Source of the DNA: Nitrospirota bacterium
GTDB lineage: Bacteria; Nitrospirota; UBA9217
Length of the DNA stretch: 64,000 nucleotides
Direction of reading: 5' to 3'
Assembly (NCBI GenBank): GCA_963751455.1
Contig: CAVVUN010000001.1
Coordinates: forward strand, 480,001 to 544,000
The position numbers and the translations under genes were made by a program. The notes under the pieces are model-generated. The model searched no databases, was not told the origin of the DNA, and was given only the letters and a program-made list of their open reading frames with translations. Position 1 is the first letter of the stretch, and each line of letters begins with the position of its first letter. Positions 1 to 64,000 of this stretch are shown one piece after another.

Positions 1-525
1 GATCACGTCGCGTGCGCGCGTCATACGCTCGAGCGTCCTGCCCATTTCCTCGTACCAGAGCGCCATCTTGAGCCCGAAGGTGACCGGCTCCGCATGCACG
101 CCGTGCGAGCGCCCGATCATGACGGTATTTTTATGCTTGAGGGCTTTCTTTTTGAGCGTCTTGAGGAGCGTTTTGACATCATCGATAATGATGTCCGACG
201 CCTTTCGCATGAGCGATGCAAGCGAGGTATCAAGAACGTCCGATGAGGTAAGCCCGAGATGTATATAGCGGGATTCAGGGCCGACGTTTTCCCCGACTGC
301 GGTAAGAAAAGCGATGACATCGTGTTTCACGGTCTTTTCGAGTTCATCGACACGCCGGACGCTGAAGTCCGCATTTTTCTTGATCGCCGCGAGCGCCTTT
401 GCAGGGATCAATCCTAGTTTCGCGTTCGCCTCGCAGGCCAGGATTTCTACCTCAAGCCATGCGCGATATCTGTTCTCCGGTTCCCAGAGGCCGGCCATTT
501 GCGGCCTGCTGTAACGAGGGATCAT
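1..525 (-). CDS. purB: Adenylosuccinate lyase, 5' part (runs off window)
   Basis: Manual translation from ATG at 525: MIPRYSRPQMAGLWEPENRY...KHDVIAFL...IHLGLTSSDVLDT...MIGRSHGVHAEPVTFGLK. Not in the ORF track because it is truncated. Confidence 0.95.
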   Translation of the reverse strand, partial: MIPRYSRPQMAGLWEPENRYRAWLEVEILACEANAKLGLIPAKALAAIKKNADFSVRRVDELEKTVKHDVIAFLTAVGENVGPESRYIHLGLTSSDVLDTSLASLMRKASDIIIDDVKTLLKTLKKKALKHKNTVMIGRSHGVHAEPVTFGLKMALWYEEMGRTLERMTRARDVI

Positions 526-608
526 ATGTTCAGGCCTCCTGCTCTCAATGAAGCTTATTGCGCCCGTATCCGAACATTAATTTTCCTGCCGGCAAAAAAA
601 GAATCATT

Positions 609-1100
609 CTACGTTTGAATCAATTTCAATATCTTTTCATACATTGCCGCATCGGGAGCCAGCAAGCTGATATCTATCCCGCGCCCCCCCGCGCCTTCGC
701 CAAGGCCTTTGCGTAAAGCGGACACCGCGGTCTCGTACGGCATATCCGGCGAAGGCAAATATTCCAGGGCCGCGTCCGCAACTCCGGCGGATACGGCGGT
801 TCCAACTGCAGTCCTGGCCGCAGCGGCCACGGTCGAGGGAGAAAGCGCTTCACGCGGTCCCATTCCGACCATGAATATTTTTTGCGCCGGAACCTTTCCG
901 CCGGAGGTCACCAACGCCACATCACCCGTCGCTCCTGTCAATTTATTTTCCAGGATCAGGCGGGAAAGCGCGCCGCAAAGCAGCCAGTCAAGTTCGCCCG
1001 CAAGTCCTTTGAGCGGTCTGACATTTTCAAAAAATCCGACAATCAATGCCTCGGTATTGATTTTTTTTATGTCCTGCAGAACCACCCTCAAACCGGGCAT
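609..1100 (-). CDS. Stand-alone peptidase M17 (leucyl aminopeptidase) N-terminal-domain protein
   Basis: EALIVGFFENVRPLKGLAGELDWLLCGALSRLI...KIFMVGMG; no catalytic domain; likely start MPGLRV at 1100. Confidence 0.75.
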   Translation of the reverse strand: MPGLRVVLQDIKKINTEALIVGFFENVRPLKGLAGELDWLLCGALSRLILENKLTGATGDVALVTSGGKVPAQKIFMVGMGPREALSPSTVAAAARTAVGTAVSAGVADAALEYLPSPDMPYETAVSALRKGLGEGAGGRGIDISLLAPDAAMYEKILKLIQT

Positions 1101-1121
1101 CCCTTCAGCGGCTTTTTGCCG

Positions 1122-1210
1122 CAAATGCAAATTGAAAGTTCCAAATTGGAAATTGGAAATTTGTTGTTATGGCGGAGGCCATATATTTATTTGAATTTTG
1201 CACTTTGCAA
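1122..1210. repeat. Inverted heptamer tandem arrays (CAAATTG/GAAATTG ... TTTTGCA)
   Basis: gcaaatgcaaattgaaagttccaaattggaaattggaaattt ... atttgaattttgcactttgcaat; a single arm of the same family lies at 45836-45862. Confidence 0.75.
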
Positions 1211-1252
1211 TAGGGGGTTTCCCCCCTTTCAGGCTCTCCAGGTTTCCGGAGG

Positions 1253-1684
1253 TTAATCTTCTATCTTTCCCTCTTCAAGCTTGCCGGTGACCCGGGCAAC
1301 TTTATCGAGGATGCCGTTCACAAAGGCGCCGGACTCCTCGGTCCCGTACTTCTTGGCTATTTCTATGGCCTCATTGATGGTGACGCTCGTAGGAATATCG
1401 ATCCGATAAAAAATTTCGTAAACCGCCATTCTCAGCACATTCCGATCTACGACGGCCATGCGGTCGAGGCTCCAGTTTTTGGCATTTGAATGGATCAGAT
1501 CGTTTATCTTGGCGAGGTACTTATACGTCCCCTTGACGATTTCCTCGGCAAAAGCCTTGACTTCATCGTCCGGTTCCTGTTCAGCCCAGAAATGCTTCAG
1601 GACGGTAGCCGAAGGTTTTTCTTTTCTGATATCGAGTTGGAAGAGTATCTGAAGCGCATACTCCCTGGCCTTGCGTCGCTTCAT
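1253..1684 (-). CDS. nusB: Transcription antitermination factor NusB
   Basis: MKRRKAREYALQILFQ...DRNVLRMAVYE...INEAIEIAKKYG...FVNGILD. Confidence 0.97.
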   Translation of the reverse strand: MKRRKAREYALQILFQLDIRKEKPSATVLKHFWAEQEPDDEVKAFAEEIVKGTYKYLAKINDLIHSNAKNWSLDRMAVVDRNVLRMAVYEIFYRIDIPTSVTINEAIEIAKKYGTEESGAFVNGILDKVARVTGKLEEGKIED

Positions 1685-1691
1685 AAAGAGG

Positions 1692-1850
1692 ACCAGACCC
1701 CAAATGACAAGCACCAAGAAAAAATAAGCATCAAATGGTAAGCACTAAATCCGAAATAAGCGCCAATAATCAAGCGCCCGGTTCCAAACGTTCTGAAATC
1801 TGGACATTCGAGTTGGGACTTTATTTGGAATTTGGGATTTTGGAGATTTG
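1692..1850. repeat. Inverted heptamer arrays (CAAATGA/CAAGCAC/TAAATCC ... GGAATTT/GGATTTT)
   Basis: 7-nt periodic arms of opposite polarity filling the ribH-nusB spacer. Confidence 0.7.
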
Positions 1851-1865
1851 TTCTATGGAATTTTT

Positions 1866-2336
1866 TCATTTGCCCAGTTGTTTCATCAGATTTGCCATTT
1901 CGATTGCCGAAACCGCCGCGTCCCAGCCTTTGTTTCCGCTCTTTGTGCCGGCGCGCTCGATCGCCTGCTCGATGGTATCGGTCGTCAGCACGCCGAATAT
2001 GACGGGCAAACCGGTTTCCAGTGAGACCGCTGCAACACCCTTGCTGACTTCAGCGCTTACATATTCAAAATGAGGAGTGGCTCCCCGGATCACTGCTCCA
2101 AGGCAGATGACGGCGTTGTACTTTTTTGAGAGGGCCATGGTCCTCGCCGCCAGCGGAACTTCGTAAGACCCAGGCACCTTGGCGATTTCTATGTCGCCGT
2201 CCGCTACGCCGTGCCGCTGCAATCCGTCGAGGCAGCCGTCCAGCAGCCTGCTCGTAATAAAATCATTAAACCGTGCGGCAACGATGCCGAACTTGAGTCC
2301 CTTCGCTGAAAGATCTCCCTCAATCATTTTAGGCAT
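1866..2336 (-). CDS. ribH: 6,7-dimethyl-8-ribityllumazine synthase
   Basis: ARFNDFIT...VPGSYEVP...[15 protein letters not shown]...GNKGWDAA; start MPKMIEG at 2336. Confidence 0.97.
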
Positions 2337-2355
2337 GCGGTTCCTCCGTAAACAT

Positions 2356-2429
2356 TGGCATAGCGCATAGTGCATGGCGCATAGTTTAAAATTTTAACGC
2401 CTAGCACTATGCTCTTTGCGCTCTGCGCC
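2356..2429. repeat. Inverted heptamer arrays (GCGCATA ... TATGCGC family)
   Basis: tggcatagcgcatagtgcatggcgcatag ... ctagcactatgctctttgcgctctgcgcc; same family at 7987-8251, 35836-35909, 51414-51489 and inside carB. Confidence 0.85.
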
Positions 2430-2437
2430 TCATTGCA

Positions 2438-3643
2438 TCAGACTTTCTCCAGCATATGTCCTAGTTTGTTCTTTTTGACCTTGAGATAATGGATGTTTTT
2501 CGAGTGAGGGTGCATCTCGATCGGCACGCGCGCAACCACGCTCAGTCCGTACCCTTCGAGGCCGATGATCTTCTTCGGGTTATTGGTCAGGAGCTTTATC
2601 TTCCGGACGCCGAGATCGCGAAGTATCTGTGCGCCAACTCCGTAGTCCCTCAGGTCCGCCTTGAACCCGAGCGCAAGATTCGCCTCTACCGTGTCCTTGC
2701 CGTTGTCCTGAAGTTCGTATGCCTTGAGCTTGCCTTCGAGACCGATGCCGCGCCCTTCCTGCCGCATATAGAGAATAACGCCTTTGCCTTCTTCCTCAAT
2801 TATTTTCATCGCGTTATGAAGCTGTTCGCCGCAATCGCAGCGAAGCGAACCGAACACGTCGCCGGTCAGGCACTCGGAATGCACCCGGACAAGCACGTCG
2901 TCTTCTGGCTTGATTTCTCCCTTGACGAGCGCTATGTGGTTCATCCTGTCGATTTCGTTGCTGTAGAGGATGGCCGTAAAGTCCGATCCGTGGCTGGTCG
3001 GCATTTTCGTGACCGCCACCCTGCGGACGAGCGATTCTTTTCTGATACGATACGCAATCAGGTCCTTGACGGTAATGATCTTGAGATCGAATTTTTTTGA
3101 GAACTCGATGAGCTGCGGAACCCGGGACATGGTCCCGTCGTCGTTCATGATTTCGCAGATGACACCGGCCGGATACAGTCCGGCAAGCCGCGCGAGATCG
3201 ACGGAACCCTCGGTCTGGCCTGCACGCTGCAGAACGCCTCCCGGACGCGCCTTGAGCGGGAACACATGGCCCGGCCGCGCCAGGTCCTCGGGTCCGGATT
3301 TGGCATGAATCGCGGTCTTGATCGTCGTTGCCCGGTCTGCCGCTGAAATGCCGGTGGTCACGCCTTTCTTTGCCTCAACCGAGATCGTAAACGCGGTCCC
3401 GAACGAGGACGTATTGTCCGTCGTCATCATGGGCAGCTGCAGGTGCTCCACGCGTTCCGGAGTAAGAGAAAGGCAAATAAGCCCGCGCCCGTGCTTGGCC
3501 ATGAAATTGATCGCTTCCGGCGTTACGGCCTCGGCCGCCATCGTCAGATCTCCCTCGTTTTCCCGGTCCTCGTCATCTACGAGGATCACCATCTTGCCCT
3601 TCCGGATATCTTCGATGGCTTCTTCGATCGTATTGAACTTCAT
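2438..3643 (-). CDS. ribBA: Bifunctional DHBP synthase / GTP cyclohydrolase II
   Basis: [46 protein letters not shown]. Confidence 0.98.
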
Positions 3644-3658
3644 AAAATCACCCCATTC

Positions 3659-3755
3659 TGGACCAAGGCAACCGCCTGCACCCAGCGGTTACGAGTGGTA
3701 TCGCGAGTGCAGGGTGTGTTGCCGTTATCAACGCCGACATGGTCGGCTCGCTCCA
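3659..3755. repeat. TGGA-type REP doublet carrying a 42-bp micro-insert (3676-3717)
   Basis: tggaccaaggcaaccgc[insert]gttgccg...aacgccgacatggtcggctcgctcca; near-identical copy at 8616-8738, and a copy at 48091-48251 whose first hairpin is empty. Confidence 0.9.
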
Positions 3756-3762
3756 TAATTAA

Positions 3763-4401
3763 TTACGCAAATCCCGATTTCGTGAGCGTCTCCAGGCTGA
3801 CGCCTTCTGCGACCCTGCCGGACAGGAGTCGCTCAACGTACTTGCCGATGATGTCCGTCTCGAGGTTGACGCTGTCTCCCGCACCTTTGAAACCGAGCGT
3901 CGTCAGCTTTGCAGTATGGGGAATCATCGCAATCGAGAATACGCCTTTATCGACATCCGCAACCGTGAGACTGATCCCGTCGACTGCTATGGAACCCTTT
4001 TTAATAATTGTCCTGAGTGAGGCGTCGGGAGCTTCAATGAAAATACGCCAGGAATTGCCTTCCTGCCTTTTCTCTTTAACTCGACCGACCGCATCCACAT
4101 GACCCGTTACCAGATGACCGCCGATCCTGGCCGAAAGCCGCAGCGCCCTTTCCAGGTTAACCTGCTTCCCGACGGCAAGCTCTCCAAGGTTCGTCACCTT
4201 GAGCGTTTCGAGCGCAACATCGGCTGAGAAATCCCCTTTGCCCAGTTCCACAACCGTCAGGCAGACGCCGTTCACGCATATGCTCTCGCCGATCCCCGTC
4301 CCTTCAAGCACAAGCGAAGCCGAAACCGTAAGACGGGCTGCGCCGGCCTCACGCCTGAGCATTTTTACGCTTCCCATCTCTTCAATGATGCCGGTGAACA
4401 T
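3763..4401 (-). CDS. ribE: Riboflavin synthase
   Basis: MFTGIIEE, SICVNGVCLTV, VNLERAL, GGHLVTGHVD, KGSIAVDGISLTV. Confidence 0.97.
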   Translation of the reverse strand: MFTGIIEEMGSVKMLRREAGAARLTVSASLVLEGTGIGESICVNGVCLTVVELGKGDFSADVALETLKVTNLGELAVGKQVNLERALRLSARIGGHLVTGHVDAVGRVKEKRQEGNSWRIFIEAPDASLRTIIKKGSIAVDGISLTVADVDKGVFSIAMIPHTAKLTTLGFKGAGDSVNLETDIIGKYVERLLSGRVAEGVSLETLTKSGFA

Positions 4402-4444
4402 TTATCCTCAAGGTTTCCGTCTATTACGCTACACAGATGACCTG

Positions 4445-5170
4445 CTACTTCCCAAGCGGAAGCAATACGATCTCGATCCTTCGGTTCTTGTGTTTCCCCT
4501 CGTCGGTGTCATTCGGGGCGATAGGCTGATATTCCGAATACCCGGTGGCCGAGAGCAGGCGAGGATCGATTCCCCCCGCTTCCTGGAGATACCGGACCAC
4601 TTCGGTTGAGCGGGCCGTTGAAAGTTCCCAGTTTGTTGGGAACCGTTTCTTTATCTGACTTACGATCTGGACGTTGTCCGTATGGCCTTCGATCTGGATT
4701 CTCTTGTCCTTGACGTCCTTGAGGATGCTGACGACCTTGTCCAGCACTTTCCTGCCCGCTTTACTGATCTCGGCGCTTCCCGAAGGGAAGATAATCTTGT
4801 CGACCATGGTCATGGTCAGACGGTTTTTCATCTCGGTGATCTGCACCTGGCCTTCCTCGATTTCCTTCTCCAGTTTTTTCGTCAGGTCCTGGTATGTCTG
4901 GGTGGCTCTCTCAAGCTGGACCGCTTTTTCGGCCTGCTCGGTCAATTCGTTTATTTTTGCCTGGAGTGCGTCTCTCTCCTGCCGGGCTGCTTCATTGTCC
5001 TTCTTTAGCGCGTTCATCTCCGCAGTCAAGTTAACAACCTGCTCCTGCAGGGAATCAGTCTGCGACGACAGCAATTCGGCTTCCTTGGCTTTCGTATCAT
5101 ACGTACCCTGCGATACGCAGCCAACAAGCAGCAACATGGCAAACAAAGGAAAAACAATGGTTTTTCGCAT
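4445..5170 (-). CDS. OmpA/MotB-family lipoprotein with coiled-coil stalk
   Basis: Lipobox LLVGC, coiled coil, IEGHTDN, NWELSTARS, NRRIEI. Confidence 0.9.
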   Translation of the reverse strand: MRKTIVFPLFAMLLLVGCVSQGTYDTKAKEAELLSSQTDSLQEQVVNLTAEMNALKKDNEAARQERDALQAKINELTEQAEKAVQLERATQTYQDLTKKLEKEIEEGQVQITEMKNRLTMTMVDKIIFPSGSAEISKAGRKVLDKVVSILKDVKDKRIQIEGHTDNVQIVSQIKKRFPTNWELSTARSTEVVRYLQEAGGIDPRLLSATGYSEYQPIAPNDTDEGKHKNRRIEIVLLPLGK

Positions 5171-5268
5171 CCGCTCCTCCTATTTACTTCATGATTGTGA
5201 CAGTACCGTAGAGCAGGGTTATAATAACTTCAGTCCCTTTTATTGTCAAGAATATTGTAGAAAAAGAA

Positions 5269-5862
5269 CTACTTATCTTCTTTAAAGCACGGAATGCAAA
5301 CGACCGTTCCGTTTTTCTCGCGTCCGCGCGACTCCATAAGTTTCTCGCCGCAGGAAGCACAGCGGATCGAGCGCCGGATCTTGGCCTCTTGCGGAGGGGG
5401 CGCGTCTGTGCGTGAAATGGTCATAATCTCTTTTTCATCGGCGTTCAGTATCGCAGTCGCCTTTTCCATCATGTACGCCTGCTTATCGCGCGAAACGTCC
5501 TCTCCCGCGTCCTGCCGTTTTTTCAGCTCGGCAAACCTGCTGTCCGCTTCAAACCCCCGGTAGTCCTCGGAAATGCGCACTCCCCGTCCTGTTCGCCGAT
5601 TGAAGAACGAGTAGACGTGCTTTCCATAGTCCCGGAAAATGAAATTTCCCTTTCCGAACGTCGCTCCCGTTATAAATTGTATTGCATCGGCGGCGCAGGA
5701 GTCGTTCTCCACGACTGCCACAAGCTCCTCGTCATGCGGCCGCTCCGCCCCGAGCTCGCGGAGAGCCGCCTTTGCCACCCGATAGCCGAGGGAAAGACCC
5801 GGGCAGAGGTGGCCGTGGAACTGGATGGTCTCTCTTAAATCGGAGTCGTTGATGTTTGCCAT
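5269..5862 (-). CDS. FmdE-family (formylmethanofuran dehydrogenase subunit E-like) metal-binding protein
   Basis: FHGHLCPGLSLGYR, ENDSCAADAIQ, TFGKGN, C-terminal CASCGE...CIPC zinc finger. Confidence 0.9.
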   Translation of the reverse strand: MANINDSDLRETIQFHGHLCPGLSLGYRVAKAALRELGAERPHDEELVAVVENDSCAADAIQFITGATFGKGNFIFRDYGKHVYSFFNRRTGRGVRISEDYRGFEADSRFAELKKRQDAGEDVSRDKQAYMMEKATAILNADEKEIMTISRTDAPPPQEAKIRRSIRCASCGEKLMESRGREKNGTVVCIPCFKEDK

Positions 5863-5877
5863 TAAATCTCCTTAATT

Positions 5878-5996
5878 AGCCATGGATAAACACGAATTAC
5901 ACGGATTAAACCGAATATTTCAATGTCGTATGTTTTAATAACGGCGAAAATAGACAAAGAAAAGCTTTTTCCGTGGCATCCGTGCAAATCCGTGGC
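5878..5996. repeat. Inverted 9-mer arrays (CACGGAT.. / ATCCGTG..)
   Basis: gccatggataaacacgaattacacggat ... tccgtggcatccgtgcaaatccgtggc; same family at 17566-17826. Confidence 0.8.
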
Positions 5997-6007
5997 AAAA
6001 TACCCGC

Positions 6008-7099
6008 TTATTTCCTCAGGACGAGCTTCGCCGCCAGGATCGCCTTTGCCCGCTTCAAGTGGCTTTTGACCGTGTCGCTGTCTTCTATGGCGAGATGGAT
6101 CTCCTTTGCCACTTCCTCTTCTCCGGCGTGACTCGCCTTGCCGGCCCACATCCGGTAGCTCTCAACGTGGCTGTCCTCATGTTCGATCCAGTGCTCAAGC
6201 ATGGTCTGCAGTTTCCGCAAATCTTCGATACCGTGGCCCGTATGGGCGTGGTCAGCGGGGTGCTTGTGATTTTCGTGCATGGAACCTCCATTTTCATGAT
6301 AGTGGCCGTAGTGCCCATGCCTGTGAACATGAGCGCTGTCTCCGTGGCGGTGCGCGTGCTCATGAATGAGATTGACCTTGAGCAGCAGTTCTTCATTCGA
6401 GATGATGTCGGAAAACCGTCCATCCGCAGCCACGGAATGGTCCTCGGATAAAACAACGGCCCGGTCCGCGATATCTCCGGCAATCGAAAGGTCATGGGTC
6501 GCCGAGATAATGGTTTTTCCCTGTCCGTGCAACTCCTCCAAAAGCTCGATCAGCCAGACCTGGGTCCGGGGATCCAGACCGTTTGTCGGTTCGTCAAGGA
6601 GCAGTACATCGGGATCGACGGCAAGACTTGACGCGATCGCGACTTTTTTTTTCTGCCCGTCGGACAGCGCATGCGGCGCGCGGTCGCGTATATCGACGAT
6701 CCGGAGCAACTCCAGCAATTTTTCCACAGTTGCCTGTATCCGGTCAGGGGGGTATCCCAACTGGAGCGGGCCGAAAGCGATATCGTCCCAGACTGTCGCG
6801 GAGAAAAGCTGAATATCGGGGTTCTGGAACACAAAGGCGACCCTTTTCCGGAAGTCAGCCGAAAAATTTCCGTCTTCCAGCGCATCCTCGGTCAGGGCTT
6901 TTCCGAAGGCGAGAATAGTTCCCGCTTTCGGAAATACGAGCCCGTCGAGCATGGTCAGCAGTGTGGATTTTCCCGTGCCGTTCGAACCGAGAATAACCGT
7001 CCGTTCGCCCGCCCCAAATTCAAGATTAACATCGCTCAGGACGGGCCCTGAATCCGGATAGGAATAAAAAAGGTTTTTCACGCTGAAAACGGCCGTCAT
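6008..7099 (-). CDS. ECF Ni/Co transporter ATPase (NikO/CbiO) with His-rich tail; the C-terminal 90 aa (6008-6280) is probably a separate gene
   Basis: Walker A GSNGTGKST, LSDGQKK, LLLDEP; internal GGAGG-N4-ATG at 6280. Confidence 0.85.
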   Translation of the reverse strand: MTAVFSVKNLFYSYPDSGPVLSDVNLEFGAGERTVILGSNGTGKSTLLTMLDGLVFPKAGTILAFGKALTEDALEDGNFSADFRKRVAFVFQNPDIQLFSATVWDDIAFGPLQLGYPPDRIQATVEKLLELLRIVDIRDRAPHALSDGQKKKVAIASSLAVDPDVLLLDEPTNGLDPRTQVWLIELLEELHGQGKTIISATHDLSIAGDIADRAVVLSEDHSVAADGRFSDIISNEELLLKVNLIHEHAHRHGDSAHVHRHGHYGHYHENGGSMHENHKHPADHAHTGHGIEDLRKLQTMLEHWIEHEDSHVESYRMWAGKASHAGEEEVAKEIHLAIEDSDTVKSHLKRAKAILAAKLVLRK

Positions 7100-7967
7100 A
7101 CCAGTCCCTTCTCGAACATGATGAGTATACCACCGAACAAAAGCACTGTCACCAGCCAGATATAATCCGCCGGCGCAGGATGAAAGCGGCTGATCGAACG
7201 AAATTCTCCCCGAAAGCCGCGTGACAGCATTGCCCGGTAGATGTCCTCGCTCATGTCCAGCGATTTTCTGAAAGTCACCCCGATGCGGGACGCTGTCCAG
7301 TTTCTCTCCTCGCTCCCCGAAAGCGGCCTGATAGTCCTGCTTTTTCTCGCCCGGTACATGTCCTGCACAAGACGGAGGAACACAAAAAGGTATCGGTACG
7401 TCATACTCAACGTCACGATGAAAACACGGGGAACGAATAAAGAACGGAGACCGGAGAAAACATCACCCCATCTGGTCGTAAGCGTAAAGAGGACCGCGAA
7501 CGAGACGGAAGCGGCCACGCGGGAAACGAAGACAATGCCGCCCCATACACCCTGCCTGGTCACCGTTATTGCTGCCGGGATCGTGTAGGGTCCCCAGGTG
7601 CGCTCATACCCGAGATCTACCAGCCTCCAAGATCGTCGCCGGGCGTGACAATATTCAATGCCGCCGGCAGGACGATCATCGCAGAGAAGAGGGGCACGAA
7701 CAGCCAGACCCGTTTGAGGATCAACCCGATCGGTACTCTGGAAAGCGCTGCAAGCAGGACGCTCAGTCCGTAGAACATCCATAGTATTCCGACAGTGTGA
7801 CTGACGCTGATAAGAACGAGGATAAACACAAAGGTAACCAGCTTGATCCTGACATCAAGCGCCTGCAGAAAACCGCTTTTATAGGCATACGCTTCGGAAA
7901 GAAGCGACTGCTTTGCGACGTTTGCAACGGCCAACAAGGTTTTATCAAGAAATCGCGCTTTAGACAA
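7096..7967 (-). pseudogene. ECF transporter T component (NikQ/CbiQ), frameshifted near 7629
   Basis: Two overlapping ORFs; adding one T (CTT-TGG) joins ...TPGDDL to WRLVDLG...; C-terminal YRAMLSRGF motif. Probably an assembly indel. Confidence 0.8.
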
Positions 7968-8007
7968 AATAAACTCCGAAAGAAGCCGCCTAGAGCAGAG
8001 CGCCTAG

Positions 8008-8205
8008 TGTAGTGTCTCACAAACGACTGGTGTTATCAGCAAGGCTAAAGCCTTGCCCTACAAGTTTGGCTGCGGCGTACTGCTGCGCTATGCCGGAACA
8101 GCAGCAACCCTAAAGGGTCGCCCTACAAATTCATCAGCAAATATTTATGCGAAGATAAGTTTTCGATGAAATTATCATAACACCGTCCATTTAAGAGACA
8201 CTACA
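8008..8205. mobile_element. MITE with TGTAGTGTCTC terminal inverted repeats and CTAG on both sides, containing two GTAG-type REPs, inserted into a heptamer array
   Basis: ctag|tgtagtgtctcacaaacgactggtgttat ... ataacaccgtccatttaagagacactaca|ctag. Confidence 0.85.
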
Positions 8206-8277
8206 CTAGCGCAAAGCATAAATTTTCTACGCCATGCGCCATGCGCTATGCCGGCTTACCGTGCGTCATGCGTCTTA

Positions 8278-8613
8278 TCATTTACGGTCTTTACGGCCTA
8301 GCACCTTCGCGAGCAAGTAGGCCAGACCCGCAGCGGCCGCAATGCCGAGAAGTGCGGTAAAAACGTAACCGAAGCTTCTGTGGACAAGGCCCTGCCCCTG
8401 CCCCGGAACTTCATAGCCCTGAAGAGGTGACTTCCATGCATCGGCAAGCTTTCTCATGCCCTCCGGAATGTATCCCGTTATCTTTTTTAACTCCTCGGCG
8501 CTCCACTCACCCCATGCTCCGCCTGCATTAAACAGCGCGGGCAGAATCAGGCCGACTGGCGAAAGAATCGCCAGGATAAGGATCCCTATCCAAAGCTTTT
8601 TCGTTATCTTCAT
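8278..8613 (-). CDS. PDGLE-domain NikN/CbiN-like ECF membrane component
   Basis: MKITKKLWIGILILAILSPVGL...AWGEWSAEEL...W.SPLQGY; the ORF-track upstream extension is repeat sequence. Confidence 0.8.
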   Translation of the reverse strand: MKITKKLWIGILILAILSPVGLILPALFNAGGAWGEWSAEELKKITGYIPEGMRKLADAWKSPLQGYEVPGQGQGLVHRSFGYVFTALLGIAAAAGLAYLLAKVLGRKDRK

Positions 8614-8615
8614 TT

Positions 8616-8738
8616 TGGACCAAGGCAACCGCCTGCACCCAGCGGTTACGAGTGGCATCGCGAGTGCAGGGTGTGTTGCCGTCCCATTGACCATCTGAAA
8701 TTCATAAACTAAAACGCCGACACGGTCGGCTCGCTCCA
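8616..8738. repeat. TGGA-type REP doublet with 42-bp micro-insert (8633-8674)
   Basis: Near-identical to 3659-3755, with a longer spacer. Confidence 0.9.
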
Positions 8739-8741
8739 TAT

Positions 8742-9410
8742 TTATCCCAGCATCCCGGGCTCATTTTTCTGAATATATCTCAATACAAGCATTGTTACCA
8801 CGGCCTCGACCAAACCGAACAGGACCAGGTGCCCTGCAAGAACAGCGGGCACCGTGACCGAGAGAGGATATGGCGCATACAAGGGCTGCCCCGTCGAAGA
8901 CTTTTCGATCAGGGGCTGTATGCCGAGCTGAACAGCGGTCAAAAGAGCCGACATATTGAGGCTTAGATAGGACGCGACTGCGGCTGAAACCAGCCGTCTT
9001 TTACTCCCGGCATCCGATCCGGCGGCAATCAGTCTATAGATGCCGTATCCGGTCAGGCTTCCGGTAACTGCAATATTGAAGCAATTCGCCCCTATTGCGG
9101 TTATTCCTCCGTCGCCGAAAAGCAGCGCCTGAATGACGATTGCAACGGAAACCGAGATTACTGCGGCCCACGGCCCCAGTAGTATGGCGATGAGAGCGGC
9201 ACCCGTCGCGTGACCGGTGGTTCCTCCGAGCATCGGGAAATTGAACATCATGATCACGAAGCTGAAAGCCGCCCCGAGCGCCAGATACGGCGCCTGCCTG
9301 GCCTTCAGTGTTTTCTGCAATTTGCGGGATGCTGTCACCCAGAACGGAACTGTAAGGATGAACATCGACCCGTATGTTGCCGGTCCGAGATAACCGTCAG
9401 GAATGTGCAC
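8742..9410 (-). CDS. ECF Ni/Co transporter S component (NikM/CbiM)
   Basis: GTG start giving the MHIPDGYL metal-binding N-terminus; GGTTGH; ALLFGDGGITAIGAN. Confidence 0.93.
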   Translation of the reverse strand: MHIPDGYLGPATYGSMFILTVPFWVTASRKLQKTLKARQAPYLALGAAFSFVIMMFNFPMLGGTTGHATGAALIAILLGPWAAVISVSVAIVIQALLFGDGGITAIGANCFNIAVTGSLTGYGIYRLIAAGSDAGSKRRLVSAAVASYLSLNMSALLTAVQLGIQPLIEKSSTGQPLYAPYPLSVTVPAVLAGHLVLFGLVEAVVTMLVLRYIQKNEPGMLG

Positions 9411-9492
9411 GTTCAACCTCTCTTAGAAGTGTCAGAGTATAAGAGTATCAGCGTGTAGACCTGACAGCGTGTCAATTTACTACGCTTTAACT

Positions 9493-9629
9493 TTGATGCA
9501 TTCGTAAGAAGTCAGAAAACACCCAATTTCGTCATACCGGCGAACGCCGGTATCTAGTCTTTTCAATAAGTTCGATAACCACTGGACCCCGGTTTTCACC
9601 GGGGAGACGACTTTTTACGAGATCATCAA
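9493..9629. mobile_element. MITE (TTGATG..TCGTAA.AAGTC ... GACTTTTTACGA..CATCAA) with 8-bp flanking direct repeat CTTTAACT, carrying a REP doublet and nested in a heptamer array (9426-9681)
   Basis: Direct repeats at 9485-9492 and 9630-9637; near-identical copy at 55581-55717. Confidence 0.88.
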
Positions 9630-9686
9630 CTTTAACTCTATGATACTATGAATCTATGACACTCTGACACTTTAAGACTCACTGTA

Positions 9687-10106
9687 CTACACCAGTTCTT
9701 TCCCCGTTGTCGTCATGGTCAGTTTCCCGTGTTTTACCCCGCGGGTGCCGATTAGCCTGTCTGCGATCTGCCTGATATCCCCGCTCTTCCCTTTTACGAC
9801 CAGAACCTCCAGGCAATTATGCGCGTCGAGATGGACATGCAGCGCAGAAATGATCTGATGGAAAGCCTTGTGCTGCATATCCGTCAGCGCGTGATCAAGT
9901 TCTCTGGTGTGGTGATTATAGACAATGCTGATGGTGCCCACAGTCTCATGTTCGCCCGACTCCCATTCCTGCTCCACCAGGGTCTCCCGGATTATGTCCC
10001 GGATGGCCTCGGAGCGGGTAGTGTACCCTTTACGCGATATAAGAGCGTCGAATTTCCTGATTAATTGATTGTCGATCGATACACCGAAACGGGTCACACC
10101 CGGCAT
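9687..10106 (-). CDS. nikR: Nickel-responsive regulator NikR
   Basis: [32 protein letters not shown]. Confidence 0.97.
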
Positions 10107-10117
10107 ATTGCCTCCTC

Positions 10118-10144
10118 GTGCTACGATTTATAAAAAAGTAACAC
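10118..10144. promoter_or_regulatory. Putative NikR operator GTGCTAC-N13-GTAACAC
   Basis: Near-perfect dyad 11 nt upstream of the nikR start; resembles deltaproteobacterial NikR boxes. Confidence 0.75.
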
Positions 10145-10306
10145 AGCACTGCCTGCCCTGTCAATCGCATTTTAAATCACTTTGGAATATCTGCACTATG
10201 CATCTGAATTTATAAACCTTGACAAAGTCACAACCGTTTGGTACGATTTCCCTTGAAACTAAAGGATGATCTCAACTTTCCAACCAAAATTTTAGGGAGG
10301 CTTCAC

Positions 10307-11050
10307 ATGAAAAAGTTTTTATTGGCAGCTCTGTTGGTGCTCGTTATGGCAGTACCCGCAATGGCAAAGACGACTATTGAGTTTCCTGCAGGATTCGGTC
10401 AACAAGAGTTTAAAGAATTCAGCGAAAGCTTTGGCATGGCGATGAGCTACTATCCGGTCTCCCCAGCTGCTCCACTGGGAGACACGCTCCCCGGCTTTGA
10501 TGCCGGAGTAGAAGTTTCCTATGTCAAGCTTGATGAGAATGCCGCCTGGTTCAAAGCCATTGATCAGGGGGCCGGAGAGCTTCCGTCCGCACTCGTGTTG
10601 CCGCGAGTCCATATACAGGTAGGTCTTCCGATCATCCCTATTGATATCGGCGTAAGTTATACAAGCGCAGGCGACATCAAGCTTACTGGTTATGAAATCA
10701 AGTATGCGATCTTCGAAGGCGGCGTGGCCATGCCTGCCGTCGCAATTCGTGGAGCCATCACGCAACTGTCCGGCTTGGAAGAACTGGATCTAACAACTAA
10801 GTCGCTTGATATTTCAATCAGCAAGGGCATCCTTATTTTCACCCCGTATGCTGGTGTAGGCCAGGTCTGGATTACGAGCGAGCCCCATCCCAATCCCGCT
10901 TTGGGCCTGACTCTGAAGACGGAAGACATTACCCAGACCAAGGTCTTCGTCGGTTCAAAAATAAAGATCTTCCCCTTCATCAACCTCGTCCTTGAAGGCT
11001 CTTTTGCGAATGAGAATGTGTATTCAGGCAGATTAAACGTCAATTTCTAG
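10307..11050 (+). CDS. Exported outer-membrane beta-barrel-like protein
   Basis: GGGAGG RBS, signal peptide MKKFLLAALLVLVMAVPAMA, amphipathic beta strands, terminal Phe. Confidence 0.7.
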   Translation: MKKFLLAALLVLVMAVPAMAKTTIEFPAGFGQQEFKEFSESFGMAMSYYPVSPAAPLGDTLPGFDAGVEVSYVKLDENAAWFKAIDQGAGELPSALVLPRVHIQVGLPIIPIDIGVSYTSAGDIKLTGYEIKYAIFEGGVAMPAVAIRGAITQLSGLEELDLTTKSLDISISKGILIFTPYAGVGQVWITSEPHPNPALGLTLKTEDITQTKVFVGSKIKIFPFINLVLEGSFANENVYSGRLNVNF

Positions 11051-11070
11051 CAACTGATGCTCCGGGAATC

Positions 11071-11100
11071 AAAAGCCTCCGGCTTGGGCCGGAGGCTTTT
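11071..11100. terminator. Bidirectional intrinsic terminator
   Basis: aaaagcctccggc-ttgg-gccggaggctttt. Confidence 0.85.
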
Positions 11101-11120
11101 AATATCGCCTCAAGAGCGCT

Positions 11121-11942
11121 TTGACAACCTCTGCCCCCCATGATATAGTTCCCCTCGTGGAAACCAAACGCGAAACATTGATCCTCAAGGTCTCTGGCAA
11201 TAAAACGGAAGGCATCATCGATGAAGTCGCGTCCGAACTTCCTGTCAGCCTGGTTTTGAACAACGCGCCGCTGGTAACGCTGCTCTGCACTCCTTCCGAG
11301 CTTCAGGAACTGGCAGTCGGGTTTCTGCTCTCCGAAGGCCTGCTCAGCGCACGATCATCTTTGAAGAAACTGGAAGTCATCGAAGAAAAAGCTCTTGTGC
11401 GGATTGAAATACCGGACCTTCCAGCAGACGCCGGCCGGCTTTTTGAGAAGCGGACCATTTCCTCCGGCTGCGGCAAGGGCATCACCTTTACGAGCTTTCG
11501 CGCAACGCCGGACGCAAGAATCTCCGTCAAGGCCCCTCTCGTTTCTCTCGATCAGATCAGGGACCTGCTGAACCGGTTCCGAAACATATCGAAATTGTAT
11601 CTGGAGACCGGCGGCGTCCACAGCGCCGCGCTTTCTGATGGAAAGGACATCCTGTTCTTTTCAGAGGATATCGGAAGGCATAATGCCGTTGACAAGCTGA
11701 TCGGCAAAGCCTTTCTGAATTCCGTCCCGATCGAAAACAAGATCCTGCTCACGAGCGGCAGGGTGACATCGGAGATAGTCACGAAAGCGGGCAGAAACCG
11801 TTTCCCGATGCTCATCAGCCGGGCCGCTCCTTCCTGTATGGCGATCAGCTATGCAGAAGATATGGGAATCACCCTTGTCGGGTTTGCGCGAGGCGACAGG
11901 ATGAACATCTACTCATGGCCGAACCGAATCGCGATGAATTAG
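11121..11942 (+). CDS. fdhD: Formate dehydrogenase sulfurtransferase FdhD
   Basis: CTPSELQELAVGFLLSEG, SSGCG, TGGVHSAA, EDIGRHNAVDK, LVGFARG. Confidence 0.95.
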   Translation: MTTSAPHDIVPLVETKRETLILKVSGNKTEGIIDEVASELPVSLVLNNAPLVTLLCTPSELQELAVGFLLSEGLLSARSSLKKLEVIEEKALVRIEIPDLPADAGRLFEKRTISSGCGKGITFTSFRATPDARISVKAPLVSLDQIRDLLNRFRNISKLYLETGGVHSAALSDGKDILFFSEDIGRHNAVDKLIGKAFLNSVPIENKILLTSGRVTSEIVTKAGRNRFPMLISRAAPSCMAISYAEDMGITLVGFARGDRMNIYSWPNRIAMN

Positions 11943-12010
11943 GCGAAATTACATGATTAACGATACTTGGCCTCAGACCGATGAATCATGAATTCAAAAT
12001 CAAAAGCGGT

Positions 12011-12105
12011 CTCACGCTAAGCCGCCAAGACGCAAAGGAAATCTTTAAATTCTGAATTAAACCCAACGATCTGCTTTTCTTTGCGAACTTTGCGCCTCAG
12101 CGTGG
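12011..12105. repeat. Inverted 8/9-mer arrays (CGCAAAG / CTTTGCG family)
   Basis: cacgctaagccgccaagacgcaaag ... ctttgcgaactttgcgcctcagcgtg; left arm repeated at 29658-29683. Confidence 0.75.
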
Positions 12106-12196
12106 CCCTCTTCTTGGCCATTGCGCGAAATTGCCTTAGTTTTTGATTTAATAAACTTTTTACGAATGATAAAATCTTAAGTAGGGAGGATTTTCC

Positions 12197-13075
12197 ATGA
12201 TTATTCTGAGAACAGCAAGTCTTCTTTTCGTTGTCGTCGCATTTTCCGGCTGCGTCATGCAGTCCGAGTATGCTGCCCGGATGGCCGAGATCGGAACGTT
12301 GAAAAAAGACGTCTCGACCTTCGAAGAGAATCTTAAAACATCCGAATCCGAAAAGGCGGCGCTCCAGTCCGAACTGACAAAGCTGAAGAAGGATTACGAA
12401 GAGTTGAAGGAGCAGAATAAGTCGCTTGCCGGAGACAACGCGGAATTGAACAACCTGTTGAAGGCCAAAAAAGGCGAATTGAATACCAAGATTTCCGAGC
12501 TCAGGGACCAGATCGCGGACAAAGAGAAGGAGTTGAGCGCAAAAAGCGCCGAGATCCAGGCCTTGAACCAGGAAAAGGAAAAAGCGATCCAGGAGAAGGA
12601 AAAATCCATAGCCGAACTGAAAAAGACGTATACCAGCCTGGTCGGGGAAATGAGCGAAGAGATCAAAAAGGGCGAAATCACGATCACCCAGCTGAAGGAC
12701 AAAATGTCCATTAACATGGTCGAGAAGATCCTGTTTGATTCAGGAAGCGCCGATATAAAGAAGGACGGCAAAAAGGTGATCGACCGCGTTGCCGAGATAC
12801 TTGCAAAAGTCACGGACAAGCAGATACGTGTCGAAGGCTATACCGACAATGTTCCGATCAGCCCCAGGCTCGCCGTCAAGTTCCCGTCCAACTGGGAACT
12901 GTCGACCGCACGCGCCACAACGGTCGCCCGCCATCTTCAGGATAAGGGCATCGAGCCGAAAATCCTGAGCGCTGCCGGGTATTCCGAATTCCGCCCGGTT
13001 GCTCCGAACGATAATGAGGAAGGCAGGGCAAAGAACCGAAGAATTGAGATCAGCCTGGTGCCGAAAGAACTCTAA
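12197..13075 (+). CDS. OmpA/MotB-family lipoprotein with long coiled coil (paralog of 4445-5170)
   Basis: FSGC lipobox, VEGYTDN, NWELSTARA, NRRIEI. Confidence 0.9.
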   Translation: MIILRTASLLFVVVAFSGCVMQSEYAARMAEIGTLKKDVSTFEENLKTSESEKAALQSELTKLKKDYEELKEQNKSLAGDNAELNNLLKAKKGELNTKISELRDQIADKEKELSAKSAEIQALNQEKEKAIQEKEKSIAELKKTYTSLVGEMSEEIKKGEITITQLKDKMSINMVEKILFDSGSADIKKDGKKVIDRVAEILAKVTDKQIRVEGYTDNVPISPRLAVKFPSNWELSTARATTVARHLQDKGIEPKILSAAGYSEFRPVAPNDNEEGRAKNRRIEISLVPKEL

Positions 13076-13110
13076 ATTAGAAACGTGAATAGTGAACCTT
13101 AAGTGCCCAA

Positions 13111-13144
13111 TAAAAGAAGGGGGCAACAGACCCCCTCTTTTTTA
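13111..13144 (+). terminator. Intrinsic terminator
   Basis: aaagaagggggcaacagaccccctctttttt. Confidence 0.7.
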
Positions 13145-13287
13145 TGCCCGCGTTGCTGATACAACGGATTTGATCTTTTTTGCACATCCACTTTGCGTCC
13201 TTGAACGATATTTATTGACCCGTCTAAGGCGTTCGCTCGCTCGCGCAAACTCGGTCTGCGGCCTCAGACAGTGCGCGTTCACGTCGG

Positions 13288-13366
13288 GTCATTTCGAGCA
13301 ACACGAGAAATCTTGTGCTGATCAAATAAGTACGAACCTAAGAGTTCTCCCTCTAGTCGAAATGAC
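13288..13366. repeat. GTCATTTCGA...TCGAAATGAC REP doublet
   Basis: Copies at 17659-17731 and 36822-36915. Confidence 0.8.
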
Positions 13367-13418
13367 AAAAACACACTATGAGTCGAAGCATCTTAATTAT
13401 TTCTATAATCGCAATAGA

Positions 13419-15746
13419 TCACTTTCGGGAAGCATACGGAATAAACCATCTAGGGTAAAAAAAATACAGGCCCACCAGAAGACAGCCCGTCAAACTTATA
13501 AAAAGTCCTATGTTGAGAGAACGGGGCTTGAATTTGAAAACCACCGTATGTTCGCCCTTGGGTAAGGATAGTGCCCTGAAGTTGTAATTAGCCCTCAGTA
13601 CTGGTCGCTCTACACCATCTATCCAGGCGCGCCATCCGGGGTAGTACGTATCGCTCAAGACGAGGAAACCGTCGTTTTGTGAAAACGTCTTCACTACAGC
13701 TTCGGTGCTGGCATACTTCTCAAAGCTTGCTGTCCATTCCCCTGCGTTCATGATCTGATTAGTGATTCCGCTGCCGTTGATAATAACCTTTGAAGAAGGA
13801 TCAAATACCGCCAGCTTTTCAAGTGCTTTATTATCGTCCTCCAAGAATTCGGCGTTCGCTACAACATATGCTCTCGGCAAGTAATTGGGATAATAATCGA
13901 AATGATTTTGTCCTTCCGTGTAAATATACTTAACATTGGTAATCTTATATAAATTGTCTATGTTTTTTGAAGAAAGAAATTTGACAAGTTTTTGATGCCT
14001 GCTCAGTTCAAGCGGATCAAAGCCTGAAACAAGAAAAGTTTTGGCAAGCATTGCTCTATTGGATCCTAATTGCCACAGTCCATCTATTCCGTCAGGTATC
14101 GTGTAAATTCTGAAAAGCCCCTGGTTCAGCTCCGAATCATTCAACGCAAGATCCTCCTGAGCGCTTGAACGGACTCCTGCGTGATTTTTTATCTCTGTGA
14201 TTAAGGCTGTTTCTCCTTGGTATACGGATGGCGGCGACTTGGCGGCAACGGTGATTGCGTCGGATAAGTGCAGATATAAATCTACAAAGGTTACAAAAAG
14301 CAAGATAGCTAAATAGATTTTCTTGTCCCGCGGATGAAACAGGGCTAATGCGACGAGGACAGCGGACAAAATAAACATAGAAATAAAGCCGGCAAAACCA
14401 GTCTGCATGTTACTTTTTGCCAATGACGGAATTGATGAATATCCTGCACTGGAACTTATGTCGCTATGAATTCGATATGCCGCTCCGGCTTCTGGAAAAA
14501 CCGGACTGATAAAATAAAGAAGTATGGAAAGTAATAAAAATATTGTCAAATAAATATAAAAAGAAGATTTTTTGACGTTTCCCAGAAGTACGTTGAACCC
14601 GTATGCGGCCGCAAGGGCAGAAAAAAAGGAAAAAAGAAAAGACAGGTGTTGAGGGGAGCGGAAATAATTGAAACCCGGTACATATTCGAACAGCAGACGA
14701 TAAACCGGACCGTTTTGTCCAAGCGACACCAGAAGAAAAAATATTGCCATCATAATAAAATACACGATGTTTCGTTTTTTTCGATCGAAAATTAGTGCAA
14801 GCCCGATTAAGAACAACGGCAACACTCCGATGTAGAGTATGCTCTGAGAAATATCCGCGCCGCCCCAAAAGGGGTCCGTGAGGGCTCCAAAATAATTCGG
14901 CACGATAATAAGGATGAGATCTCTCAAAGACAGTTGCCCGCTCTTTGCGGCGAAATCAAAGGACAGCGTATTGCCGCGTGTGGCTTGAGTGATGAATTCA
15001 TAGGTAGGCAATATTTGGACTGCCGCAATAATAGATCCAACGGCCAGGAAAAGAATCAATGCGGTCGCATGAGTGCGTAAGATAGTCCATTTCCTCTCCG
15101 TCATATACATGGTTGCGGTCCTGTATGCGGTGTGTATAACAACGGCGAATGCCATGCCATGGCTTGTCTGAGGGTGCCCAGCGAGGATTGACAATCCGAA
15201 GAAAAAACCGGCAAAAACAGCGTTTTTTTGTTTTTGTTCCATCAAAGCCTTTTCATAGAATAAAAAAACGAGCGGCAGCCAGGCAAAGACTTCTATCATA
15301 GTCACATGTTGGAAATGACCAATCGTAAACCCGGACAGCATATAAACCATGGCGGACAAAAAACAGGCCCAGCGATTCTGTAGATACTTAGCGCATAATA
15401 GATACATAAACAGGCCGGCAAGGAAGCAGTGTAAAATCAGGCTTAGATGAACGGCATAAGGGGTAAATGCCGTAAACGGAAGAAAAAGTAAGTTTATCGG
15501 ATAAAATAATTGAGACTCTATATTTGCAATAGTGGGAAAGCCATTGAATAGGAAAGGGTTCCAGAGCGGCATGGTCCACTGCCTTAAGGCGTTGCTCACG
15601 CTAAAGAAAAGAGGATAAAAGAAATTTGCGGAATCGAATATCAGCGTGTGTTTGCCCAGCAAAGCATCTTTGAAGAAAAATAGCACGGCAAATAATAAAA
15701 TTAATAAAAAGAGACCGTCTTTGTATTTTTTATTATTACCGTTCAT
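13419..15746 (-). CDS. YfhO-family polytopic membrane protein (GT-C-like glycosyltransferase)
   Basis: PLWNPFLFNGFP, LAGHPQ, LYIGVLPL, LVLSDTYYPGWRA...RANYNFRAL; visibly AT-richer than its neighbours. Confidence 0.85.
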   Translation of the reverse strand: MNGNNKKYKDGLFLLILLFAVLFFFKDALLGKHTLIFDSANFFYPLFFSVSNALRQWTMPLWNPFLFNGFPTIANIESQLFYPINLLFLPFTAFTPYAVHLSLILHCFLAGLFMYLLCAKYLQNRWACFLSAMVYMLSGFTIGHFQHVTMIEVFAWLPLVFLFYEKALMEQKQKNAVFAGFFFGLSILAGHPQTSHGMAFAVVIHTAYRTATMYMTERKWTILRTHATALILFLAVGSIIAAVQILPTYEFITQATRGNTLSFDFAAKSGQLSLRDLILIIVPNYFGALTDPFWGGADISQSILYIGVLPLFLIGLALIFDRKKRNIVYFIMMAIFFLLVSLGQNGPVYRLLFEYVPGFNYFRSPQHLSFLFSFFSALAAAYGFNVLLGNVKKSSFYIYLTIFLLLSILLYFISPVFPEAGAAYRIHSDISSSAGYSSIPSLAKSNMQTGFAGFISMFILSAVLVALALFHPRDKKIYLAILLFVTFVDLYLHLSDAITVAAKSPPSVYQGETALITEIKNHAGVRSSAQEDLALNDSELNQGLFRIYTIPDGIDGLWQLGSNRAMLAKTFLVSGFDPLELSRHQKLVKFLSSKNIDNLYKITNVKYIYTEGQNHFDYYPNYLPRAYVVANAEFLEDDNKALEKLAVFDPSSKVIINGSGITNQIMNAGEWTASFEKYASTEAVVKTFSQNDGFLVLSDTYYPGWRAWIDGVERPVLRANYNFRALSLPKGEHTVVFKFKPRSLNIGLFISLTGCLLVGLYFFYPRWFIPYASRK

Positions 15747-15869
15747 ACTTATCTCCCTTCAGGGTGGGATTAAGTGAGTGAGGCGAATGACTTGATAAGC
15801 GAATAAGCGGAGAAAATGTGAAGTAAGGCCTAAAAAACGTATACATCGTGAAAAGTTCTACTGTCAATT

Positions 15870-17552
15870 TTATTTCATGAGTTTGTTCAGCGTTATTTCA
15901 AACGCTGCGCACGGCATGCCGATCTGCTTGAGTTCGAGCACTTGGGGGCGGACCTCGCCGATATGGCCGAGCCGGACGTCGCCCGCCATCACCGCTCCGC
16001 ACCTACCCTGCAGAAACAGGGGATGTTCGGCAGGTTCCAGCCTGTATTCTATCCCGAGATAATAGAGTAAAACGTCAAGGAAGGAATGCATTTCCGAAAA
16101 ATTGGCGGTTGGATGCGACACAAGCGCGCCGAGATCGAGGTCTGTCCGGGACCCCATATTTTCCGAAGGATCGAACACCGCTACTTCACCAAGCTCAAAT
16201 ATCCTGTGCGGATAAAAGGCCTTGGAACTGGCGTTCTCAACGTTCAGAAGAGAAGGTATCACGCGGTTCCTGAGAACAGAATATGCAAGCGACATCACGT
16301 TGTCCACTTCAATAAGCTTCTCGCCTGAAGGCATCGCGTACTCAAGCTCTTCCCTCGAACAGAGAATGTTCGACATGATTTCCTGGAACCCGGAGCCTAT
16401 CATATAATCCCGGACAGTATCGGAAAGCAGTTCGATGCGGGACAGGGACCCCACCGTCGACTGCTCCGGCATCACAGGCTCGAAGGAATCGTACCCCCTG
16501 CTGATCGCATAATCCTCCACAAGATCCATCGGGTGCATGATGTCGTCGCGGTAGGCAGGGACTATTATCGTTACCTTGCCGCCCGCACCGCTCACCGTAT
16601 GTCCGTAGGCAGCCAGGTGCTTCTTCACATCTTCAAACGATACCGCCTCCCCGAGCCCGGCGGAAAAGCTTGCAAGGGGAATCCTGAATTTGCCGGACGT
16701 ATCGTATGGGAACGAGATCTTTTTCCCGGCCTCGGTTTCATACGGATAGCTGACGAGAACAGGCTCTATTTCCGCGCCGCGATCATAGAAGCTCGCGGCC
16801 AGGATGTTCAGGGTAAGGACCGTCATACGCAGGTCCGTACCCGTAACCTCGATGAGCACAGCTCTTGTCGCTGGCTTAACTTCGCCGATTTCCCTGCTGT
16901 TGATTATGGGAGGAAAGGAAAGCGCGCGGCCCATGCCGTCCATAAGAACAGGATATTTGGAAAACGGTTTAACGATTCCGCCGTACTCTATCCCCTTCGG
17001 ATGGCGTTCCAGTATCTCGGCAAGCGTTAGCTTCTGATCCATGCCGAGGGGCGTGAAGGAAACAGAAGAGGGCTCGGCAAGCCGGTACTCGACCGGAAAC
17101 ACGATCCGGTTCAGCTCGTAAATCCCGATCGATACGGTGCTCCGTTTTCTTCCGTATATTTCCGCAAGCTTGTCCTGGCTCTGGATCATCTGCGCCAGCA
17201 CGTCCTCATTCATTCGGATATCCTGGGCAGTGCACGCCGCGATATAGGGCCTGACAGCCTTCATTTCCCTGGACACGCGGATTTCGCGGGTCGCCTTCCT
17301 GCCGTGCTCGAAAAACGGATACTCTTCCGGCTTTCCCGCGAGAGACATCCGGATCTGCCTGGCGATTCCCTCGGACGACCAGAGATCGGGCCTGTTGCTG
17401 TCCGACAGCTCGACCTTCATGTCATCTGTCTCGGCGTTGTACTCCTTGAGCTCTGCCTTGGCCAGCATAAGCTTTTTCTCGAGAACGGCTATCGAGAGCT
17501 TCTTGCCGATGAGGGCGTCGAGATCGCGTTTTTTTATATCAATTGTTGGCAT
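15870..17552 (-). CDS. pheT: Phenylalanyl-tRNA synthetase beta subunit, short archaeal/eukaryotic-type
   Basis: NRPDLWSSEGIAR, SFPPIINS, YRDDIMHPMDLVEDYAI; 560 aa with no B2 OB domain and no B8 anticodon domain. Confidence 0.93.
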   Translation of the reverse strand: MPTIDIKKRDLDALIGKKLSIAVLEKKLMLAKAELKEYNAETDDMKVELSDSNRPDLWSSEGIARQIRMSLAGKPEEYPFFEHGRKATREIRVSREMKAVRPYIAACTAQDIRMNEDVLAQMIQSQDKLAEIYGRKRSTVSIGIYELNRIVFPVEYRLAEPSSVSFTPLGMDQKLTLAEILERHPKGIEYGGIVKPFSKYPVLMDGMGRALSFPPIINSREIGEVKPATRAVLIEVTGTDLRMTVLTLNILAASFYDRGAEIEPVLVSYPYETEAGKKISFPYDTSGKFRIPLASFSAGLGEAVSFEDVKKHLAAYGHTVSGAGGKVTIIVPAYRDDIMHPMDLVEDYAISRGYDSFEPVMPEQSTVGSLSRIELLSDTVRDYMIGSGFQEIMSNILCSREELEYAMPSGEKLIEVDNVMSLAYSVLRNRVIPSLLNVENASSKAFYPHRIFELGEVAVFDPSENMGSRTDLDLGALVSHPTANFSEMHSFLDVLLYYLGIEYRLEPAEHPLFLQGRCGAVMAGDVRLGHIGEVRPQVLELKQIGMPCAAFEITLNKLMK

Positions 17553-17565
17553 GTTTTAATTTTTT

Positions 17566-17826
17566 GCCACGGATGAACACTGATGGCCACGGATGTTTAA
17601 TTTAAAAAATTATTGGTGGTTTCTATACAGTCGTAACAAGTCGAAAACCACCAGTTTTGTCATTTCGAGCGGAGCGAGAAATCTTGCTTTTCCAATCGGA
17701 TGAAAGACCTCTCACTTCGGTTCGAGGTGACACATCCGGGCTTTTACGAAAACATCATACCTAAGACATACAATTTGCGGCTTATTCACTCGCTGTTAAT
17801 CCGTGTTATCCGTGTAGATCCGTGGC
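17566..17826. repeat. Nested element: 9-mer inverted arms enclosing degenerate MITE ends (about 17623-17757), which enclose a GTCATT REP doublet
   Basis: gccacggatgaacactgatggccacggat ... tcgtaacaagtc ... gtcatttcgagc ... cttttacgaaaacatca ... atccgtgttatccgtgtagatccgtggc. Confidence 0.78.
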
Positions 17827-17840
17827 AAGTAATCTTTACT

Positions 17841-19406
17841 TTATCCTAATTGAATCTTCTTAGTGCGAATAAAATCCAGATCCCTCGAGAACAGATCCCT
17901 GATATCCTGTATCCCCAGGGCCACCATTGCCATGCGGTCGAGCCCCAGCCCCCACGCGATGACGGGAACATTCACGCCAAGCGGCACCGTGACCTCCGGC
18001 CGAAACATGCCGGCTCCACCCAACTCCATCCAGCCCAGTTCGGGATGCTTCACATGCAGCTCAACCGAAGGTTCCGTAAAAGGAAAGTAGGCCGGACGGA
18101 ACTGAAACTCCCCTGCTCTGGCAATCTCCTGGCCGAAAAGTTTGAGCAGCCCAAGCAGCGTTTTGAAGTTAATGTCTTCACCGACAACGATTCCTTCAAC
18201 CTGGTAGAAGTCGGGGGCATGCGTTGCATCTACAGCGTCATACCGGAAGCAGCGGGCAATCGAAAAATATTTTCCAGGTATCTTCGGCCCAGCTGCAAGG
18301 GTGCGGGCTGATACCGCAGTGCCCTGGCTGCGCAAGATCAGCCTCTTGGACCTCTCGAAGTCGAAAGGATAGCGCCACCCGGTCGAACCGGTCTTGCCGC
18401 CGTTCTTGTGGGCGGCCGCTACCTGCTTGCCAAAAGGCTCTTCAATCCTGCTGCTATACGCAGGTTCTTTCACGAAATACACGTCATGGATGTTCCTGGC
18501 AGGATGGAACTGCGGCATGTACAGGGCGTCCATGTCCCAGAACTCGTTCTCCACGAGCGGGCCGCGCATTTCCTCAAAGCCCATGCCGATGAACTTGTAC
18601 TTTACAAAATCGAGAAATTCCTTATACGGGTGCTTTTTGCCGATACTCTGCCTCGGCGGCTTGAGTGAGATGTTGTACGCACGGAATTTCTTGTTCTTCC
18701 ACGACCCGGACTTGAGCAAGTCAGGCGTTACTGCCGATTCTTCTTCAGCTACTGCGCCGCGCTCCTTCAGAAGACGAAGCAGCTCTTTTCCATCTGTTGT
18801 CAGGCTGTATAAACGGTTTTTCTTCTCAGTGATGCGGAAGATGCCCTTTGCTTTCCCACGCTTATGGAAGTTCTCCTGAATGACTGCTTGTTTCTCTTTC
18901 GGAAATCCCGATAGAGAGATGGAAGGGCCGGCTGCTGCGTCTTTGATGACTTCTGCCACAAAATCATAGCGGCTCAAATCGGAATCTTTATTCAGCTCAA
19001 GCACACCGCCCTGGATGATTCTTATCACTCCGTTGTTCTTAAGTTCTCCTGTAGCGGAGCTGACCTCCGTGGGCTCCATGCCCCAGGACTGGATTACGTC
19101 CTTGACCGTGAATTGTTTTCCTTCCTTGAGCGCATTGATGATGCGCATCTCAGGCGTGCCTTTTCCGAGGTATTCCGTGCCGGTTTCAGTGAGAGAAACA
19201 GAGGAGGTAACCGACTCATCTTTAACATCGAGCAGCCCTTTCGGCTGGAGCCACCCCGAAGCCATATCCAGTCGGGATTCATCCAGTCCGGATGCCGCCA
19301 ACAGGTCCTGCGAAGATAAAACAGGGGCGCGGTCGAAGCTGAGGATCACTTTGTATTCAAGCGGATGGAGACTTTCGAGCAGTTTTATAAGGTCTTCTGT
19401 AGCCAT
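17841..19406 (-). CDS. pheS: Phenylalanyl-tRNA synthetase alpha subunit, long archaeal/eukaryotic-type
   Basis: 521 aa with N-terminal extension; FWDMDALYMPQFHPAR, RPAYFPFTEPS, WMELGGAGMFRPE, AWGLGLDR. Confidence 0.95.
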   Translation of the reverse strand: MATEDLIKLLESLHPLEYKVILSFDRAPVLSSQDLLAASGLDESRLDMASGWLQPKGLLDVKDESVTSSVSLTETGTEYLGKGTPEMRIINALKEGKQFTVKDVIQSWGMEPTEVSSATGELKNNGVIRIIQGGVLELNKDSDLSRYDFVAEVIKDAAAGPSISLSGFPKEKQAVIQENFHKRGKAKGIFRITEKKNRLYSLTTDGKELLRLLKERGAVAEEESAVTPDLLKSGSWKNKKFRAYNISLKPPRQSIGKKHPYKEFLDFVKYKFIGMGFEEMRGPLVENEFWDMDALYMPQFHPARNIHDVYFVKEPAYSSRIEEPFGKQVAAAHKNGGKTGSTGWRYPFDFERSKRLILRSQGTAVSARTLAAGPKIPGKYFSIARCFRYDAVDATHAPDFYQVEGIVVGEDINFKTLLGLLKLFGQEIARAGEFQFRPAYFPFTEPSVELHVKHPELGWMELGGAGMFRPEVTVPLGVNVPVIAWGLGLDRMAMVALGIQDIRDLFSRDLDFIRTKKIQLG

Positions 19407-19494
19407 AAGATGCGGTCAAGATTACGTTGATTGAAAATATTTGTCAAGAAAAAACACATTGACGACGCTCAAGGCAGTGTGTTAAGGTACGCGC

Positions 19495-19905
19495 ATGGGA
19501 AGTATGAAAATCAAACCGAGATTAAGCTACTTGTTGTTATGCGACGACGTGCGGCAGGAACTTGGCGGCAAGTTCAGCCTGATGGGCTTGTTCGAGAATA
19601 TCTACGCGAATTCCTTCCCGGCCGTCCATCCGCGCTTTGCAATAGTGAGCGAATGGACCAGCGGCAAGGGCGAATTCAGTGTGAAGATCCGCCTCCTCTC
19701 GCCGAACAAGCAGGAGGTCCTTTCGGAATCGGAGTCGAAAATAAGCCTCTACAGCGAAACCCAGCGGCATAGGGACATCTCGATCCGGTTCAACACTACC
19801 TTCAGCGTACAGGGTACATACTGGATTGAGACCCTGCTCGATGGTGAACGCGTCAGTCTCGTGGGGCTTCCCCTCCAGACAGTTTCCGATAAGAACGTAC
19901 ACTGA
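19495..19905 (+). CDS. Small conserved beta-rich protein (DUF6941-like)
   Basis: LLCDDVRQELGGKFSLMGLFENI...GTYWIE. Confidence 0.65.
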   Translation: MGSMKIKPRLSYLLLCDDVRQELGGKFSLMGLFENIYANSFPAVHPRFAIVSEWTSGKGEFSVKIRLLSPNKQEVLSESESKISLYSETQRHRDISIRFNTTFSVQGTYWIETLLDGERVSLVGLPLQTVSDKNVH

Positions 19906-20089
19906 TCACAAAACAATCTAATCCAAAAACCTTTTAACCACGGAGAACTGAGAGCACGAAGAAGTTCAGAATCAGATTTATTTGCGCTTTTTGTTTATGC
20001 CCGCGTTTTGGCAACAGCAGGGTATGCATCTTTGCGGCAATGTCTCCTGCATTTTTTAATCTAAACTGCTGATTCTTGTAGCGGGCTTC

Positions 20090-20743
20090 CTACTCGATTG
20101 TAATGAACGGAGAGACGCCTGCCTTCGCCCGGAGTTCTTTCTGAAGTTTTTCCGCTGCCGCCTTGTTCGAAAAACTGCCGACCCTTACCCGGTACCATGT
20201 ACCCTTGCCCTCAAGCTGTGAGGTCACAACAAAAGCGGAATAGCCGCGCTGCTTCATCTTTTTTACGTCCTCTGCGGCCATCTGCTTCTCCTGGTATGAA
20301 GAGATCTGAAGCGTGTACCGAAGCTTGGAATTCGGGCTTTCCGGTTTCTTCGGTTGGGCCGCTGGCTTTGGCGTTCCTGGTTTCGCTGCCTGCGCTATGT
20401 CCTTTTCAGTTTTAACTTCAACTTGTTTAGGTTGGACTTTATCGGGTTTCAGCTCAATCGCCTTTTTTTCCACTGGCTTTTCAGCGGCTGGTTTAGGTTT
20501 AAGTTCTATTGAAACCGTCCTTTCCTGCTTATCGGACAGCGTTTTATAGAATGTAAAGTCTTCCTGCTTCTGCGGATTTTTGGGCTCAATGTCGGGCAGT
20601 GGAATAGCCGTTTCAGCCTGCATCACCGGCTTGCCGTGGTATTTGCCGACATAGTAGCCGAGAGCAAAAAAACCTGCCATAACCGCCAGCGCGACAGGAA
20701 TGAGGAATATACTGGATATGATTCCGCCTCGTTGATTGTTCAT
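20090..20743 (-). CDS. SPOR-domain cell division protein (FtsN/DedD-like)
   Basis: N-terminal TM, FTFYKTL, YTLQISSY...WYRVRVGSF. Confidence 0.85.
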   Translation of the reverse strand: MNNQRGGIISSIFLIPVALAVMAGFFALGYYVGKYHGKPVMQAETAIPLPDIEPKNPQKQEDFTFYKTLSDKQERTVSIELKPKPAAEKPVEKKAIELKPDKVQPKQVEVKTEKDIAQAAKPGTPKPAAQPKKPESPNSKLRYTLQISSYQEKQMAAEDVKKMKQRGYSAFVVTSQLEGKGTWYRVRVGSFSNKAAAEKLQKELRAKAGVSPFITIE

Positions 20744-20760
20744 AATTCTCCCAAAGCTCC

Positions 20761-20835
20761 AGGATACACAATGCACGATCCATCATAGCTGCTTTTTACA
20801 TGCATCATGCATCATGAATCCTGCATCCTGCATCT
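20761..20835. repeat. Heptamer arrays (TGCATCA/TGCATCC)
   Basis: atgcatcatgcatcatgaatcctgcatcctgcatc, with a degenerate opposite arm upstream. Confidence 0.7.
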
Positions 20836-20839
20836 CGAT

Positions 20840-21883
20840 TTAAAGTATCATCATCGCATCGCCATAACTGTAAAAACGGTACTTCTCGGAAACCGCGGTC
20901 CGGTACGCGGATAGAATCTGTTCCCTGCCCGTAAATGCCGCTACCAGCATCAGCAACGTCGACTTCGGCAGATGGAAATTTGTGATGATGGCGTCCGTTA
21001 TCTTGAAGCAATATCCGGGGTAAACGAACAATTCGGAGCTACCCGCCCCCGATTGTACCGTGTTATTCCGTCCCGCGGCGCTTTCTATTGTGCGAACGCT
21101 TGTGGTGCCTATAGCGACAACACGCCTTCCCTCAGCCTTCGCCCGATTTATCGCCGCAGCCGCCTGTTCCGATATTTGATAGCGTTCCGGAAGCATCCGG
21201 TGATCTGCGACCATCTCCGTTTTGACCGGCTGGAACGTACCGGGTCCCACATGAAGCGTGATTTCAGCAGATTCGATTCCTTTCACTTTCAATCTCGAGA
21301 GCAGGTCGGGTGTAAAGTGAAGTCCTGCCGTAGGGGCAGCGACCGCGCCTTCATGCGCGGCATACACCGTTTGATAACGCTCGTGATCTTCACGGGAAGG
21401 TTCGCGTTTGATATAAGGGGGAAGCGGGGTCCTGCCGACCTTCGAGAGCTCCTGCTTGATATCAACAGAGCCGTAAAATCGAACGTCTTTCGTGCCGTCC
21501 CCGTTATCGGCAATGATCTCGCCGGATATCCGGGAATCAATCGTCAGTGTTTTTCCGGTTCTTGTTTCCCCCTTGGTGAGCGCATTCCAGACATTAATTC
21601 CGCGTTCAAACAAAAGAAATATCTCAGCTTTGCCTCCTCCCGGCTTTATTGCAGGAAGTCTGCAAGGAAATACTTTTGTGTTGTTGAGAACAAGAAGATC
21701 GCCGGGAATGAGATAGTTTTCAATACCGGAAAAGTTCCGGTGCTCCATCGTCTCAGTTCCCCGCTTCAGGACCATGAGACGCGATCGGTCACGCACGGAG
21801 CAGGGCTGCTGCGCTATCAGGGATTCAGGGAGGTCAAAATCGAAATCGGAAAGCCTGAGGGATTCCGTAACTGGAGTGATCAT
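20840..21883 (-). CDS. queA: S-adenosylmethionine:tRNA ribosyltransferase-isomerase
   Basis: DFDFDLPESLIAQ, PLPPYIKR, GAVAAPTAGLHF, TNFHLPKSTL, YRFYSYGDAM. Confidence 0.98.
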   Translation of the reverse strand: MITPVTESLRLSDFDFDLPESLIAQQPCSVRDRSRLMVLKRGTETMEHRNFSGIENYLIPGDLLVLNNTKVFPCRLPAIKPGGGKAEIFLLFERGINVWNALTKGETRTGKTLTIDSRISGEIIADNGDGTKDVRFYGSVDIKQELSKVGRTPLPPYIKREPSREDHERYQTVYAAHEGAVAAPTAGLHFTPDLLSRLKVKGIESAEITLHVGPGTFQPVKTEMVADHRMLPERYQISEQAAAAINRAKAEGRRVVAIGTTSVRTIESAAGRNNTVQSGAGSSELFVYPGYCFKITDAIITNFHLPKSTLLMLVAAFTGREQILSAYRTAVSEKYRFYSYGDAMMIL

Positions 21884-22044
21884 GGAGCGATATTACCACA
21901 ACATGAACGAAATTCCAATTAACAACTGTAGAGAGTACACCTATTACTGTGCAATTCCAGTCAGAGGAGACCAATTGACAAATACTGGTTGTAACTTGCA
22001 CGCGCGTGTGAGGGGCCGGGCGGGTTCTTCGCCCGCGACCCTCT

Positions 22045-24177
22045 TCCGTAGGAGCAGCGGTTGCCCGCCGCTCCCCCCACAGATCCGGACGTGCCTAATT
22101 AGGGCATCCGGTTCTTCAGTCGCTACGAGCCTTAGCCCGTGTCGAACCAAACAGGCGTCCCCGTTTGGCGCATAACTTTTGCTGTCCGTGGCTCGGTCAG
22201 ATGTTGTGGATGAGCCTGGGCTTCGGAAGCGGATACGCTTTCCGAAAGACTTTGTCAAACGTCTCGACGTTCACATAGCTTCTATTGCTGCGCCTGCTAA
22301 GCCAGTATCGCCAGGCACGCTCGATATGCTCGAAAACGACTTCGAGCATTTTGTAATTGCCCCGGATGCCGTAGTACTGGTAATAGCCGCGCAGCTTGGA
22401 GCGGAGCATACCGTGTTGCTCCTTTACAGGGTCATGCCGGTTTTCACGGCACCACTCCCATATGGCTTTCATGAATCTTCGGAGACGCTTGCCGATGGTT
22501 TTACGCTTAATAACCCAGTATCCACTAAGTGCTTTCGCCCAGTAATGGGTGAATCCGAGAAAGTCGAATGTCCCGTTTTCCTTTTCCGTCTCCTCTTTCG
22601 GGGACGGCTGGATAAACCGAACCAGTTTCGTCTTTTCGGGATGAACGGTCAGGTTGTAACGGCCGAACCGTTTCAGCAGGACTTCCAGCACTCGGCGGGC
22701 GTCGGCTTCTTGCTCGAAACCGATGATAAAATCATCGGCATACCGAATCAGAAAGCTCTTTCCCTTGAGGCGTGGCTGCACGTCCTGTACGAACCATTCA
22801 TCCAGCACGTAGTGCAGGAATATATTGGCAAGCATCGGCGATGCTACCCCGCCCTGCGGCGTGCCTTTGTCGGGGTAGATCATTTCACCGGCGTCAAGCA
22901 CTCCGGCATTGAGCCACTTGCCGATGAGCCTTAATATTCCTCCATCCTTCACTTTCTTCTCGATGAAGCTCCTGAGAAGACCGTGATTGATGGTATCGAA
23001 AAATCCGCTTACATCCGCATCCACTATCCAGTTGATGTTCAGCTTTATGCACTGCTCTCGTAGCTCCCGTATCGCCTGATGCTGACTGTGACCTTTTCTG
23101 AAGCCGGGAGAGAACGGGTGGAATAGCGGCTCGAAAATAGTCCCCAGGATCATTACCACCGCTCGTTGGACGATTTTGTCCTCGTAGCAGGGTTTGCCTA
23201 TGGGTCTCTTCTTTCCGCCTTCCTTTTCGATCCATACCCGTTCGACGGGTGGCGCCACGTAACGGTTTGATTTGAGCCGTTCGTGCAGTTCCCGGAGGTT
23301 TGCGTCAAGGTCTTCGGCATATTGCTTTGCCGTGACCTTGTCAATTTCCGGAGCGCTGCTTCTGCTCGTCCGTCGGTAGGCTTCCGATAGAAGGTCGTAG
23401 TCTATCAAATGATACAGGTTGTTGAACACCATCTCCGGATAGTTCCGTGCCTGTTCCGCAATCTTCTGAAGTTTCGGTGATATGATTGGCGATCCCGGAG
23501 TATCTCTCATAGTTCCTTCCAGAAGACGTTATGCCCGGCCTCTCCTTCCCTTGAGTGGGTCCCTTGGACCTCGGTTCCCCACCTTCCCAGCCTCCGGATA
23601 TTTTCGGGGCCATCGGTACTATGATCGGCTAAGATTGCCTGACGCCCGTCTCACAGCGCTTCGCTTGCCGCTGGCGCTGCGATACCATGCTTTGCTCTCT
23701 GGTTTCGCTCGTCGGCAATAGAGAGCGCATTGCCGACGCCGTGGACTTTGTTCCCCCGGTGTCCTTCCGGCCATTCAGCATGGAGACATCCGGCCCTCCC
23801 AAGTCTCCGAGTTATCCCCTTGTGTGCGTGCCACGATCTAAGACCCCGGTGGTGTCCTCTCGGCTCGCCATAGCGCCTTCAAGGACTGTTGCCTTCCGCT
23901 GCGTCGAGTACGTCGGCTTTCCCTCCTATATTTTGGAGGTTATCCTACTGACCACAACCATACCTATTTCGGGATTCAATAACACGGCCCGCATACTTGC
24001 TCCACCCAGCTTTAATACCTTCCCTCACGAGAACGCACCTGGGCTTCGCTACCGACCTGCCGGCTCAGCTTTAGTCGGATGGGACTTGCGTCGCTTCGAC
24101 TCGCACCCACTGGATAACAATGACAGATTTCGTAGGATCGCTCCTATTCCCGCTGCCTCGGATTTATCTTGGCGCTA
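22045..24177 (-). mobile_element. Group II intron (bacterial class E-like); ends approximate
   Basis: Domain V GAAGAACCGGATGCCCTAATTAGGCACGTCCGGATCT (22081-22117) followed by a domain VI hairpin; about 670-nt structured 5' region; 5' end near TAGCGCC. Confidence 0.88.
22197..23510 (-). CDS. ltrA: Group II intron reverse transcriptase/maturase (no endonuclease domain)
   Basis: KRPIG, DKIVQRA, DADVSGFFD, GTPQGG, RYADDF, FDFLGF, X domain LRGYYQYY. Confidence 0.95.
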   Translation of the reverse strand: MRDTPGSPIISPKLQKIAEQARNYPEMVFNNLYHLIDYDLLSEAYRRTSRSSAPEIDKVTAKQYAEDLDANLRELHERLKSNRYVAPPVERVWIEKEGGKKRPIGKPCYEDKIVQRAVVMILGTIFEPLFHPFSPGFRKGHSQHQAIRELREQCIKLNINWIVDADVSGFFDTINHGLLRSFIEKKVKDGGILRLIGKWLNAGVLDAGEMIYPDKGTPQGGVASPMLANIFLHYVLDEWFVQDVQPRLKGKSFLIRYADDFIIGFEQEADARRVLEVLLKRFGRYNLTVHPEKTKLVRFIQPSPKEETEKENGTFDFLGFTHYWAKALSGYWVIKRKTIGKRLRRFMKAIWEWCRENRHDPVKEQHGMLRSKLRGYYQYYGIRGNYKMLEVVFEHIERAWRYWLSRRSNRSYVNVETFDKVFRKAYPLPKPRLIHNI

Positions 24178-24198
24178 CGACGCGATGGTTGGAATTTA

Positions 24199-24420
24199 TC
24201 AGGCAGGGGCTTTGGTCAGCTTCTTCTGATGTTTTATGACGGTAGACAATGAGCGGAGAGCTTGATTGACGGAATCGTGATCAGGGAAATATTTTGCGAC
24301 ATCGGGTTCAATTACAACCACATTTGTTCCGGCAGCGTATCGCTTCGTATATTTCCCGCGAACTCCCTTGCTGAAGTCATACTCTTCAAGCATGTCTGGA
24401 TCTTTTTGCATTTTCTTCAT
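24199..24420 (-). CDS. BrnA-like antitoxin
   Basis: DMLEEYDFSKGVRGKY...VVIEPDVAKYFPD..SVNQALR; overlaps the toxin gene. Confidence 0.8.
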   Translation of the reverse strand: MKKMQKDPDMLEEYDFSKGVRGKYTKRYAAGTNVVVIEPDVAKYFPDHDSVNQALRSLSTVIKHQKKLTKAPA

Positions 24421-24682
24421 AGGTTTCTCTTTCATGTTTTGTCGCCTTTCTCGCGCTGATCAGACGTATTTTATCACCCCGCTCCGTATGCGCTACGACC
24501 AGTAGCCGATCCTGATGCGAGTTGCCGATGAGTATCAGGCGGTCTTCATCGGCGGAATGAAGCGGGTCGAAGATCGTCAATGACATAGTATCTTTGAAAG
24601 CTGTGCTGGCCTCATCAAAGGTAATGCCATGAACTCGAACATTTCTTTTTGCCTTTATCGGGTCCCATTCAAAGGAAAGCAT
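24386..24682 (-). CDS. BrnT-family ribonuclease toxin
   Basis: FEWDPIKAKRNVRVHGITFDEA...HSADEDR...IRLISARKAT. Confidence 0.9.
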   Translation of the reverse strand: MLSFEWDPIKAKRNVRVHGITFDEASTAFKDTMSLTIFDPLHSADEDRLILIGNSHQDRLLVVAHTERGDKIRLISARKATKHERETYEENAKRSRHA

Positions 24683-25640
24683 CGTCCACCGTATCTGGTA
24701 TTCGACTTACTGTAAATATTTTAACATATAAGATGAGGCGATAGGAAGTAATAATTTGATTAGGGTTGTAAAGGGAGGCGCGGCTGTTGGTCGCTCCGGT
24801 CGACGAGAGAACCTTTAGGGTCAAGTCTTTTTCGTTGCATTTTCGTATTCACGAAGCCAGCGGCTGATCGTCGAGTAGTGGACGGCCACATGGCGGGCTA
24901 GTTCACTCTGATGATAACCGTATTTTTCCACGGCCTCGGACACCTTTTTCATCAGTTTGCGATGATTGTTCATGACTGAGTCGGGCAGCAAAACGGCAAG
25001 CGACGGTCGAGTCGAATATCGCTGACTCCGGGGAATTTCGGGAATGTCCTTGTGTTTTTTGAGATAATCTGTAAGCTTATCTACGAAATCGTCCTCACCT
25101 AAAAGCGCTTGGCCTCGCACTTCCGTCCAGATCGTCTTCTTTCCGATACCCCACTGAACGAACTGGCGATACTCTTTTTCCGCTTTATCTCGTTTTCTGC
25201 TGAATTGACCGAGCACCCAGTCCTTTGTGAGGCAGGGATGAGGTTCTGCCTTACCCGCCGTCGCAAGGTAACTGGACCACTTCCAGTCTTCCGGCGCTTC
25301 GACCATCCTTGCTCTTACCGAATTTAGAACCACATATCGGCAGACCTCAAGGAGATGACTGTCTTTCTGGATCAAGATAGCCTTATACCGGCCCTGGAAT
25401 AAATGCCCGGACCTTCCGTGATACTTGTTGAAAAGTTGCGTATACACTCCGTTCAATTGGCGCATACCGAGAGAAAGATTGCCTTCCGGGGTCTCGATAA
25501 GAAGGTGGTAATGATTTGTCATGAGGCAATACGCATGACAGATCCAATTGTACCGCTTGTTGACGTGCTGGACCGTGTTCAGGAAGTTTTCGCGGTCCTG
25601 GTCGTTTTTGAATACGGGCTTCTTCTCATTGCCACGAGAA

Positions 25641-26258
25641 GTTATAACGCTCCCTCAAAGAGGGAGGCTTAACGGTTGTGAGCCGTCTCAAAGACGGCCG
25701 TTGCGTTGGTTGCTAGAACTTCCCTTCATCGCGATCATTGTCAGTCTTTTCTTGTTCAGCGATGTACTTTTTAATACGCTCAAGCTCAAAGCCTACGGTA
25801 GACGCCGCATAGCCTCTTGCCCAAAGATTCTCTCCGCTGAAATTTCGTTGCTTCCCTCCAAATTGTCTCGCCACGGCTATGGCACTCTTTCCTTTCAAAT
25901 AGCCGATCACTTCTGCAACCGCGAGCTTGGGCGGGATCGTGATGCACATGTGCACATGATCTTTTGCTATATGACCTGATTCTATTTCACATCCCTTTTG
26001 CCTGGCCAATTCGTGGAACGCACCTTTCAAATACTGCCGAATCTGGCCAAACAATGCCTTCTTCCTATACTTCGGCACAAACACTACATGATATTTACAA
26101 TCATACCGTGAATGTGCTAAATTCTTGTACTCACTCATATATTCCTCCTCTTTGTCCTTGGCAACCGTCAAGCCTCAGAGGAGGAATACATTACTTAATG
26201 CTGTGAGGTCAAACCTTTTCAAGTCTCACTGGTAAAACCAGTGGCTTACCTATTTTGA
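25641..26258 (-). mobile_element. IS200/IS605-family (tnpA-only) insertion sequence, 618 bp
   Basis: Subterminal hairpins cactggtaaaaccagtg and ctccctcaaagagggag; inserted 3' of TAAC and ends in TAAC. Confidence 0.9.
25713..26138 (-). CDS. tnpA: IS200-type TnpA (HUH/Y1) transposase
   Basis: CKYHVVFVPKYR, DHVHM, YLKGKS, WARGY, YIAEQ. Confidence 0.95.
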   Translation of the reverse strand: MSEYKNLAHSRYDCKYHVVFVPKYRKKALFGQIRQYLKGAFHELARQKGCEIESGHIAKDHVHMCITIPPKLAVAEVIGYLKGKSAIAVARQFGGKQRNFSGENLWARGYAASTVGFELERIKKYIAEQEKTDNDRDEGKF

Positions 26259-26654
26259 GTTACGTGATAGACCGCACCGGCATATTCTATTCTTAGAGGT
26301 CGGGCCATGGGTCGACTGTAGCAGAAATCAGAATGAAATGCAACGAAAAAGACTTGACCCTAAAGGTTCCCTTGGAAATGAGAAGATGTACGTTTTTTGC
26401 TTTTTCTTATTTTTATTTTTTTAACCATACGAATTAGCCGACCGGCCCGGAGTCTGTCTGGTAGACGACTTCGAACGGGACAAGATGCTTTCCCCTGCCT
26501 TGCTGCTCACAAATTTTAGTGAAGTTCCCGCCCCCCAATGACAAAAGGCGACCGTATAGGAACAGGGTCGCCAGCGAATATTCAATTGCATACCGATAAA
26601 TCAGCGTTTTCTGCTACTAAGATAGGTCGAGTATAGCCACACCATATAGTGCTG

Positions 26655-26804
26655 TCAAGGTAGATACCCACGGGCTTACGCCCGTGGCACTTGAATTCAA
26701 AAGAAGCACCCCCTCCTAACTCCCCCTGAAGGAGGAGGGAAACAAGAGGGACGCATTCAACCACGGGCTAACGCCACGTGGTCTTCTGCTTCGTTTTGGA
26801 TAAA
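26655..26804. mobile_element. Non-autonomous IS200/IS605-derived (PATE-like) element
   Basis: Two similar hairpins, ccacgggcttacgcccgtgg and ccacgggctaacgccacgtgg, in direct orientation; no transposase; CCCCTCC..CTCCCC REP-like sequence between them. Confidence 0.6.
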
Positions 26805-26869
26805 ATTGGCACTACATTTAGTACAAAGTCACAAATGATTGTATATATTATATTTTTTCTTGCTTGATA

Positions 26870-26930
26870 TGGTATATTATGTGTGTTATATTTCTCATTT
26901 CTTGAGAATTAAATCGCTCGTAATATACCA
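26870..26930. promoter_or_regulatory. Dyad operator upstream of abiEi
   Basis: TGGTATATTA/TAATATACCA and TTCTCA/TGAGAA are both symmetric about 26900. Confidence 0.65.
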
Positions 26931-26932
26931 AA

Positions 26933-27748
26933 ATGAAAACCATTTCTGGAATAGGAAAAGAATCGCGGGTACGCCTCTCTCAAATCATTCGCCAGACAAA
27001 GGGCACGATCACGGTTGAGCAAGCAGCAAAGATTCTGGGGCTGCCCGCCCCTGCCGCATCCAAGCTCCTTGCCCGCTGGGCGAATCAGGGCTGGCTTTCA
27101 CGCGTGCGTCAAGGCCTGTACGTCCCCGTGCCGCTCGAAGCCCGCACACCCGACATTGCGCTCGAAGATCCCTGGATCATAGCTGAACAGCTTTATTCAC
27201 CCTGCTATCTCGGCGGATGGTCCGCTGCTGAATATTGGGGCATGACGGAGCAGCTCTTTCGCACGATCATTGTGATGACGATCCGGAAGCCGCGCGACAG
27301 AAAGCCGTCGATCAAGGGCACGAATTTCCTCATCAGGACCGTCCCGCAGAAAGCGCTGTTCGGGATGAAACCGATATGGCGGGGGCAGGTAAAGGTCAAT
27401 GTCTCCGATCAGACCCGAACAATCCTGGACATGTTGAACGATCCGTCTCTTGGCGGCGGTCTCCGTCCATTCGTGGACGTGTTCAAAAGCTATCTGAAAT
27501 CAGATCAGAAGGATATCAGTTTGCTCATTTCCTATGCTGACCGGCTCGGAAATGGCGCGGTCTTCAAACGCCTCGGTTTTCTTGCGGAACGGATCGCTAA
27601 AGATGAGAAGAACCTGATTGAAGCCTGTCGGTTGCGTTTGACCGCCGGAAACGCGAAACTCGATCCTTCCTTGCCGTCAGACCGACTCATTACGGCATGG
27701 AAACTGTGGGTGCCTGCGGCATGGACCAGGGAGAAAACCGGTGATTGA
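26933..27748 (+). CDS. Type IV TA antitoxin, AbiEi family
   Basis: N-terminal wHTH, LSRVRQGLY, YLGGWSAAEYWGMTEQ, RTILDML, KRLGFL. Confidence 0.88.
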   Translation: MKTISGIGKESRVRLSQIIRQTKGTITVEQAAKILGLPAPAASKLLARWANQGWLSRVRQGLYVPVPLEARTPDIALEDPWIIAEQLYSPCYLGGWSAAEYWGMTEQLFRTIIVMTIRKPRDRKPSIKGTNFLIRTVPQKALFGMKPIWRGQVKVNVSDQTRTILDMLNDPSLGGGLRPFVDVFKSYLKSDQKDISLLISYADRLGNGAVFKRLGFLAERIAKDEKNLIEACRLRLTAGNAKLDPSLPSDRLITAWKLWVPAAWTREKTGD

Positions 27749-29015
27749 CAGACAGGAAATCATGGAGTTTGCGAGAGAGTTCGCGCTCGCACCGAACGTT
27801 GTTGAAAAGGACTATGTCCTCGGCTGGTTCCTGGCTGGAATAGCGAGTCATGCGGAGCTCGGCCCTTCATGGGTATTCAAGGGGGGGACCTGCATCAAGA
27901 AGTGCTTCTTCGAAACCTACCGCTTTTCCGAAGACCTCGATTTTACGCTCACCGCTGCCGCCCATCTTGATCAGGATTTCCTGAAGCGATCATTTGCCGG
28001 CGTGACGCAATGGGTTTACGACAATACGGGTATCGAGATCCCGGAGAACGCAATACGGTTTGAAATATATACTAACTCGCGAGGCAAGGTCTCTGCGCAA
28101 GGCAAGATCGGCTATCGCGGCCCGCTCCAGCCGCGCGGCGATCTGCCAAGAATTAAGTTGGATTTTACCAATGACGAAGTGCTTGTACTTGAACCCGTCT
28201 CCCGCGAAGTCCACCACCCCTACTCGGACAATCCTGATGACGGCATTGATGTACGGTGCTACAGCTTCGAGGAAATCTTTGCTGAAAAGATACGCGCTCT
28301 GGCTGAACGGGAACGGCCTCGCGATCTCTATGATGTGATCCATCTGTTCCGGCACGAGGAGCTTAAAGCCAACCGCGAACAGATCATGAGGGCGCTTGAA
28401 CAGAAATGCGCTTTCAAAGGAATCCCCGTGCCGACCATGCAGTTACTCGAGAACAGACCCGAACGGGCTGAACTGGAGGCAGAATGGGTAAACATGCTTG
28501 GCCATCAGCTCCCGATGCTGCCGGACTTCGCGCAGTTCTGGAATGAACTGCCTGCTGTTTTTGCCTGGCTGCACGGCGAACAACCGCAAGGTGTCGCAGA
28601 ATCGCCTATGCCCTTTGGCGCGGAGGTCGATGCCGCGTGGCAGCCGCCGTCGATGGGTCATGCATGGCATGCACCGGTGCCGCTTGAAGTGGTACGGTTC
28701 GCAGCAGCTAACAGGCTTTGTGTCGTGCTGGGGTACAACGGTACCAGGCGGTTGATCGAGCCGTATTCCCTGAGACGATCCAAGGACGGCAACCTTCTGC
28801 TGGCTGCTGTCAAACACGAAACAGGAGATCCCAGATCGTATCGGGTTGATCGGATCCAGAGCGCGGAAGCGTCAACTGTTTCATTCAAGCCGCGGTATGT
28901 AATCGAGCTCACCCCTGCCGCTCCGATCTTTTCGCCGCCGACCAGGCATAACGCTCCGGCGCGTATAGCACGGACGCCGAGAGCAAACAAGCCGTCAGGG
29001 CGAAGGGGACGCTGA
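27741..29015 (+). CDS. AbiEii nucleotidyltransferase toxin fused to a C-terminal WYL-like domain
   Basis: VEKDY, VFKGGTCIKK, RFSEDLDF, EKIRAL, RPRDLYD; C-terminal LGYNGTRRLIEPYSL...RSYRVDRI. Confidence 0.88.
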   Translation: MIDRQEIMEFAREFALAPNVVEKDYVLGWFLAGIASHAELGPSWVFKGGTCIKKCFFETYRFSEDLDFTLTAAAHLDQDFLKRSFAGVTQWVYDNTGIEIPENAIRFEIYTNSRGKVSAQGKIGYRGPLQPRGDLPRIKLDFTNDEVLVLEPVSREVHHPYSDNPDDGIDVRCYSFEEIFAEKIRALAERERPRDLYDVIHLFRHEELKANREQIMRALEQKCAFKGIPVPTMQLLENRPERAELEAEWVNMLGHQLPMLPDFAQFWNELPAVFAWLHGEQPQGVAESPMPFGAEVDAAWQPPSMGHAWHAPVPLEVVRFAAANRLCVVLGYNGTRRLIEPYSLRRSKDGNLLLAAVKHETGDPRSYRVDRIQSAEASTVSFKPRYVIELTPAAPIFSPPTRHNAPARIARTPRANKPSGRRGR

Positions 29016-29112
29016 TCTGTTTAGTGCATAACGGAGTTACCCTCAATTGCGACCATTAGGCGGCTTCGCAGCAAATGGTTTCTGTGGCGGGATAATAAGA
29101 GCGGCTAAAGAG

Positions 29113-29631
29113 TCACGGCTTGATCTGTTTTACGAATCTCCCTTTATATTTCGCATGGCCGTCGCATCTTTCGAATATGAACTGGCAGATCCTGGTGCCG
29201 GGATACAGGGCCAGCGGCGCATGGCCCAGGTTAACTATTTCCAGTACCTGGTGATTCGCGATGCCGGGATGCATGAAGCCGGCTGTAACGTGCACGGCGA
29301 GTCCAAATCGCGCGAATCTGCTTCTGCCTTCCAGCCGTCCTGATATGTTGTCCGCAAGAGTAATCTTTTCCTTAGTAATTCCCAAAATCATCTCACCGGC
29401 CTTGATGACTACATAACCGCCGTCTTTGACATGAACACTTTTGGTAATGTCTTCGAAATGGGAATCATTTTTTACGTGATAGAGCTTGGATCTTTTTTTA
29501 AATATCCTGAAATCGTTGCCCAGGGTAAGATCTATCGAGCCTGGTCCGATCTGCGATTTATCGAGTGGTTCGATAGTGATCAATTTATTCTTTAAAGCTT
29601 TCTGCATTTCTTTGCCGATCAATACACTCAT
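29113..29631 (-). CDS. dcd: dCTP deaminase
   Basis: PGSIDLTLG, LEGRSRFARFGL.VH.TAGF, LEIVN, RICQ. Confidence 0.92.
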   Translation of the reverse strand: MSVLIGKEMQKALKNKLITIEPLDKSQIGPGSIDLTLGNDFRIFKKRSKLYHVKNDSHFEDITKSVHVKDGGYVVIKAGEMILGITKEKITLADNISGRLEGRSRFARFGLAVHVTAGFMHPGIANHQVLEIVNLGHAPLALYPGTRICQFIFERCDGHAKYKGRFVKQIKP

Positions 29632-29840
29632 TCCCTTAACCCTCTTAAAACAATTTTCGCGCAAAGCCGCCAAGACGCAAAGAAAGGATTTCTGAGCGTT
29701 GCCTCGTTAAGTCTTTTTTATGCCTTTTGCTTGCACCCAGCGTTTATGAGACCCTTGATTCCCGTCTCCCGTCTCTCAGGAAGATGGTACTATAACGGGT
29801 CTATGCTTCACCCTTGATTACCGTCTCGCGGATAATAAAG

Positions 29841-29876
29841 CCCCCTCACCCTACCCTCTCCCCTCTGGGGGCGAGG
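29841..29876. repeat. CCCCTCACC..CCTCTCCC..GGG.GAGG REP-like palindrome
   Basis: Related copy at 50414-50463. Confidence 0.7.
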
Positions 29877-29889
29877 ATAAAAGCGGGGT

Positions 29890-31023
29890 TCACTCCAAGG
29901 ACGCTTTCCAGCCCCGCTCAAACTCTTCATAGGAGAGCGTTACTCCTGAACCAACAGCTTTGCGGATATCGGCGCCAGCACTCAGCTCATCGAGAACGGC
30001 CTTGGCCCGATACATGCCGAAATTATCGATAAGATAGCGGACCGATGAGAGACTGAACAGGTAAGCAAGCCGGGCCTGATCCGCATTCAATCCCGTGAAT
30101 GATCCTTCGAGAGATGAAAGCGGCGGAATTTTTCCTGTCTGAGCTGTCTTCCTGATGTTGTCTTGATGACGCGTCTCAACCTGCAGTCCTTCGAAGTACT
30201 GGGCAAGCCCCTCGTTCAGCCATGCCGGACAGCGGGCGGTTATAGCGCGCACCGCAGCATGGGTATATTCGTGGAAAAGCAATCTCCGAAGCCCGGGGGT
30301 TTCTTTTTCGATGCCTCCGATCGGGAGCCGGATTTTGCCGTCGTAAATACCGCCGCTCCATCCCGGTGCGTCGGTGACTTCGCTGAACTGCCCGCTCGAA
30401 TAAAGGATCACCTGAATTTCCCGGTCAGGGTAATAAGACAGCGCACGGCCGATCTCACCGTATGCGTCCTCCAGTATCCTCAGGATTATTCTTCCTGCTT
30501 CAATCTTTTCCCTGCCCTCGTATTTGACCTGGAAATGACTTGTCATGTCTCGGTTGAAGTCCTTTTCGGTCCGATGCTCTTTCCGTATCCGCTCGAGCCG
30601 GTTCCTAAGCTCCGAGGAAGAAGGGTCCAGTTCTACCGCTTTTTCCCAATAAGAAGCCGCTGCGGACAGATCGTCTCTGCGGTAATATATCTCTCCCAGC
30701 AATTGGTACGGTCCGGACTCCTTCGGGCTTATTGCAGCCGCTCTTGACAATTCCCGCTCTGCAGACCGATCGTCCCCCAATTTAAAATATGTCATACCGA
30801 GCCCCAAAAGAACCGCCCCGTCTTTATCGTTATATCGAAGCGCCTCCTCGAACGACCCGCGCGCTGCGTTATAATCACCGGCCTTCAGTTGCTCCATCCC
30901 TGTCTTCACCAAACGCATATAGGTGTTCTGTTCGGCAGACTGGGCGTAGACAGCGGGGATTTCCGTTAGAAGGATGAGTCCGAAAACAACCAGTAATTTT
31001 TTCCCGAATTTTGTATTGATCAT
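29890..31023 (-). CDS. Exported TPR-repeat protein with peptidase MA (gluzincin-like) domain
   Basis: Signal peptide, TPR repeats, HEYTH, PAWLNEGLAQY. Confidence 0.85.
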   Translation of the reverse strand: MINTKFGKKLLVVFGLILLTEIPAVYAQSAEQNTYMRLVKTGMEQLKAGDYNAARGSFEEALRYNDKDGAVLLGLGMTYFKLGDDRSAERELSRAAAISPKESGPYQLLGEIYYRRDDLSAAASYWEKAVELDPSSSELRNRLERIRKEHRTEKDFNRDMTSHFQVKYEGREKIEAGRIILRILEDAYGEIGRALSYYPDREIQVILYSSGQFSEVTDAPGWSGGIYDGKIRLPIGGIEKETPGLRRLLFHEYTHAAVRAITARCPAWLNEGLAQYFEGLQVETRHQDNIRKTAQTGKIPPLSSLEGSFTGLNADQARLAYLFSLSSVRYLIDNFGMYRAKAVLDELSAGADIRKAVGSGVTLSYEEFERGWKASLE

Positions 31024-31059
31024 CTGGATTCCTAATAAAACCTCAAAACTGGAACTTTT

Positions 31060-31143
31060 ATCCGCAGATTTCGCAGATTGACGCAGATTGAAAGCAAGAG
31101 TCAGGTTCTATCTAATCGGAGAAATCTGCGTAATCTGTGGATA
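31060..31143. repeat. Inverted 9-mer arrays (CGCAGAT / ATCTGCG family)
   Basis: tatccgcagatttcgcagattgacgcagat ... aatctgcgtaatctgtggata; same family at 46801-46882. Confidence 0.85.
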
Positions 31144-31154
31144 ATAACGGATTT

Positions 31155-31553
31155 TTAATCCTTCATCACCTTTACCATGACGCGCCGTTCCCGGGGGCCG
31201 TCGAACTCGCAGAAAAAGACCGCCTGCCATGTTCCCAGCGCCAAACGGCCGTCTTCTATTATGACGACCCGGGACACTCCGATCACGCTCGACTTTATGT
31301 GGGCAGCCGAATTTCCCTCGGTATGGCCGTAATTATCGTCGAACGGGATTATTTTATTCAGTTCCTTCAGGATGTCCCGTCCCACGTTCGGGTCGGAGTT
31401 TTCGTTAATGGTCACAGCGGAAGTCGTATGCGGCACATAGAGATAGCAGACCCCTGACCTGATACCGCTTTCCGCCACAAGCCTCTGCACTGCCTGTGTA
31501 ATGTCTACCAGTTCCGTCCTCGAATTGGTCTTAACCCGTAACTGCCTGATCAT
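31155..31553 (-). CDS. YjbQ/UPF0047 family protein
   Basis: VPHTTSAVTINEN.DP, NSAAHIKS, LGTWQ, EFDGPR. Confidence 0.92.
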   Translation of the reverse strand: MIRQLRVKTNSRTELVDITQAVQRLVAESGIRSGVCYLYVPHTTSAVTINENSDPNVGRDILKELNKIIPFDDNYGHTEGNSAAHIKSSVIGVSRVVIIEDGRLALGTWQAVFFCEFDGPRERRVMVKVMKD

Positions 31554-33160
31554 GAAGCACCTCTCTCCTCAACAATAGGATAAATGATGTGTGTGATGAG
31601 CGAGTTAATCCTCGCAAGATTGGCGATGATGTCGAGATGGATATGGCTGGTTTCAATCGACTCGCGAAACCCTTTGCGGAGACGGTCGAGATGCGCCTGT
31701 ACCAGGTCGCGCTCGAGTGTGCCGATTTCCTCCTTGTTTCTGAGGACCCGGTCTGCAAGCTCTCTGTCTCCGGCAGTAAAGGCGGAAACAGCGGTATCGA
31801 AGTTCTCGATTACCCTCTTGTGAAACATGACGATTTCATCCATGCCTTCCTCAGAAAAGGTCATGCCTTTATTGATCCGCTTTATGGCCAACGGCATGAT
31901 ATTACGGTCTATAATGTCCCCGATGCTTTCCAGGTTGCGCGATACTTCAAGGACCGTCATAACGCGTCTCAACTGGGACTCGGTCAGATGGGCCGAGGAT
32001 AGACGCGAGAGATACAGCCGGATGTGCCGATCGAGCAGGTCTATCATGTTGTCCTTGTTTTTTATCGCCGCGATTTCAGCCTGGTCGCTCAGTTGAAAGA
32101 CTTTGACCACATCGACCAGCATCTCCCTGACGATATCCGACTCCCTGAGCGCTTCCCGGGTCGCTTGGCCAAGGGCAAGGGCAGGCGTACCCAGCACGTG
32201 TTCATCGAGGTACATCGGGCCGAATTTCTTCTCTTCGGCTTTTGCCGGCACCAGTTTAACGATCAGCTTGGAGAACAATCCGATGAAAGGGATGAAAACA
32301 ATGGCCATGATGACGTTGAAGAGCGTGTGTGAATTCGCTATCTGTCTGGCGGAATCCGCTGCCGTATTGATCACCAGGGTGTGAAACGGCGTGACGAACG
32401 GGAGGAAAAGTATGACGCCGAAGAACTTAAAAAAAAGGTGCGCCCAGGCAACCCGCCGCGCTTCAACCGGCGAGCGGAGGCTCGCGATAAACGCGGTCGA
32501 GCAGGTGCCGATATTAGCGCCGAACATGATGAACATGGCCTCATGGATCGTGATCAGGCCGCTCTCCGCCAGCGCGATCGCGATCCCCATGGTCGCTGCG
32601 CTGCTGTGGATCAGGGCGGTTATTACCGCCGAGACCACAATCGTTACGAACGGCGCCTGTCCAAGCGCCATGAACATCTGTTGCACAAGCGGGCTTCCCT
32701 GTACCGGCACCATCGCATTCATCATGATCTTAACGGACAGGAATACGAAACCAAATCCCAGAATACCCTGGCCAAGGTTCTTTGTGACCGTTTTCCGCGT
32801 AAAAAGAAAAAAAGACAGGCCGATGCCGATCAGGAGGAGGGCGTAGTCGTAGACATGGAACGCTATAAGCTGGACGGTAAGAGTGGCGCCGATATCCGCG
32901 CCGAGGATGACCGCAAGCGTCTGGCGGAATGTCATCAGCCCGGCGCTCACGAAACCGACGAGCATCACCGAAGTCGCGCTGCTTGATTGAATAATCCCGG
33001 TTATAAACGCCCCGCCGCCTATCGCAGCAAGGCGGTTACTGGTAAGAGAACGGAGGAGCGACCGGATCTTCGGTCCGGCCGCGTTCTGAAGCCCGTCGTT
33101 CAGCAGGCTGAAGCCGTACAGGAGAAGAAGAATTCCGCCGAAAAGGCTGATGAAGATCAT
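31550..33160 (-). CDS. Na/Pi cotransporter family protein with PhoU-like C-terminus
   Basis: IQSSSATSV, ILGADIGAT, HSSAAT, GANIGT, IANSHTLFN. Confidence 0.9.
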   Translation of the reverse strand: MIFISLFGGILLLLYGFSLLNDGLQNAAGPKIRSLLRSLTSNRLAAIGGGAFITGIIQSSSATSVMLVGFVSAGLMTFRQTLAVILGADIGATLTVQLIAFHVYDYALLLIGIGLSFFLFTRKTVTKNLGQGILGFGFVFLSVKIMMNAMVPVQGSPLVQQMFMALGQAPFVTIVVSAVITALIHSSAATMGIAIALAESGLITIHEAMFIMFGANIGTCSTAFIASLRSPVEARRVAWAHLFFKFFGVILFLPFVTPFHTLVINTAADSARQIANSHTLFNVIMAIVFIPFIGLFSKLIVKLVPAKAEEKKFGPMYLDEHVLGTPALALGQATREALRESDIVREMLVDVVKVFQLSDQAEIAAIKNKDNMIDLLDRHIRLYLSRLSSAHLTESQLRRVMTVLEVSRNLESIGDIIDRNIMPLAIKRINKGMTFSEEGMDEIVMFHKRVIENFDTAVSAFTAGDRELADRVLRNKEEIGTLERDLVQAHLDRLRKGFRESIETSHIHLDIIANLARINSLITHIIYPIVEERGAS

Positions 33161-33209
33161 GAAGTAACTATGCCTAATTTTTTGGTATTCGTCAAGGTAA
33201 TCTTCCCGG

Positions 33210-35825
33210 TTACCCCGTCTTTTTCCTGACGAACTCGATTTCCTCTTCTCGATTTTTGACCAGACCGTCCAGTTTCGCGTCCCGCAGTTCCGCAAGGAGC
33301 TTCCGGTAACGCGGTCCCGGCGGGATTCCCAGCTTTTTCAAATCGTCCCCGGTCAGCGTAACGGCAACTTCTCGAAGGTAGGTAAGATAATGAGAGACAT
33401 ATTTCTTGGCCGTTTCCTTCTTTGCCTTCGCCATCATGAGAAGAAGCGCTTCCGTTTCAAGCGGTGCTAGCAGATCGTAGATCCGGCTTGCCGGCAGACG
33501 CGGTTCCCTGTAGAAAAGATAGAGCACGTCGCGGTAATGCGCGCGGGCTTTTCGGATGCGGTCTCTCACTCTGGGCGGGACAGCCAGTCGTTCGAGCACT
33601 TCTTCGACGTCCGGTTGCCTCAATACATCGACAAGACCGAGAACATGGATGAACCAGCGTTCTATCTTCAGGTCCAGGTAAAGAAGCTTGAACCACGTAA
33701 GCGTCTCCCCGATATTCTCGAACAGGTGCTCCTGTTCCGGCGTGGCCTTCAGTTTCGGATGGATAAACTTCAGGAGATCGAAGTCCTGCATTCTCTTCAA
33801 TATCCTGGCCGGTTCGGCCTCGGAGAACATGAGAACAAGCTCTGCATAAATTCGTCCGCCGGTCAGCCTGTCGAAGAGCTTCATGTTCACTGCGCTTTTT
33901 ATGAGATTCTGCGTATGCTTGCTCATGTGAAAATCGAACCGCTGCTCAAAGCGGATGGCGCGCAGGATCCGGGTCGGATCTTCTACAAAGGAAAGGCTGT
34001 GCAGCACGCGAATAGTCTTCTCCTTGATATCGCGGAGGCCGCCGAAGAAGTCTATGAGTTCGCCGTAGCGCTTCTCATTAAGGCGGACTGCGAGCGTATT
34101 GATCGTAAAGTCGCGGCGGTACAGGTCTTTCTTGATCGATGAAAGCTCGACGGTCGGCAGCGCTGCCGGGGACGCGTAATACTCGAGCCGTGCCGTGGCA
34201 ATGTCTATCTTCAAGCCGTCAGGCAGAACAATGACAGCGGTTCCGAACTTCTGGTGCGTCTTCATGCGGCCGCCGGTTTTTCTGAGCAACATGCCGGCAA
34301 AGGTGATACCGTCCCCTTCGACGACAATGTCGACATCGAGGTTCGCTACCCGCAGGAACAGATCGCGTACGATCCCGCCGACAAGGTATACAGGAAAACC
34401 CGCTTCATTCGCCGCCTGTCCGATTGTTTTGAGAACATCCGTTACTGCCGGCGGCAGCCATTCGTGGATCAGGTTTTTAACGTTACGCCCGAAGCGAAGT
34501 CCGAATTCATCGGATTTCGTAACGTCGGCCAGCCGCTCTTCATGCAGCGACCGGAGCAGGTCAGTGCGCGTAATAGCGCCGACCAGCAGACCGTCGGGGT
34601 CAAGGACCGGCAGAAAGCGCTGGTGCTGTTCAATCATGATCTGTTCCACCCTGCTCATCGGCATATCGGGCTGTGCGGAAGGCAGGCCAACGGACATGAA
34701 CTCCTCGACCTTTTGGCTGCCCAGCCCGTGAGCGAGCGCCTTTTGCACTATCTCGCGCGTAATAATGCCCTCGTACTTTCCCCTGTTCAGGACCGGCAGC
34801 ACGTTAATGCTGAAGCGCGTCATCGCCTCGCCTGCTTCGGCGATTGTGCTGCCCGCCGGGATCGTCTTCACGGGCGTAGTCATGATTTCGCGGACAACAG
34901 GTCCCGGCTTGATGTGGCGCTTCAGAATGTCGATCAACTGCTCCCTGGTTTGAAGATAGGTCATATCCCTGACGACTCCGGCCGCCGCCGTTGCATGGCC
35001 GCCGCCGCCCAGTTCCGCCAGCACAGAGCCGGCATTGACCGCGGGTATCCTGGACCGGGCTATGACGTGGGTCTTGTCTCCCATTTGTACAACCAGAAAG
35101 ACGACGTCGAGACTCTCTACGTCCCTTAACTTATGGGCGAGATTGGCGAGATCAGGGATAAAATGAGGCGATGCAAGCGCCGAAATCACTACGGGAACAC
35201 CGTTGATATCGTAGCTCGTTGCCGATTCGATCAGGCTGTTCAAAATTGATATCTGCTCCGGGGACAGCTCCCGCGACATGAAGTCTGAAACTATATTCAG
35301 CACGGCGCCGAGGGATATAAGGTATGCCGCGGCTTGGGCGTCGCGCTCCGTGGTCGATATGTATGTAAGCGAACCGGTTTCCTCGTAAATCCCGAGAGCG
35401 AATATCGTGGCCTCGAGCGGGCTAATGGGTATTCCCTTCTTCCGGAGCAGCTCCACCATGATCGTGGTCGTTGCTCCCACCTCCTCCACGACTTCCAGCT
35501 CTCCTCTGACGTCCCCCTCCGAAGCCGGATGGTGATCGTAGACGTGAACCGTTACACCGGGCCGCTTCAGCGCTTCCGAAAGCTTTCCGAGCCGGGCAGG
35601 GTTGCGGTTGTCGACGATGATCAGCCTTGTGATGGCAGCGACATCCACGTTCTTCAGCCGCTCGACTTCCATTGCATAAAAGGCCGATTCGAGAAAGAAA
35701 TCCCGCATGCTCTTTTCCTGCGAGCCGGGGAACACGAGTTTGGCTTCAGGGTAGAGTTTTTTAGCTGCGAGCATCGACGCCAGAGCGTCGAAATCCGCGT
35801 TAGTATGACTGGTGATGACTTCCAT
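33210..35825 (-). CDS. DHH-CBS-tRNA nucleotidyltransferase (CCA- or A-adding)
   Basis: SHTNADFD, DHH, CBS pair, YLVGGIVRD, DVDIV, DLYRRDFTIN, EDPTRILRA. Confidence 0.92.
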   Translation of the reverse strand: MEVITSHTNADFDALASMLAAKKLYPEAKLVFPGSQEKSMRDFFLESAFYAMEVERLKNVDVAAITRLIIVDNRNPARLGKLSEALKRPGVTVHVYDHHPASEGDVRGELEVVEEVGATTTIMVELLRKKGIPISPLEATIFALGIYEETGSLTYISTTERDAQAAAYLISLGAVLNIVSDFMSRELSPEQISILNSLIESATSYDINGVPVVISALASPHFIPDLANLAHKLRDVESLDVVFLVVQMGDKTHVIARSRIPAVNAGSVLAELGGGGHATAAAGVVRDMTYLQTREQLIDILKRHIKPGPVVREIMTTPVKTIPAGSTIAEAGEAMTRFSINVLPVLNRGKYEGIITREIVQKALAHGLGSQKVEEFMSVGLPSAQPDMPMSRVEQIMIEQHQRFLPVLDPDGLLVGAITRTDLLRSLHEERLADVTKSDEFGLRFGRNVKNLIHEWLPPAVTDVLKTIGQAANEAGFPVYLVGGIVRDLFLRVANLDVDIVVEGDGITFAGMLLRKTGGRMKTHQKFGTAVIVLPDGLKIDIATARLEYYASPAALPTVELSSIKKDLYRRDFTINTLAVRLNEKRYGELIDFFGGLRDIKEKTIRVLHSLSFVEDPTRILRAIRFEQRFDFHMSKHTQNLIKSAVNMKLFDRLTGGRIYAELVLMFSEAEPARILKRMQDFDLLKFIHPKLKATPEQEHLFENIGETLTWFKLLYLDLKIERWFIHVLGLVDVLRQPDVEEVLERLAVPPRVRDRIRKARAHYRDVLYLFYREPRLPASRIYDLLAPLETEALLLMMAKAKKETAKKYVSHYLTYLREVAVTLTGDDLKKLGIPPGPRYRKLLAELRDAKLDGLVKNREEEIEFVRKKTG

Positions 35826-35835
35826 TGTTTAAACA

Positions 35836-35909
35836 GGCAGAGCGCATAGCGCAAAGGGCATAGCGTTAAGCCATCTACTCCCTACGCTCTGCGCCATGCG
35901 CTTTGCCCT
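35836..35909. repeat. Inverted GCGCATA-family heptamer arrays abutting the xerD stop codon
   Basis: ggcagagcgcatagcgcaaagggcatagcg ... ctacgctctgcgccatgcgctttgccct. Confidence 0.85.
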
Positions 35910-36789
35910 ACCCTCTCGGATGATACTTCTCGTGGATCTGCCTGAGCCGCTCGCGCGATACGTGCGTATAGATCTGCGTTGTCGAGATATCGGAATGGCC
36001 AAGCATAGCCTGCACTGCCCGCAGGTCAGCCCCATTGTCCAGCAGATGCGTAGCGAAAGAGTGACGCAGGGTGTGCGGCGATATATTTTTTTCAATGCCC
36101 GCCCGTGTCGCGCATTGTTTGATCCTCTCCCAGAACATCTGCCGCGTCAGGCCCCTTCGCTGGGAACTGATAAACAGCATTTCGGAATCTTTTCCTTTGA
36201 GCAGGCCCGGCCGGGCCCGGCTGAGATATTCCCGGACCACCTCTATTGCCGCCTCTCCAATCGGAACTGCGCGCTCCTTGGATCCTTTTCCCAGAACGAT
36301 AAGAAAACCACGTTCAAGATTGATGTCCCCTATCTTCAGCCCTACCAGTTCGCTTACCCGAAGGCCGGTTGCGTAGAGCACTTCGAGCATTGCCTTGTCG
36401 CGCAGCCCGAGCACGGTTGAGGTATCGGGCTGTTCAAGGAGCGCTTCGACATCCGCCGAGGACAGGCTTTTCGGCAGCCTTTTCCATCCGCGCGGCGTCT
36501 CGACATTCACAGTCGGGTCCGTTTTCGCAAGACTGTCGATCAGCAGATATTTGTGCAATCCTCTGATTGCCGCCAGATTTCGCGCCGAGGAACGCGGAGA
36601 AAGCCCAGCCGCCGAAAGACCGGCAAGGAATGAAACCACGTCCTGATGGCTGATTTCATCCGGCTGTTTTGTTTTCATATGGTGGAAGTACCTGCTGAGG
36701 TCGCGTTCATACGACCGCACGGAATTGGCCGCAAGTCCCTTCTCAACGGAAAGGAAATTCAAAAATCTCTGAAGGAGATCGTCATCCAT
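35908..36789 (-). CDS. xerD: Tyrosine recombinase XerD
   Basis: LYATGLRVSEL, GKGSKER, HTLRHSFATHLL.NGADLR, LGHSDISTTQIY. Confidence 0.93.
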   Translation of the reverse strand: MDDDLLQRFLNFLSVEKGLAANSVRSYERDLSRYFHHMKTKQPDEISHQDVVSFLAGLSAAGLSPRSSARNLAAIRGLHKYLLIDSLAKTDPTVNVETPRGWKRLPKSLSSADVEALLEQPDTSTVLGLRDKAMLEVLYATGLRVSELVGLKIGDINLERGFLIVLGKGSKERAVPIGEAAIEVVREYLSRARPGLLKGKDSEMLFISSQRRGLTRQMFWERIKQCATRAGIEKNISPHTLRHSFATHLLDNGADLRAVQAMLGHSDISTTQIYTHVSRERLRQIHEKYHPRG

Positions 36790-37026
36790 ATTTAATATAA
36801 CTTTGAAATGCGCCGCGTTTCGTCATTTCGAGCAGAAGCGAGAAATCCATGAATTGACGCGCCGTGGTATCCCGGTGGCGGACCTTTAAAGATTTCTCCC
36901 GCTGGTCGAAATGACAAAAAAACTCTTTACTAACTTGATTGTAAGTGAATGTTATTGAAAATGCAAGTGATGGGAAGAAATTGGATGGCTGGTTTAACGT
37001 AACTGCCAAGAATGGAAAAACCATTC

Positions 37027-37128
37027 TCACACGAAGGCACAAAGCACACAAAGAAGATCAAAAGTAAGTTAACTTTGTTTAAACATAAGAATCAAAGCTT
37101 TTCTTCGTGTCTTCGTGTCTTTGTGTGA
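37027..37128. repeat. Inverted 8-mer arrays (CACGAAG / CTTCGTGT)
   Basis: cacacgaaggcacaaagcacacaaag ... cttcgtgtcttcgtgtctttgtgtg; relatives at 46915-46940 and 55752-55830. Confidence 0.8.
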
Positions 37129-37157
37129 ACATGAATGTTATGTCTTTGTTTCTCGTC

Positions 37158-38534
37158 TCATTCAATCCCGAACCGTTTCATTCTTCTTTTAAACGTCTCG
37201 CGGGTCATTTTGAGCAATTGTGCGGCCTTATCGTGATTGCTGCCCGACATTTCAAGCGCTTTTCTAATCAGCGCATGCTCCACCTGCTCAAGAGAAATTC
37301 CGGTTTCCGGGATGACAAATCCTTCGAGGGAGGCCGGTTTCACGGGATCCACACTCAGGGACGTTCCGTCCAGGATGTCCTGTGACAGGTGTTCCGGAAG
37401 AATTTCAGATTCGATATCCAGTATCATGGCCCGTTCAATCACATTTTTCAGCTGTCGCACGTTTCCCGGCCAGGAATAGGAAGCAAGAACCCTCTCCGCT
37501 TCCTTTGATATCGCCTTCACGTTCTTGTGGCATTCGCGATTAAAGTGGTCCATGAAATGTCTTGCCAGCGGAAGAATATCCTCTTCCCGCTCTCGAAGCG
37601 GCGGCATGGTGATCGGCACTACCTGGAGCCGGTAATAAAGGTCTTTTCTGAACCGACCCTCGTTCATGGCTTTCGACAGTTCCTGGTTGGTCGCAGAGAT
37701 GATCCGTACATCGACCCTGATGTCCTTTACGCCCCCGACGCGTTTAAAGCTTTTCTCCTCGATCAGACGAAGCAGCTTGGCCTGCATGTTCAGGGGCATG
37801 TCGCCGATCTCGTCAAGGAACACGCTGCCGCCGTTGGCGAGTTCGAAAAGTCCCTTCTTTGCGGTCTTTGCGTCCGTAAACGCGCCTTTTTCATGCCCCA
37901 TCAGTTCGCTTTCAAGCAGGTTGATCGGGACTGCAGCGCAGTTGATCGCCATGAACGGTTTATCGGACCTGGCGCTGGAGTAATGAAGCGCCTTGGCAAC
38001 CAGTTCCTTGCCTGTTCCGCTCTCTCCCTGGATGAGTACGGTCGCGGTATCGCTTTCGGCCAGTTTCCGCACCAGCTCCTTTACCTTGATCATTTGGGCG
38101 GAATCGCCGAGGAGCGAATCCGGTTTTCCCCGGGACTCCTGCCGCAGGTGCTTCACGTGGCTGCGAAGAGCTCCCGTTTCGAGCGCTTTTTTTATGATAA
38201 AGCTGATTTCATCCAGGTTGAACGGTTTGCTGATATAATCGTAAGCTCCCAGTTTCATCGCCTTTACGGCCGTTTCGACCAGTCCGTAGGCCGTAACGAT
38301 GATGACCATGAGGCCGTTCTCGCGGACCTTCAGCTTTTCGAGCAAGTCAAGTCCCGTCATGTCCGGAAGACGATTGTCGAGGAGGACCAAATCAGGAATT
38401 TCCCCGGCAATGAGTTCGAGTCCCTTCTCGGCGGATTCCGCTGTGGCCACGTCGTACCCTTCTTTCATGAGGTGCTGTTCAAGGGTCCAGCGGATCAGTT
38501 TCTCATCATCGATCACGAGGATCTTCCGGGTCAC
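37158..38534 (-). CDS. Sigma54-dependent NtrC-type response regulator
   Basis: Receiver domain, GESGTGKE, GAFTDA, WPGNVRQL, C-terminal HTH. Confidence 0.95.
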   Translation of the reverse strand: MTRKILVIDDEKLIRWTLEQHLMKEGYDVATAESAEKGLELIAGEIPDLVLLDNRLPDMTGLDLLEKLKVRENGLMVIIVTAYGLVETAVKAMKLGAYDYISKPFNLDEISFIIKKALETGALRSHVKHLRQESRGKPDSLLGDSAQMIKVKELVRKLAESDTATVLIQGESGTGKELVAKALHYSSARSDKPFMAINCAAVPINLLESELMGHEKGAFTDAKTAKKGLFELANGGSVFLDEIGDMPLNMQAKLLRLIEEKSFKRVGGVKDIRVDVRIISATNQELSKAMNEGRFRKDLYYRLQVVPITMPPLREREEDILPLARHFMDHFNRECHKNVKAISKEAERVLASYSWPGNVRQLKNVIERAMILDIESEILPEHLSQDILDGTSLSVDPVKPASLEGFVIPETGISLEQVEHALIRKALEMSGSNHDKAAQLLKMTRETFKRRMKRFGIE

Positions 38535-40021
38535 GCTTGAGCTCCCCGTATAACCAGGATGTCGGGACAGGGCAGGCTGATCGTAAAACAGGCGCCTTGC
38601 CCCTCGTCGCTGGTAACGCTTATTTCTCCGTTATGCTGTTCTACGATGCGCCGGGTAATGGCGAGCCCCAATCCGGTACCGCGTTGTCTTGTGGTAAAAA
38701 AGGGATTAAAGATCTTTTCCATATCTTCCCGTGAAATGCCTTTCCCTGTATCGCTGAACGAGATATCGAGCGTTCGGCCGTCTTCTCCATTTTTGGTCGT
38801 TTTTGTCTCGATCGTCAATTTCCCTCCGTCCTGCATGGCCTGTATGGCGTTCAACACAATATTGATAAGGCCCTGCTGGATCAGATTGGGATCGAGCGTC
38901 AGCGATGGAAGGCCGGGGGTCAGTTTTCGCTCGACCAGAATGGAGTGTTTCGCAAACTGCGTCGACAGGAAGTCGAGAAGCTTTCCGGTCACGTCGTTGA
39001 TGTCTACCAGAGTCAACTTGGGTTCCGGGGGCCGCGCAAAGGACAACAGGTTCCGAACTGCCTTATCCATCCGTTCGACCTGCGCCAGGGCTTCCTCCAG
39101 CACAGCCCTTTTCCGGCTGTCCGAAGGCATATCCTTTTTCATCAGCTGAATAACGCCCGCAATTCCTGTAAGCGGATTCTTTATCTCGTGCGCGATGCCT
39201 GCGGCCATCTCACCGATCGAGGCAAGCCGGTCCGCCCGGCTCATTTGCTCATAATGATACCGCTCCTCCCGCTTGCGGGCCTGTTCCAGCCTTGACAGAA
39301 GAGAGTTGAACGCCAGTCCCAGCAACCCTATATCATCGGAGCTCTTTACGTTGACGCGGGCTTCAAGCCCCTGCTCTGCCCGCTCCATCGTCGTAATCAA
39401 CGCTCGGATGGGATTTGTCACGAAATGCGTCAGGAACAGGGAAAGGGATATGGCAAGCACGGCCGTTATTCCGAAGGCCCAGAGGACCATGGTCTTGGTC
39501 AGATTCCCGAGTTTTTGCCGGGTCTGGGCCATGGAAACGTTCACGGAGAGTATACCGTTCAATTTTATCTTCGAACTGTGACAACGAAAGCAGCGCGCTT
39601 CATTTTCTATGGGGAATAGGACCGAAAATATTCCTTCGTCCCTGCGTTTGATCGGCGTTTTGAAGATGTTGGAACGGAACCACTTCCCGGTGGGCTCGTC
39701 TATTTTCGTTCCTATCATCCATGGTTTCGAGGACTTCAGGATGGTTCCGTCCGGGCTGAAAATCTTCACCTCCCGGATATTATGGTAGCCTCCGACGGCC
39801 ATGAGGATGTCCTGCACCTCCTTGCTCTTGCCGTTGAGCATGGCATCGGAAAGACTTCTTTCTATGGTGTTGGAAATAATAAGAACGTTGTCTTCGAGCG
39901 CCTCTTCCATCTGCAGGCGCTGATGCCCGATGTTGAGCCATGTGCCTAAGCCGATGGTTACCGCCAGGATGGCGGAAACCGATATGATGATCTTGCTTCT
40001 GAGACTCGAAACGATTTTCAA
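38531..40021 (-). CDS. Sensor histidine kinase with periplasmic CxxCH and HAMP domain
   Basis: CFRCH between two TM helices; AHEIKNPL; DTGKG; GTGLGL. Confidence 0.92.
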   Translation of the reverse strand: MKIVSSLRSKIIISVSAILAVTIGLGTWLNIGHQRLQMEEALEDNVLIISNTIERSLSDAMLNGKSKEVQDILMAVGGYHNIREVKIFSPDGTILKSSKPWMIGTKIDEPTGKWFRSNIFKTPIKRRDEGIFSVLFPIENEARCFRCHSSKIKLNGILSVNVSMAQTRQKLGNLTKTMVLWAFGITAVLAISLSLFLTHFVTNPIRALITTMERAEQGLEARVNVKSSDDIGLLGLAFNSLLSRLEQARKREERYHYEQMSRADRLASIGEMAAGIAHEIKNPLTGIAGVIQLMKKDMPSDSRKRAVLEEALAQVERMDKAVRNLLSFARPPEPKLTLVDINDVTGKLLDFLSTQFAKHSILVERKLTPGLPSLTLDPNLIQQGLINIVLNAIQAMQDGGKLTIETKTTKNGEDGRTLDISFSDTGKGISREDMEKIFNPFFTTRQRGTGLGLAITRRIVEQHNGEISVTSDEGQGACFTISLPCPDILVIRGAQA

Positions 40022-40953
40022 CCCGTAATCACCCTGCCGATAAGGCTTTTGATATCGTGTACGTTCTGCTCAACCATGATGCGCTCCATGTCCTGCAGAA
40101 CATCAAGCGTCGCGTGTGGGTTCACAAAATTGGCAGTTCCTACCGCCACAGCGGAGGCGCCGGCCAGAATGAACTCGACAGCGTCTTCCCCGGTCATGAT
40201 TCCCCCCATCCCGATTATGGGGAGAGATACCGCCTTCGCTGCCTGCCATACCATGCGGACCGCGACCGGTCTGATCGCGGGGCCTGACAGTCCGCCGGTG
40301 CAGTTAGCCAGCCTCGGCCGCCTGCAGCGAACATCGATCGCCATGCCGAGAAGAGTATTTATGAGGGAAAGGCCGTCGCATCCCGCTTCCTGCGCAACTT
40401 TTGCAAATTCGGCAATATCGGTGACATTCGGGGAAAGTTTAGCAATGACAGGCAATTTAGTTTTTTTGCGGACTGCCGACAGGAGTTCGAAACACGCTGT
40501 CCGGTTCGTTCCGAATACGATGCCGCCGGCTTTTACATTCGGGCAGGAAATGTTTACCTCGAGGGCGGCGACTCCCGGTACGCCGTCAAGCCTCTCTGTT
40601 ACCCCCACGTAATCTTCAAGACTGTAGCCGAAGATGTTCACGATCACAGCAGTATCGAACTTTCTCAGAAAAGGAAGTTTCTCGTTCAGGAAAACATCTA
40701 CTCCGGGATTTTCGAGTCCGATCGCGTTCAGCATTCCTGAAGGGGTTTCCCAGATCCTGGGCGGAGGATTCCCCTTGATCGGCTTGAGAGAAATTCCCTT
40801 GACGATGACGCCGCCGAGCTTGTTCAGGTCCACGAACTCCGCGTACTCTTCGCCGTAGCCGAAGGTGCCGGACGCAGTGAGGACCGGGTTCTTCAGCTTA
40901 ATGCCGGCGAAATCTATGGAGAGGTCAACCTCTGGTCTTCTCTTATTCGGCAT
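40018..40953 (-). CDS. pyrD: Dihydroorotate dehydrogenase B, catalytic subunit
   Basis: ASGTFGYG, NAIGLENPG, NISCPN, KLSPNVTD, GGLSGPAI. Confidence 0.96.
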   Translation of the reverse strand: MPNKRRPEVDLSIDFAGIKLKNPVLTASGTFGYGEEYAEFVDLNKLGGVIVKGISLKPIKGNPPPRIWETPSGMLNAIGLENPGVDVFLNEKLPFLRKFDTAVIVNIFGYSLEDYVGVTERLDGVPGVAALEVNISCPNVKAGGIVFGTNRTACFELLSAVRKKTKLPVIAKLSPNVTDIAEFAKVAQEAGCDGLSLINTLLGMAIDVRCRRPRLANCTGGLSGPAIRPVAVRMVWQAAKAVSLPIIGMGGIMTGEDAVEFILAGASAVAVGTANFVNPHATLDVLQDMERIMVEQNVHDIKSLIGRVITG

Positions 40954-41099
40954 AATAATAGTTGCAAAAGGTCACGGTTACGAGGCTCGTTTCGTTGTTC
41001 GGTTATGTTGTTCCTGCAGTTTCTATACGTTATTGTTGGACGCTATACGATACGGGCGTCGTCACCACTAGACGAATGACGATCTTTCCCGTTCAAACA

Positions 41100-41948
41100 T
41101 CACTTTTTCACATGCAGAACCGGCAATACCACCCGCTCGCTCCAATCAACATCCCTTGAATCGAACACCGGTCCTTCCTTGCATGCCCGTTTATAACCGC
41201 CCGCCTTCATCGGTATTGAGCAGCCCATGCACGCGCCAAGGCCGCACGCCATGCGCTCCTCCATGGAGACGTAACACGGAATGGCATGATCAAGCGCCAG
41301 TTTACTGACGGCGGCAAGCATTGCATGGGGCCCGCACGCGTAGATCACGAGATGGGCCTTGTTCTCCATCTTCGTAAGGAAAGCGTCCAGTATGTCCGTG
41401 GACATTCCCCGGGTGCCCGCGCTTCCATCCTCGGTCGCGATATGAACTTTAAAGGTATTTTCCCGGAAACTTTTTATTATACTGCTCGGCGGAAGGCATT
41501 CCTTATTTTTCGATCCTGCAAACAGATGGGCTCTCGGGCCTGCGCGTTCAGCGAGAAAATGAAGCGGAGGAAATCCGCTGCCGCCTGCAACAAGTATGGG
41601 CGTCGTGCCCTTGTCCGGAACGGGGAACCCCTGTCCCAGCGGGCCGAGCAGACCGAGGCTGTGTCCGGCTTCCACACCGGAGAGCAGCGCCGTGCCCCTG
41701 CCTGCAACGCGGTAGAATATTTCTATTGTCGATCTGGTTGGAACCGAGGAAACGCCGAAAGGCCGCGCGAGGAGCGGGTCTCTGTTTTCGGAAACCCGCA
41801 GCATTACGAATTGACCCGGAAGCGCTGCGGCAGCTGCTTCCGGTGCTTTCAGTACGAGGCGATGGTAACCCCTTCCAGCGGATTCATGCAGAACAATCTT
41901 TGCCGAGTGCAACCTATTCGACGGCAATCTGGATCTCCTGGATCTCAT
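41100..41948 (-). CDS. pyrK: Dihydroorotate dehydrogenase electron-transfer subunit (start uncertain)
   Basis: PGQFVM, RPF, GPLG.GF, ACGP, MACGLGACMGC, CKEGPVF. Confidence 0.92.
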   Translation of the reverse strand: MRSRRSRLPSNRLHSAKIVLHESAGRGYHRLVLKAPEAAAAALPGQFVMLRVSENRDPLLARPFGVSSVPTRSTIEIFYRVAGRGTALLSGVEAGHSLGLLGPLGQGFPVPDKGTTPILVAGGSGFPPLHFLAERAGPRAHLFAGSKNKECLPPSSIIKSFRENTFKVHIATEDGSAGTRGMSTDILDAFLTKMENKAHLVIYACGPHAMLAAVSKLALDHAIPCYVSMEERMACGLGACMGCSIPMKAGGYKRACKEGPVFDSRDVDWSERVVLPVLHVKK

Positions 41949-42396
41949 ACTCCACGGTTTTTGCAGGCGTCTTAACGGGCACGATATCGCCGACCTTATG
42001 GCCTATGAGCGCCTTGCCCACGGGGGATTGTATGGAAATTTTCCCCTTCTTGAAATCCGCCTCTTCCTGGCCGACCAGCATGTATTTCTTAATGTCGCCC
42101 GAATCAGTGTCCGCAAGCGTCACGGTCGCCCCAAATACCACTTTCTCGTTCGAAAGTTTGGACACGTCGATGATTTGCGCATGGGCGAGTTTGTGCTCGA
42201 GTTCCCGCTTCTTGGCATCGAGATGGCCCTGCCGCTCCTTGGCCGCATGATACTCGGCGTTTTCGGAAAGGTCGCCGTGCGCGCGCGCTTCTTCGATGTC
42301 CCTGATGTTCTTTCCCCGTTCGACTTTGATGATCTTGTCGAGCTCCTGCTTGAGCTTCTCATAGCCTTCTTTGGTCATTGGAATCTTCTGCGTCAT
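41914..42396 (-). CDS. greA: Transcription elongation factor GreA
   Basis: ARAHGDLSENAEYHAAKE, ISIQSPVGKALIG. Confidence 0.96.
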   Translation of the reverse strand: MTQKIPMTKEGYEKLKQELDKIIKVERGKNIRDIEEARAHGDLSENAEYHAAKERQGHLDAKKRELEHKLAHAQIIDVSKLSNEKVVFGATVTLADTDSGDIKKYMLVGQEEADFKKGKISIQSPVGKALIGHKVGDIVPVKTPAKTVEYEIQEIQIAVE

Positions 42397-42456
42397 GATG
42401 TGAGCTATTTCCTTTCAACGGAACTGAATCGACTATGGCCCCAGCCATACCGCAAA

Positions 42457-45400
42457 TTAGCTGCTGGAAGCCGTCCCATGATACTCCTGTAGTGATTTTA
42501 CCTGTAGATGGTTTCTCTTTATCGCAGCGATGCCGCGCACGGCTGCCTTCGCCGCGGATATTGTCGTAAAATAAGGGATGCCCTTCATAAGCGTCGTGCG
42601 CCTGATCGAGTAGGAGTCCTTTTGGGACTGGGCCCCGTGGACTGTATTAATGACGAAATCGATCTTCATGTCCGTGATCTGGTCGACGATGTGCGGCCGG
42701 CCTTCTGTCACTTTGTTCACGCTTTCAACGATGATTCCCCGCTGTCTCAGATAGTCAGCTGTGCCCTTTGTAGCCACGATCTCGAAGCCGGCCTTCTCGA
42801 GTCCCTGCGCCACTTCGAGCAGCCCGGCCTTGTCCTTGTCCTTGACGCTCAGGAACACCCGCCCGGAAACCGGCATTGGGTTCCCGGCTGCAATCTGTGA
42901 TTTCGCGAAGGACATGCCGAAATCCATGTCGATTCCCATTACTTCGCCGGTCGATTTCATTTCAGGACCAAGCAGCGTGTCAACGCCCGGGAACTTGGCA
43001 AAGGGAAATACCGCTTCCTTTACCGATATATGCTTGGTTGTGACTTCCCTGGTAAAACCAAGTTCTTGAAGCGTTTTCCCTGCCATAACGCGCGCCGCAA
43101 GTTTCGCAAGCGGCACCCCGGTCGCCTTGCTTACGAAAGGCACGGTCCGGGAGGCCCTGGGATTCACTTCGAGAACGTAGACCTGGCCTTCCTTGAACGC
43201 AAACTGTATGTTCATCAGTCCGATGACGCCGAGTTCGAGCGCGAGCGCCCGGGTCTGACGGTCAATCGTCTGGATGACGTCGGCCGGAAGAGAAAACGGA
43301 GGAAGCGAGCAGGCCGAATCGCCCGAATGCACTCCGGCTTCCTCGATGTGCTCCATGATGCCCGCAACAACAACTGTCTTTCCGTCGGATATCGCGTCCA
43401 CATCGATCTCGATCGCGTCTTCGAGATACTTGTCGACGAGTACGGGCCGTTCGGGAGAGGCTTTAACCGCGCGCGTCATGTAATTGCGGACGCTCTCCTC
43501 GTCATAGACAATTTCCATGGCGCGGCCGCCGAGCACGTAGGAAGGACGGACCATGACCGGGTACCCGATCCCGTTCGCGGCCTTGACAGCTTCGTCGCAG
43601 GACACCGCGGTCCCGCTCTCCGCCTGCAGAAGCCCCAGTTTCTCGAGCAGCTCCTTGAACCGCTTCCGGTCCTCGGCCCTGTCAATGCTGTCCGGCGTTG
43701 TTCCCAGGATCTTAACACCCGCCTGCTCCAGCGGGACCGCGAGTTTGAGCGGCGTCTGCCCCCCGAACTGCACGATCACGCCGTCCGGCCTCTCCCGGTG
43801 TATAATATGTAAAACGTCTTCGAGTGTCAAGGGTTCAAAATACAGACGGTCGGAGGTATCGTAGTCCGTGCTGACCGTCTCCGGGTTGCAGTTCACCATG
43901 ATCGTTTCGAACCCGTCTTCTTTGAGCGCGAAGGCGGCATGCACACAGCAGTAGTCGAACTCGATGCCCTGTCCGATCCTGTTCGGTCCGCCCCCAAGGA
44001 TCACGATCTTTTTGCGGTCAGTAGGATTTGCCTCACATTCGGCACGCAGGCTGAAGCCTGCGGCTACCCCTTCACGACTCCCGCCTTCCGCTTTTCCATG
44101 CGCCATGCCCTCCGCAGCATGCTCTAATTTATAGAACGGCTTCTCATACGTGGAATACAGATACGGGGTATGCGCCTCGAATTCGGCCGCGCAGGTGTCC
44201 ACGGTCTTGAACACGGGTATGATGCCCAGTTCATATCGTTTTTTACGCACTGCCTCTTCAGTGGTCGTGAACAGCTTGGCGAGCCTGCGGTCGGAAAAGC
44301 CCTGCTCCTTGGCCCTCCTGAGCATATGGTCCAGGGAAAGCGACTTGTCGGACAGTATCTGCGCTCCGTTTTCCCGAAGCTCCTTTTCACTTTCCGTAAT
44401 CTGTTTGATCTGGTGCAGGAACCAGGGGTCGATCTTCGATAGCCTGAACACCTCCTCGATCGTCATCCCCTCCCTGAACCCGTCGGCGATGTACCATATC
44501 CGCTCCCAGTTAGGAACGCTTATCTTCTGCCGGATATCGTCTATCCGCTGTTCGCCATCGCCGTCCCGGTCCCTCCGCGATTCAAAACCGTAGCGGTCTA
44601 TCTCGAGCGAGCGAAGCGCCTTCTGGAGCGCTTCCTTGAAGGTCCTGCCGATCGACATTGCCTCGCCGACCGACTTCATCTGCGTGGTGAGCGTGGCGTC
44701 CGCCTGCGGAAATTTTTCGAAGGCAAAGCGCGGGAACTTGACGACCACGTAATCGATGGTCGGCTCGAAGGAGGCCGGCGTCGCTTTCGTGATGTCGTTC
44801 GTAATCTCATCAAGCGTAAAGCCGACGGCCAGTTTCGCTGCAATCTTCGCGATCGCGAAGCCGGTTGCTTTGGAGGCGAGCGCCGAGCTGCGGGAAACGC
44901 GCGGGTTCATCTCGATAACGACCATCCTGCCGTTGTCCGGGTTCACGGCGAACTGGATGTTCGATCCCCCGGTGTCCACGCCGATCTCCCGAATGATCCT
45001 GAGAGACGCGTCGCGCATGATCTGGTATTCCTTGTCAGTCAGCGTCTGCGCCGGAGCCACGGTCACGCTGTCGCCGGTATGGACGCCCATCGGGTCGAGA
45101 TTTTCAATAGAGCAGACGATCACCACGTTGTCTTTGGTGTCGCGCATCACCTCGAGCTCGAATTCTTTCCACCCCATGACGGATTCCTCGACCAGGATCT
45201 GCCGGACAGGGCTTGCCTCGAGGCCCCGTGTGATCAGTTCGGTGAACTCCTCGCGGTTGTACGCAATACCGCCGCCTGTACCTCCCAGCGTAAAAGCAGG
45301 CCTGAGGATGGCCGGGAAGCCGACCTTCTCCAGGATTTCATACGCGTGGTCCAGGCTGGTTGCGAAACCGCTTTTCGGCACTTGCAGCCCGATGGTCTCC

Positions 45401-45807
45401 ATTGCCCGCTTGAACAGTTCACGGTCCTCGGCCTTCTTGATTGCCGGAAGCTTGGCCCCGATAAGTTCAACGTTAAATTTTTCGAGTATGCCCATTTCTG
45501 CGAGCGCCACCGCGGTATTGAGGGCAGTCTGTCCGCCCATCGTGGGAAGCACCGCGTCCGGCCGTTCGCGCTCTATGATTTTAGCCACTATCGAGGCAGT
45601 GATCGGTTCGATATAGGTGCGGTCGGCCATTTCCGGGTCGGTCATGATCGTCGCAGGGTTCGAATTCACGAGTACGATCTGGTAGCCCTCTTCCTTGAGC
45701 GCCTTGCACGCCTGCACGCCCGAATAATCGAACTCGCAGGCCTGCCCGATCACGATCGGTCCCGCGCCGATGATCAGGATCTTCTTAATGTCAGTTCTTT
45801 TTGGCAT
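42457..45807 (-). CDS. carB: Carbamoyl-phosphate synthase large subunit with an internal repeat-derived insertion of about 33 aa
   Basis: [29 protein letters not shown]-terminal MGS domain. Confidence 0.98.
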
Positions 45808-45874
45808 CTATTCCTTCCTGAAATTTGTTCATCAAATTTGCAATTTGCACTTTGCAATTTAAAATGCTTCAGGC

Positions 45875-46768
45875 TCAAATATCCTGCACCCATCCATTTT
45901 CTAAGCCATATTTCTGCATAGCCTGATAGGCTTCTTCATACTCTTCTTCGGTGACCCTGCGTGAAATTTCTTTCATGTCATTCGCTTTGTAAGCCGGGAA
46001 GTACTGGGACATGAGGCTGATATACACGTCTTTGGAAATTTCTTCAGAAAGAAATTTCATGATCTTTTCGGTGCCGGACAACCCGCTTGGCAGAACCAGG
46101 TGCCGAATAATGAGGCCTTGTTTCGCGACGCCTTCGTAGTCAAGTACGAGATTTCCCACCTGCCGGAACATTTCTTTTATAGCGCTGGTGTTGATCCCGG
46201 GATAATCCGGTGCAATCGAATATTTTTTAGCTGCCGCATCGTCGGAATACCGCATATCGGGAAGATAGATATCCACGATGCCGTCAAGCAGCTGAAGCGC
46301 TTCAATTGATTCGTACCCACTCGTGTTGTAAACGATCGGGAGATTAAAACCGCGCTCCCGTGCAATGCCGAGCGCCTTAAGGATCTGAGGCATGAAGTGG
46401 GTCGGCGTTACAAGGTTCAGGTTGCGGCAGCCCTGCTCCTGCAGCCACAGCATCTGGCAGGCAAGCTCTCCGGGGGTCCGTTCCACGCCGTTTCCCAGCT
46501 GGCTGATCGGGTAGTTCTGGCAATATGCGCACCGGAGATTGCAATTCGTCAAAAAGATCGTGCCGGACCCCCGCGTTCCGGAAATCGGCGGCTCCTCGCC
46601 GTGATGAGGGCTGGCGCTGGATACGATCGGGTTGAGTCCGGACCTGCAGAAACCCAGTTTATCGTTCTTTAACCGGTTCACCCCGCATTCGCGGGGGCAG
46701 ACGCGGCAGGATTCGAGGAGTTTGTAGGCAGCCTCTATCCGGTGCTGTAATTCTGTATCTGAAATCAT
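45875..46768 (-). CDS. Radical SAM protein, PflX/PFL-activase-like
   Basis: CRVCPRECGVNR, CNLRCAYCQN, NLNLVTPTH, IIRHLVLP. Confidence 0.88.
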   Translation of the reverse strand: MISDTELQHRIEAAYKLLESCRVCPRECGVNRLKNDKLGFCRSGLNPIVSSASPHHGEEPPISGTRGSGTIFLTNCNLRCAYCQNYPISQLGNGVERTPGELACQMLWLQEQGCRNLNLVTPTHFMPQILKALGIARERGFNLPIVYNTSGYESIEALQLLDGIVDIYLPDMRYSDDAAAKKYSIAPDYPGINTSAIKEMFRQVGNLVLDYEGVAKQGLIIRHLVLPSGLSGTEKIMKFLSEEISKDVYISLMSQYFPAYKANDMKEISRRVTEEEYEEAYQAMQKYGLENGWVQDI

Positions 46769-46900
46769 TGTTAAAAAATCAAGTAAATAATCTTTTCTTT
46801 GTCCACAGATTACGCAGATTCCACGGATTAAACTGAATTTACGGTTTTAAAATCTGCGCCCATCGGCGTAATCTGCGGATAAATTTTGAAGTGCACAAAA

Positions 46901-48073
46901 TCAATTTACGACTTTCTTCACGTCTTCGCGTCTTCGTGGCGGAATCATATTCTGTTTCTTATGCTTTTCCATCATATCCACAAACCTCTGGAACAGATAC
47001 CTGCTGTCATGCGGCCCCGGCGATGCCTCCGGATGGTACTGGACCGAGAACGCGGGAAGCGTCTTATGCTGTATCCCCTCGCAGGTCTTGTCATTCAGGT
47101 TCATGTGCGTCATGGTTACCTGGTCTTTCACGGTCTCCATGTCGACCGCGAAGCCGTGGTTCTCCGCTGCGATCTCGACCTTGCGCGTGGAGAGGTCCAT
47201 GATCGGCTGGTTTCCGCCGTGATGGCCGAATTTGAGCTTGTATGTCCTGCCTCCCAGGGCAAGGCCGAAAAGCTGCTGCCCGAGACATATCCCGAAGACC
47301 GGCTTTTTTCCGAGGATCTTTTTGATATTCTCGACGGCGTATGTCACCGGCTGGGGATCGCCCGGGCCGTTCGACAGGAACACTCCGTCCGGGTCCATGG
47401 CGAGGACTTCTTCCGCAGGCATGAATGCCGGCACAACCGTTACCTCACAGCCGGCGCTGGTTAAAAGGCGAAGGATATTGCGCTTGATTCCGTAATCGTA
47501 TGCGACAACCCTATTTCGCATTAGTTTCTTTCCGCTGTATCCCGATTCGAGGTCCCAATCGCCTTGCTCCCACACATACGGTTTGCCACAGGTGACGTCT
47601 TTCACGAGATCCAGGCCGCCCATCATCGGCAGCTCTTTTGCCCGGTTCACCAGTTTGTAAAGGTCCGTATCCACGGTCGAGATGATGCCTGGTTGAGCGC
47701 CGCAGTCCCGAAGATGACGGGTAAGGGCGCGCGTATCGATCCCCTGTATGCCCACAATCCGGTTCTCAGCGAGATACTGGTGAAGCGATTTTTTCGCACG
47801 CCAGTTGCTCGGTATATCGAATTGCTCTTTCACGATGAACCCTTCGACGTATGGCCTGGCGGATTCCACGTCTTCTTCGTTTATACCGTAGTTGCCAATC
47901 TGCGTATACGTCATCGTGACAATCTGGCCCTTGTACGACGGGTCAGTCAGTATCTCCTGGTACCCGATCATGCTCGTATTGAAGACCACTTCTCCCGAAG
48001 TCTCGCCCTCAGCCCCGAACGAGTGGCCTTCGAACACCATACCGTCAGCCAGTGCAAGAAACGCTTTTTTCAT
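46901..48073 (-). CDS. carA: Carbamoyl-phosphate synthase small subunit
   Basis: [35 protein letters not shown]. Confidence 0.98.
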
Positions 48074-48090
48074 GTTCCACCTTTATCCTT

Positions 48091-48251
48091 TGGACCAAGG
48101 CAACCGCGTTGCCGTCTTAATAAAACGCCATTACACCCTGCACTCGCACTTGCGCAATGCCTGGACTCATTGTCGTACCATCTCGCTGAGAAACTCGAGA
48201 CGGGAATCAAGTACCTCATAAACGCTGGGCGCAGGCGGATGGCTCGCTCCA
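48091..48251. repeat. TGGA REP doublet with an empty first hairpin and a reversed, itself interrupted micro-insert (48133-48234) in the second hairpin
   Basis: tggaccaaggcaaccgcgttgccg ... gccatt[acaccctgcactcgc...ctcataaacgctgggcgcag]gcggatggctcgctcca. Confidence 0.85.
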
Positions 48252-48253
48252 CA

Positions 48254-49138
48254 TCAAAATCTATCCCTGACCTTCCCATTCATGTCCGCCACTTCCGCGC
48301 TCACCTTGTCGCCGTCAACAGTCACGAGAATATAATGATTGAAGCCCCCGAATTCATCCAATGCGTACACCGGGGCCCCGGCGCCTCCTGTGATGACATG
48401 GTTGATGCCGTCCACGGTCTTCCTCTGATAGAAGTGTTCATGGCCTGCAAACACCGCTTTTACCCCGTTCTTCACGAACAGCGCTTCCAACCTGTCCCTG
48501 TCGCCGGGGTGCTTGTCAAGGCTCTCGCCCGCATGTCTTCCTTTACCCGGTACGGTATACATCGGATGATGGAGAAACACGAATTTGTGCTTCAGTTTAG
48601 AACTCGTGAGTAATGCCTCGAGCCATGCGTACTGTTCGCCGGAGATCTTTTTTTCCTGGCCGCTTATATATGAATCAAGAACAACTAACAGGGAATTGCC
48701 GGCTGTAAACGAATAGTACAGTTCATTCCCCGGAAGGTCCACCTGCTCCTTATACGTTTGTTCACTCGACCGCACCTCAGGATGTGCGTCATGATTCCCG
48801 ACAGTCAGAAAATACGGAACAGTAACAGCTTTTGACAATTGCCAGAAATTGTCCCAGAGCTGTACGTTACCGGGCTTTGCTATCACATCCCCTGTATTCA
48901 CGATAAAAACCGGTTTCCGCTCCATTGCCATGGCAACCAGCTTTTTATATGTGTCGTCACCCGACCGGTTGTCGCCCAGTACGACAAAAGAGAATTTCCC
49001 CTGGATATTCGCCAGTTCAGACAGCTTTTCCTTGATGTGCTGATTTTGAGCGGCCAACGATGAAGTTGGCAAAAGGAACCCGCATAACAAAGCAACAAGA
49101 ATGATTTTATTCCGAACTCCAAACTCCGAACTCCGCAC
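48254..49138 (-). CDS. Exported calcineurin-like metallophosphoesterase
   Basis: GDNR, NTGD, VGNHD, HHP, GHEH motifs; probable GTG start overlapping the pyrC stop. Confidence 0.85.
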   Translation of the reverse strand: MRSSEFGVRNKIILVALLCGFLLPTSSLAAQNQHIKEKLSELANIQGKFSFVVLGDNRSGDDTYKKLVAMAMERKPVFIVNTGDVIAKPGNVQLWDNFWQLSKAVTVPYFLTVGNHDAHPEVRSSEQTYKEQVDLPGNELYYSFTAGNSLLVVLDSYISGQEKKISGEQYAWLEALLTSSKLKHKFVFLHHPMYTVPGKGRHAGESLDKHPGDRDRLEALFVKNGVKAVFAGHEHFYQRKTVDGINHVITGGAGAPVYALDEFGGFNHYILVTVDGDKVSAEVADMNGKVRDRF

Positions 49139-50398
49139 TATAATTTTCCTCTCACAATCGTCTGCACAGCTTTTCCCTTCATTTTCCACCCGTCGAATGG
49201 CGTATTTTTTGATTTTGACTTCAACGCGGAGGCTGCCACAGTCCACTGGATATCCGGATCTATGATCGTAATATCCGCATCAGCGCCCTCGGATAATGTT
49301 CCTTTATCGATCTTGAGCACTGTTGAAGGGTTCAGGTTGAGTTTTCGAACAGCATCGGCAAGCGGAAGAACGCCTTCGTCCACGAGCTTGAGAGTGAGAC
49401 CGAGGGCGGTTTCGAGTCCGACAATGCCGAAGGGCGCGAAATCGAACTCTCCTGATTTCTCGTCCATGGCATGAGGGGCATGGTCCGTGGCAATAACGTC
49501 GATGGTTCCGTCTTTGAGGCCCTGCTTGATCGCGGCCACGTCCTCCGAGGTCCGAAGGGGCGGGTTCATTTTCGCCATCGTATTGTACCCCCGCACGGCT
49601 TCCTCGGTCAAAGAAAAGTAGTGCGGGCAGGTCTCAGCGGTAACCTTTACTCCCCGCGACTTGGCGTCCCGGATCAGCCGGACCGACCCCGCGGTGCTTA
49701 CATGCGCGATATGCAGCCTGCACCCGGTAAGTTCCGCCAGAGCGATGTCTCTGCCGGTCATGACTTCCTCCGCGGCCCTCGGTATTCCGCGGAGACCCAG
49801 TTGGGTCGAGACTATTCCCTCGTTCATCACGCCGGTGCCGGAAAGCGTTTTATCCTCGCAGTGCGAGACGAGCACCATGTCGAATATCTTGGAGTACTCC
49901 ATGGCACGCCTCATGATCCCTGCGGTCATGACCGGCCTGCCGTCGTCCGAAACAGCGCAGCAGCCTGCCTGGCGAAGCTCTGCCATCTCGCTCAGTTCTT
50001 CGCCCTTGGAGCCTTTCGTTATCGCTCCTATCGGTAAAACGCGTGCAGCTGCGTTCTTTGCCTGCGAAAGAATGAATTCAGTGACAGAACGATTGTCGTT
50101 TACCGGGTCCGTGTTCGGCATGCAGCAGACGGTAGTGAAGCCGCCTGCCTTTGCCGCGGCTGTTCCGGTTTCGATCGTTTCCTTGTACTCGAATCCCGGT
50201 TCCCGCAGATGCACATGCATATCGATCAGCCCGGGTACGACCAGTTTAGCGGAGGCATCGATCACCTGCGCACCGTTGGCTGATATCGAACCCTGTCTTG
50301 CCGACTTTCGCGATCCTTCCGTCGGAAACAAGGATATCGAGTTTGGCGTCAAGATTGTTGGCCGGGTCGATGATGTGACCGTTTTTAATTAAAATCAT
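49138..50398 (-). CDS. pyrC: Dihydroorotase, with an apparent frameshift near 50295
   Basis: True N-terminus [33 protein letters not shown] at 50398 is out of frame with ...[14 protein letters not shown]...ATDHAPH. Confidence 0.9.
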
Positions 50399-50469
50399 AA
50401 GGACCTTTTTTTGCCCCCTCACCTTTGTCCTCTCCCCGGAGGGGAGAGGGTAGGGTGAGGGGGAATTAA

Positions 50470-51400
50470 TTACGCTTCCGGCTTACCGCCGCCTGACAGC
50501 AGGAACATGACCGCCATACGGACCGCCACCCCGTTAGTCACCTGGTCCAGGATCACGGCGTACTGTCTGCCACTTCTGAAGATATTTCAACTCCGCGATT
50601 CATGGGTCCGGGATGCATAACCATCGCGTTCGTGCTCCGGCTCTTTCAAGCCGTGCTTTGTTCAATCCGTATAGTCTGGCATATTCCCGGACTCCCGGGA
50701 AGAGTCCGGCAGCCTGGCGCTCGAGCTGCAGCCGCAGCATCATTACAGCATCAACGCCCTCGACAGCTTTGTCCATGTCGTAATAAACCTGAGCTCCCAT
50801 GCTCTCGATACCCGGAGGTATCATCGTCGGGGGACCGCATACCCGGACCTTGGCGCCCATGATGCCGAGCCCGTAGATATTCGAGCGGGCCACCCGGCTG
50901 TGCGCAATGTCCCCGACGATGGCGACGGTAAGCCCTTTAAGCTTTCCGAACTTTTCCCGTATCGTGAACATGTCGAGCAGGGCCTGGGTCGGATGTTCAT
51001 GGAAACCGTCCCCTGCATTGATCACTGAACTCTTCAGCCGCTTTGACAGGAATTCCGGGGCGCCCGAGCAGGCGTGACGCACTATGATAATATTGCACTT
51101 CATCGCCTCGATGTTGCGCGCGGTGTCCAGAAGCGTCTCACCCTTGACAACGCTGCTGGTCGAGGTAGAGATATTGATCACGTCCGCGGACAGCCTCTTT
51201 CCAGCGAGTTCGAACGAGGTGCGCGTCCTGGTGCTCGCCTCATAGAACAGGTTGATGACGGTCTTGCCGCGAAGAGCAGGAACTTTTTTGATGTCCCGCT
51301 CGGACACGTCCTTGAAAGTCCCGGCCGTATCAAGCAGGAGCTTGATCTCGTCCGGACTCATGCCTTGTATGCCGAGCAGATCTTTGGAACTGAGGGTCAT
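50470..51400 (-). CDS. pyrB: Aspartate carbamoyltransferase, with two apparent frameshifts near 50630 and 50565
   Basis: [26 protein letters not shown]; downstream frames encode [13 protein letters not shown] and [14 protein letters not shown]. Confidence 0.9.
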
Positions 51401-51413
51401 TTTTGTCCTAACC

Positions 51414-51489
51414 CGCATGGAGCATGGCGCTAAGCGCATAGCGTTGCTTTTTGCTTTTTCGCTATGCCCTATGCGCTTTGCGCTATGCG
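51414..51489. repeat. Inverted GCGCATA-family heptamer arrays
   Basis: cgcatggagcatggcgctaagcgcatagcg ... cgctatgccctatgcgctttgcgctatgcg. Confidence 0.85.
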
Positions 51490-51500
51490 TAGTCTCTTCA

Positions 51501-52043
51501 TCATTCTCCCAGGATCACTACCTTCTCTTCCGAACCGTCGTCTGCCAGCATTACTTCCACTTTTTCCCTGATCGAAGTAGGGAGGTTCTTTCCCACATAA
51601 TCAGCCCGGATCGGGAGTTCCCTGTGCCCGCGGTCTACGAGCACCGCGAGCTGAATGCGGCGCGGCCTGCCGTAGTCCATTACGCTGTTCAAGGCGGCCC
51701 TGATGGTTCTGCCCGTAAAAATAACATCGTCTACCAGGACCATGATCTTGTCCTGGATATCGAACGTGATGTCGGTTTCCTTGGGGACAGGCTGCGATTT
51801 TCGCGTTGCCAGGTCATCCCGGTACATCGTGATGTCAAGGCTTCCGATCGGAGGTTCGAAGCCTTCGATTTCCTTTATTTTCGACGCAAGCCGCTTTGCC
51901 AGGTTAACGCCGCCCCGCTGGATGCCGACCAGAACGAGCGACTTTGCGCCCTTGTTCTTTTCCAGGATCTCATGCGCGATCCTGGTCATGGCCCGGTCGA
52001 TTCCGGCCTTATCGAGTATCAATGCTTTTTCTTTTAAGCTCAT
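51501..52043 (-). CDS. pyrR: Bifunctional pyr operon attenuation regulator / UPRTase
   Basis: [41 protein letters not shown]. Confidence 0.97.
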
Positions 52044-52072
52044 AGAGAAACTCCGGTTAGGCCGCTAGCTAG

Positions 52073-52142
52073 GGTAGCCGCAAGCTTCAGCTTGCGTGTT
52101 CAATTTCGGCAGTTCTTCGCTAGGCTAAAGCCTGCGGCTACC
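52073..52142. repeat. GTAG-type REP doublet (GGTAGCCGCA..TGCG / GC..GCGGCTACC)
   Basis: Same REP at 44044-44068, 61544-61644 and 62633-62708. Confidence 0.85.
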
Positions 52143-52190
52143 ATTTAGTGATTTACTTGCGTTCATGTCTTCCTGGATTCTGGAAAAGAC

Positions 52191-52311
52191 AAAAAAAAAC
52201 CTTCTCCCGGTGCGGGAAGAAGGTCGCGCGTGCATGCATCAAGCGTTATTCCGCTTTTATGTTTTTTCATGTACAACCCTTCCTGGCCTCTCGGGACCAG
52301 ACTTAAAGAGG
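52191..52311 (-). promoter_or_regulatory. PyrR-binding attenuator leader
   Basis: CTTTAA-GTCTGGTCCCGAGAGGCCAG binding loop (52276-52311), followed by terminator CCTTCTTCCCG..CGGGAGAAGG-T9. Confidence 0.88.
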
Positions 52312-52421
52312 ATTTCTTACGGGGTTAAAATACATCAAGTCGCAGAAACTGTCAAGAAGTTTTTGTCGTCATTCGTCCCTCATCCCTCAGAGATTCATCG
52401 CCTTTACGTCCCCTCCGGTTC

Positions 52422-55416
52422 TTATCTCATCCTCTGAAGCAGGGCCACGGGGAAATTAGCAAAGACATCACTGAGCCATAACCCGGCCTTGCCATGCGCC
52501 AGGCGCCTGGCGGAAACTACTTCGCGGGTAAATATATTCCGGTACTCGGTCCCGGCTTCAACATCCAGAACGAGGTGCGTGTCCTGCCATACAGCCTTTC
52601 CGAACGGGACCGAGGTACTGCCACCCACGATATCTGGCCAGCAGTCTGGGTACGATTATAAACGCCGATTCGCGTTCAATTTTCCTTTCAAACGCACAGA
52701 CGCTGCGGCCCCGGGCTCCGGCAGCTTCGAGCATAGCGTACCCGCCCTCCAGAAATAAGCGCCGGTTCGCCCTGCGGAAATTGAGCGCCTTCCATATCAG
52801 ATACAGCATGATCCTGCCGTCATCCTTGCTTACTGTAAGCTCCCGGCACAATTCGGTTCCGGATTTGCGGGCTGCGAGCTCCTTCAAGCCTGAAAGCATA
52901 TGCTCCCGCTTATCGTAATCAACCGGCCTCCGGTTATCCGGATCCACCAGACTGAAATCCCAGAGCTCCCTGCCTTGATAAAAATCAGGCACTCCCGGGC
53001 ACGTAGTCTTCAACAGCGCCTGGGAAAGAGAGTAGAACATCGCGTAATGAGAAACAGAGCGTTGAAACGGCAAAAAATCATTCAGAAAAGGATTTTCAGC
53101 GGAGGGACGAAGGACTGTTTCTATGAAGGCGATTACGGCATCCTCATACGCTTTATTCTGGTTCGTCCAACTCGTATTCAGCTTAGCCTCTCGCAAGGCC
53201 TTCACCATATACTCCTTGATTCTCCCTATCAAATCGCCGTAAAACCGGCCGGCCGGCATAACAACCGGCCAGACGCCGACCAGGGTCTGGTAGAGAAGAT
53301 ATTCCTCGTTAAGGTCCGGCGCAGGCACGCTCTCTATGGAGATCTTCTTTTTCTTGTTCAGCTTGGCCCACTTTTTCAAGTGCTCCGCCCACTCAACAGG
53401 CATTTCCGAGAGAACGTTGATCCTCATGCGCACGTCCTCGCTCCTCTTGGTATCATGAGTGGAGGTTGTTATTAGGGCATGCGGCCAGTTCTTCACGCGC
53501 TCCATGTTCTGACCGTGAAAGGTCTCGAGCGGGGTGCCGAACCTGTCCGGCATTCCTCCCACCTCGTTCAGGGAGACGAGGCGGTTATAGACATAGAACG
53601 CGGTATCTTCGAGGCCTTTCGCCATGACCGGGCCGGTAATCTGCTGAAAGCGCATTACGAAATCGACCCACTTGGCCTTGTCCTCATCCTTGAAGTCTTT
53701 GGGACACCGCACGAGCAGAATGTCCTTCAGAAAATCGAAAATGGATTCGCTGATTGCCGGGTTGCGGCGCTTCGCCTTGGACACTGCCAATTCTATATAT
53801 TGAGAATCCCGGTCCGTAACATGACAGCTGTTGATATAGGTCCGGTACACCGGGAAGGAGGCGATGACGTCGACAATGGCGCTGCGCAGGCTATAGAGCG
53901 TAAAATCCCGTGTGTGACGGTTTTTTTCGGATATATCGTTCAGGTAGCGTCCCAGCGTATTGACTTCACTCGACATGGCCACCTGCATCACGAGTTTCTT
54001 TTTTTCGTAGAAAACATCCTGGAAATTGAGCCTGGATCTTATGAATTTTTGATATATGAGCTCGAACGCCTTCGCGTTCTCGCCGTCGATGAAAATACCG
54101 TTTACGGAATTCAGGAAGACATACCCGGTCGTGCTGAAAATCGGCCACTCGCGCGGCATTCGTTCGCTCCTGGTAAGTATCTTTTCACCGACGATGTAAA
54201 ACGGCTTATACTCGGGATCCTGCTGAAGCGCGGCCCTGTATTGCTTCGCAAGCTCTCGCTCTTCTCCCGGCGTGCCGTTCCCGTTCGGACCGCCGCCTGC
54301 GAACGCGTATTTTGCGGCTTTTACGATCTGAACGAAGCACCCCTCCTGTAACCGATGGAAATAATCGTCCGGATCATACAAGCCGTCGGGATGGTCGACA
54401 CGAAGGCCGGTGACGCTTTTGTCCCGTATCAGCCGGAAAATAAGCTCATGGGTAGCTTCGAAAACCCCGGGATGTTCCATCCGGATGGCTGCCAGGCCGT
54501 TTATATCGAAAAATCTGCGGTAGTTGATCTCATCCGTGGCCACCCTCCAGTGAGACAGCCGGTAAACCTGCTGGTTCATAAGGCCGTCGAGGAGATCAAA
54601 GCTCTTCGGGTCTCCTTTTGTTCCGTTGAACAGCCGCACGTTTTTATCAATGTGCGCCTTGATCTCCCTGGAGCTTGAATACAACGTGGAGAGTCGGCGT
54701 TTGATCACCTTTTTCTCGCGATACCGCTCTTCAATCTTTTCCCTGTCCCTCTCAAAGGACGACGGCAGGTGTTTCAATGCCGTGATAACGCTCAAAAACT
54801 CTACGAGGTCCGGGTTATCATTCTGCAGAGCCGCCTCGAGCACATGCAAATGGTGCTCGAGGATAAGAACATATGTCTGGGGCTGCACAGGGAACTTATG
54901 CTCGTAGTAATACAGAAAAAAAGCTCCCTCTTCAAAAGATATTGTAAGGTCAGGCGCTTCCAGCGCCCTCCCGTATTGATCGCCAAGTATGGGGATCAGG
55001 ACTTTGTTGAGGAGCTCTTTCTTGACCGGCGACCAGTCGATATCGAAATACTTCGCATAGGGCGAACTCTGCCCGTTTTCGAGGAGGTCCGTCCACCACC
55101 GGTTGTCAGGGTCCTCGATGCACATATGGTTCGGAACAATGTCGAGCAACTGTCCCATACCGTGGCGGTTCAATTCGGCGACCATAGCCTGATAGTCGTC
55201 CTCGGTGCCTATTTCCGGATTGAAGCTATTGTGGTCCACGATATCGTATCCGTGCATGCTTCCCTGCTTTGCCTTGAAATAGGGCGAGGCATAGATATCG
55301 GTTATCCCGAGGTCGTGGAGATACGGGATAATCCGGGCGGCATCCCTGAAGGTGAAGTGACGGTTGAACTGGAGCCGGTAGGTGGCGCCGGGTATTTTCG
55401 GTACAGGCAGATCCAT
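52422..55416 (-). CDS. treY: Malto-oligosyltrehalose synthase, with an apparent frameshift near 52635
   Basis: ATYRLQF, HGYD, DIVPNHM, INYRRFFD, GLRVDHPDGL, STHDTKRSED, SLVDPDNRRPVD; the C-terminal ...FANFPVALL is in another frame. Confidence 0.92.
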
Positions 55417-55500
55417 AATCAGCGTTCCTTCCCTTGCGGCCTGTTAAAGTATTAAAGAAACTCAATCACATCGGTAAACCAAACAAAAGCAAATAATATC

Positions 55501-55896
55501 ACCACACCCTGCATTCGCGGCGTAGCACTCATGACCGCTGGGTGCAGGCAGAGGACACAGCATTTGAGAAAGAATCATAATTGATGAAATCGTAAGAAGT
55601 CAGAATAAGCCCTATTTCGTCATACCGGCGAAAGCCGGTATCCAGTCTTTTCAATGAGTTCAATGTTTACTGGACCCCGGTTTTCACCGGGGAGACGACT
55701 TTTTACGAATGCATCATAATAATTGCTGAAACCGTAATAATTCAAAATTTTCACACGGAGCCACGGAGCCACGGAGAAATAGCGCTGAAAACAAAGATGG
55801 TTTTCTTTGTGTCTTTGTGGCTTTGTGTGAGACTAGTTTTTACGAATGAATCATAATAGAAATTGTCCTTCTCTGTGCCTCCGTGTCTCCGTGGTT
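55501..55896. repeat. Nested repeat cluster: 9-mer arms enclosing a 44-bp micro-insert and two tandem MITEs (55581-55717 with a REP doublet; about 55724-55853 with 8-mer arms)
   Basis: acc[acaccctgc...gggtgcag]gcagaggacacag ... ctctgtgcctccgtgtctccgtggtt; the first MITE is near-identical to 9493-9629. Confidence 0.85.
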
Positions 55897-55910
55897 AAAA
55901 TTAGTGTTTG

Positions 55911-57806
55911 TCATGCTCCCTTCCCTTCAGCCTGATACATCACTGCGCTGAAGGGGTTCATGGAAACAAGCACTTGCTCGCCAGTCGAAACGATCGCCTG
56001 TTGCGCTATTTCTCCGCTTCCTCCCCATACCGCCGCAGTTGAATCCATCAGCTTCGTCCAGGAGCCTGCTCGCACGATTACCGGGATAGCGGTCGGGTGC
56101 TCGTTGAATGAGTAGATCATCGTAACCCGGCTGCCTTCCCGCCCCCTTCGCACGACTATGGCCCGCTCCCTGTCAAAACCAGTCACCTCCATGTCTTCTT
56201 TGGTCAGGTTCGAAAGCGCGGGAATCGCTTTCCGAATGCGAATCAGCATTTTATAATAATCGAACAGGATCTTATGCCTGCCGGACGTGCGGAGAGCAGG
56301 CGCGAGCTTCGACCGCAGAAACGTTTTTTCGTCCTGCGGGTCCGGGACTTCTCCGTCCCATTCAAAATGGGAGAATTCCATGCTCCTTCCTTTTCTGACC
56401 GCTTCGATAAGGGTGTCATGAATGTGGCTCACAAAATACTGAAACGGCGCTTTCTCTCCGTATTCCTCGCCCATGAACAGAAGCGGTATATAGGGGGAAA
56501 GTAAGATACAGGCTGCCGCAAGCTTGACTTGTTCGAAGGACGCGATCGAGAATAAGCGCTCGCCGAGCATGCGGTTGCCGATCTGGTCATGGTTCTGGGT
56601 GCAGACGATGAATTGACGCGGGTGCCTCTCCCGTGATGAACTTCCGTGACTCCGTTTGCGGTAACGGGAATAAGCACCCGAGTAGACAAACCCTTCTCTG
56701 AAGGCCTTTGCCATCTGTTCTATTGTGCCGAAGTCCAGGTAATATCCTTTCCGTTCACCGGTAATGAGCGTATGAAGCGAGTGATGGAAGTCGTCGTTCC
56801 ACTGCGCATCCAGTCCATAGCCGCCGATATCCCGGGGATTTATGATCCTTACATCGTTCAGGTCGCATTCGGCTGTTATGAATATTTTTCTCCCTAGTTC
56901 GCGGGCCCGGGCATGGACCGCATTTGCCAATTTCTCCAGGAAATGACCTGGTTTGAAATCGTAGATCGTATCGACGGCATCCAGCCTCAGGCCGTCCATG
57001 TGATACTCCGTTACCCAGAACAGGGCGTTCTGGACGAAGTAATTCCGGACCTCATCGCTGTAAGGGCCGTCATAGTTCAGGGCATCTCCCCAGGGCGTTT
57101 TGTATTTGCCGGTAAAGTAAGGCGCGAAATCGGCAAGATAGTTCCCATCGGGACCCAGGTGGTTGTAAACCACGTCGAGAATGACGGCAATGCCCTTTCC
57201 GTGACAGGCATTTACCAGCGCCTTCAAACCGGACGGTCCGCCGTAGGAACTTTGAGGAGAGAAGGGATAGACGCCGTCATACCCCCAGTTCCTGGTTCCC
57301 GGAAACTGGGCAACGGGCATGATTTCGACGGCTGTTATGCCGAGTTCTTTGAGATAATCGAGCCGCGGGATAACGGCTTCGAACGTCCCCTCCGGTGTAA
57401 AGGCGCCTATATGAAGTTCATATATGATGTATTCTTCGAGAGAAATGCCTTTCCATGCCTGGTCGTCCCACGGGAACTCGCCGGGATCGATCAGCTCGGA
57501 CGGATCGTGCACGCCTTCAGGCTGGGAGCGGGATGCGGGATCAGGCCGGTCTTTTTCATTATCAATCCGGAACACATAGCGCGCTCCGGGCAACAGGCCG
57601 GTTACTGTCGTCTTCCAGTAGCCCCGGTCGTCCCGGCTCATCGGTTTTATCCGGGGCTCAGGTGATGCTATTTTTACGGAAACACTTTCCAGAAGCGGGG
57701 CCCAGACCGTAAAATCACACGTTCCGTTTCCGCGATACACGGCGCCGATATCGGCCAGTTCATCTTTGCGAGCTGTGCCCACTGCCGACCACCTCTGTTC
57801 GCGCAT
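55911..57806 (-). CDS. treZ: Malto-oligosyltrehalose trehalohydrolase
   Basis: PDPASRSQPEGVH, NWGYDGV, DVVYNHLGP, GLRLDAV, QNHDQIGNR, LFMGEEYG. Confidence 0.96.
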   Translation of the reverse strand: MREQRWSAVGTARKDELADIGAVYRGNGTCDFTVWAPLLESVSVKIASPEPRIKPMSRDDRGYWKTTVTGLLPGARYVFRIDNEKDRPDPASRSQPEGVHDPSELIDPGEFPWDDQAWKGISLEEYIIYELHIGAFTPEGTFEAVIPRLDYLKELGITAVEIMPVAQFPGTRNWGYDGVYPFSPQSSYGGPSGLKALVNACHGKGIAVILDVVYNHLGPDGNYLADFAPYFTGKYKTPWGDALNYDGPYSDEVRNYFVQNALFWVTEYHMDGLRLDAVDTIYDFKPGHFLEKLANAVHARARELGRKIFITAECDLNDVRIINPRDIGGYGLDAQWNDDFHHSLHTLITGERKGYYLDFGTIEQMAKAFREGFVYSGAYSRYRKRSHGSSSRERHPRQFIVCTQNHDQIGNRMLGERLFSIASFEQVKLAAACILLSPYIPLLFMGEEYGEKAPFQYFVSHIHDTLIEAVRKGRSMEFSHFEWDGEVPDPQDEKTFLRSKLAPALRTSGRHKILFDYYKMLIRIRKAIPALSNLTKEDMEVTGFDRERAIVVRRGREGSRVTMIYSFNEHPTAIPVIVRAGSWTKLMDSTAAVWGGSGEIAQQAIVSTGEQVLVSMNPFSAVMYQAEGKGA

Positions 57807-57847
57807 GTTGTCTCTGCGGTAGCGGTTGAAACGCCTTATTCCGGAGA

Positions 57848-59059
57848 TTACATCTCCAGCACCCGTCTGCCGTCGCTCTCTACCGAGTACCAGATCGAGA
57901 GGTAATCACGGATCTGTCTTGTTATCAGAAAATTAGTCCGGACGTGTTCCCGGGCCAGTTCACCCATTCTTTTCTCCATATCGGGATTGTTCAGGAACTG
58001 CCGGATCCTGAACGCCGCGCCCTCCGCGGAATGAACGAGAAAGCCGTTGACGCCGTGAACGATCTGAAGGGGAATGCCGCCGACGGCCCCGCCGATTATC
58101 GGCTTTCCTTTCCACATGGCCTCGGACACGGTAAGACCGAACCCTTCCTTGAGCGATTTTTGCAGCACCACGGTAGCCAGCCTTTGAAGGGCATTGATGT
58201 CCTTATCGCTGAACGGAGGCAGCAGCAGGATGCGTATGTCAGGATCGTCGGCCGCGCTCTTCCTCACTTCGTTAAGGACCATTTCCCCTTCCGGGTCGTC
58301 GGACGCCGGGCTCCCGGCAAGCACCAGGATGCAGTCATTGTACTTCTTCACCATGCGGTACGCGTTGATCACGCCGATAGGGTCCTTGAACCTGTCGAAC
58401 CGGGAAACCTGGAGGAGCATCGGCCTGTCCGGCGGGATATCGAACTTGATTGCGGTGTCCCGGATTTCATTCTCGGTAAGGTCCCGGTTCTTTTCGCTTA
58501 CCGGGTCAATGGAGGGAGGGACGATGAATTCATCGAGCGACATCTTCTTCGCGAATTTTGAAACCGAGAAAACAGCGGCGTCGTACTGTTCGCAGTACGG
58601 CTTGAGCGAGTCCCATGTTTCCTTCCGGGGGTTCGAGACATCGATATGGCATCTCCAGATCCACGTCCCGTTTTTTCTGAACTGGATAAGCGGGGCAGGC
58701 TGGGGATCATGGATGAGTACCGCATCCGCCTCCAGGTCAAGGTTTTCCGCGTTTCTCCGGTTTACCTCGTAATGATAGTCCCACATCTGCCGCGTAATAT
58801 TTTCCTGATCGCCCTGGAGCGAGTTATGGACCTTTTTGGTCATGTCGTAAAACTGAGCGTCTCCGCTGATGACCTCCCATCGGGTGTCCACGCCAAGCTC
58901 CTGCAGCATGGGGATCATGCGGTGCAGTATCTCGGCCACTCCGCCCCCTTCCCGTGTGGAGTTTATATGAAGAAATTTCTTCTTCTTCAGCCGCTCCCCC
59001 AGTTTCTGGATGAGCATCAAATCGCCCTTCGGAGCTATTCCGTAATATTGGCTAAGCAT
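57848..59059 (-). CDS. GT4 glycosyltransferase, trehalose synthase TreT-like
   Basis: HINSTREGGGVAEIL, IHDPQP, WRCHID, QVSRFDRFKD, KEGFGLTVSEA. Confidence 0.88.
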   Translation of the reverse strand: MLSQYYGIAPKGDLMLIQKLGERLKKKKFLHINSTREGGGVAEILHRMIPMLQELGVDTRWEVISGDAQFYDMTKKVHNSLQGDQENITRQMWDYHYEVNRRNAENLDLEADAVLIHDPQPAPLIQFRKNGTWIWRCHIDVSNPRKETWDSLKPYCEQYDAAVFSVSKFAKKMSLDEFIVPPSIDPVSEKNRDLTENEIRDTAIKFDIPPDRPMLLQVSRFDRFKDPIGVINAYRMVKKYNDCILVLAGSPASDDPEGEMVLNEVRKSAADDPDIRILLLPPFSDKDINALQRLATVVLQKSLKEGFGLTVSEAMWKGKPIIGGAVGGIPLQIVHGVNGFLVHSAEGAAFRIRQFLNNPDMEKRMGELAREHVRTNFLITRQIRDYLSIWYSVESDGRRVLEM

Positions 59060-59773
59060 GGTGGACCCCCGCTGCTTCCATCTGGGTTCTCACTTCCGCG
59101 CCGACTGCCGCGCTATACCCCGCTGTTTCCATGTCCTTTTTCACTTCCTCTTCCAGGACAGCCACGATTCGCCCGCGGATCCCTTCCATGGAATGCACGA
59201 AAGGATCTATGGCCATCAGCTTTTCAGCAGCGTCCTTCTTTCCCTGTGCTGTTTCCAGCCATTGAGAGAAGTCGTTCATCCTTCCGCCCAGACGCTGCCG
59301 GGAATCGAAAAAGTGGTAATAGAGAGACGTGGGATCGATGTATTTGATTGCCAGTAGAAACTCGGCAAGGTTTTTCACCCAAACGCCTGCCGGAAAGACA
59401 AGGGTTATCGTTTCGTTGAAATAGAATTCGTCTCCCCGCCTGGTCTCCCGGGGTTCAGGGAACCGCTCTAAATAAGCATCGATCACGCGAATCAGCTCGG
59501 TTCGAAGCGAATCGATGGTCTTGAAATCATACGGATCTATATTCGACAATTCCTCCGCCAATTCACGTTCTTCGAGGTTCTCTCCGGCCCATTGTGCGAA
59601 ATCATTCGTATATTCCAGAACGTGACCTTTTAGAAAATATTGGTGCACATGGTGAAACAGGGATGATTCGCTTTCAATGCTATGACGTCACGCAGTTCAG
59701 CAAGCGATTTCGCCATGTTGCCTGTCGCCTTAAGCAGCGTTGAACATTGTTTAAATTGGAATACACCGTCCAT
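59052..59773 (-). CDS. DUF5752-family protein (TreT partner), with an apparent frameshift near 59675
   Basis: Duplicated SL(Y/F)HH...NDF.QW motifs; N-terminus MDGVFQFKQC is in another frame. Confidence 0.78.
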
Positions 59774-59801
59774 GGTTTCCTTTCCTCTCCCCCTAGGGGG
59801 C

Positions 59802-59939
59802 CTGGCAGGCTGTTGAAAAACCCTCCGCTCACCCTTCGACAGGCTCAGGGCGAACGGAGGGAGCCTTGAAATCCTTGCTTTTATCCGTTCGTGGTGAGCC
59901 TGTCGAACCACTCAAACGACTTTTTCAATAACGTGCTAG
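59802..59939. mobile_element. MITE with CAGGCTGTTGAAAAA-type TIRs enclosing a CTTCGACAGGCTCA REP doublet
   Basis: ctggcaggctgttgaaaaa ... tttttcaataacgtgctag (15/19 match). Confidence 0.75.
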
Positions 59940-60158
59940 ACCTTATCCGGCAACGCCGGCCTGAAGTTACTGAATGTTTTCGATCGTAACCATAATATTT
60001 AAAATATAGTTAGCAGAACGTTGTTTGTCAAAAAGATCGTACAAGTGGCTTAAGCCAATCGTTCGATAAACAGGAGTAAACAGCAGGAAAACAAATGCCG
60101 CGCCGGGTGTGATTTGAATCACGGCAACTATGAACCAAATGAAGGAAAAATCAATACC

Positions 60159-61535
60159 ATGAGTGTTGTTGCAACAGACCCCGTACTCCAGGTCGACCGT
60201 CGGAAGGATTACCGTGTCAGGAAGACGCTGCGGTACTCCCTGCATGAAGGCGCTTTTTCGGCCGCCATGATCGGGTTCGGGGAGTCTTTCTTTGCTGCAT
60301 ATGCGCTTTTCCTCAAAGCCACTACTTTCCAGGTCGGCATGCTGAGCGCTCTGCCGCAGGCAATCGGTTCGCTTTGCCAGTTTTTTTCCAACCTGCTGAT
60401 CCGCCGCCTCGGTTCCCGTAAAAAACTGGTCGTTTGGGCAGCGCTGCTCCAGGCCCTCGTGTACATACCGGTAGCCCTTGTTTTTTTCTTCGGCCATTTC
60501 AAGGTATGGCACCTCATTTTCTTTGCCTCTCTATACTGGTCCTTTGGAATGATATTGAGCCCGTCCTGGAACAGCTGGATGGGAGAACTCGTGAACGAAA
60601 ACCGGCGGGGCGCGTATTTCAGCCGCAGGACAAAGATCACGGGCATGGCAACATTCCTCGCGCTCCTCTCTGCCGGGTATATCCTGGAGCAGTTCGCGCA
60701 TGCGGGCATAAAAAAACAGTATATCGGGTTTACCATCATCTTCGCGATAGCGTTCGCAAGCCGTATCGCGTCCGTGGTCTTCCTTTCCAAACTATACGAA
60801 CCTCGTTATGTGGTCCCCCGGGAAGCGGAATTCGGCTTTCTTGATTTCCTGCAGAACAAGGAATTCACGAACTACCGGACGTTCGTTATGTATCTGGGCT
60901 TTATGAACCTGGGCGTGTTCCTGTCGGCGCCTTTCTTTACCCCGTACATGCTCACTGATTTGAAATTAAGTTATATTACTTTCACGCTGGTAAATGCGTC
61001 CGCGATCATAACGAAGGTGTTGTCGATGAGGGTCTGGGGTTGGGCGACCGACCGCTTCGGCGCACGCCGCGTGCTCAAGCTTGCCGGTTTTCTCATGCCC
61101 GTGGTGCCGGTGCTGTGGCTCGCCTCGCGGGACGTCAGGTGGCTGGTCGCGATCCAGGTCTATTCGGGCTTTGTCTGGGGAGGTTTCGAGATCGCGACCA
61201 TCAGCTTCATTTTCGATACCACCACGCCTTCCAAGCGGGCAACCTGCGTGGCCTATTATAACGTGATCAGCGGGTTCACCCTGATCAGCGGGGCGATGCT
61301 CGGCGGCTTCATTGTACGGTATAATCACGTGTTCGCGTCAAGCTACCTGCTCGTCTTTCTCCTGAGCGGCGTACTGCGGTTCGGGGCGTCATTCCTGCTG
61401 CTGGGGCGGCTGAAGGAAGTACGTACGGTCGAAAGGATAGGCTATCCGCAGCTGTTCATGAAAGTCATCAGGAGCATGCCAACAATGGGACTCTTATATG
61501 AGCTGATTCCGTTCAGGCGGGAAGCGGAGGACTAA
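60159..61535 (+). CDS. MFS transporter
   Basis: About 12 hydrophobic segments; PSWNSWMGELV...RRGAYFS; WG..TDRFG.RR. Confidence 0.85.
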   Translation: MSVVATDPVLQVDRRKDYRVRKTLRYSLHEGAFSAAMIGFGESFFAAYALFLKATTFQVGMLSALPQAIGSLCQFFSNLLIRRLGSRKKLVVWAALLQALVYIPVALVFFFGHFKVWHLIFFASLYWSFGMILSPSWNSWMGELVNENRRGAYFSRRTKITGMATFLALLSAGYILEQFAHAGIKKQYIGFTIIFAIAFASRIASVVFLSKLYEPRYVVPREAEFGFLDFLQNKEFTNYRTFVMYLGFMNLGVFLSAPFFTPYMLTDLKLSYITFTLVNASAIITKVLSMRVWGWATDRFGARRVLKLAGFLMPVVPVLWLASRDVRWLVAIQVYSGFVWGGFEIATISFIFDTTTPSKRATCVAYYNVISGFTLISGAMLGGFIVRYNHVFASSYLLVFLLSGVLRFGASFLLLGRLKEVRTVERIGYPQLFMKVIRSMPTMGLLYELIPFRREAED

Positions 61536-61543
61536 AGGCCCTT

Positions 61544-61644
61544 AAACGCACCCTGAAGGGTGCGGCTACCTGGGATCATCAATGTGCTGCCTTTTGGCAG
61601 CCGCAGGACTTCGGCGAGCTCAGTCGAGTCGCTTTAGCCCTGCG
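61544..61644. repeat. GTAG REP doublet with 23-bp palindromic micro-insert (61608-61630)
   Basis: Direct-orientation twin without the insert at 62633-62708. Confidence 0.85.
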
Positions 61645-61675
61645 AAATATCGCCTTTTCATTCTATTGGCTTCGC

Positions 61676-61951
61676 TCATCGCTCACCTGAAAACCTCTGA
61701 GCAGCGCGTGCTCGTGCCTTGGCTTTCTCTTTTGCGCGGGTCCTCGGTGTTGCATTCGTCTCAAGCGAGTTCAGAAGGTTTTTGGAAACTGCCGCTACTT
61801 CATCAACGGCTGCAGCAAATGCAGGTTCGTTGCTTTTCGATGGCTTGTTGAAGCCGCTCACTTTTCTCACAAATTGCAATGCAGCCGCATGAATCTCTTC
61901 ATCCGTGACAGGCGGTTCAAAGTTGAACAGGGGTTTAATGTTTCTACACAC
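61676..61951 (-). CDS. DUF2277-family small protein
   Basis: MCRNIKPLFNFEPPVTDEEIHAAALQFVRKVSG. Confidence 0.88.
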   Translation of the reverse strand: MCRNIKPLFNFEPPVTDEEIHAAALQFVRKVSGFNKPSKSNEPAFAAAVDEVAAVSKNLLNSLETNATPRTRAKEKAKARARAAQRFSGER

Positions 61952-61965
61952 AAGTTGCCTCCATG

Positions 61966-62520
61966 CTATGAGCAATGATGGTTACGGTCTTTCTGGTCCG
62001 GTAATTGGTCTGCCAGGACCTTTCGTATCGTACTTGTAATAAAGTTGTTATTGGGAATAAGAACTGTTTCTGAGTCCGTCTCGAGAGTCACATATCTCAA
62101 ATTAATATCAATGACCTTTCCTCTGATGCCGCTTACATCGATTGTATCCCCCAAATAAAATGGCGCATAAACGATGACCATCAAACCCGCCACAAGATTG
62201 GAAATGGCGTCTTTTAATGCAAGGCCAAGGGCAAATCCGGTCAGGCCCAGCCCGGCAACCAGGGCTGTTATGTTAACACCCACAGTGCCCAAAGCGGAAA
62301 TCGCGCCTGCCCCTACAATTACGGTATTAATGCTGCCGGCAATGAGCCGGTAGACGCGGTTTGCCTGCACGGTCTTGCGTTTCCCAAGTCGTCGAAGCAG
62401 CGAAGAAACAAACCAACCCGTAAATATAAATACGGAAAGGACAAACAAGGCGAGCAACATTCTTTCGGAGTAATCCAGGAATATTTTTTTGGTGTAATCC
62501 ACGAAGAGTTCTTTAAGCAT
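61966..62520 (-). CDS. Short MscS-family mechanosensitive channel
   Basis: LVAGLGLTGFALGLALKDAISN, PFYLGD, IPNN. Confidence 0.85.
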   Translation of the reverse strand: MLKELFVDYTKKIFLDYSERMLLALFVLSVFIFTGWFVSSLLRRLGKRKTVQANRVYRLIAGSINTVIVGAGAISALGTVGVNITALVAGLGLTGFALGLALKDAISNLVAGLMVIVYAPFYLGDTIDVSGIRGKVIDINLRYVTLETDSETVLIPNNNFITSTIRKVLADQLPDQKDRNHHCS

Positions 62521-62632
62521 AGTGTTCTCACGAGTAAACCGGACTTTTCGTTTAACTTCTTTTTTTACTCTATGTCACTATTTTATCTCGAATCGCTTTA
62601 ATAGTGATGACTGTCATAGCTCTCGCAGCATA

Positions 62633-62708
62633 AACGCACCCTAAAGGGTGCGGCTACCTGGTTTATAATTAATGTGATACGTTTTGGTAGCCGCAGGCTT
62701 TAGCCTGC
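62633..62708. repeat. GTAG REP doublet
   Basis: acgcaccctaaagggtgcggctacc ... ggtagccgcaggctttagcctgc. Confidence 0.85.
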
Positions 62709-62819
62709 AAAAATTGTTTTTCAATAGCCTACCAGGAAGTGCATGTGGTTGAGGTTACTGTGTGGTAGAACGACTTAGGCCGTAGCTGTTTGCTAGGCAT
62801 GAGGCGCGGGAGGTAAGGA

Positions 62820-63911
62820 TCAGTGATTTATCCAACGAATAAATTCAGCAGGAAGTGACCTTATAGTCTTCCATTTATTATTCAGCCAACTATCTGTCCA
62901 CTTAATCTTAAGATCTTTCTTTCTTATCTTAATATATTCTTTCCTTATATTCACATCCGTCTGCTTTATCGCCAGAAATGCGAGAACCGCTTCGACTGTG
63001 CGTTCCGGGTCTTCCTCCTGAGGCATATGCCCCAGGTCATCGAATATTTCCAATTGGCTTCCGGAGATGTCCCGCCTGAACCGTTGTGCGTGGTCAGGAG
63101 GGATAAGCCGGTCGCGGCCGCCCCAGATAATGAGGGTCGGCTGCTTGACGGTCTTTATCATTGGCGCAGCTGACCCTATATTCGATTGCTCGATCGCCTT
63201 GATGAGCGCGCCACGGTTGCCCTGGCAGAGCATCATCTGCTCGTGTCTGTCCACCACTGCCCGCGTTACCCGCGAGGGATCTCCATACAGCTTTTTCAAA
63301 CCCGATTCCAAGGCACTTCGGGACATTGCAAATCTGAACAACTGATTGAGCACCGGCATCTTTACTATATAAGAATAGATTGATTTTGATTGAGGCATGG
63401 GATATCCGGCCGCGTCTACGAGGATCAATCGTTGCACGCGCGGGGGCGCTGCCACAGCAAGATGCCAGGCAATGTCGCCTCCGAGCGAATTACCAGCCAC
63501 AATGCAAAGCTGAACCCGCAGTGTATCCAGCAAGTCCATTACAAATTGAACATAGCTCTCGAGACGATAATCACCCCGGGCATTTGGGCCTGTCAGACCG
63601 AACCCCGGCAAATCAAACGTGATCACGCGCCGCTGACCTTTCAGCGCTTCAACCCAGCCTTCCCACGTTTGCAGGCTTGATGAAGTGCCGTGGATCAGCA
63701 CAATGGGAACAGGGTCAGTGCGAGGCCCCTCATCACGTAGATGAACCTTCAGCCCCTTCACGTCCACAAACGTTGAAGGCGGTAAGGCCCATCGTCCGAT
63801 GAGGTCCTCCATGGGTATGTCAGGCTTCCAGGGACCTGTCATCATGACCCGGCTTGACGACCAGCGGACCATCATGGTAAAGACTCGGTATGGGAATAAT
63901 ATGTCTATCAT
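62820..63911 (-). CDS. Alpha/beta hydrolase with an atypical Lys/Trp-rich C-terminal tail
   Basis: HG..SS, DLPGFG, GNSLGG, WG.RD, GHMPQEE. Confidence 0.88.
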   Translation of the reverse strand: MIDILFPYRVFTMMVRWSSSRVMMTGPWKPDIPMEDLIGRWALPPSTFVDVKGLKVHLRDEGPRTDPVPIVLIHGTSSSLQTWEGWVEALKGQRRVITFDLPGFGLTGPNARGDYRLESYVQFVMDLLDTLRVQLCIVAGNSLGGDIAWHLAVAAPPRVQRLILVDAAGYPMPQSKSIYSYIVKMPVLNQLFRFAMSRSALESGLKKLYGDPSRVTRAVVDRHEQMMLCQGNRGALIKAIEQSNIGSAAPMIKTVKQPTLIIWGGRDRLIPPDHAQRFRRDISGSQLEIFDDLGHMPQEEDPERTVEAVLAFLAIKQTDVNIRKEYIKIRKKDLKIKWTDSWLNNKWKTIRSLPAEFIRWINH

Positions 63912-64000
63912 TATTTAACGCTTTTGCTTTAACTGATAATCCCGACCATAAAGCGAAATAATACTTATGCTGTAGGAAAATGGTATCATAACAATTTGGC

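Follow-up and report, generated by a model that had tools for sequence, protein, structure and literature searches.

Passages in published work describe REP dimers within inverted palindromes (Di Nocera 2013, PMC3733652), REPINs in or beside other REPINs (Bertels and Rainey 2011, PMC3116915), repeats that co-occur non-randomly in Geobacter spacers (Aklujkar 2010, PMC2996986) and REPs as targets of ISs (Tobes and Pareja 2006, PMC1525189); layering of this kind, of which a first-pass annotation of the DNA described here knew no description as one system, is already in the literature. Ssn GIY-YIG nucleases cleave single-stranded hairpins, mobilisation not being demonstrated in the passages of that report (Chenal 2025, PMC11893778), and the small dispersed repeats (SDRs) of the cyanobacterial Nostocaceae (Elhai 2008) are cited in a passage of PMC5861425.

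REPINs, Ssn repeats and MITEs are precedents for the elements found here, and several likenesses and departures are evident when these are set beside the published passages. First, sequences matching the GTAG doublets and family D lie beside NF047646 RAYT genes, as in REPIN/RAYT systems, but this accounts for only some of the families, and the arm hairpins are periodic and accompany other genes. Secondly, SRM-like hairpins flank single-domain GIY-YIG genes as the Ssn NTS/SRM repeats do, although here MITEs contain the doublets, and TTCGAC marks the flanks of a second GIY-YIG family. Thirdly, the octa- and heptanucleotide repeats found in pairs in Geobacter (Aklujkar 2009, PMC2700814; 2010, PMC2996986) likewise consist of tandem units facing each other on opposite strands, have ISs lying a fixed distance away and co-occur non-randomly in spacers, but are read as regulator binding sites, and those passages connect them with neither GxxExxY nor four-helix-bundle genes. 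Finally, REP-targeting ISs (PMC1525189) are likewise mobile DNA preferring existing palindromes, whereas the DDE MITEs here do not show this behaviour, and the elements that do target repeats are much smaller and lack a gene. In the literature outside subscription papers we found no description of arm cassettes or hairpin-filled MITEs, and the supplementary alignments for Geobacter may show the same families.

The window, the whole 64,000-nt stretch that was analysed, is from a Nitrospirota bacterium (UBA9217; GCA_963751455.1, CAVVUN010000001.1, positions 480,001–544,000, forward strand) and contains some 31 repeat loci from over 10 families (Table 1), close to the 30 or so small inverted-repeat elements of more than 10 families counted at first pass. 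Most spacers are indeed occupied, with at least 25 bp of repeat in 27 of the 39 spacers of at least 30 bp. Dense spacer repeats are a genome-wide pattern and not peculiar to the window: repeat-carrying spacers have a genome median of 39%, the window ranks 3 of 157 windows, and the genome's spacers contain 934 arrays of period 7–10 compared to 40 in shuffles, with gene calls and an arm model made in this analysis and trained on this same genome. Rfam returned only the window's group II intron and a PyrR leader, the latter just below its cut-off. The hairpins probably form three layers: gene-less cassette copies, MITEs carrying these as filler, and micro-inserts within other hairpins.

Table 1. 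Repeat loci of the window, in window coordinates.
Position	Strand	Feature	Remarks
1123–1211	.	7-mer inverted arm hairpin, four-helix-bundle type	3′ of nusB
1725–1850 (edges approximate)	.	Eroded 7-mer arm hairpin, ribH-nusB spacer	Identified by eye; 2 further copies
2356–2427	.	7-mer (GCATAGC) arm hairpin, between ribBA and ribH	
3659–3755	+	REPIN, GGAG-type RAYT (family D)	Same ends at RAYT genes C15:1722000 and C9:366087
3675–3716	+	Micro-insert M3, 42 nt	Within D REPIN 3659–3755
5876–6000	.	9/10-mer arm hairpin, GxxExxY type	
7987–8251	.	Nest (a): 7-mer arm hairpin	Left arm contains MITE A 8008–8205
8008–8205	+	MITE A, CTAG duplication	Inherited GTAG REP doublet inside
8616–8738	+	D REPIN	M3 at 8632–8673
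9424–9673	.	Nest (b): 8-mer arm hairpin	Loop contains MITE B1 9495–9627
9495–9627	+	MITE B1, 133 bp, 6-bp duplication, IS1182-like ends	SRM doublet inside
12014–12085	.	8/9-mer arm hairpin	
13287–13367	.	SRM-type doublet, Ssn GIY-YIG flank type	
17564–17826	.	Nest (c), pheS-pheT: 9/10-mer arms	Eroded B-type MITE 17625–17756 in arms; SRM doublet in MITE
19932–20040	.	Arm hairpin	M2 in right arm, 19994–20024
20798–20834	.	Lone 7-mer arm	
29659–29883	.	Arm remnant; M3, truncated and containing K inserts; CCCC palindrome	DUF559 flank type (palindrome)
31057–31140	.	9/10-mer arm hairpin	
35836–35910	.	7-mer arm hairpin	
36821–36916	.	SRM doublet	
37026–37129	.	8-mer arm hairpin	
40966–41084	.	Eroded arm-type repeat, pyrK-pyrD	Up to 6 other copies
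44030–44140	-	In-frame 7-mer arm and GTAG REP, CarB loop	Other arm families at this place in relatives
45826–45865	.	Lone 7-mer arm	
46802–46883	.	9-mer arm hairpin	
48091–48251	+	D REPIN containing M3 (48134–48235, minus strand)	M3 contains ~58-nt K insert
49108–49139	-	7-mer arm immediately 3′ of pyrC stop	Overlaps next gene's likely start
50413–50467	.	CCCC palindrome, DUF559 flank type	
51415–51489	.	7-mer arm hairpin, pyrR-pyrB	
52072–52142	.	GTAG REP doublet	Same REP beside RAYT C2:636912
55501–55896	.	Nest (d): arm hairpin	Left arm holds M3 55505–55548 (minus), 44 nt
55583–55715; 55725–55852		Nest (d) loop: two tandem B-type MITEs	First is B1 (SRM doublet); second has 8-mer arms
59805–59930	+	MITE E, eroded, containing a TTCGAC doublet	Second GIY-YIG flank type
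61543–61644	.	GTAG REP doublet	M1 at 61608–61631 (minus)
62631–62731	.	GTAG REP doublet	Right end of MITE E

For every hairpin class there is a small gene whose flanks it matches: the GTAG and GGAG doublets match those of RAYT genes, SRM those of an Ssn-like GIY-YIG gene, TTCGAC a second GIY-YIG, the CCCC palindrome DUF559, the 8–10-mer arms GxxExxY, and the 7-mer arms a four-helix-bundle family, which is not known to have a catalytic site. Inverted arms flank 29 of 30 GxxExxY loci and, once 2 of 30 at contig ends are set aside, 26 of 28 four-helix-bundle loci, compared to 22 of 500 control genes, and the arm period follows the protein family, being 8–11 in 27/29 of the former and 7 in 22/26 of the latter. 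The GTAG and family D elements are inverted doublets of a REP that flanks a RAYT gene, with both proteins scanned (2/2) above the NF047646 cut-off. SRM-like hairpins, matched by eye and by a short tag as opposed to the full published pattern, flank the MITE-interrupted GIY-YIG genes C7:13701 and C2:424967 and the intact L375; TTCGAC flanks occur at 2 of the 12 GIY-YIG loci displayed from relatives. The window arms lie at protein-gene junctions, and the cassette flanks displayed run into protein-coding DNA and not rRNA genes, unlike 23S rRNA intervening sequences with a four-helix-bundle ORF, which lie inside the rRNA gene. A blind search for reading frames bracketed by arms returned mostly housekeeping genes with occupied junctions on either side. 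The association with small genes is observed; from it we infer mobilisation, the hairpins likely being gene-less copies of the flanked cassettes.

The micro-inserts are short, being 24 nt in 21/21 M1 copies, 31 nt in 25/25 M2 copies and 41–46 nt in 59 M3 copies, lengths that are partly fixed by the search patterns, and they are inserted without target duplication. Existing repeats are their target, holding 76 of the 92 distinct insertion sites (M1 13/19, M2 19/20, M3 44/53), against a repeat background of 16–18% and, with a null using a 10-nt target matrix, 11%, 33% and 28%, respectively. In eight related genomes the figure for M3 is 36 of 40 sites. The base before the insert is a purine, which for M2 and M3 is G; hairpins of every class are hit, at the stem or the tip, and micro-inserts are also embedded in themselves. 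M2 and M3 have a strand-specific stem in common, and it covaries, C-G being exchanged for G-C in 13/58 and 5/19 sequences.

SDRs are very short (21–27 nt), of fixed length and structured, and nest in heptamer repeats, mini-transposons and themselves; we take them to be a precedent for M1–M3. The micro-inserts would work like SDRs in being short, fixed in length, dispersed, structured and embedded in repeats and themselves, although M2 and M3 are longer, and we do not class M1–M3 as SDR members.

The micro-inserts are likely moved by an enzyme. No gene has M1, M2 or M3 as its own ends among 21 of the 33 own-genome Y1 matches and 4 RT loci inspected, or among 15 Y1 and 12 GIY-YIG loci of relatives, and no long form enclosing a gene is present among the matches listed. 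All 19 genomes with at least 3 M3 copies carry both the GxxExxY and four-helix-bundle families, and none of 14 genomes lacking GxxExxY reaches 3 copies, although these genomes are akin and not independent, and the arms are themselves M3 targets. Our tentative first choice of engine, put somewhat below an even chance, is a small cassette nuclease acting by nick-and-ligate. An engine of RNA and reverse transcriptase is considerably less likely, and an HUH (RAYT-like) enzyme slightly less so again; two M3-rich but incomplete genomes (88% and 68%) have no Y1 match, which argues weakly against RAYT. Spread by host repair or conversion is improbable.

The strongest competing account has the micro-inserts travel as RNA and enter structured targets through reverse splicing or reverse transcription, with a reverse transcriptase of the group II intron type, as RNA-mediated insertion has reportedly been proposed for SDRs. 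The strand-specific fold, its tolerance of G-U/G-T and the lack of duplication fit, and the genome encodes several group II RTs, of which one lies inside the window. However, the inserts have no similarity to the window's intron and no clear G-rich strand bias, Rfam gives no match over the three micro-insert copies that were scanned, the inserts lie in both directions relative to transcription (10:10, 17:32 and 4:12 for three families), and G-T wobble equally suits single-stranded DNA. We consider this route rather unlikely.

Arm hairpins occupy 90 of 222 junctions with 15–30 bp of residual spacer, compared to 39 of 297 with 250–500 bp, an enrichment that may stem from gene age instead of targeting. 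This clustering, together with the higher codon scores of genes adjoining arm-occupied core-operon junctions (0.384 vs 0.325), could suggest that the arms are host-selected RNA elements, either mRNA stabilisers or processing sites, with the flanked genes as passengers; comparable paired repeats are taken as regulatory sites in passages on Geobacter (PMC2700814). We consider this improbable, since the presence and family of the arm at each junction are not conserved among relatives, the period tracks the protein family, and arms also lie in frame in protein loops. The relatives compared are family-level, with no same-genus genome among those returned by the search and a best metagenome match of 70–72% amino-acid identity; their orthologous spacers carry other elements or none, and the pyr spacers have different families or measure as little as 6–18 bp. 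The spacers are thus variable, where invariance, together with nesting at chance level, had been named at first pass as counting against the proposed mobile system.

The MITEs (families A, B, C, E and F) are non-coding elements of 70–300 bp with terminal inverted repeats and target duplications of 4, 6, 8, 4 and 5 bp, respectively. The duplications are exact in 26/30 copies of A, 23/28 of B, 36/41 of C and 6/10 of E, and in 78 of F, a family selected on duplication. There are full-length partners with matching ends, five IS1182-like and three IS1380-like; that of MITE B is IS1182-like and below the curated cut-off, that of MITE F is IS1380 with one of two scanned proteins above it, and for A, C and E no transposase with matching ends was found in the genome. 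Bacterial MITEs with IS1182/IS5-like and IS1380 ends share the inverted repeats, fixed duplications and, for B and F, full-length partners, but the interiors here are swappable hairpins of other families instead of partner deletions, and lengths are phased at about 10 bp. This phasing is seen in MITE E over 36 interior clusters (Rayleigh p about 1e-5), and MITE F has length peaks at 164 and 174–177 bp. Fourteen of 23 interior types fold at z<-3 compared to a 4% background; hairpin filler is no rule, however, since only 12 of 36 MITE E interiors across GTDB do so. An IHF site in MITE centres, sought with the IHF consensus, occurs in few interiors only and is not supported.

A REP-targeting IS should have most copies in palindromic repeats; here 24 of 169 MITE empty sites lie in repeats, against 11–12% expected. 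Junction-level tests gave 3/27 vs 34/300 and 13/64 vs 84/700 (together 16/91 vs 11–12%), and further such tests 8/78 vs 78/700 and 9/91 vs 5.6–7.0 expected. Because a wider repeat mask places 33 of 91 sites in repeats compared to 17.0–21.7 expected (1.5–2-fold, p 0.003 stratified), a weak preference or survival bias may remain. The first-pass expectation of a preference for existing hairpins, and of nesting beyond chance, therefore holds for the micro-inserts and not clearly for the MITEs (p 1e-19 for the contrast).

Random insertion, with survival where an earlier element had made harmless DNA, fits the MITE data, the MITEs found in dead cassette genes (four-helix-bundle and GIY-YIG reading frames are split by them) and the CarB loop, opened once and then re-hit. 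It is nevertheless an improbable account of the whole: the larger and more disruptive MITEs lie outside repeats at 145 of 169 sites compared to 16 of 92 for micro-inserts, a contrast that refutes it for the latter while it may hold for MITEs, and arm occupancy drops, not rises, with free spacer length. The least likely reading is that of the first-pass annotation, one coordinated system whose mobilisers all favour existing hairpin DNA, for which the four deep nests, the wide-mask excess and the way elements recurrently supplant one another at a given junction or within the CarB loop can be cited, but which the absence of preference in the junction-level tests largely refutes for the DDE MITEs. 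Several trans-acting mobilisers are supported as that annotation proposed; "one system" is too strong because the layers have separate cognate genes. All four nests it cited are real, yet their innermost MITE-over-REP layer is inherited: the interior is common to 24 MITE A copies and to 19 MITE B1 copies, and thus represents one event per subfamily, not per locus.

We therefore return to cassette-flank hairpins, hairpin-indifferent DDE-type MITEs and hairpin-targeting micro-inserts of fixed length as the joint explanation, in which we have good confidence. Small one-gene cassettes would leave gene-less hairpin copies that gather at tight operon junctions and supplant one another. IS1182-like and IS1380 transposases would copy short end pairs with the interior free, length appearing to need helical phase, and captured hairpins would serve as 100–140-bp filler and then be amplified. 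A small nuclease from the cassette set would likely act on hairpin DNA in its single-stranded state and ligate the micro-inserts into it. More speculatively, and with less confidence than in the nuclease itself, GxxExxY/four-helix-bundle cassettes could be undescribed transposase-free mobile elements that seed periodic hairpins at operon junctions, and the 24–46-nt inserts hyperparasites that exploit the hairpin intermediates of all classes while these are single-stranded, which would make them the smallest insertion elements to target structure.

An enzyme ligating a 30–40-base payload into hairpins without duplication would, if true, be a useful editing lead, and SDR-like movement becomes open to testing, since the ends are defined and both a target rule and candidate enzymes are at hand. 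GxxExxY and the four-helix bundle, two large orphan protein families, gain a concrete candidate DNA substrate. The MITE interiors suggest that MITEs can arise through capture of helically phased filler and not by internal deletion alone. This genome separates survival bias from true targeting, in that large MITEs ignore hairpins and tiny inserts seek them.

The genome that contains the window (5.72 Mb in 15 contigs, completeness 100%, contamination 5.4%) carries repeats in 1091 of its 2671 spacers, as delimited by a purpose-made codon-model gene caller. In the window (C1:480001-544000), where a small mobile island and a group II intron accompany the rib, nik, pheST, pyr and trehalose genes, 27 of the 39 spacers contain a repeat, ranking it third among 157 windows (median 39%). 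The first-pass annotation had described some 30 small repeat elements here, nested within one another, for example at four places, and had proposed that several mobilisers may prefer pre-existing hairpin DNA. Its observation is confirmed, with about 31 repeat loci present and all four nests real; its interpretation is supported in part only. Genome-wide, arrays of period 7–10 number 934 (40 in shuffles), and an arm model recovers 786 inverted arm pairs (3 in shuffles), 83 of which lie within one MITE family.

Coordinates of nests and other features in the window and elsewhere in the genome (C, contig)
Location	Strand	Feature	Observation
Window 7987-8251, 9426-9681, 17566-17826, 55501-55896		Nested repeats	
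Window 15870-19406		pheS (521 aa), pheT (560 aa)	Lengths and domains archaeal/eukaryote-like
Window ~22040-24190	minus	Group II intron	437-aa RT; adjoins brnT toxin gene
Window 24806-26372		Y1 (TIRYT-like) element	37-bp inverted ends; interrupted by IS200 copy; several near-identical copies elsewhere
Window 26933-29015		AbiEi/AbiEii-type pair	Toxin with additional WYL domain
Window 44030-44140		CarB loop	In-frame insertion hotspot
Window 50423-50600		pyrB	Frame stops early at 50600, with further pyrB-like coding sequence beyond it; frameshift or assembly error possible
Window 52191-52313	minus	PyrR-binding leader match	52.8 bits, below the cut-off of 54
C1:23842-26025		Second group II intron copy	93% identical; frame broken
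C1:697170-705564		~21-nt TTCGAC-type insert	Four copies inside called genes
C7:13701; C2:424967		Two GIY-YIG genes	Split by different MITE families at almost the same codon position
C12:15372-17382; C8:264991-267001		IS1182-like element and MITE in tandem	2011-bp joint unit, moved as one with its own duplication
C15:1133832		GIY-YIG gene between inverted repeats of another family	CCCCGTTAGAGA ends; gene-less copies of the family also present

The first layer of repeats consists of hairpins that match the flanks of small genes. GxxExxY genes of this genome have inverted 8–10-mer arms (inverted repeats of tandem units) on their flanks and four-helix-bundle genes have 7- or 9-mer arms; SRM-type hairpins, the Ssn GIY-YIG flank type, flank two GIY-YIG genes, CCCC palindromes flank a DUF559 gene, and both GTAG REPs and family D (the REPIN of a GGAG-type RAYT) occur as RAYT gene flanks. 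At E 1e-20, GxxExxY genes are present in 46 and four-helix-bundle genes in 42 of 60 family genomes. Among the best 30 loci per gene type, leaving out two four-helix-bundle loci at contig ends, inverted flanks scoring at least 24 were found at 29/30 GxxExxY and 26/28 four-helix-bundle loci compared with 22/500 control genes, with an arm period of 8–11 in 27 of the 29 and of 7 in 22 of the 26, respectively. A further GIY-YIG type has flanking TTCGAC doublets at 2 of the 12 loci inspected in relatives. We infer that the hairpins of this layer are moved by the proteins of the genes they flank. An intact GxxExxY gene spans C2:422931-423308, and one of the four-helix-bundle genes (L009) is on C9. 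At L365, a locus with a TTCGAC-flanked GIY-YIG gene, a long tandem array of 14-nt TTCGAC-related units is situated directly upstream of that gene.

Arms are most frequent in short co-directional spacers, occupying 90/222 of those with 15–30 bp of non-repeat sequence and 39/297 of those with 250–500 bp, and their median distance to a stop codon is 19 nt, compared with 78 nt for MITEs. Genes neighbouring arm-occupied junctions have higher codon scores, which may reflect expression, or merely gene age. The proposed mobility implied that orthologous spacers vary among relatives, and they do: in 20 stretches from family-level relatives, the pyr junctions hold different repeat families or are near-empty, and the spacer from carA to a radical SAM gene is 6, 14 and 18 bp long in three relatives and up to 221 bp in another. 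The CarB loop holds inserts of unequal length in 16/16 aligned relatives, several with recognisable 7-mer arms from other families.

The second layer comprises the MITE families A, B, C and E, recovered by an unbiased search for inverted ends and duplication, and F, found later. The ends of B are common to five IS1182-like elements and those of F to three IS1380-like elements; no transposase partner for A, C or E was found in the genome. With chance end pairs lacking a duplication excluded, 21 of 23 interior types were judged by eye to be hairpins of the first layer and not partner fragments, and 14 of the 23 fold with z<-3 (4% of random spacer DNA). A single end family holds several unrelated interiors, in relatives as well. 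A GTDB sample of MITE E (118 loci from 14/64 scan parts, lengths restricted to 101–161 bp) forms 36 clusters, 12 with z<-3 and 20 with z<-2, and the cluster median lengths show a periodicity close to 10 bp (p ~1e-5); helical constraints act on short transposons. In both B and F, the inner ends run into the first letters of the cargo, an overlap that may point to microhomology-mediated capture.

MITEs show no clear preference for existing hairpins. After excision of the copy, 9 of 91 intergenic MITE sites fall inside a hairpin (5.6–7.0 expected), and with a wide mask 33/91 lie in repeats, against an expectation of 17.0, which rises to 21.7 once spacer length and orientation are used as strata. 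In the junction test the counts are 3/27 against 34/300 and 13/64 against 84/700 and, for MITE F, 8/78 against 78/700. MITEs also split cassette genes. Any preference for hairpins is therefore weak, and survival in neutral DNA could account for it.

The micro-inserts of the third layer behave differently, and here the proposed preference holds. M1 (24 nt, 21 copies), M2 (31 nt, 25 copies) and M3 (41–46 nt, 59 copies) have exact ends and no duplication, and are preceded by G in M2 (25/25) and M3 (58/59) and by G or A in M1 (20/21); their junctions take the forms G|YG or AR|CY. In the window, micro-inserts start at 3675 and 55505 (M3), 19994 (M2) and 61608 (M1), and MITEs at 8008 (A) and 9495 (B). 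With every 12-nt context counted once, the empty site is within a repeat, an arm or a stem in 13/19 (M1), 19/20 (M2) and 44/53 (M3) cases, above nulls of 16–18% (short-motif) and of 11%, 33% and 28%, respectively (10-nt matrix). Among their hosts are arms, hairpins of the GTAG, D, SRM, TTCGAC and CCCC types, and micro-inserts themselves, and a ~58-nt unit, K, occupies the self-insertion site of M3. Since every hairpin class serves as host, what is recognised is probably structure together with a short sequence. M1 is present in 9/151 phylum genomes and M3 in 28/61 family genomes; 36 of 40 chosen M3 copies from eight relatives lie within repeats, the null being taken from the present genome. 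M2 and M3 have in common a 4-nt leader and a stem that ends on the final base and shows compensatory changes for one strand but not the other.

No engine for M1–M3 was found among 21 of the genome's own 33 Y1 matches, 4 RT loci, and 15 Y1 and 12 GIY-YIG loci inspected in relatives. GxxExxY and four-helix-bundle genes occur together in all 19 genomes with at least three M3 copies, and that copy number is reached in 0 of 14 genomes lacking GxxExxY (p 0.003, with kin not independent and arms the main targets). The favoured, though tentative, candidate is a small cassette nuclease that would move micro-inserts by nick-and-ligate on single-stranded DNA.

SDRs, cited in PMC5861425, are the nearest match to the micro-inserts. 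Published work already describes REPINs, Ssn repeats, MITEs and REP-targeting ISs (PMC3116915, PMC11893778, PMC3733652, PMC1525189), and in Geobacter paired repeats of octamers and heptamers have been catalogued, as has the way they cluster (PMC2700814, PMC2996986, PMC3543383). Our literature search found no paper in which periodic arms are connected with genes of the GxxExxY or four-helix-bundle type, nor one on phased, hairpin-filled MITEs; the Geobacter supplements may show the same sequences. The repeats of the window form a crowded community whose members are mostly of known kinds, two parts of it being poorly described, and a clean internal contrast shows hairpin targeting to be restricted to the smallest class.

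Follow-up and report, generated by a model that had tools for sequence, protein, structure and literature searches.

The closest known counterparts of the element described here are the small dispersed repeats (SDRs) of Nostoc and its relatives, which Elhai and colleagues reportedly described in 2008 as being nested in heptamer repeats and having a covarying structure. We know of no mover or mechanism for SDRs, whose size has an upper figure of ~27 nt. According to the available excerpts of two papers, SDRs are ~20 nt in size (PMC2884548) and SDR5 inserts precisely into HIP1 (PMC4390886). Our element is likewise very small, non-coding and dispersed, inserts precisely without a target-site duplication (TSD), nests in repeats and has a covarying fold. 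It differs in its length (42–45 bp versus ~20 bp), in belonging to another phylum, in its loose G^YG target spread over unrelated repeat systems, and in its tandem-GA fold and loops of the DNA mini-hairpin type. We regard it as an SDR-like kind of element, the likeness being one of described features.

Other known systems share some of these features. The REP/REPIN-RAYT system, as far as the available excerpts describe it, resembles our element in having an imperfect hairpin with a conserved mismatch, a mostly extragenic location and no TSD (PMC3116915; PMC8266576; PMC3733652). Our element, however, lacks the GTAG/CGTC tag (its 5′ lead is CCTG or a variant of it), is a single unit with exact ends and no doublet, never bounds a RAYT gene and parasitises REPs. 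With the IS200/IS605 family it has in common a strand-specific hairpin, the lack of a TSD and a likely single-strand intermediate (PMC5027513, from the excerpt available), but it consists of a single hairpin whose foot carries the junctions, instead of separate left and right subterminal hairpins, it shows no guide-target covariation, and no TnpA-bearing parent was found. The same excerpt gives a lagging-template preference for IS608 (PMC5027513), and the strand bias of our element is opposite. The palindromic elements of Rickettsia also insert in frame into unrelated metabolic genes, yet they are ~150 bp long in the excerpt available (PMC10969869), compared with 42 bp for the element here, which as a rule lies within a host repeat, in a surface loop. 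A search of the literature, with most subscription journals outside it, returned no description of the element.

The window, i.e., the whole 64-kb stretch of DNA that was analyzed, contains four copies and part of a fifth. Copy 1 (3675..3716, + strand, 42 bp) lies between ribE and ribBA, in the loop of the right arm of a REPIN-like REP doublet (3659..3755), the arms of which are also found on either side of RAYT genes at other places in the genome. Copy 2 (8632..8673, + strand, 42 bp), downstream of cbiM, occupies the same site of the same REP host (doublet at 8616..8738). When both are compared with the paralogous empty REP arms ending ...CCG^TGTTGCC that are present in the genome, the element begins CCTG, finishes GGGTG and is placed after a host G. 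The initial annotation had recognized the sequences of these two copies but placed them at 3676–3717 and 8633–8674; since the empty arm at 48099–48113 is a one-base variant of the other arms, its frame was misplaced by one base, the true ends lying one base to the left. The REP doublet also bounds two Y1 genes, one of which passes the NCBIfam RAYT cut-off.

Copy 3 (48134..48235, − strand) lies upstream of carA in the left arm of a REP doublet (48091..48251). The right arm of this doublet, although a one-base variant, is indeed the uninterrupted host hairpin that had been described. A reversed copy of 42–44 bp had been reported in a hairpin at 48133–48234; the copy is present, but it is a 102-bp composite with a 58-bp second repeat, B (48157..48214, − strand), nested at the internal GAG^TG site of the element. 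B is also found outside the element, and it is nested at one element site in 21 of the 30 copies parsed under a strict rule. Copy 4 (55505..55548, − strand, 44 bp) sits in an arm built of 9-nt units, such as those found on either side of GxxExxY genes; the earlier call of a reversed copy in a 9-mer arm was correct except for its coordinates (55504–55547). The fifth copy consists of the left half only (29730..29750, + strand; right half absent) with B-type units next to it, and had escaped the earlier count of four.

Across the 5.72-Mb genome an nhmmer profile matched 167 times at E<0.01, a number that rose to 224 with the cut-off at E<1, while a shuffled genome gave 0 at E<1. The element is real and not a product of chance, and its scope reaches far beyond four copies. 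Its length is 42–45 bp in 73 of 81 copies, and the earlier view of this non-coding unit as an ultra-small mobile element without an ORF is supported. Within the window's family, 15 of 27 genomes had matches to a covariance model; among 123 genomes from other Nitrospirota families, none did. Over the whole family the element occurs in 40 of 63 genomes, with 1 to at least 100 copies each and a patchy distribution within genera (in genus g19, ten genomes have 14 to at least 100 copies and five have none); presence and absence are sharply bimodal among these related genomes. A strict pattern was found in ~170 stretches of a species-level genome collection (Nitrospirota titles for 77 of 80 among the matches listed) and in an estimated ~1200 stretches of metagenomes. 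One viral contig carries three element copies in spacers, and its genes, as judged by eye, resemble tail genes.

The copies are old and highly diverse in sequence (106 distinct among 112), so that they may no longer be active and their mover may be gone; its possible loss from many genomes weakens every co-occurrence test given below. Nearest neighbors differing by ≤1 base had a common host 29 times and no common host 3 times, and we infer that near-identical copies have mostly spread passively within mobile hosts.

The insertion itself is confirmed by homologous pairs of filled and empty sites with clean junctions, namely L268 versus L309/L313 (91% over 215 nt) and L233 versus L015 (90% over 239 nt). 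The idea that the empty form could be a simple deletion or an assembly collapse does not fit the numbers, as empties outnumber filled sites (21 empty and 7 filled for the right REP arm). In the orthologous ribE-ribBA spacer of 29 relatives the element is found in none, and one of them has the same REP doublet, empty. This spacer (L144–L172) holds a different repeat family in nearly every genus.

Ends were set by empty paralogues within 3 mismatches, which were available for 82 of 135 full-length copies. Relative to a conserved GCACCC-type core, the insert starts 3 bases before (71 copies), 4 bases before (10) or 2 bases before (1). It finishes at GGGTG or a covarying variant, and the 3′ junction is exact. 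The left end (n=83) reads G^CCTG in 49 cases, has one extra base (G^N-CTYG) in 17, reads G^CTYG in 8 and shows other alterations in 9. The base preceding the insert does not occur among the empties at 13 of 87 sites, some of these cases being slips of alignment or copies of a single event. In two instances a 9–10-nt copy of the right flank of the target has taken the place of the left end, and overall the deviant left-end bases match the target no more than by chance (24 vs. 22.6). Target duplications of 2 bp (6/81 copies) or 3 bp (1/81) are so rare that no TSD can be assigned, as had been noticed from the window. The accompanying statement that there are no terminal inverted repeats (TIRs) is correct in function but not to the letter: a 7-bp subterminal inverted repeat exists, flush on the left and 3 nt short of the right end, and shows compensatory changes at 0 of its 7 pairs. 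A classical MITE was rejected, as the combination of TIRs and a TSD was not found.

That the element interrupts other repeats holds for the four copies of the window, all of which lie within repeat arms, and for the genome at large, where 83 of 112 parsed copies reside in a repeat with an empty paralogue, as against 43 of 150 intergenic control sites chosen at random with the same motif. The hosts, classified by loose patterns and hence in a qualitative way only, are RAYT REPs, 9-nt-unit arms bounding GxxExxY genes, heptamer arrays, NTS-like palindromes, larger repeats and the element itself. A single host context, which the initial annotation had allowed for, is thus not what is seen across the genome. 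The preference for repeats could partly be due to selection. Among 143 de-duplicated sites, the target has G at −1 in 123, T or C at +1 in 125 and G at +2 in 89, with a pyrimidine-rich stretch upstream. It is therefore mostly G^YG, and both donor feet also read G^Y. Hairpin loops had been proposed as the target, but insertion into them is not enriched (24/94 sites vs. 83/421 other G^Y sites, p=0.21). No guide- or TSD-like link of element bases to target bases was found after de-duplication. The structured strand coincides with the C-rich strand in a ratio of 82:48, a marginal difference from the 277:243 of the hosts themselves (p=0.049). Head-to-tail element junctions were seen at one locus only (L061). 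A role as terminator was rejected, convergent spacers not being enriched (19/143 vs. 369/3339, with crude gene calls).

On the CCTG strand the fold consists, from the base up, of a 5-bp basal stem flush with the 3′ end, an A·A mismatch, 2 bp, a G·T pair and a 4-nt bulge, followed by C-G, tandem G·A, G-C, T·G, G-C and a short loop. Two-sided (compensatory) changes occur at 9 of the 13 pairs in a set of 55 related, hand-picked sequences (19 of them for diversity), and 0 of 500 shuffles reached this number, which is not to be read as a probability. Over 360 copies the wobbles are conserved (T·G in 352/360, G·T in 332/360), and the tandem GA stands in a Y-GA-R frame in all but one. As both features occur in just one of the two strands, they count for a single-strand fold. 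Against this, nearest-neighbor models prefer the 7-bp register, and in them the opposite strand folds equally well or better; they ignore sheared G·A pairs, which together with covariation are the basis of the proposed fold.

The apical loops (349 copies) are 2–4 nt long and include GCGNAGC (22), GCGNNAGC (27) and GNYA (19, vs. 8 for GNRA), with UNCG in 0. One loop class is rich in GNRA (29/92) and fits RNA too. In the available excerpt of PMC13037366, the GCGNAGC and GCGNNAGC motifs are described as DNA mini-hairpins that are far less stable as RNA. The loops thus appear to favor the DNA form, short of proof, and a single-strand DNA intermediate is likely on these sequence features.

Some copies lie inside genes. 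Among the 167 matches, 21 overlap crude gene calls, and several of these are real genes. Six copies fall within 11 kb in cbiC, cbiD, cbiET, cbiL and cbiH, and others are found in genes for a nitrogenase-type protein, a deacetylase, a radical-SAM enzyme and a TPP enzyme. All six in-gene copies that were parsed have a length of 42 nt, in a set ascertained on intact frames; multiples of three make up 32/79 overall. In cob genes, three copies in reverse orientation have TCA, a rare variant, at the place where the common bulge (49/79) would give TAA. As the frame is kept and stops are avoided, we infer that the in-gene element is translated and not removed by splicing. The sharing of the rare variant by these three copies suggests local hopping. 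In cbiH the loop has 14–16 residues in 6 of 10 parsed orthologues, and 25–37 in four that contain host repeats alone; here, where two copies are present, it reaches 56. With six in-frame copies in five cobalamin genes, the element would reshape proteins. Repeat-derived in-frame loops occur in the cobalamin genes (G000 C9:85919-96417; L361–L372), and in four other genomes the cbiH loop has been entered by different repeats.

We consider the chances about even that the element is a non-autonomous 42–45-bp single-strand DNA hairpin and that an enzyme acting in trans, which was not found here, cuts it and joins it after G. Such an enzyme would bind the top-strand hairpin through its A·A mismatch, 4-nt bulge and tandem G·A, and the hairpin would be freed at the G^C of the left foot and the G^Y of the right foot. 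The 3′ G of the element would then be joined exactly to a target opened after G, while the 5′ end would be sealed less exactly, with 0 or +1 base, a replaced base or, rarely, microhomology. After insertion, most near-identical copies would be carried along inside mobile hosts. If this is true, the insertion of a short hairpin by a small enzyme, with no duplication, would represent a new DNA-writing chemistry. The 360 parsed natural variants provide exact ends, a defined fold and a target rule. A bolder version is that the 42-nt hairpin is a complete mobile unit parasitizing repeats, with a strand-transfer chemistry that involves no HUH, DDE, bridge recombinase or reverse transcriptase. We put this forward tentatively, as a less probable reading; if true, the element and the cyanobacterial SDRs would together define a category of minimal transposons whose enzyme is of a new type.

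A long copy carrying a transposase, as envisaged in the initial annotation, was not found by end pairing in the genome, which gave only nested repeats, false pairings and one IS nested in a repeat within the element (1.39 kb). The neighbors of 289 copies are housekeeping genes, with no mobile gene enriched, and in this genome the element stands beside Y1, RT, IS110, four-helix-bundle, GxxExxY, DUF559 or GIY-YIG genes only incidentally. Candidate genes were also profiled over the 63 family genomes, a comparison in which thresholds differ by family, most genomes are incomplete and kin are non-independent. Four-helix-bundle genes were found in 29/40 element-bearing and 13/23 element-free genomes. 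An integron integrase was found in 26/63 relatives (21/40 element-bearing vs. 5/23 element-free by hand count) and in this genome not at all at E≤1e-90; attC sites or integron cassettes were rejected on this ground and for want of GTT/AAC core boxes in the alignment. The mover is likely not a resident RAYT, reverse transcriptase or integron integrase.

The mover suggested by the initial annotation was an HUH enzyme, and in such a peel-and-paste route a RAYT or IS200-type Y1 transposase would bind the hairpin and move it as a single-strand circle. The mismatch and bulge of the hairpin correspond to the requirement of TnpA-REP in the available excerpt of PMC8266576, there is no TSD, the hosts in the window are RAYT REPs, and the G^Y common to both feet and the target suits HUH chemistry. 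There are also 33 Y1 matches in this genome, but none ends in a full element copy and no Y1 gene is bounded by the element, one copy of which lies within a REP adjoining a RAYT gene. Y1 genes were found in 31/40 element-bearing and 22/23 element-free genomes; none was found in a genome that has 89 copies, or in one that has 7 and is assembled as a single contig. The host RAYT was found in 3/63 relatives, two of them element-free. The 5′ tetranucleotide shows no guide-like covariation with the target, and ragged left ends are untypical of HUH transposition. We therefore regard this route as unlikely.

We also give a low probability to a process with no dedicated enzyme, in which a stable, nuclease-resistant hairpin is captured at nicks made by host-repeat nucleases (GxxExxY, GIY-YIG/Ssn-like or RAYT), sealed by repair and carried by the host. 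It would suit the mostly passive spread and the origin of the hosts from several nuclease-repeat systems, among them NTS-like hosts similar to the Ssn target (PMC11893778, in the excerpt available). GxxExxY genes occur in 35/40 element-bearing and 14/23 element-free genomes, in 27/27 genomes with at least 12 copies and, within one genus, in 10/10 element-bearing versus 0/5 element-free genomes. One target motif over unrelated hosts and an exact 3′ end point, however, to one enzyme. As a dedicated partner GxxExxY was rejected: 58 proteins from 11 element-bearing and 5 element-free genomes showed no element-linked clade, those of both groups being intermixed (20 changes vs. 19.5 shuffled, among non-independent kin), and the element was found at 0 of the 53 GxxExxY loci that were retrieved. 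On these two grounds the co-occurrence is read as a matter of supply, GxxExxY being likely to accompany the element because it provides host repeats.

An RNA route, with reverse transcription of a small structured RNA at a nick or with the removal of an intron-like unit from transcripts, seems quite improbable to us. The exact 3′ and ragged 5′ junctions, the conserved G·U-type wobbles and the six RT genes of this genome would agree with it. Nonetheless, RT genes are found in 16/40 element-bearing against 16/23 element-free genomes, the element lies in both orientations to genes (41 same, 68 opposite) and has no match in Rfam, and the uniform length and stop-avoiding variant of the in-gene copies point to a translated insert. 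A self-splicing intron or known ncRNA was rejected on the Rfam result and on the in-gene copies, which keep frame and avoid stops. Finally, a miniature IS110/IS1111-type element, on which a bridge recombinase would act through the subterminal inverted repeat, is very improbable: the 7-bp repeat, the lack of a TSD, the three IS110 genes of this genome and the targeting of REPs by members of this family (PMC12288879, in the excerpt available) would fit, but the repeat shows no compensatory pairs, none of the three genes bears element ends or conserved subterminal inverted repeats in common with the element, no long copy exists among the matches and the target is far too loose.

A number of other repeats and mobile units were noted on the way. 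B (window 48157–48214 and 29751–29830; G000 C3:110884, C2) is a 58-bp hairpin that also forms tandem units on its own. A ~300-bp structured repeat (L238, L245, L259, L059, L062, L082, L283; G000 C12:217500) without an Rfam match has several insertion sites, and its filled sites often have 3–4 extra bases ~5 nt upstream of the junction. At L001 (G000 C8:314540-315929) there is a nest of four levels, with a host arm containing the element, the element another repeat, and that repeat a frameshifted integrase-type IS. GxxExxY genes (L298–L352) nearly all lie between inverted 9-nt-unit arms, and the arm type tends to follow the protein clade.

The window itself also holds an NTS-like palindrome (55620–55650) and an empty 9-nt-unit arm (55755–55780) in the same spacer as copy 4. 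At 22050–24090 (− strand) there is a group II intron with an RT/maturase, the 5′ end of which was not located. At 24790–26370 (− strand), a Y1 gene and a helix-turn-helix gene lie between terminal inverted repeats in a TIRtron-like unit, which is broken by an IS200 at ~25640–26250 and has ~10 relatives in the genome.
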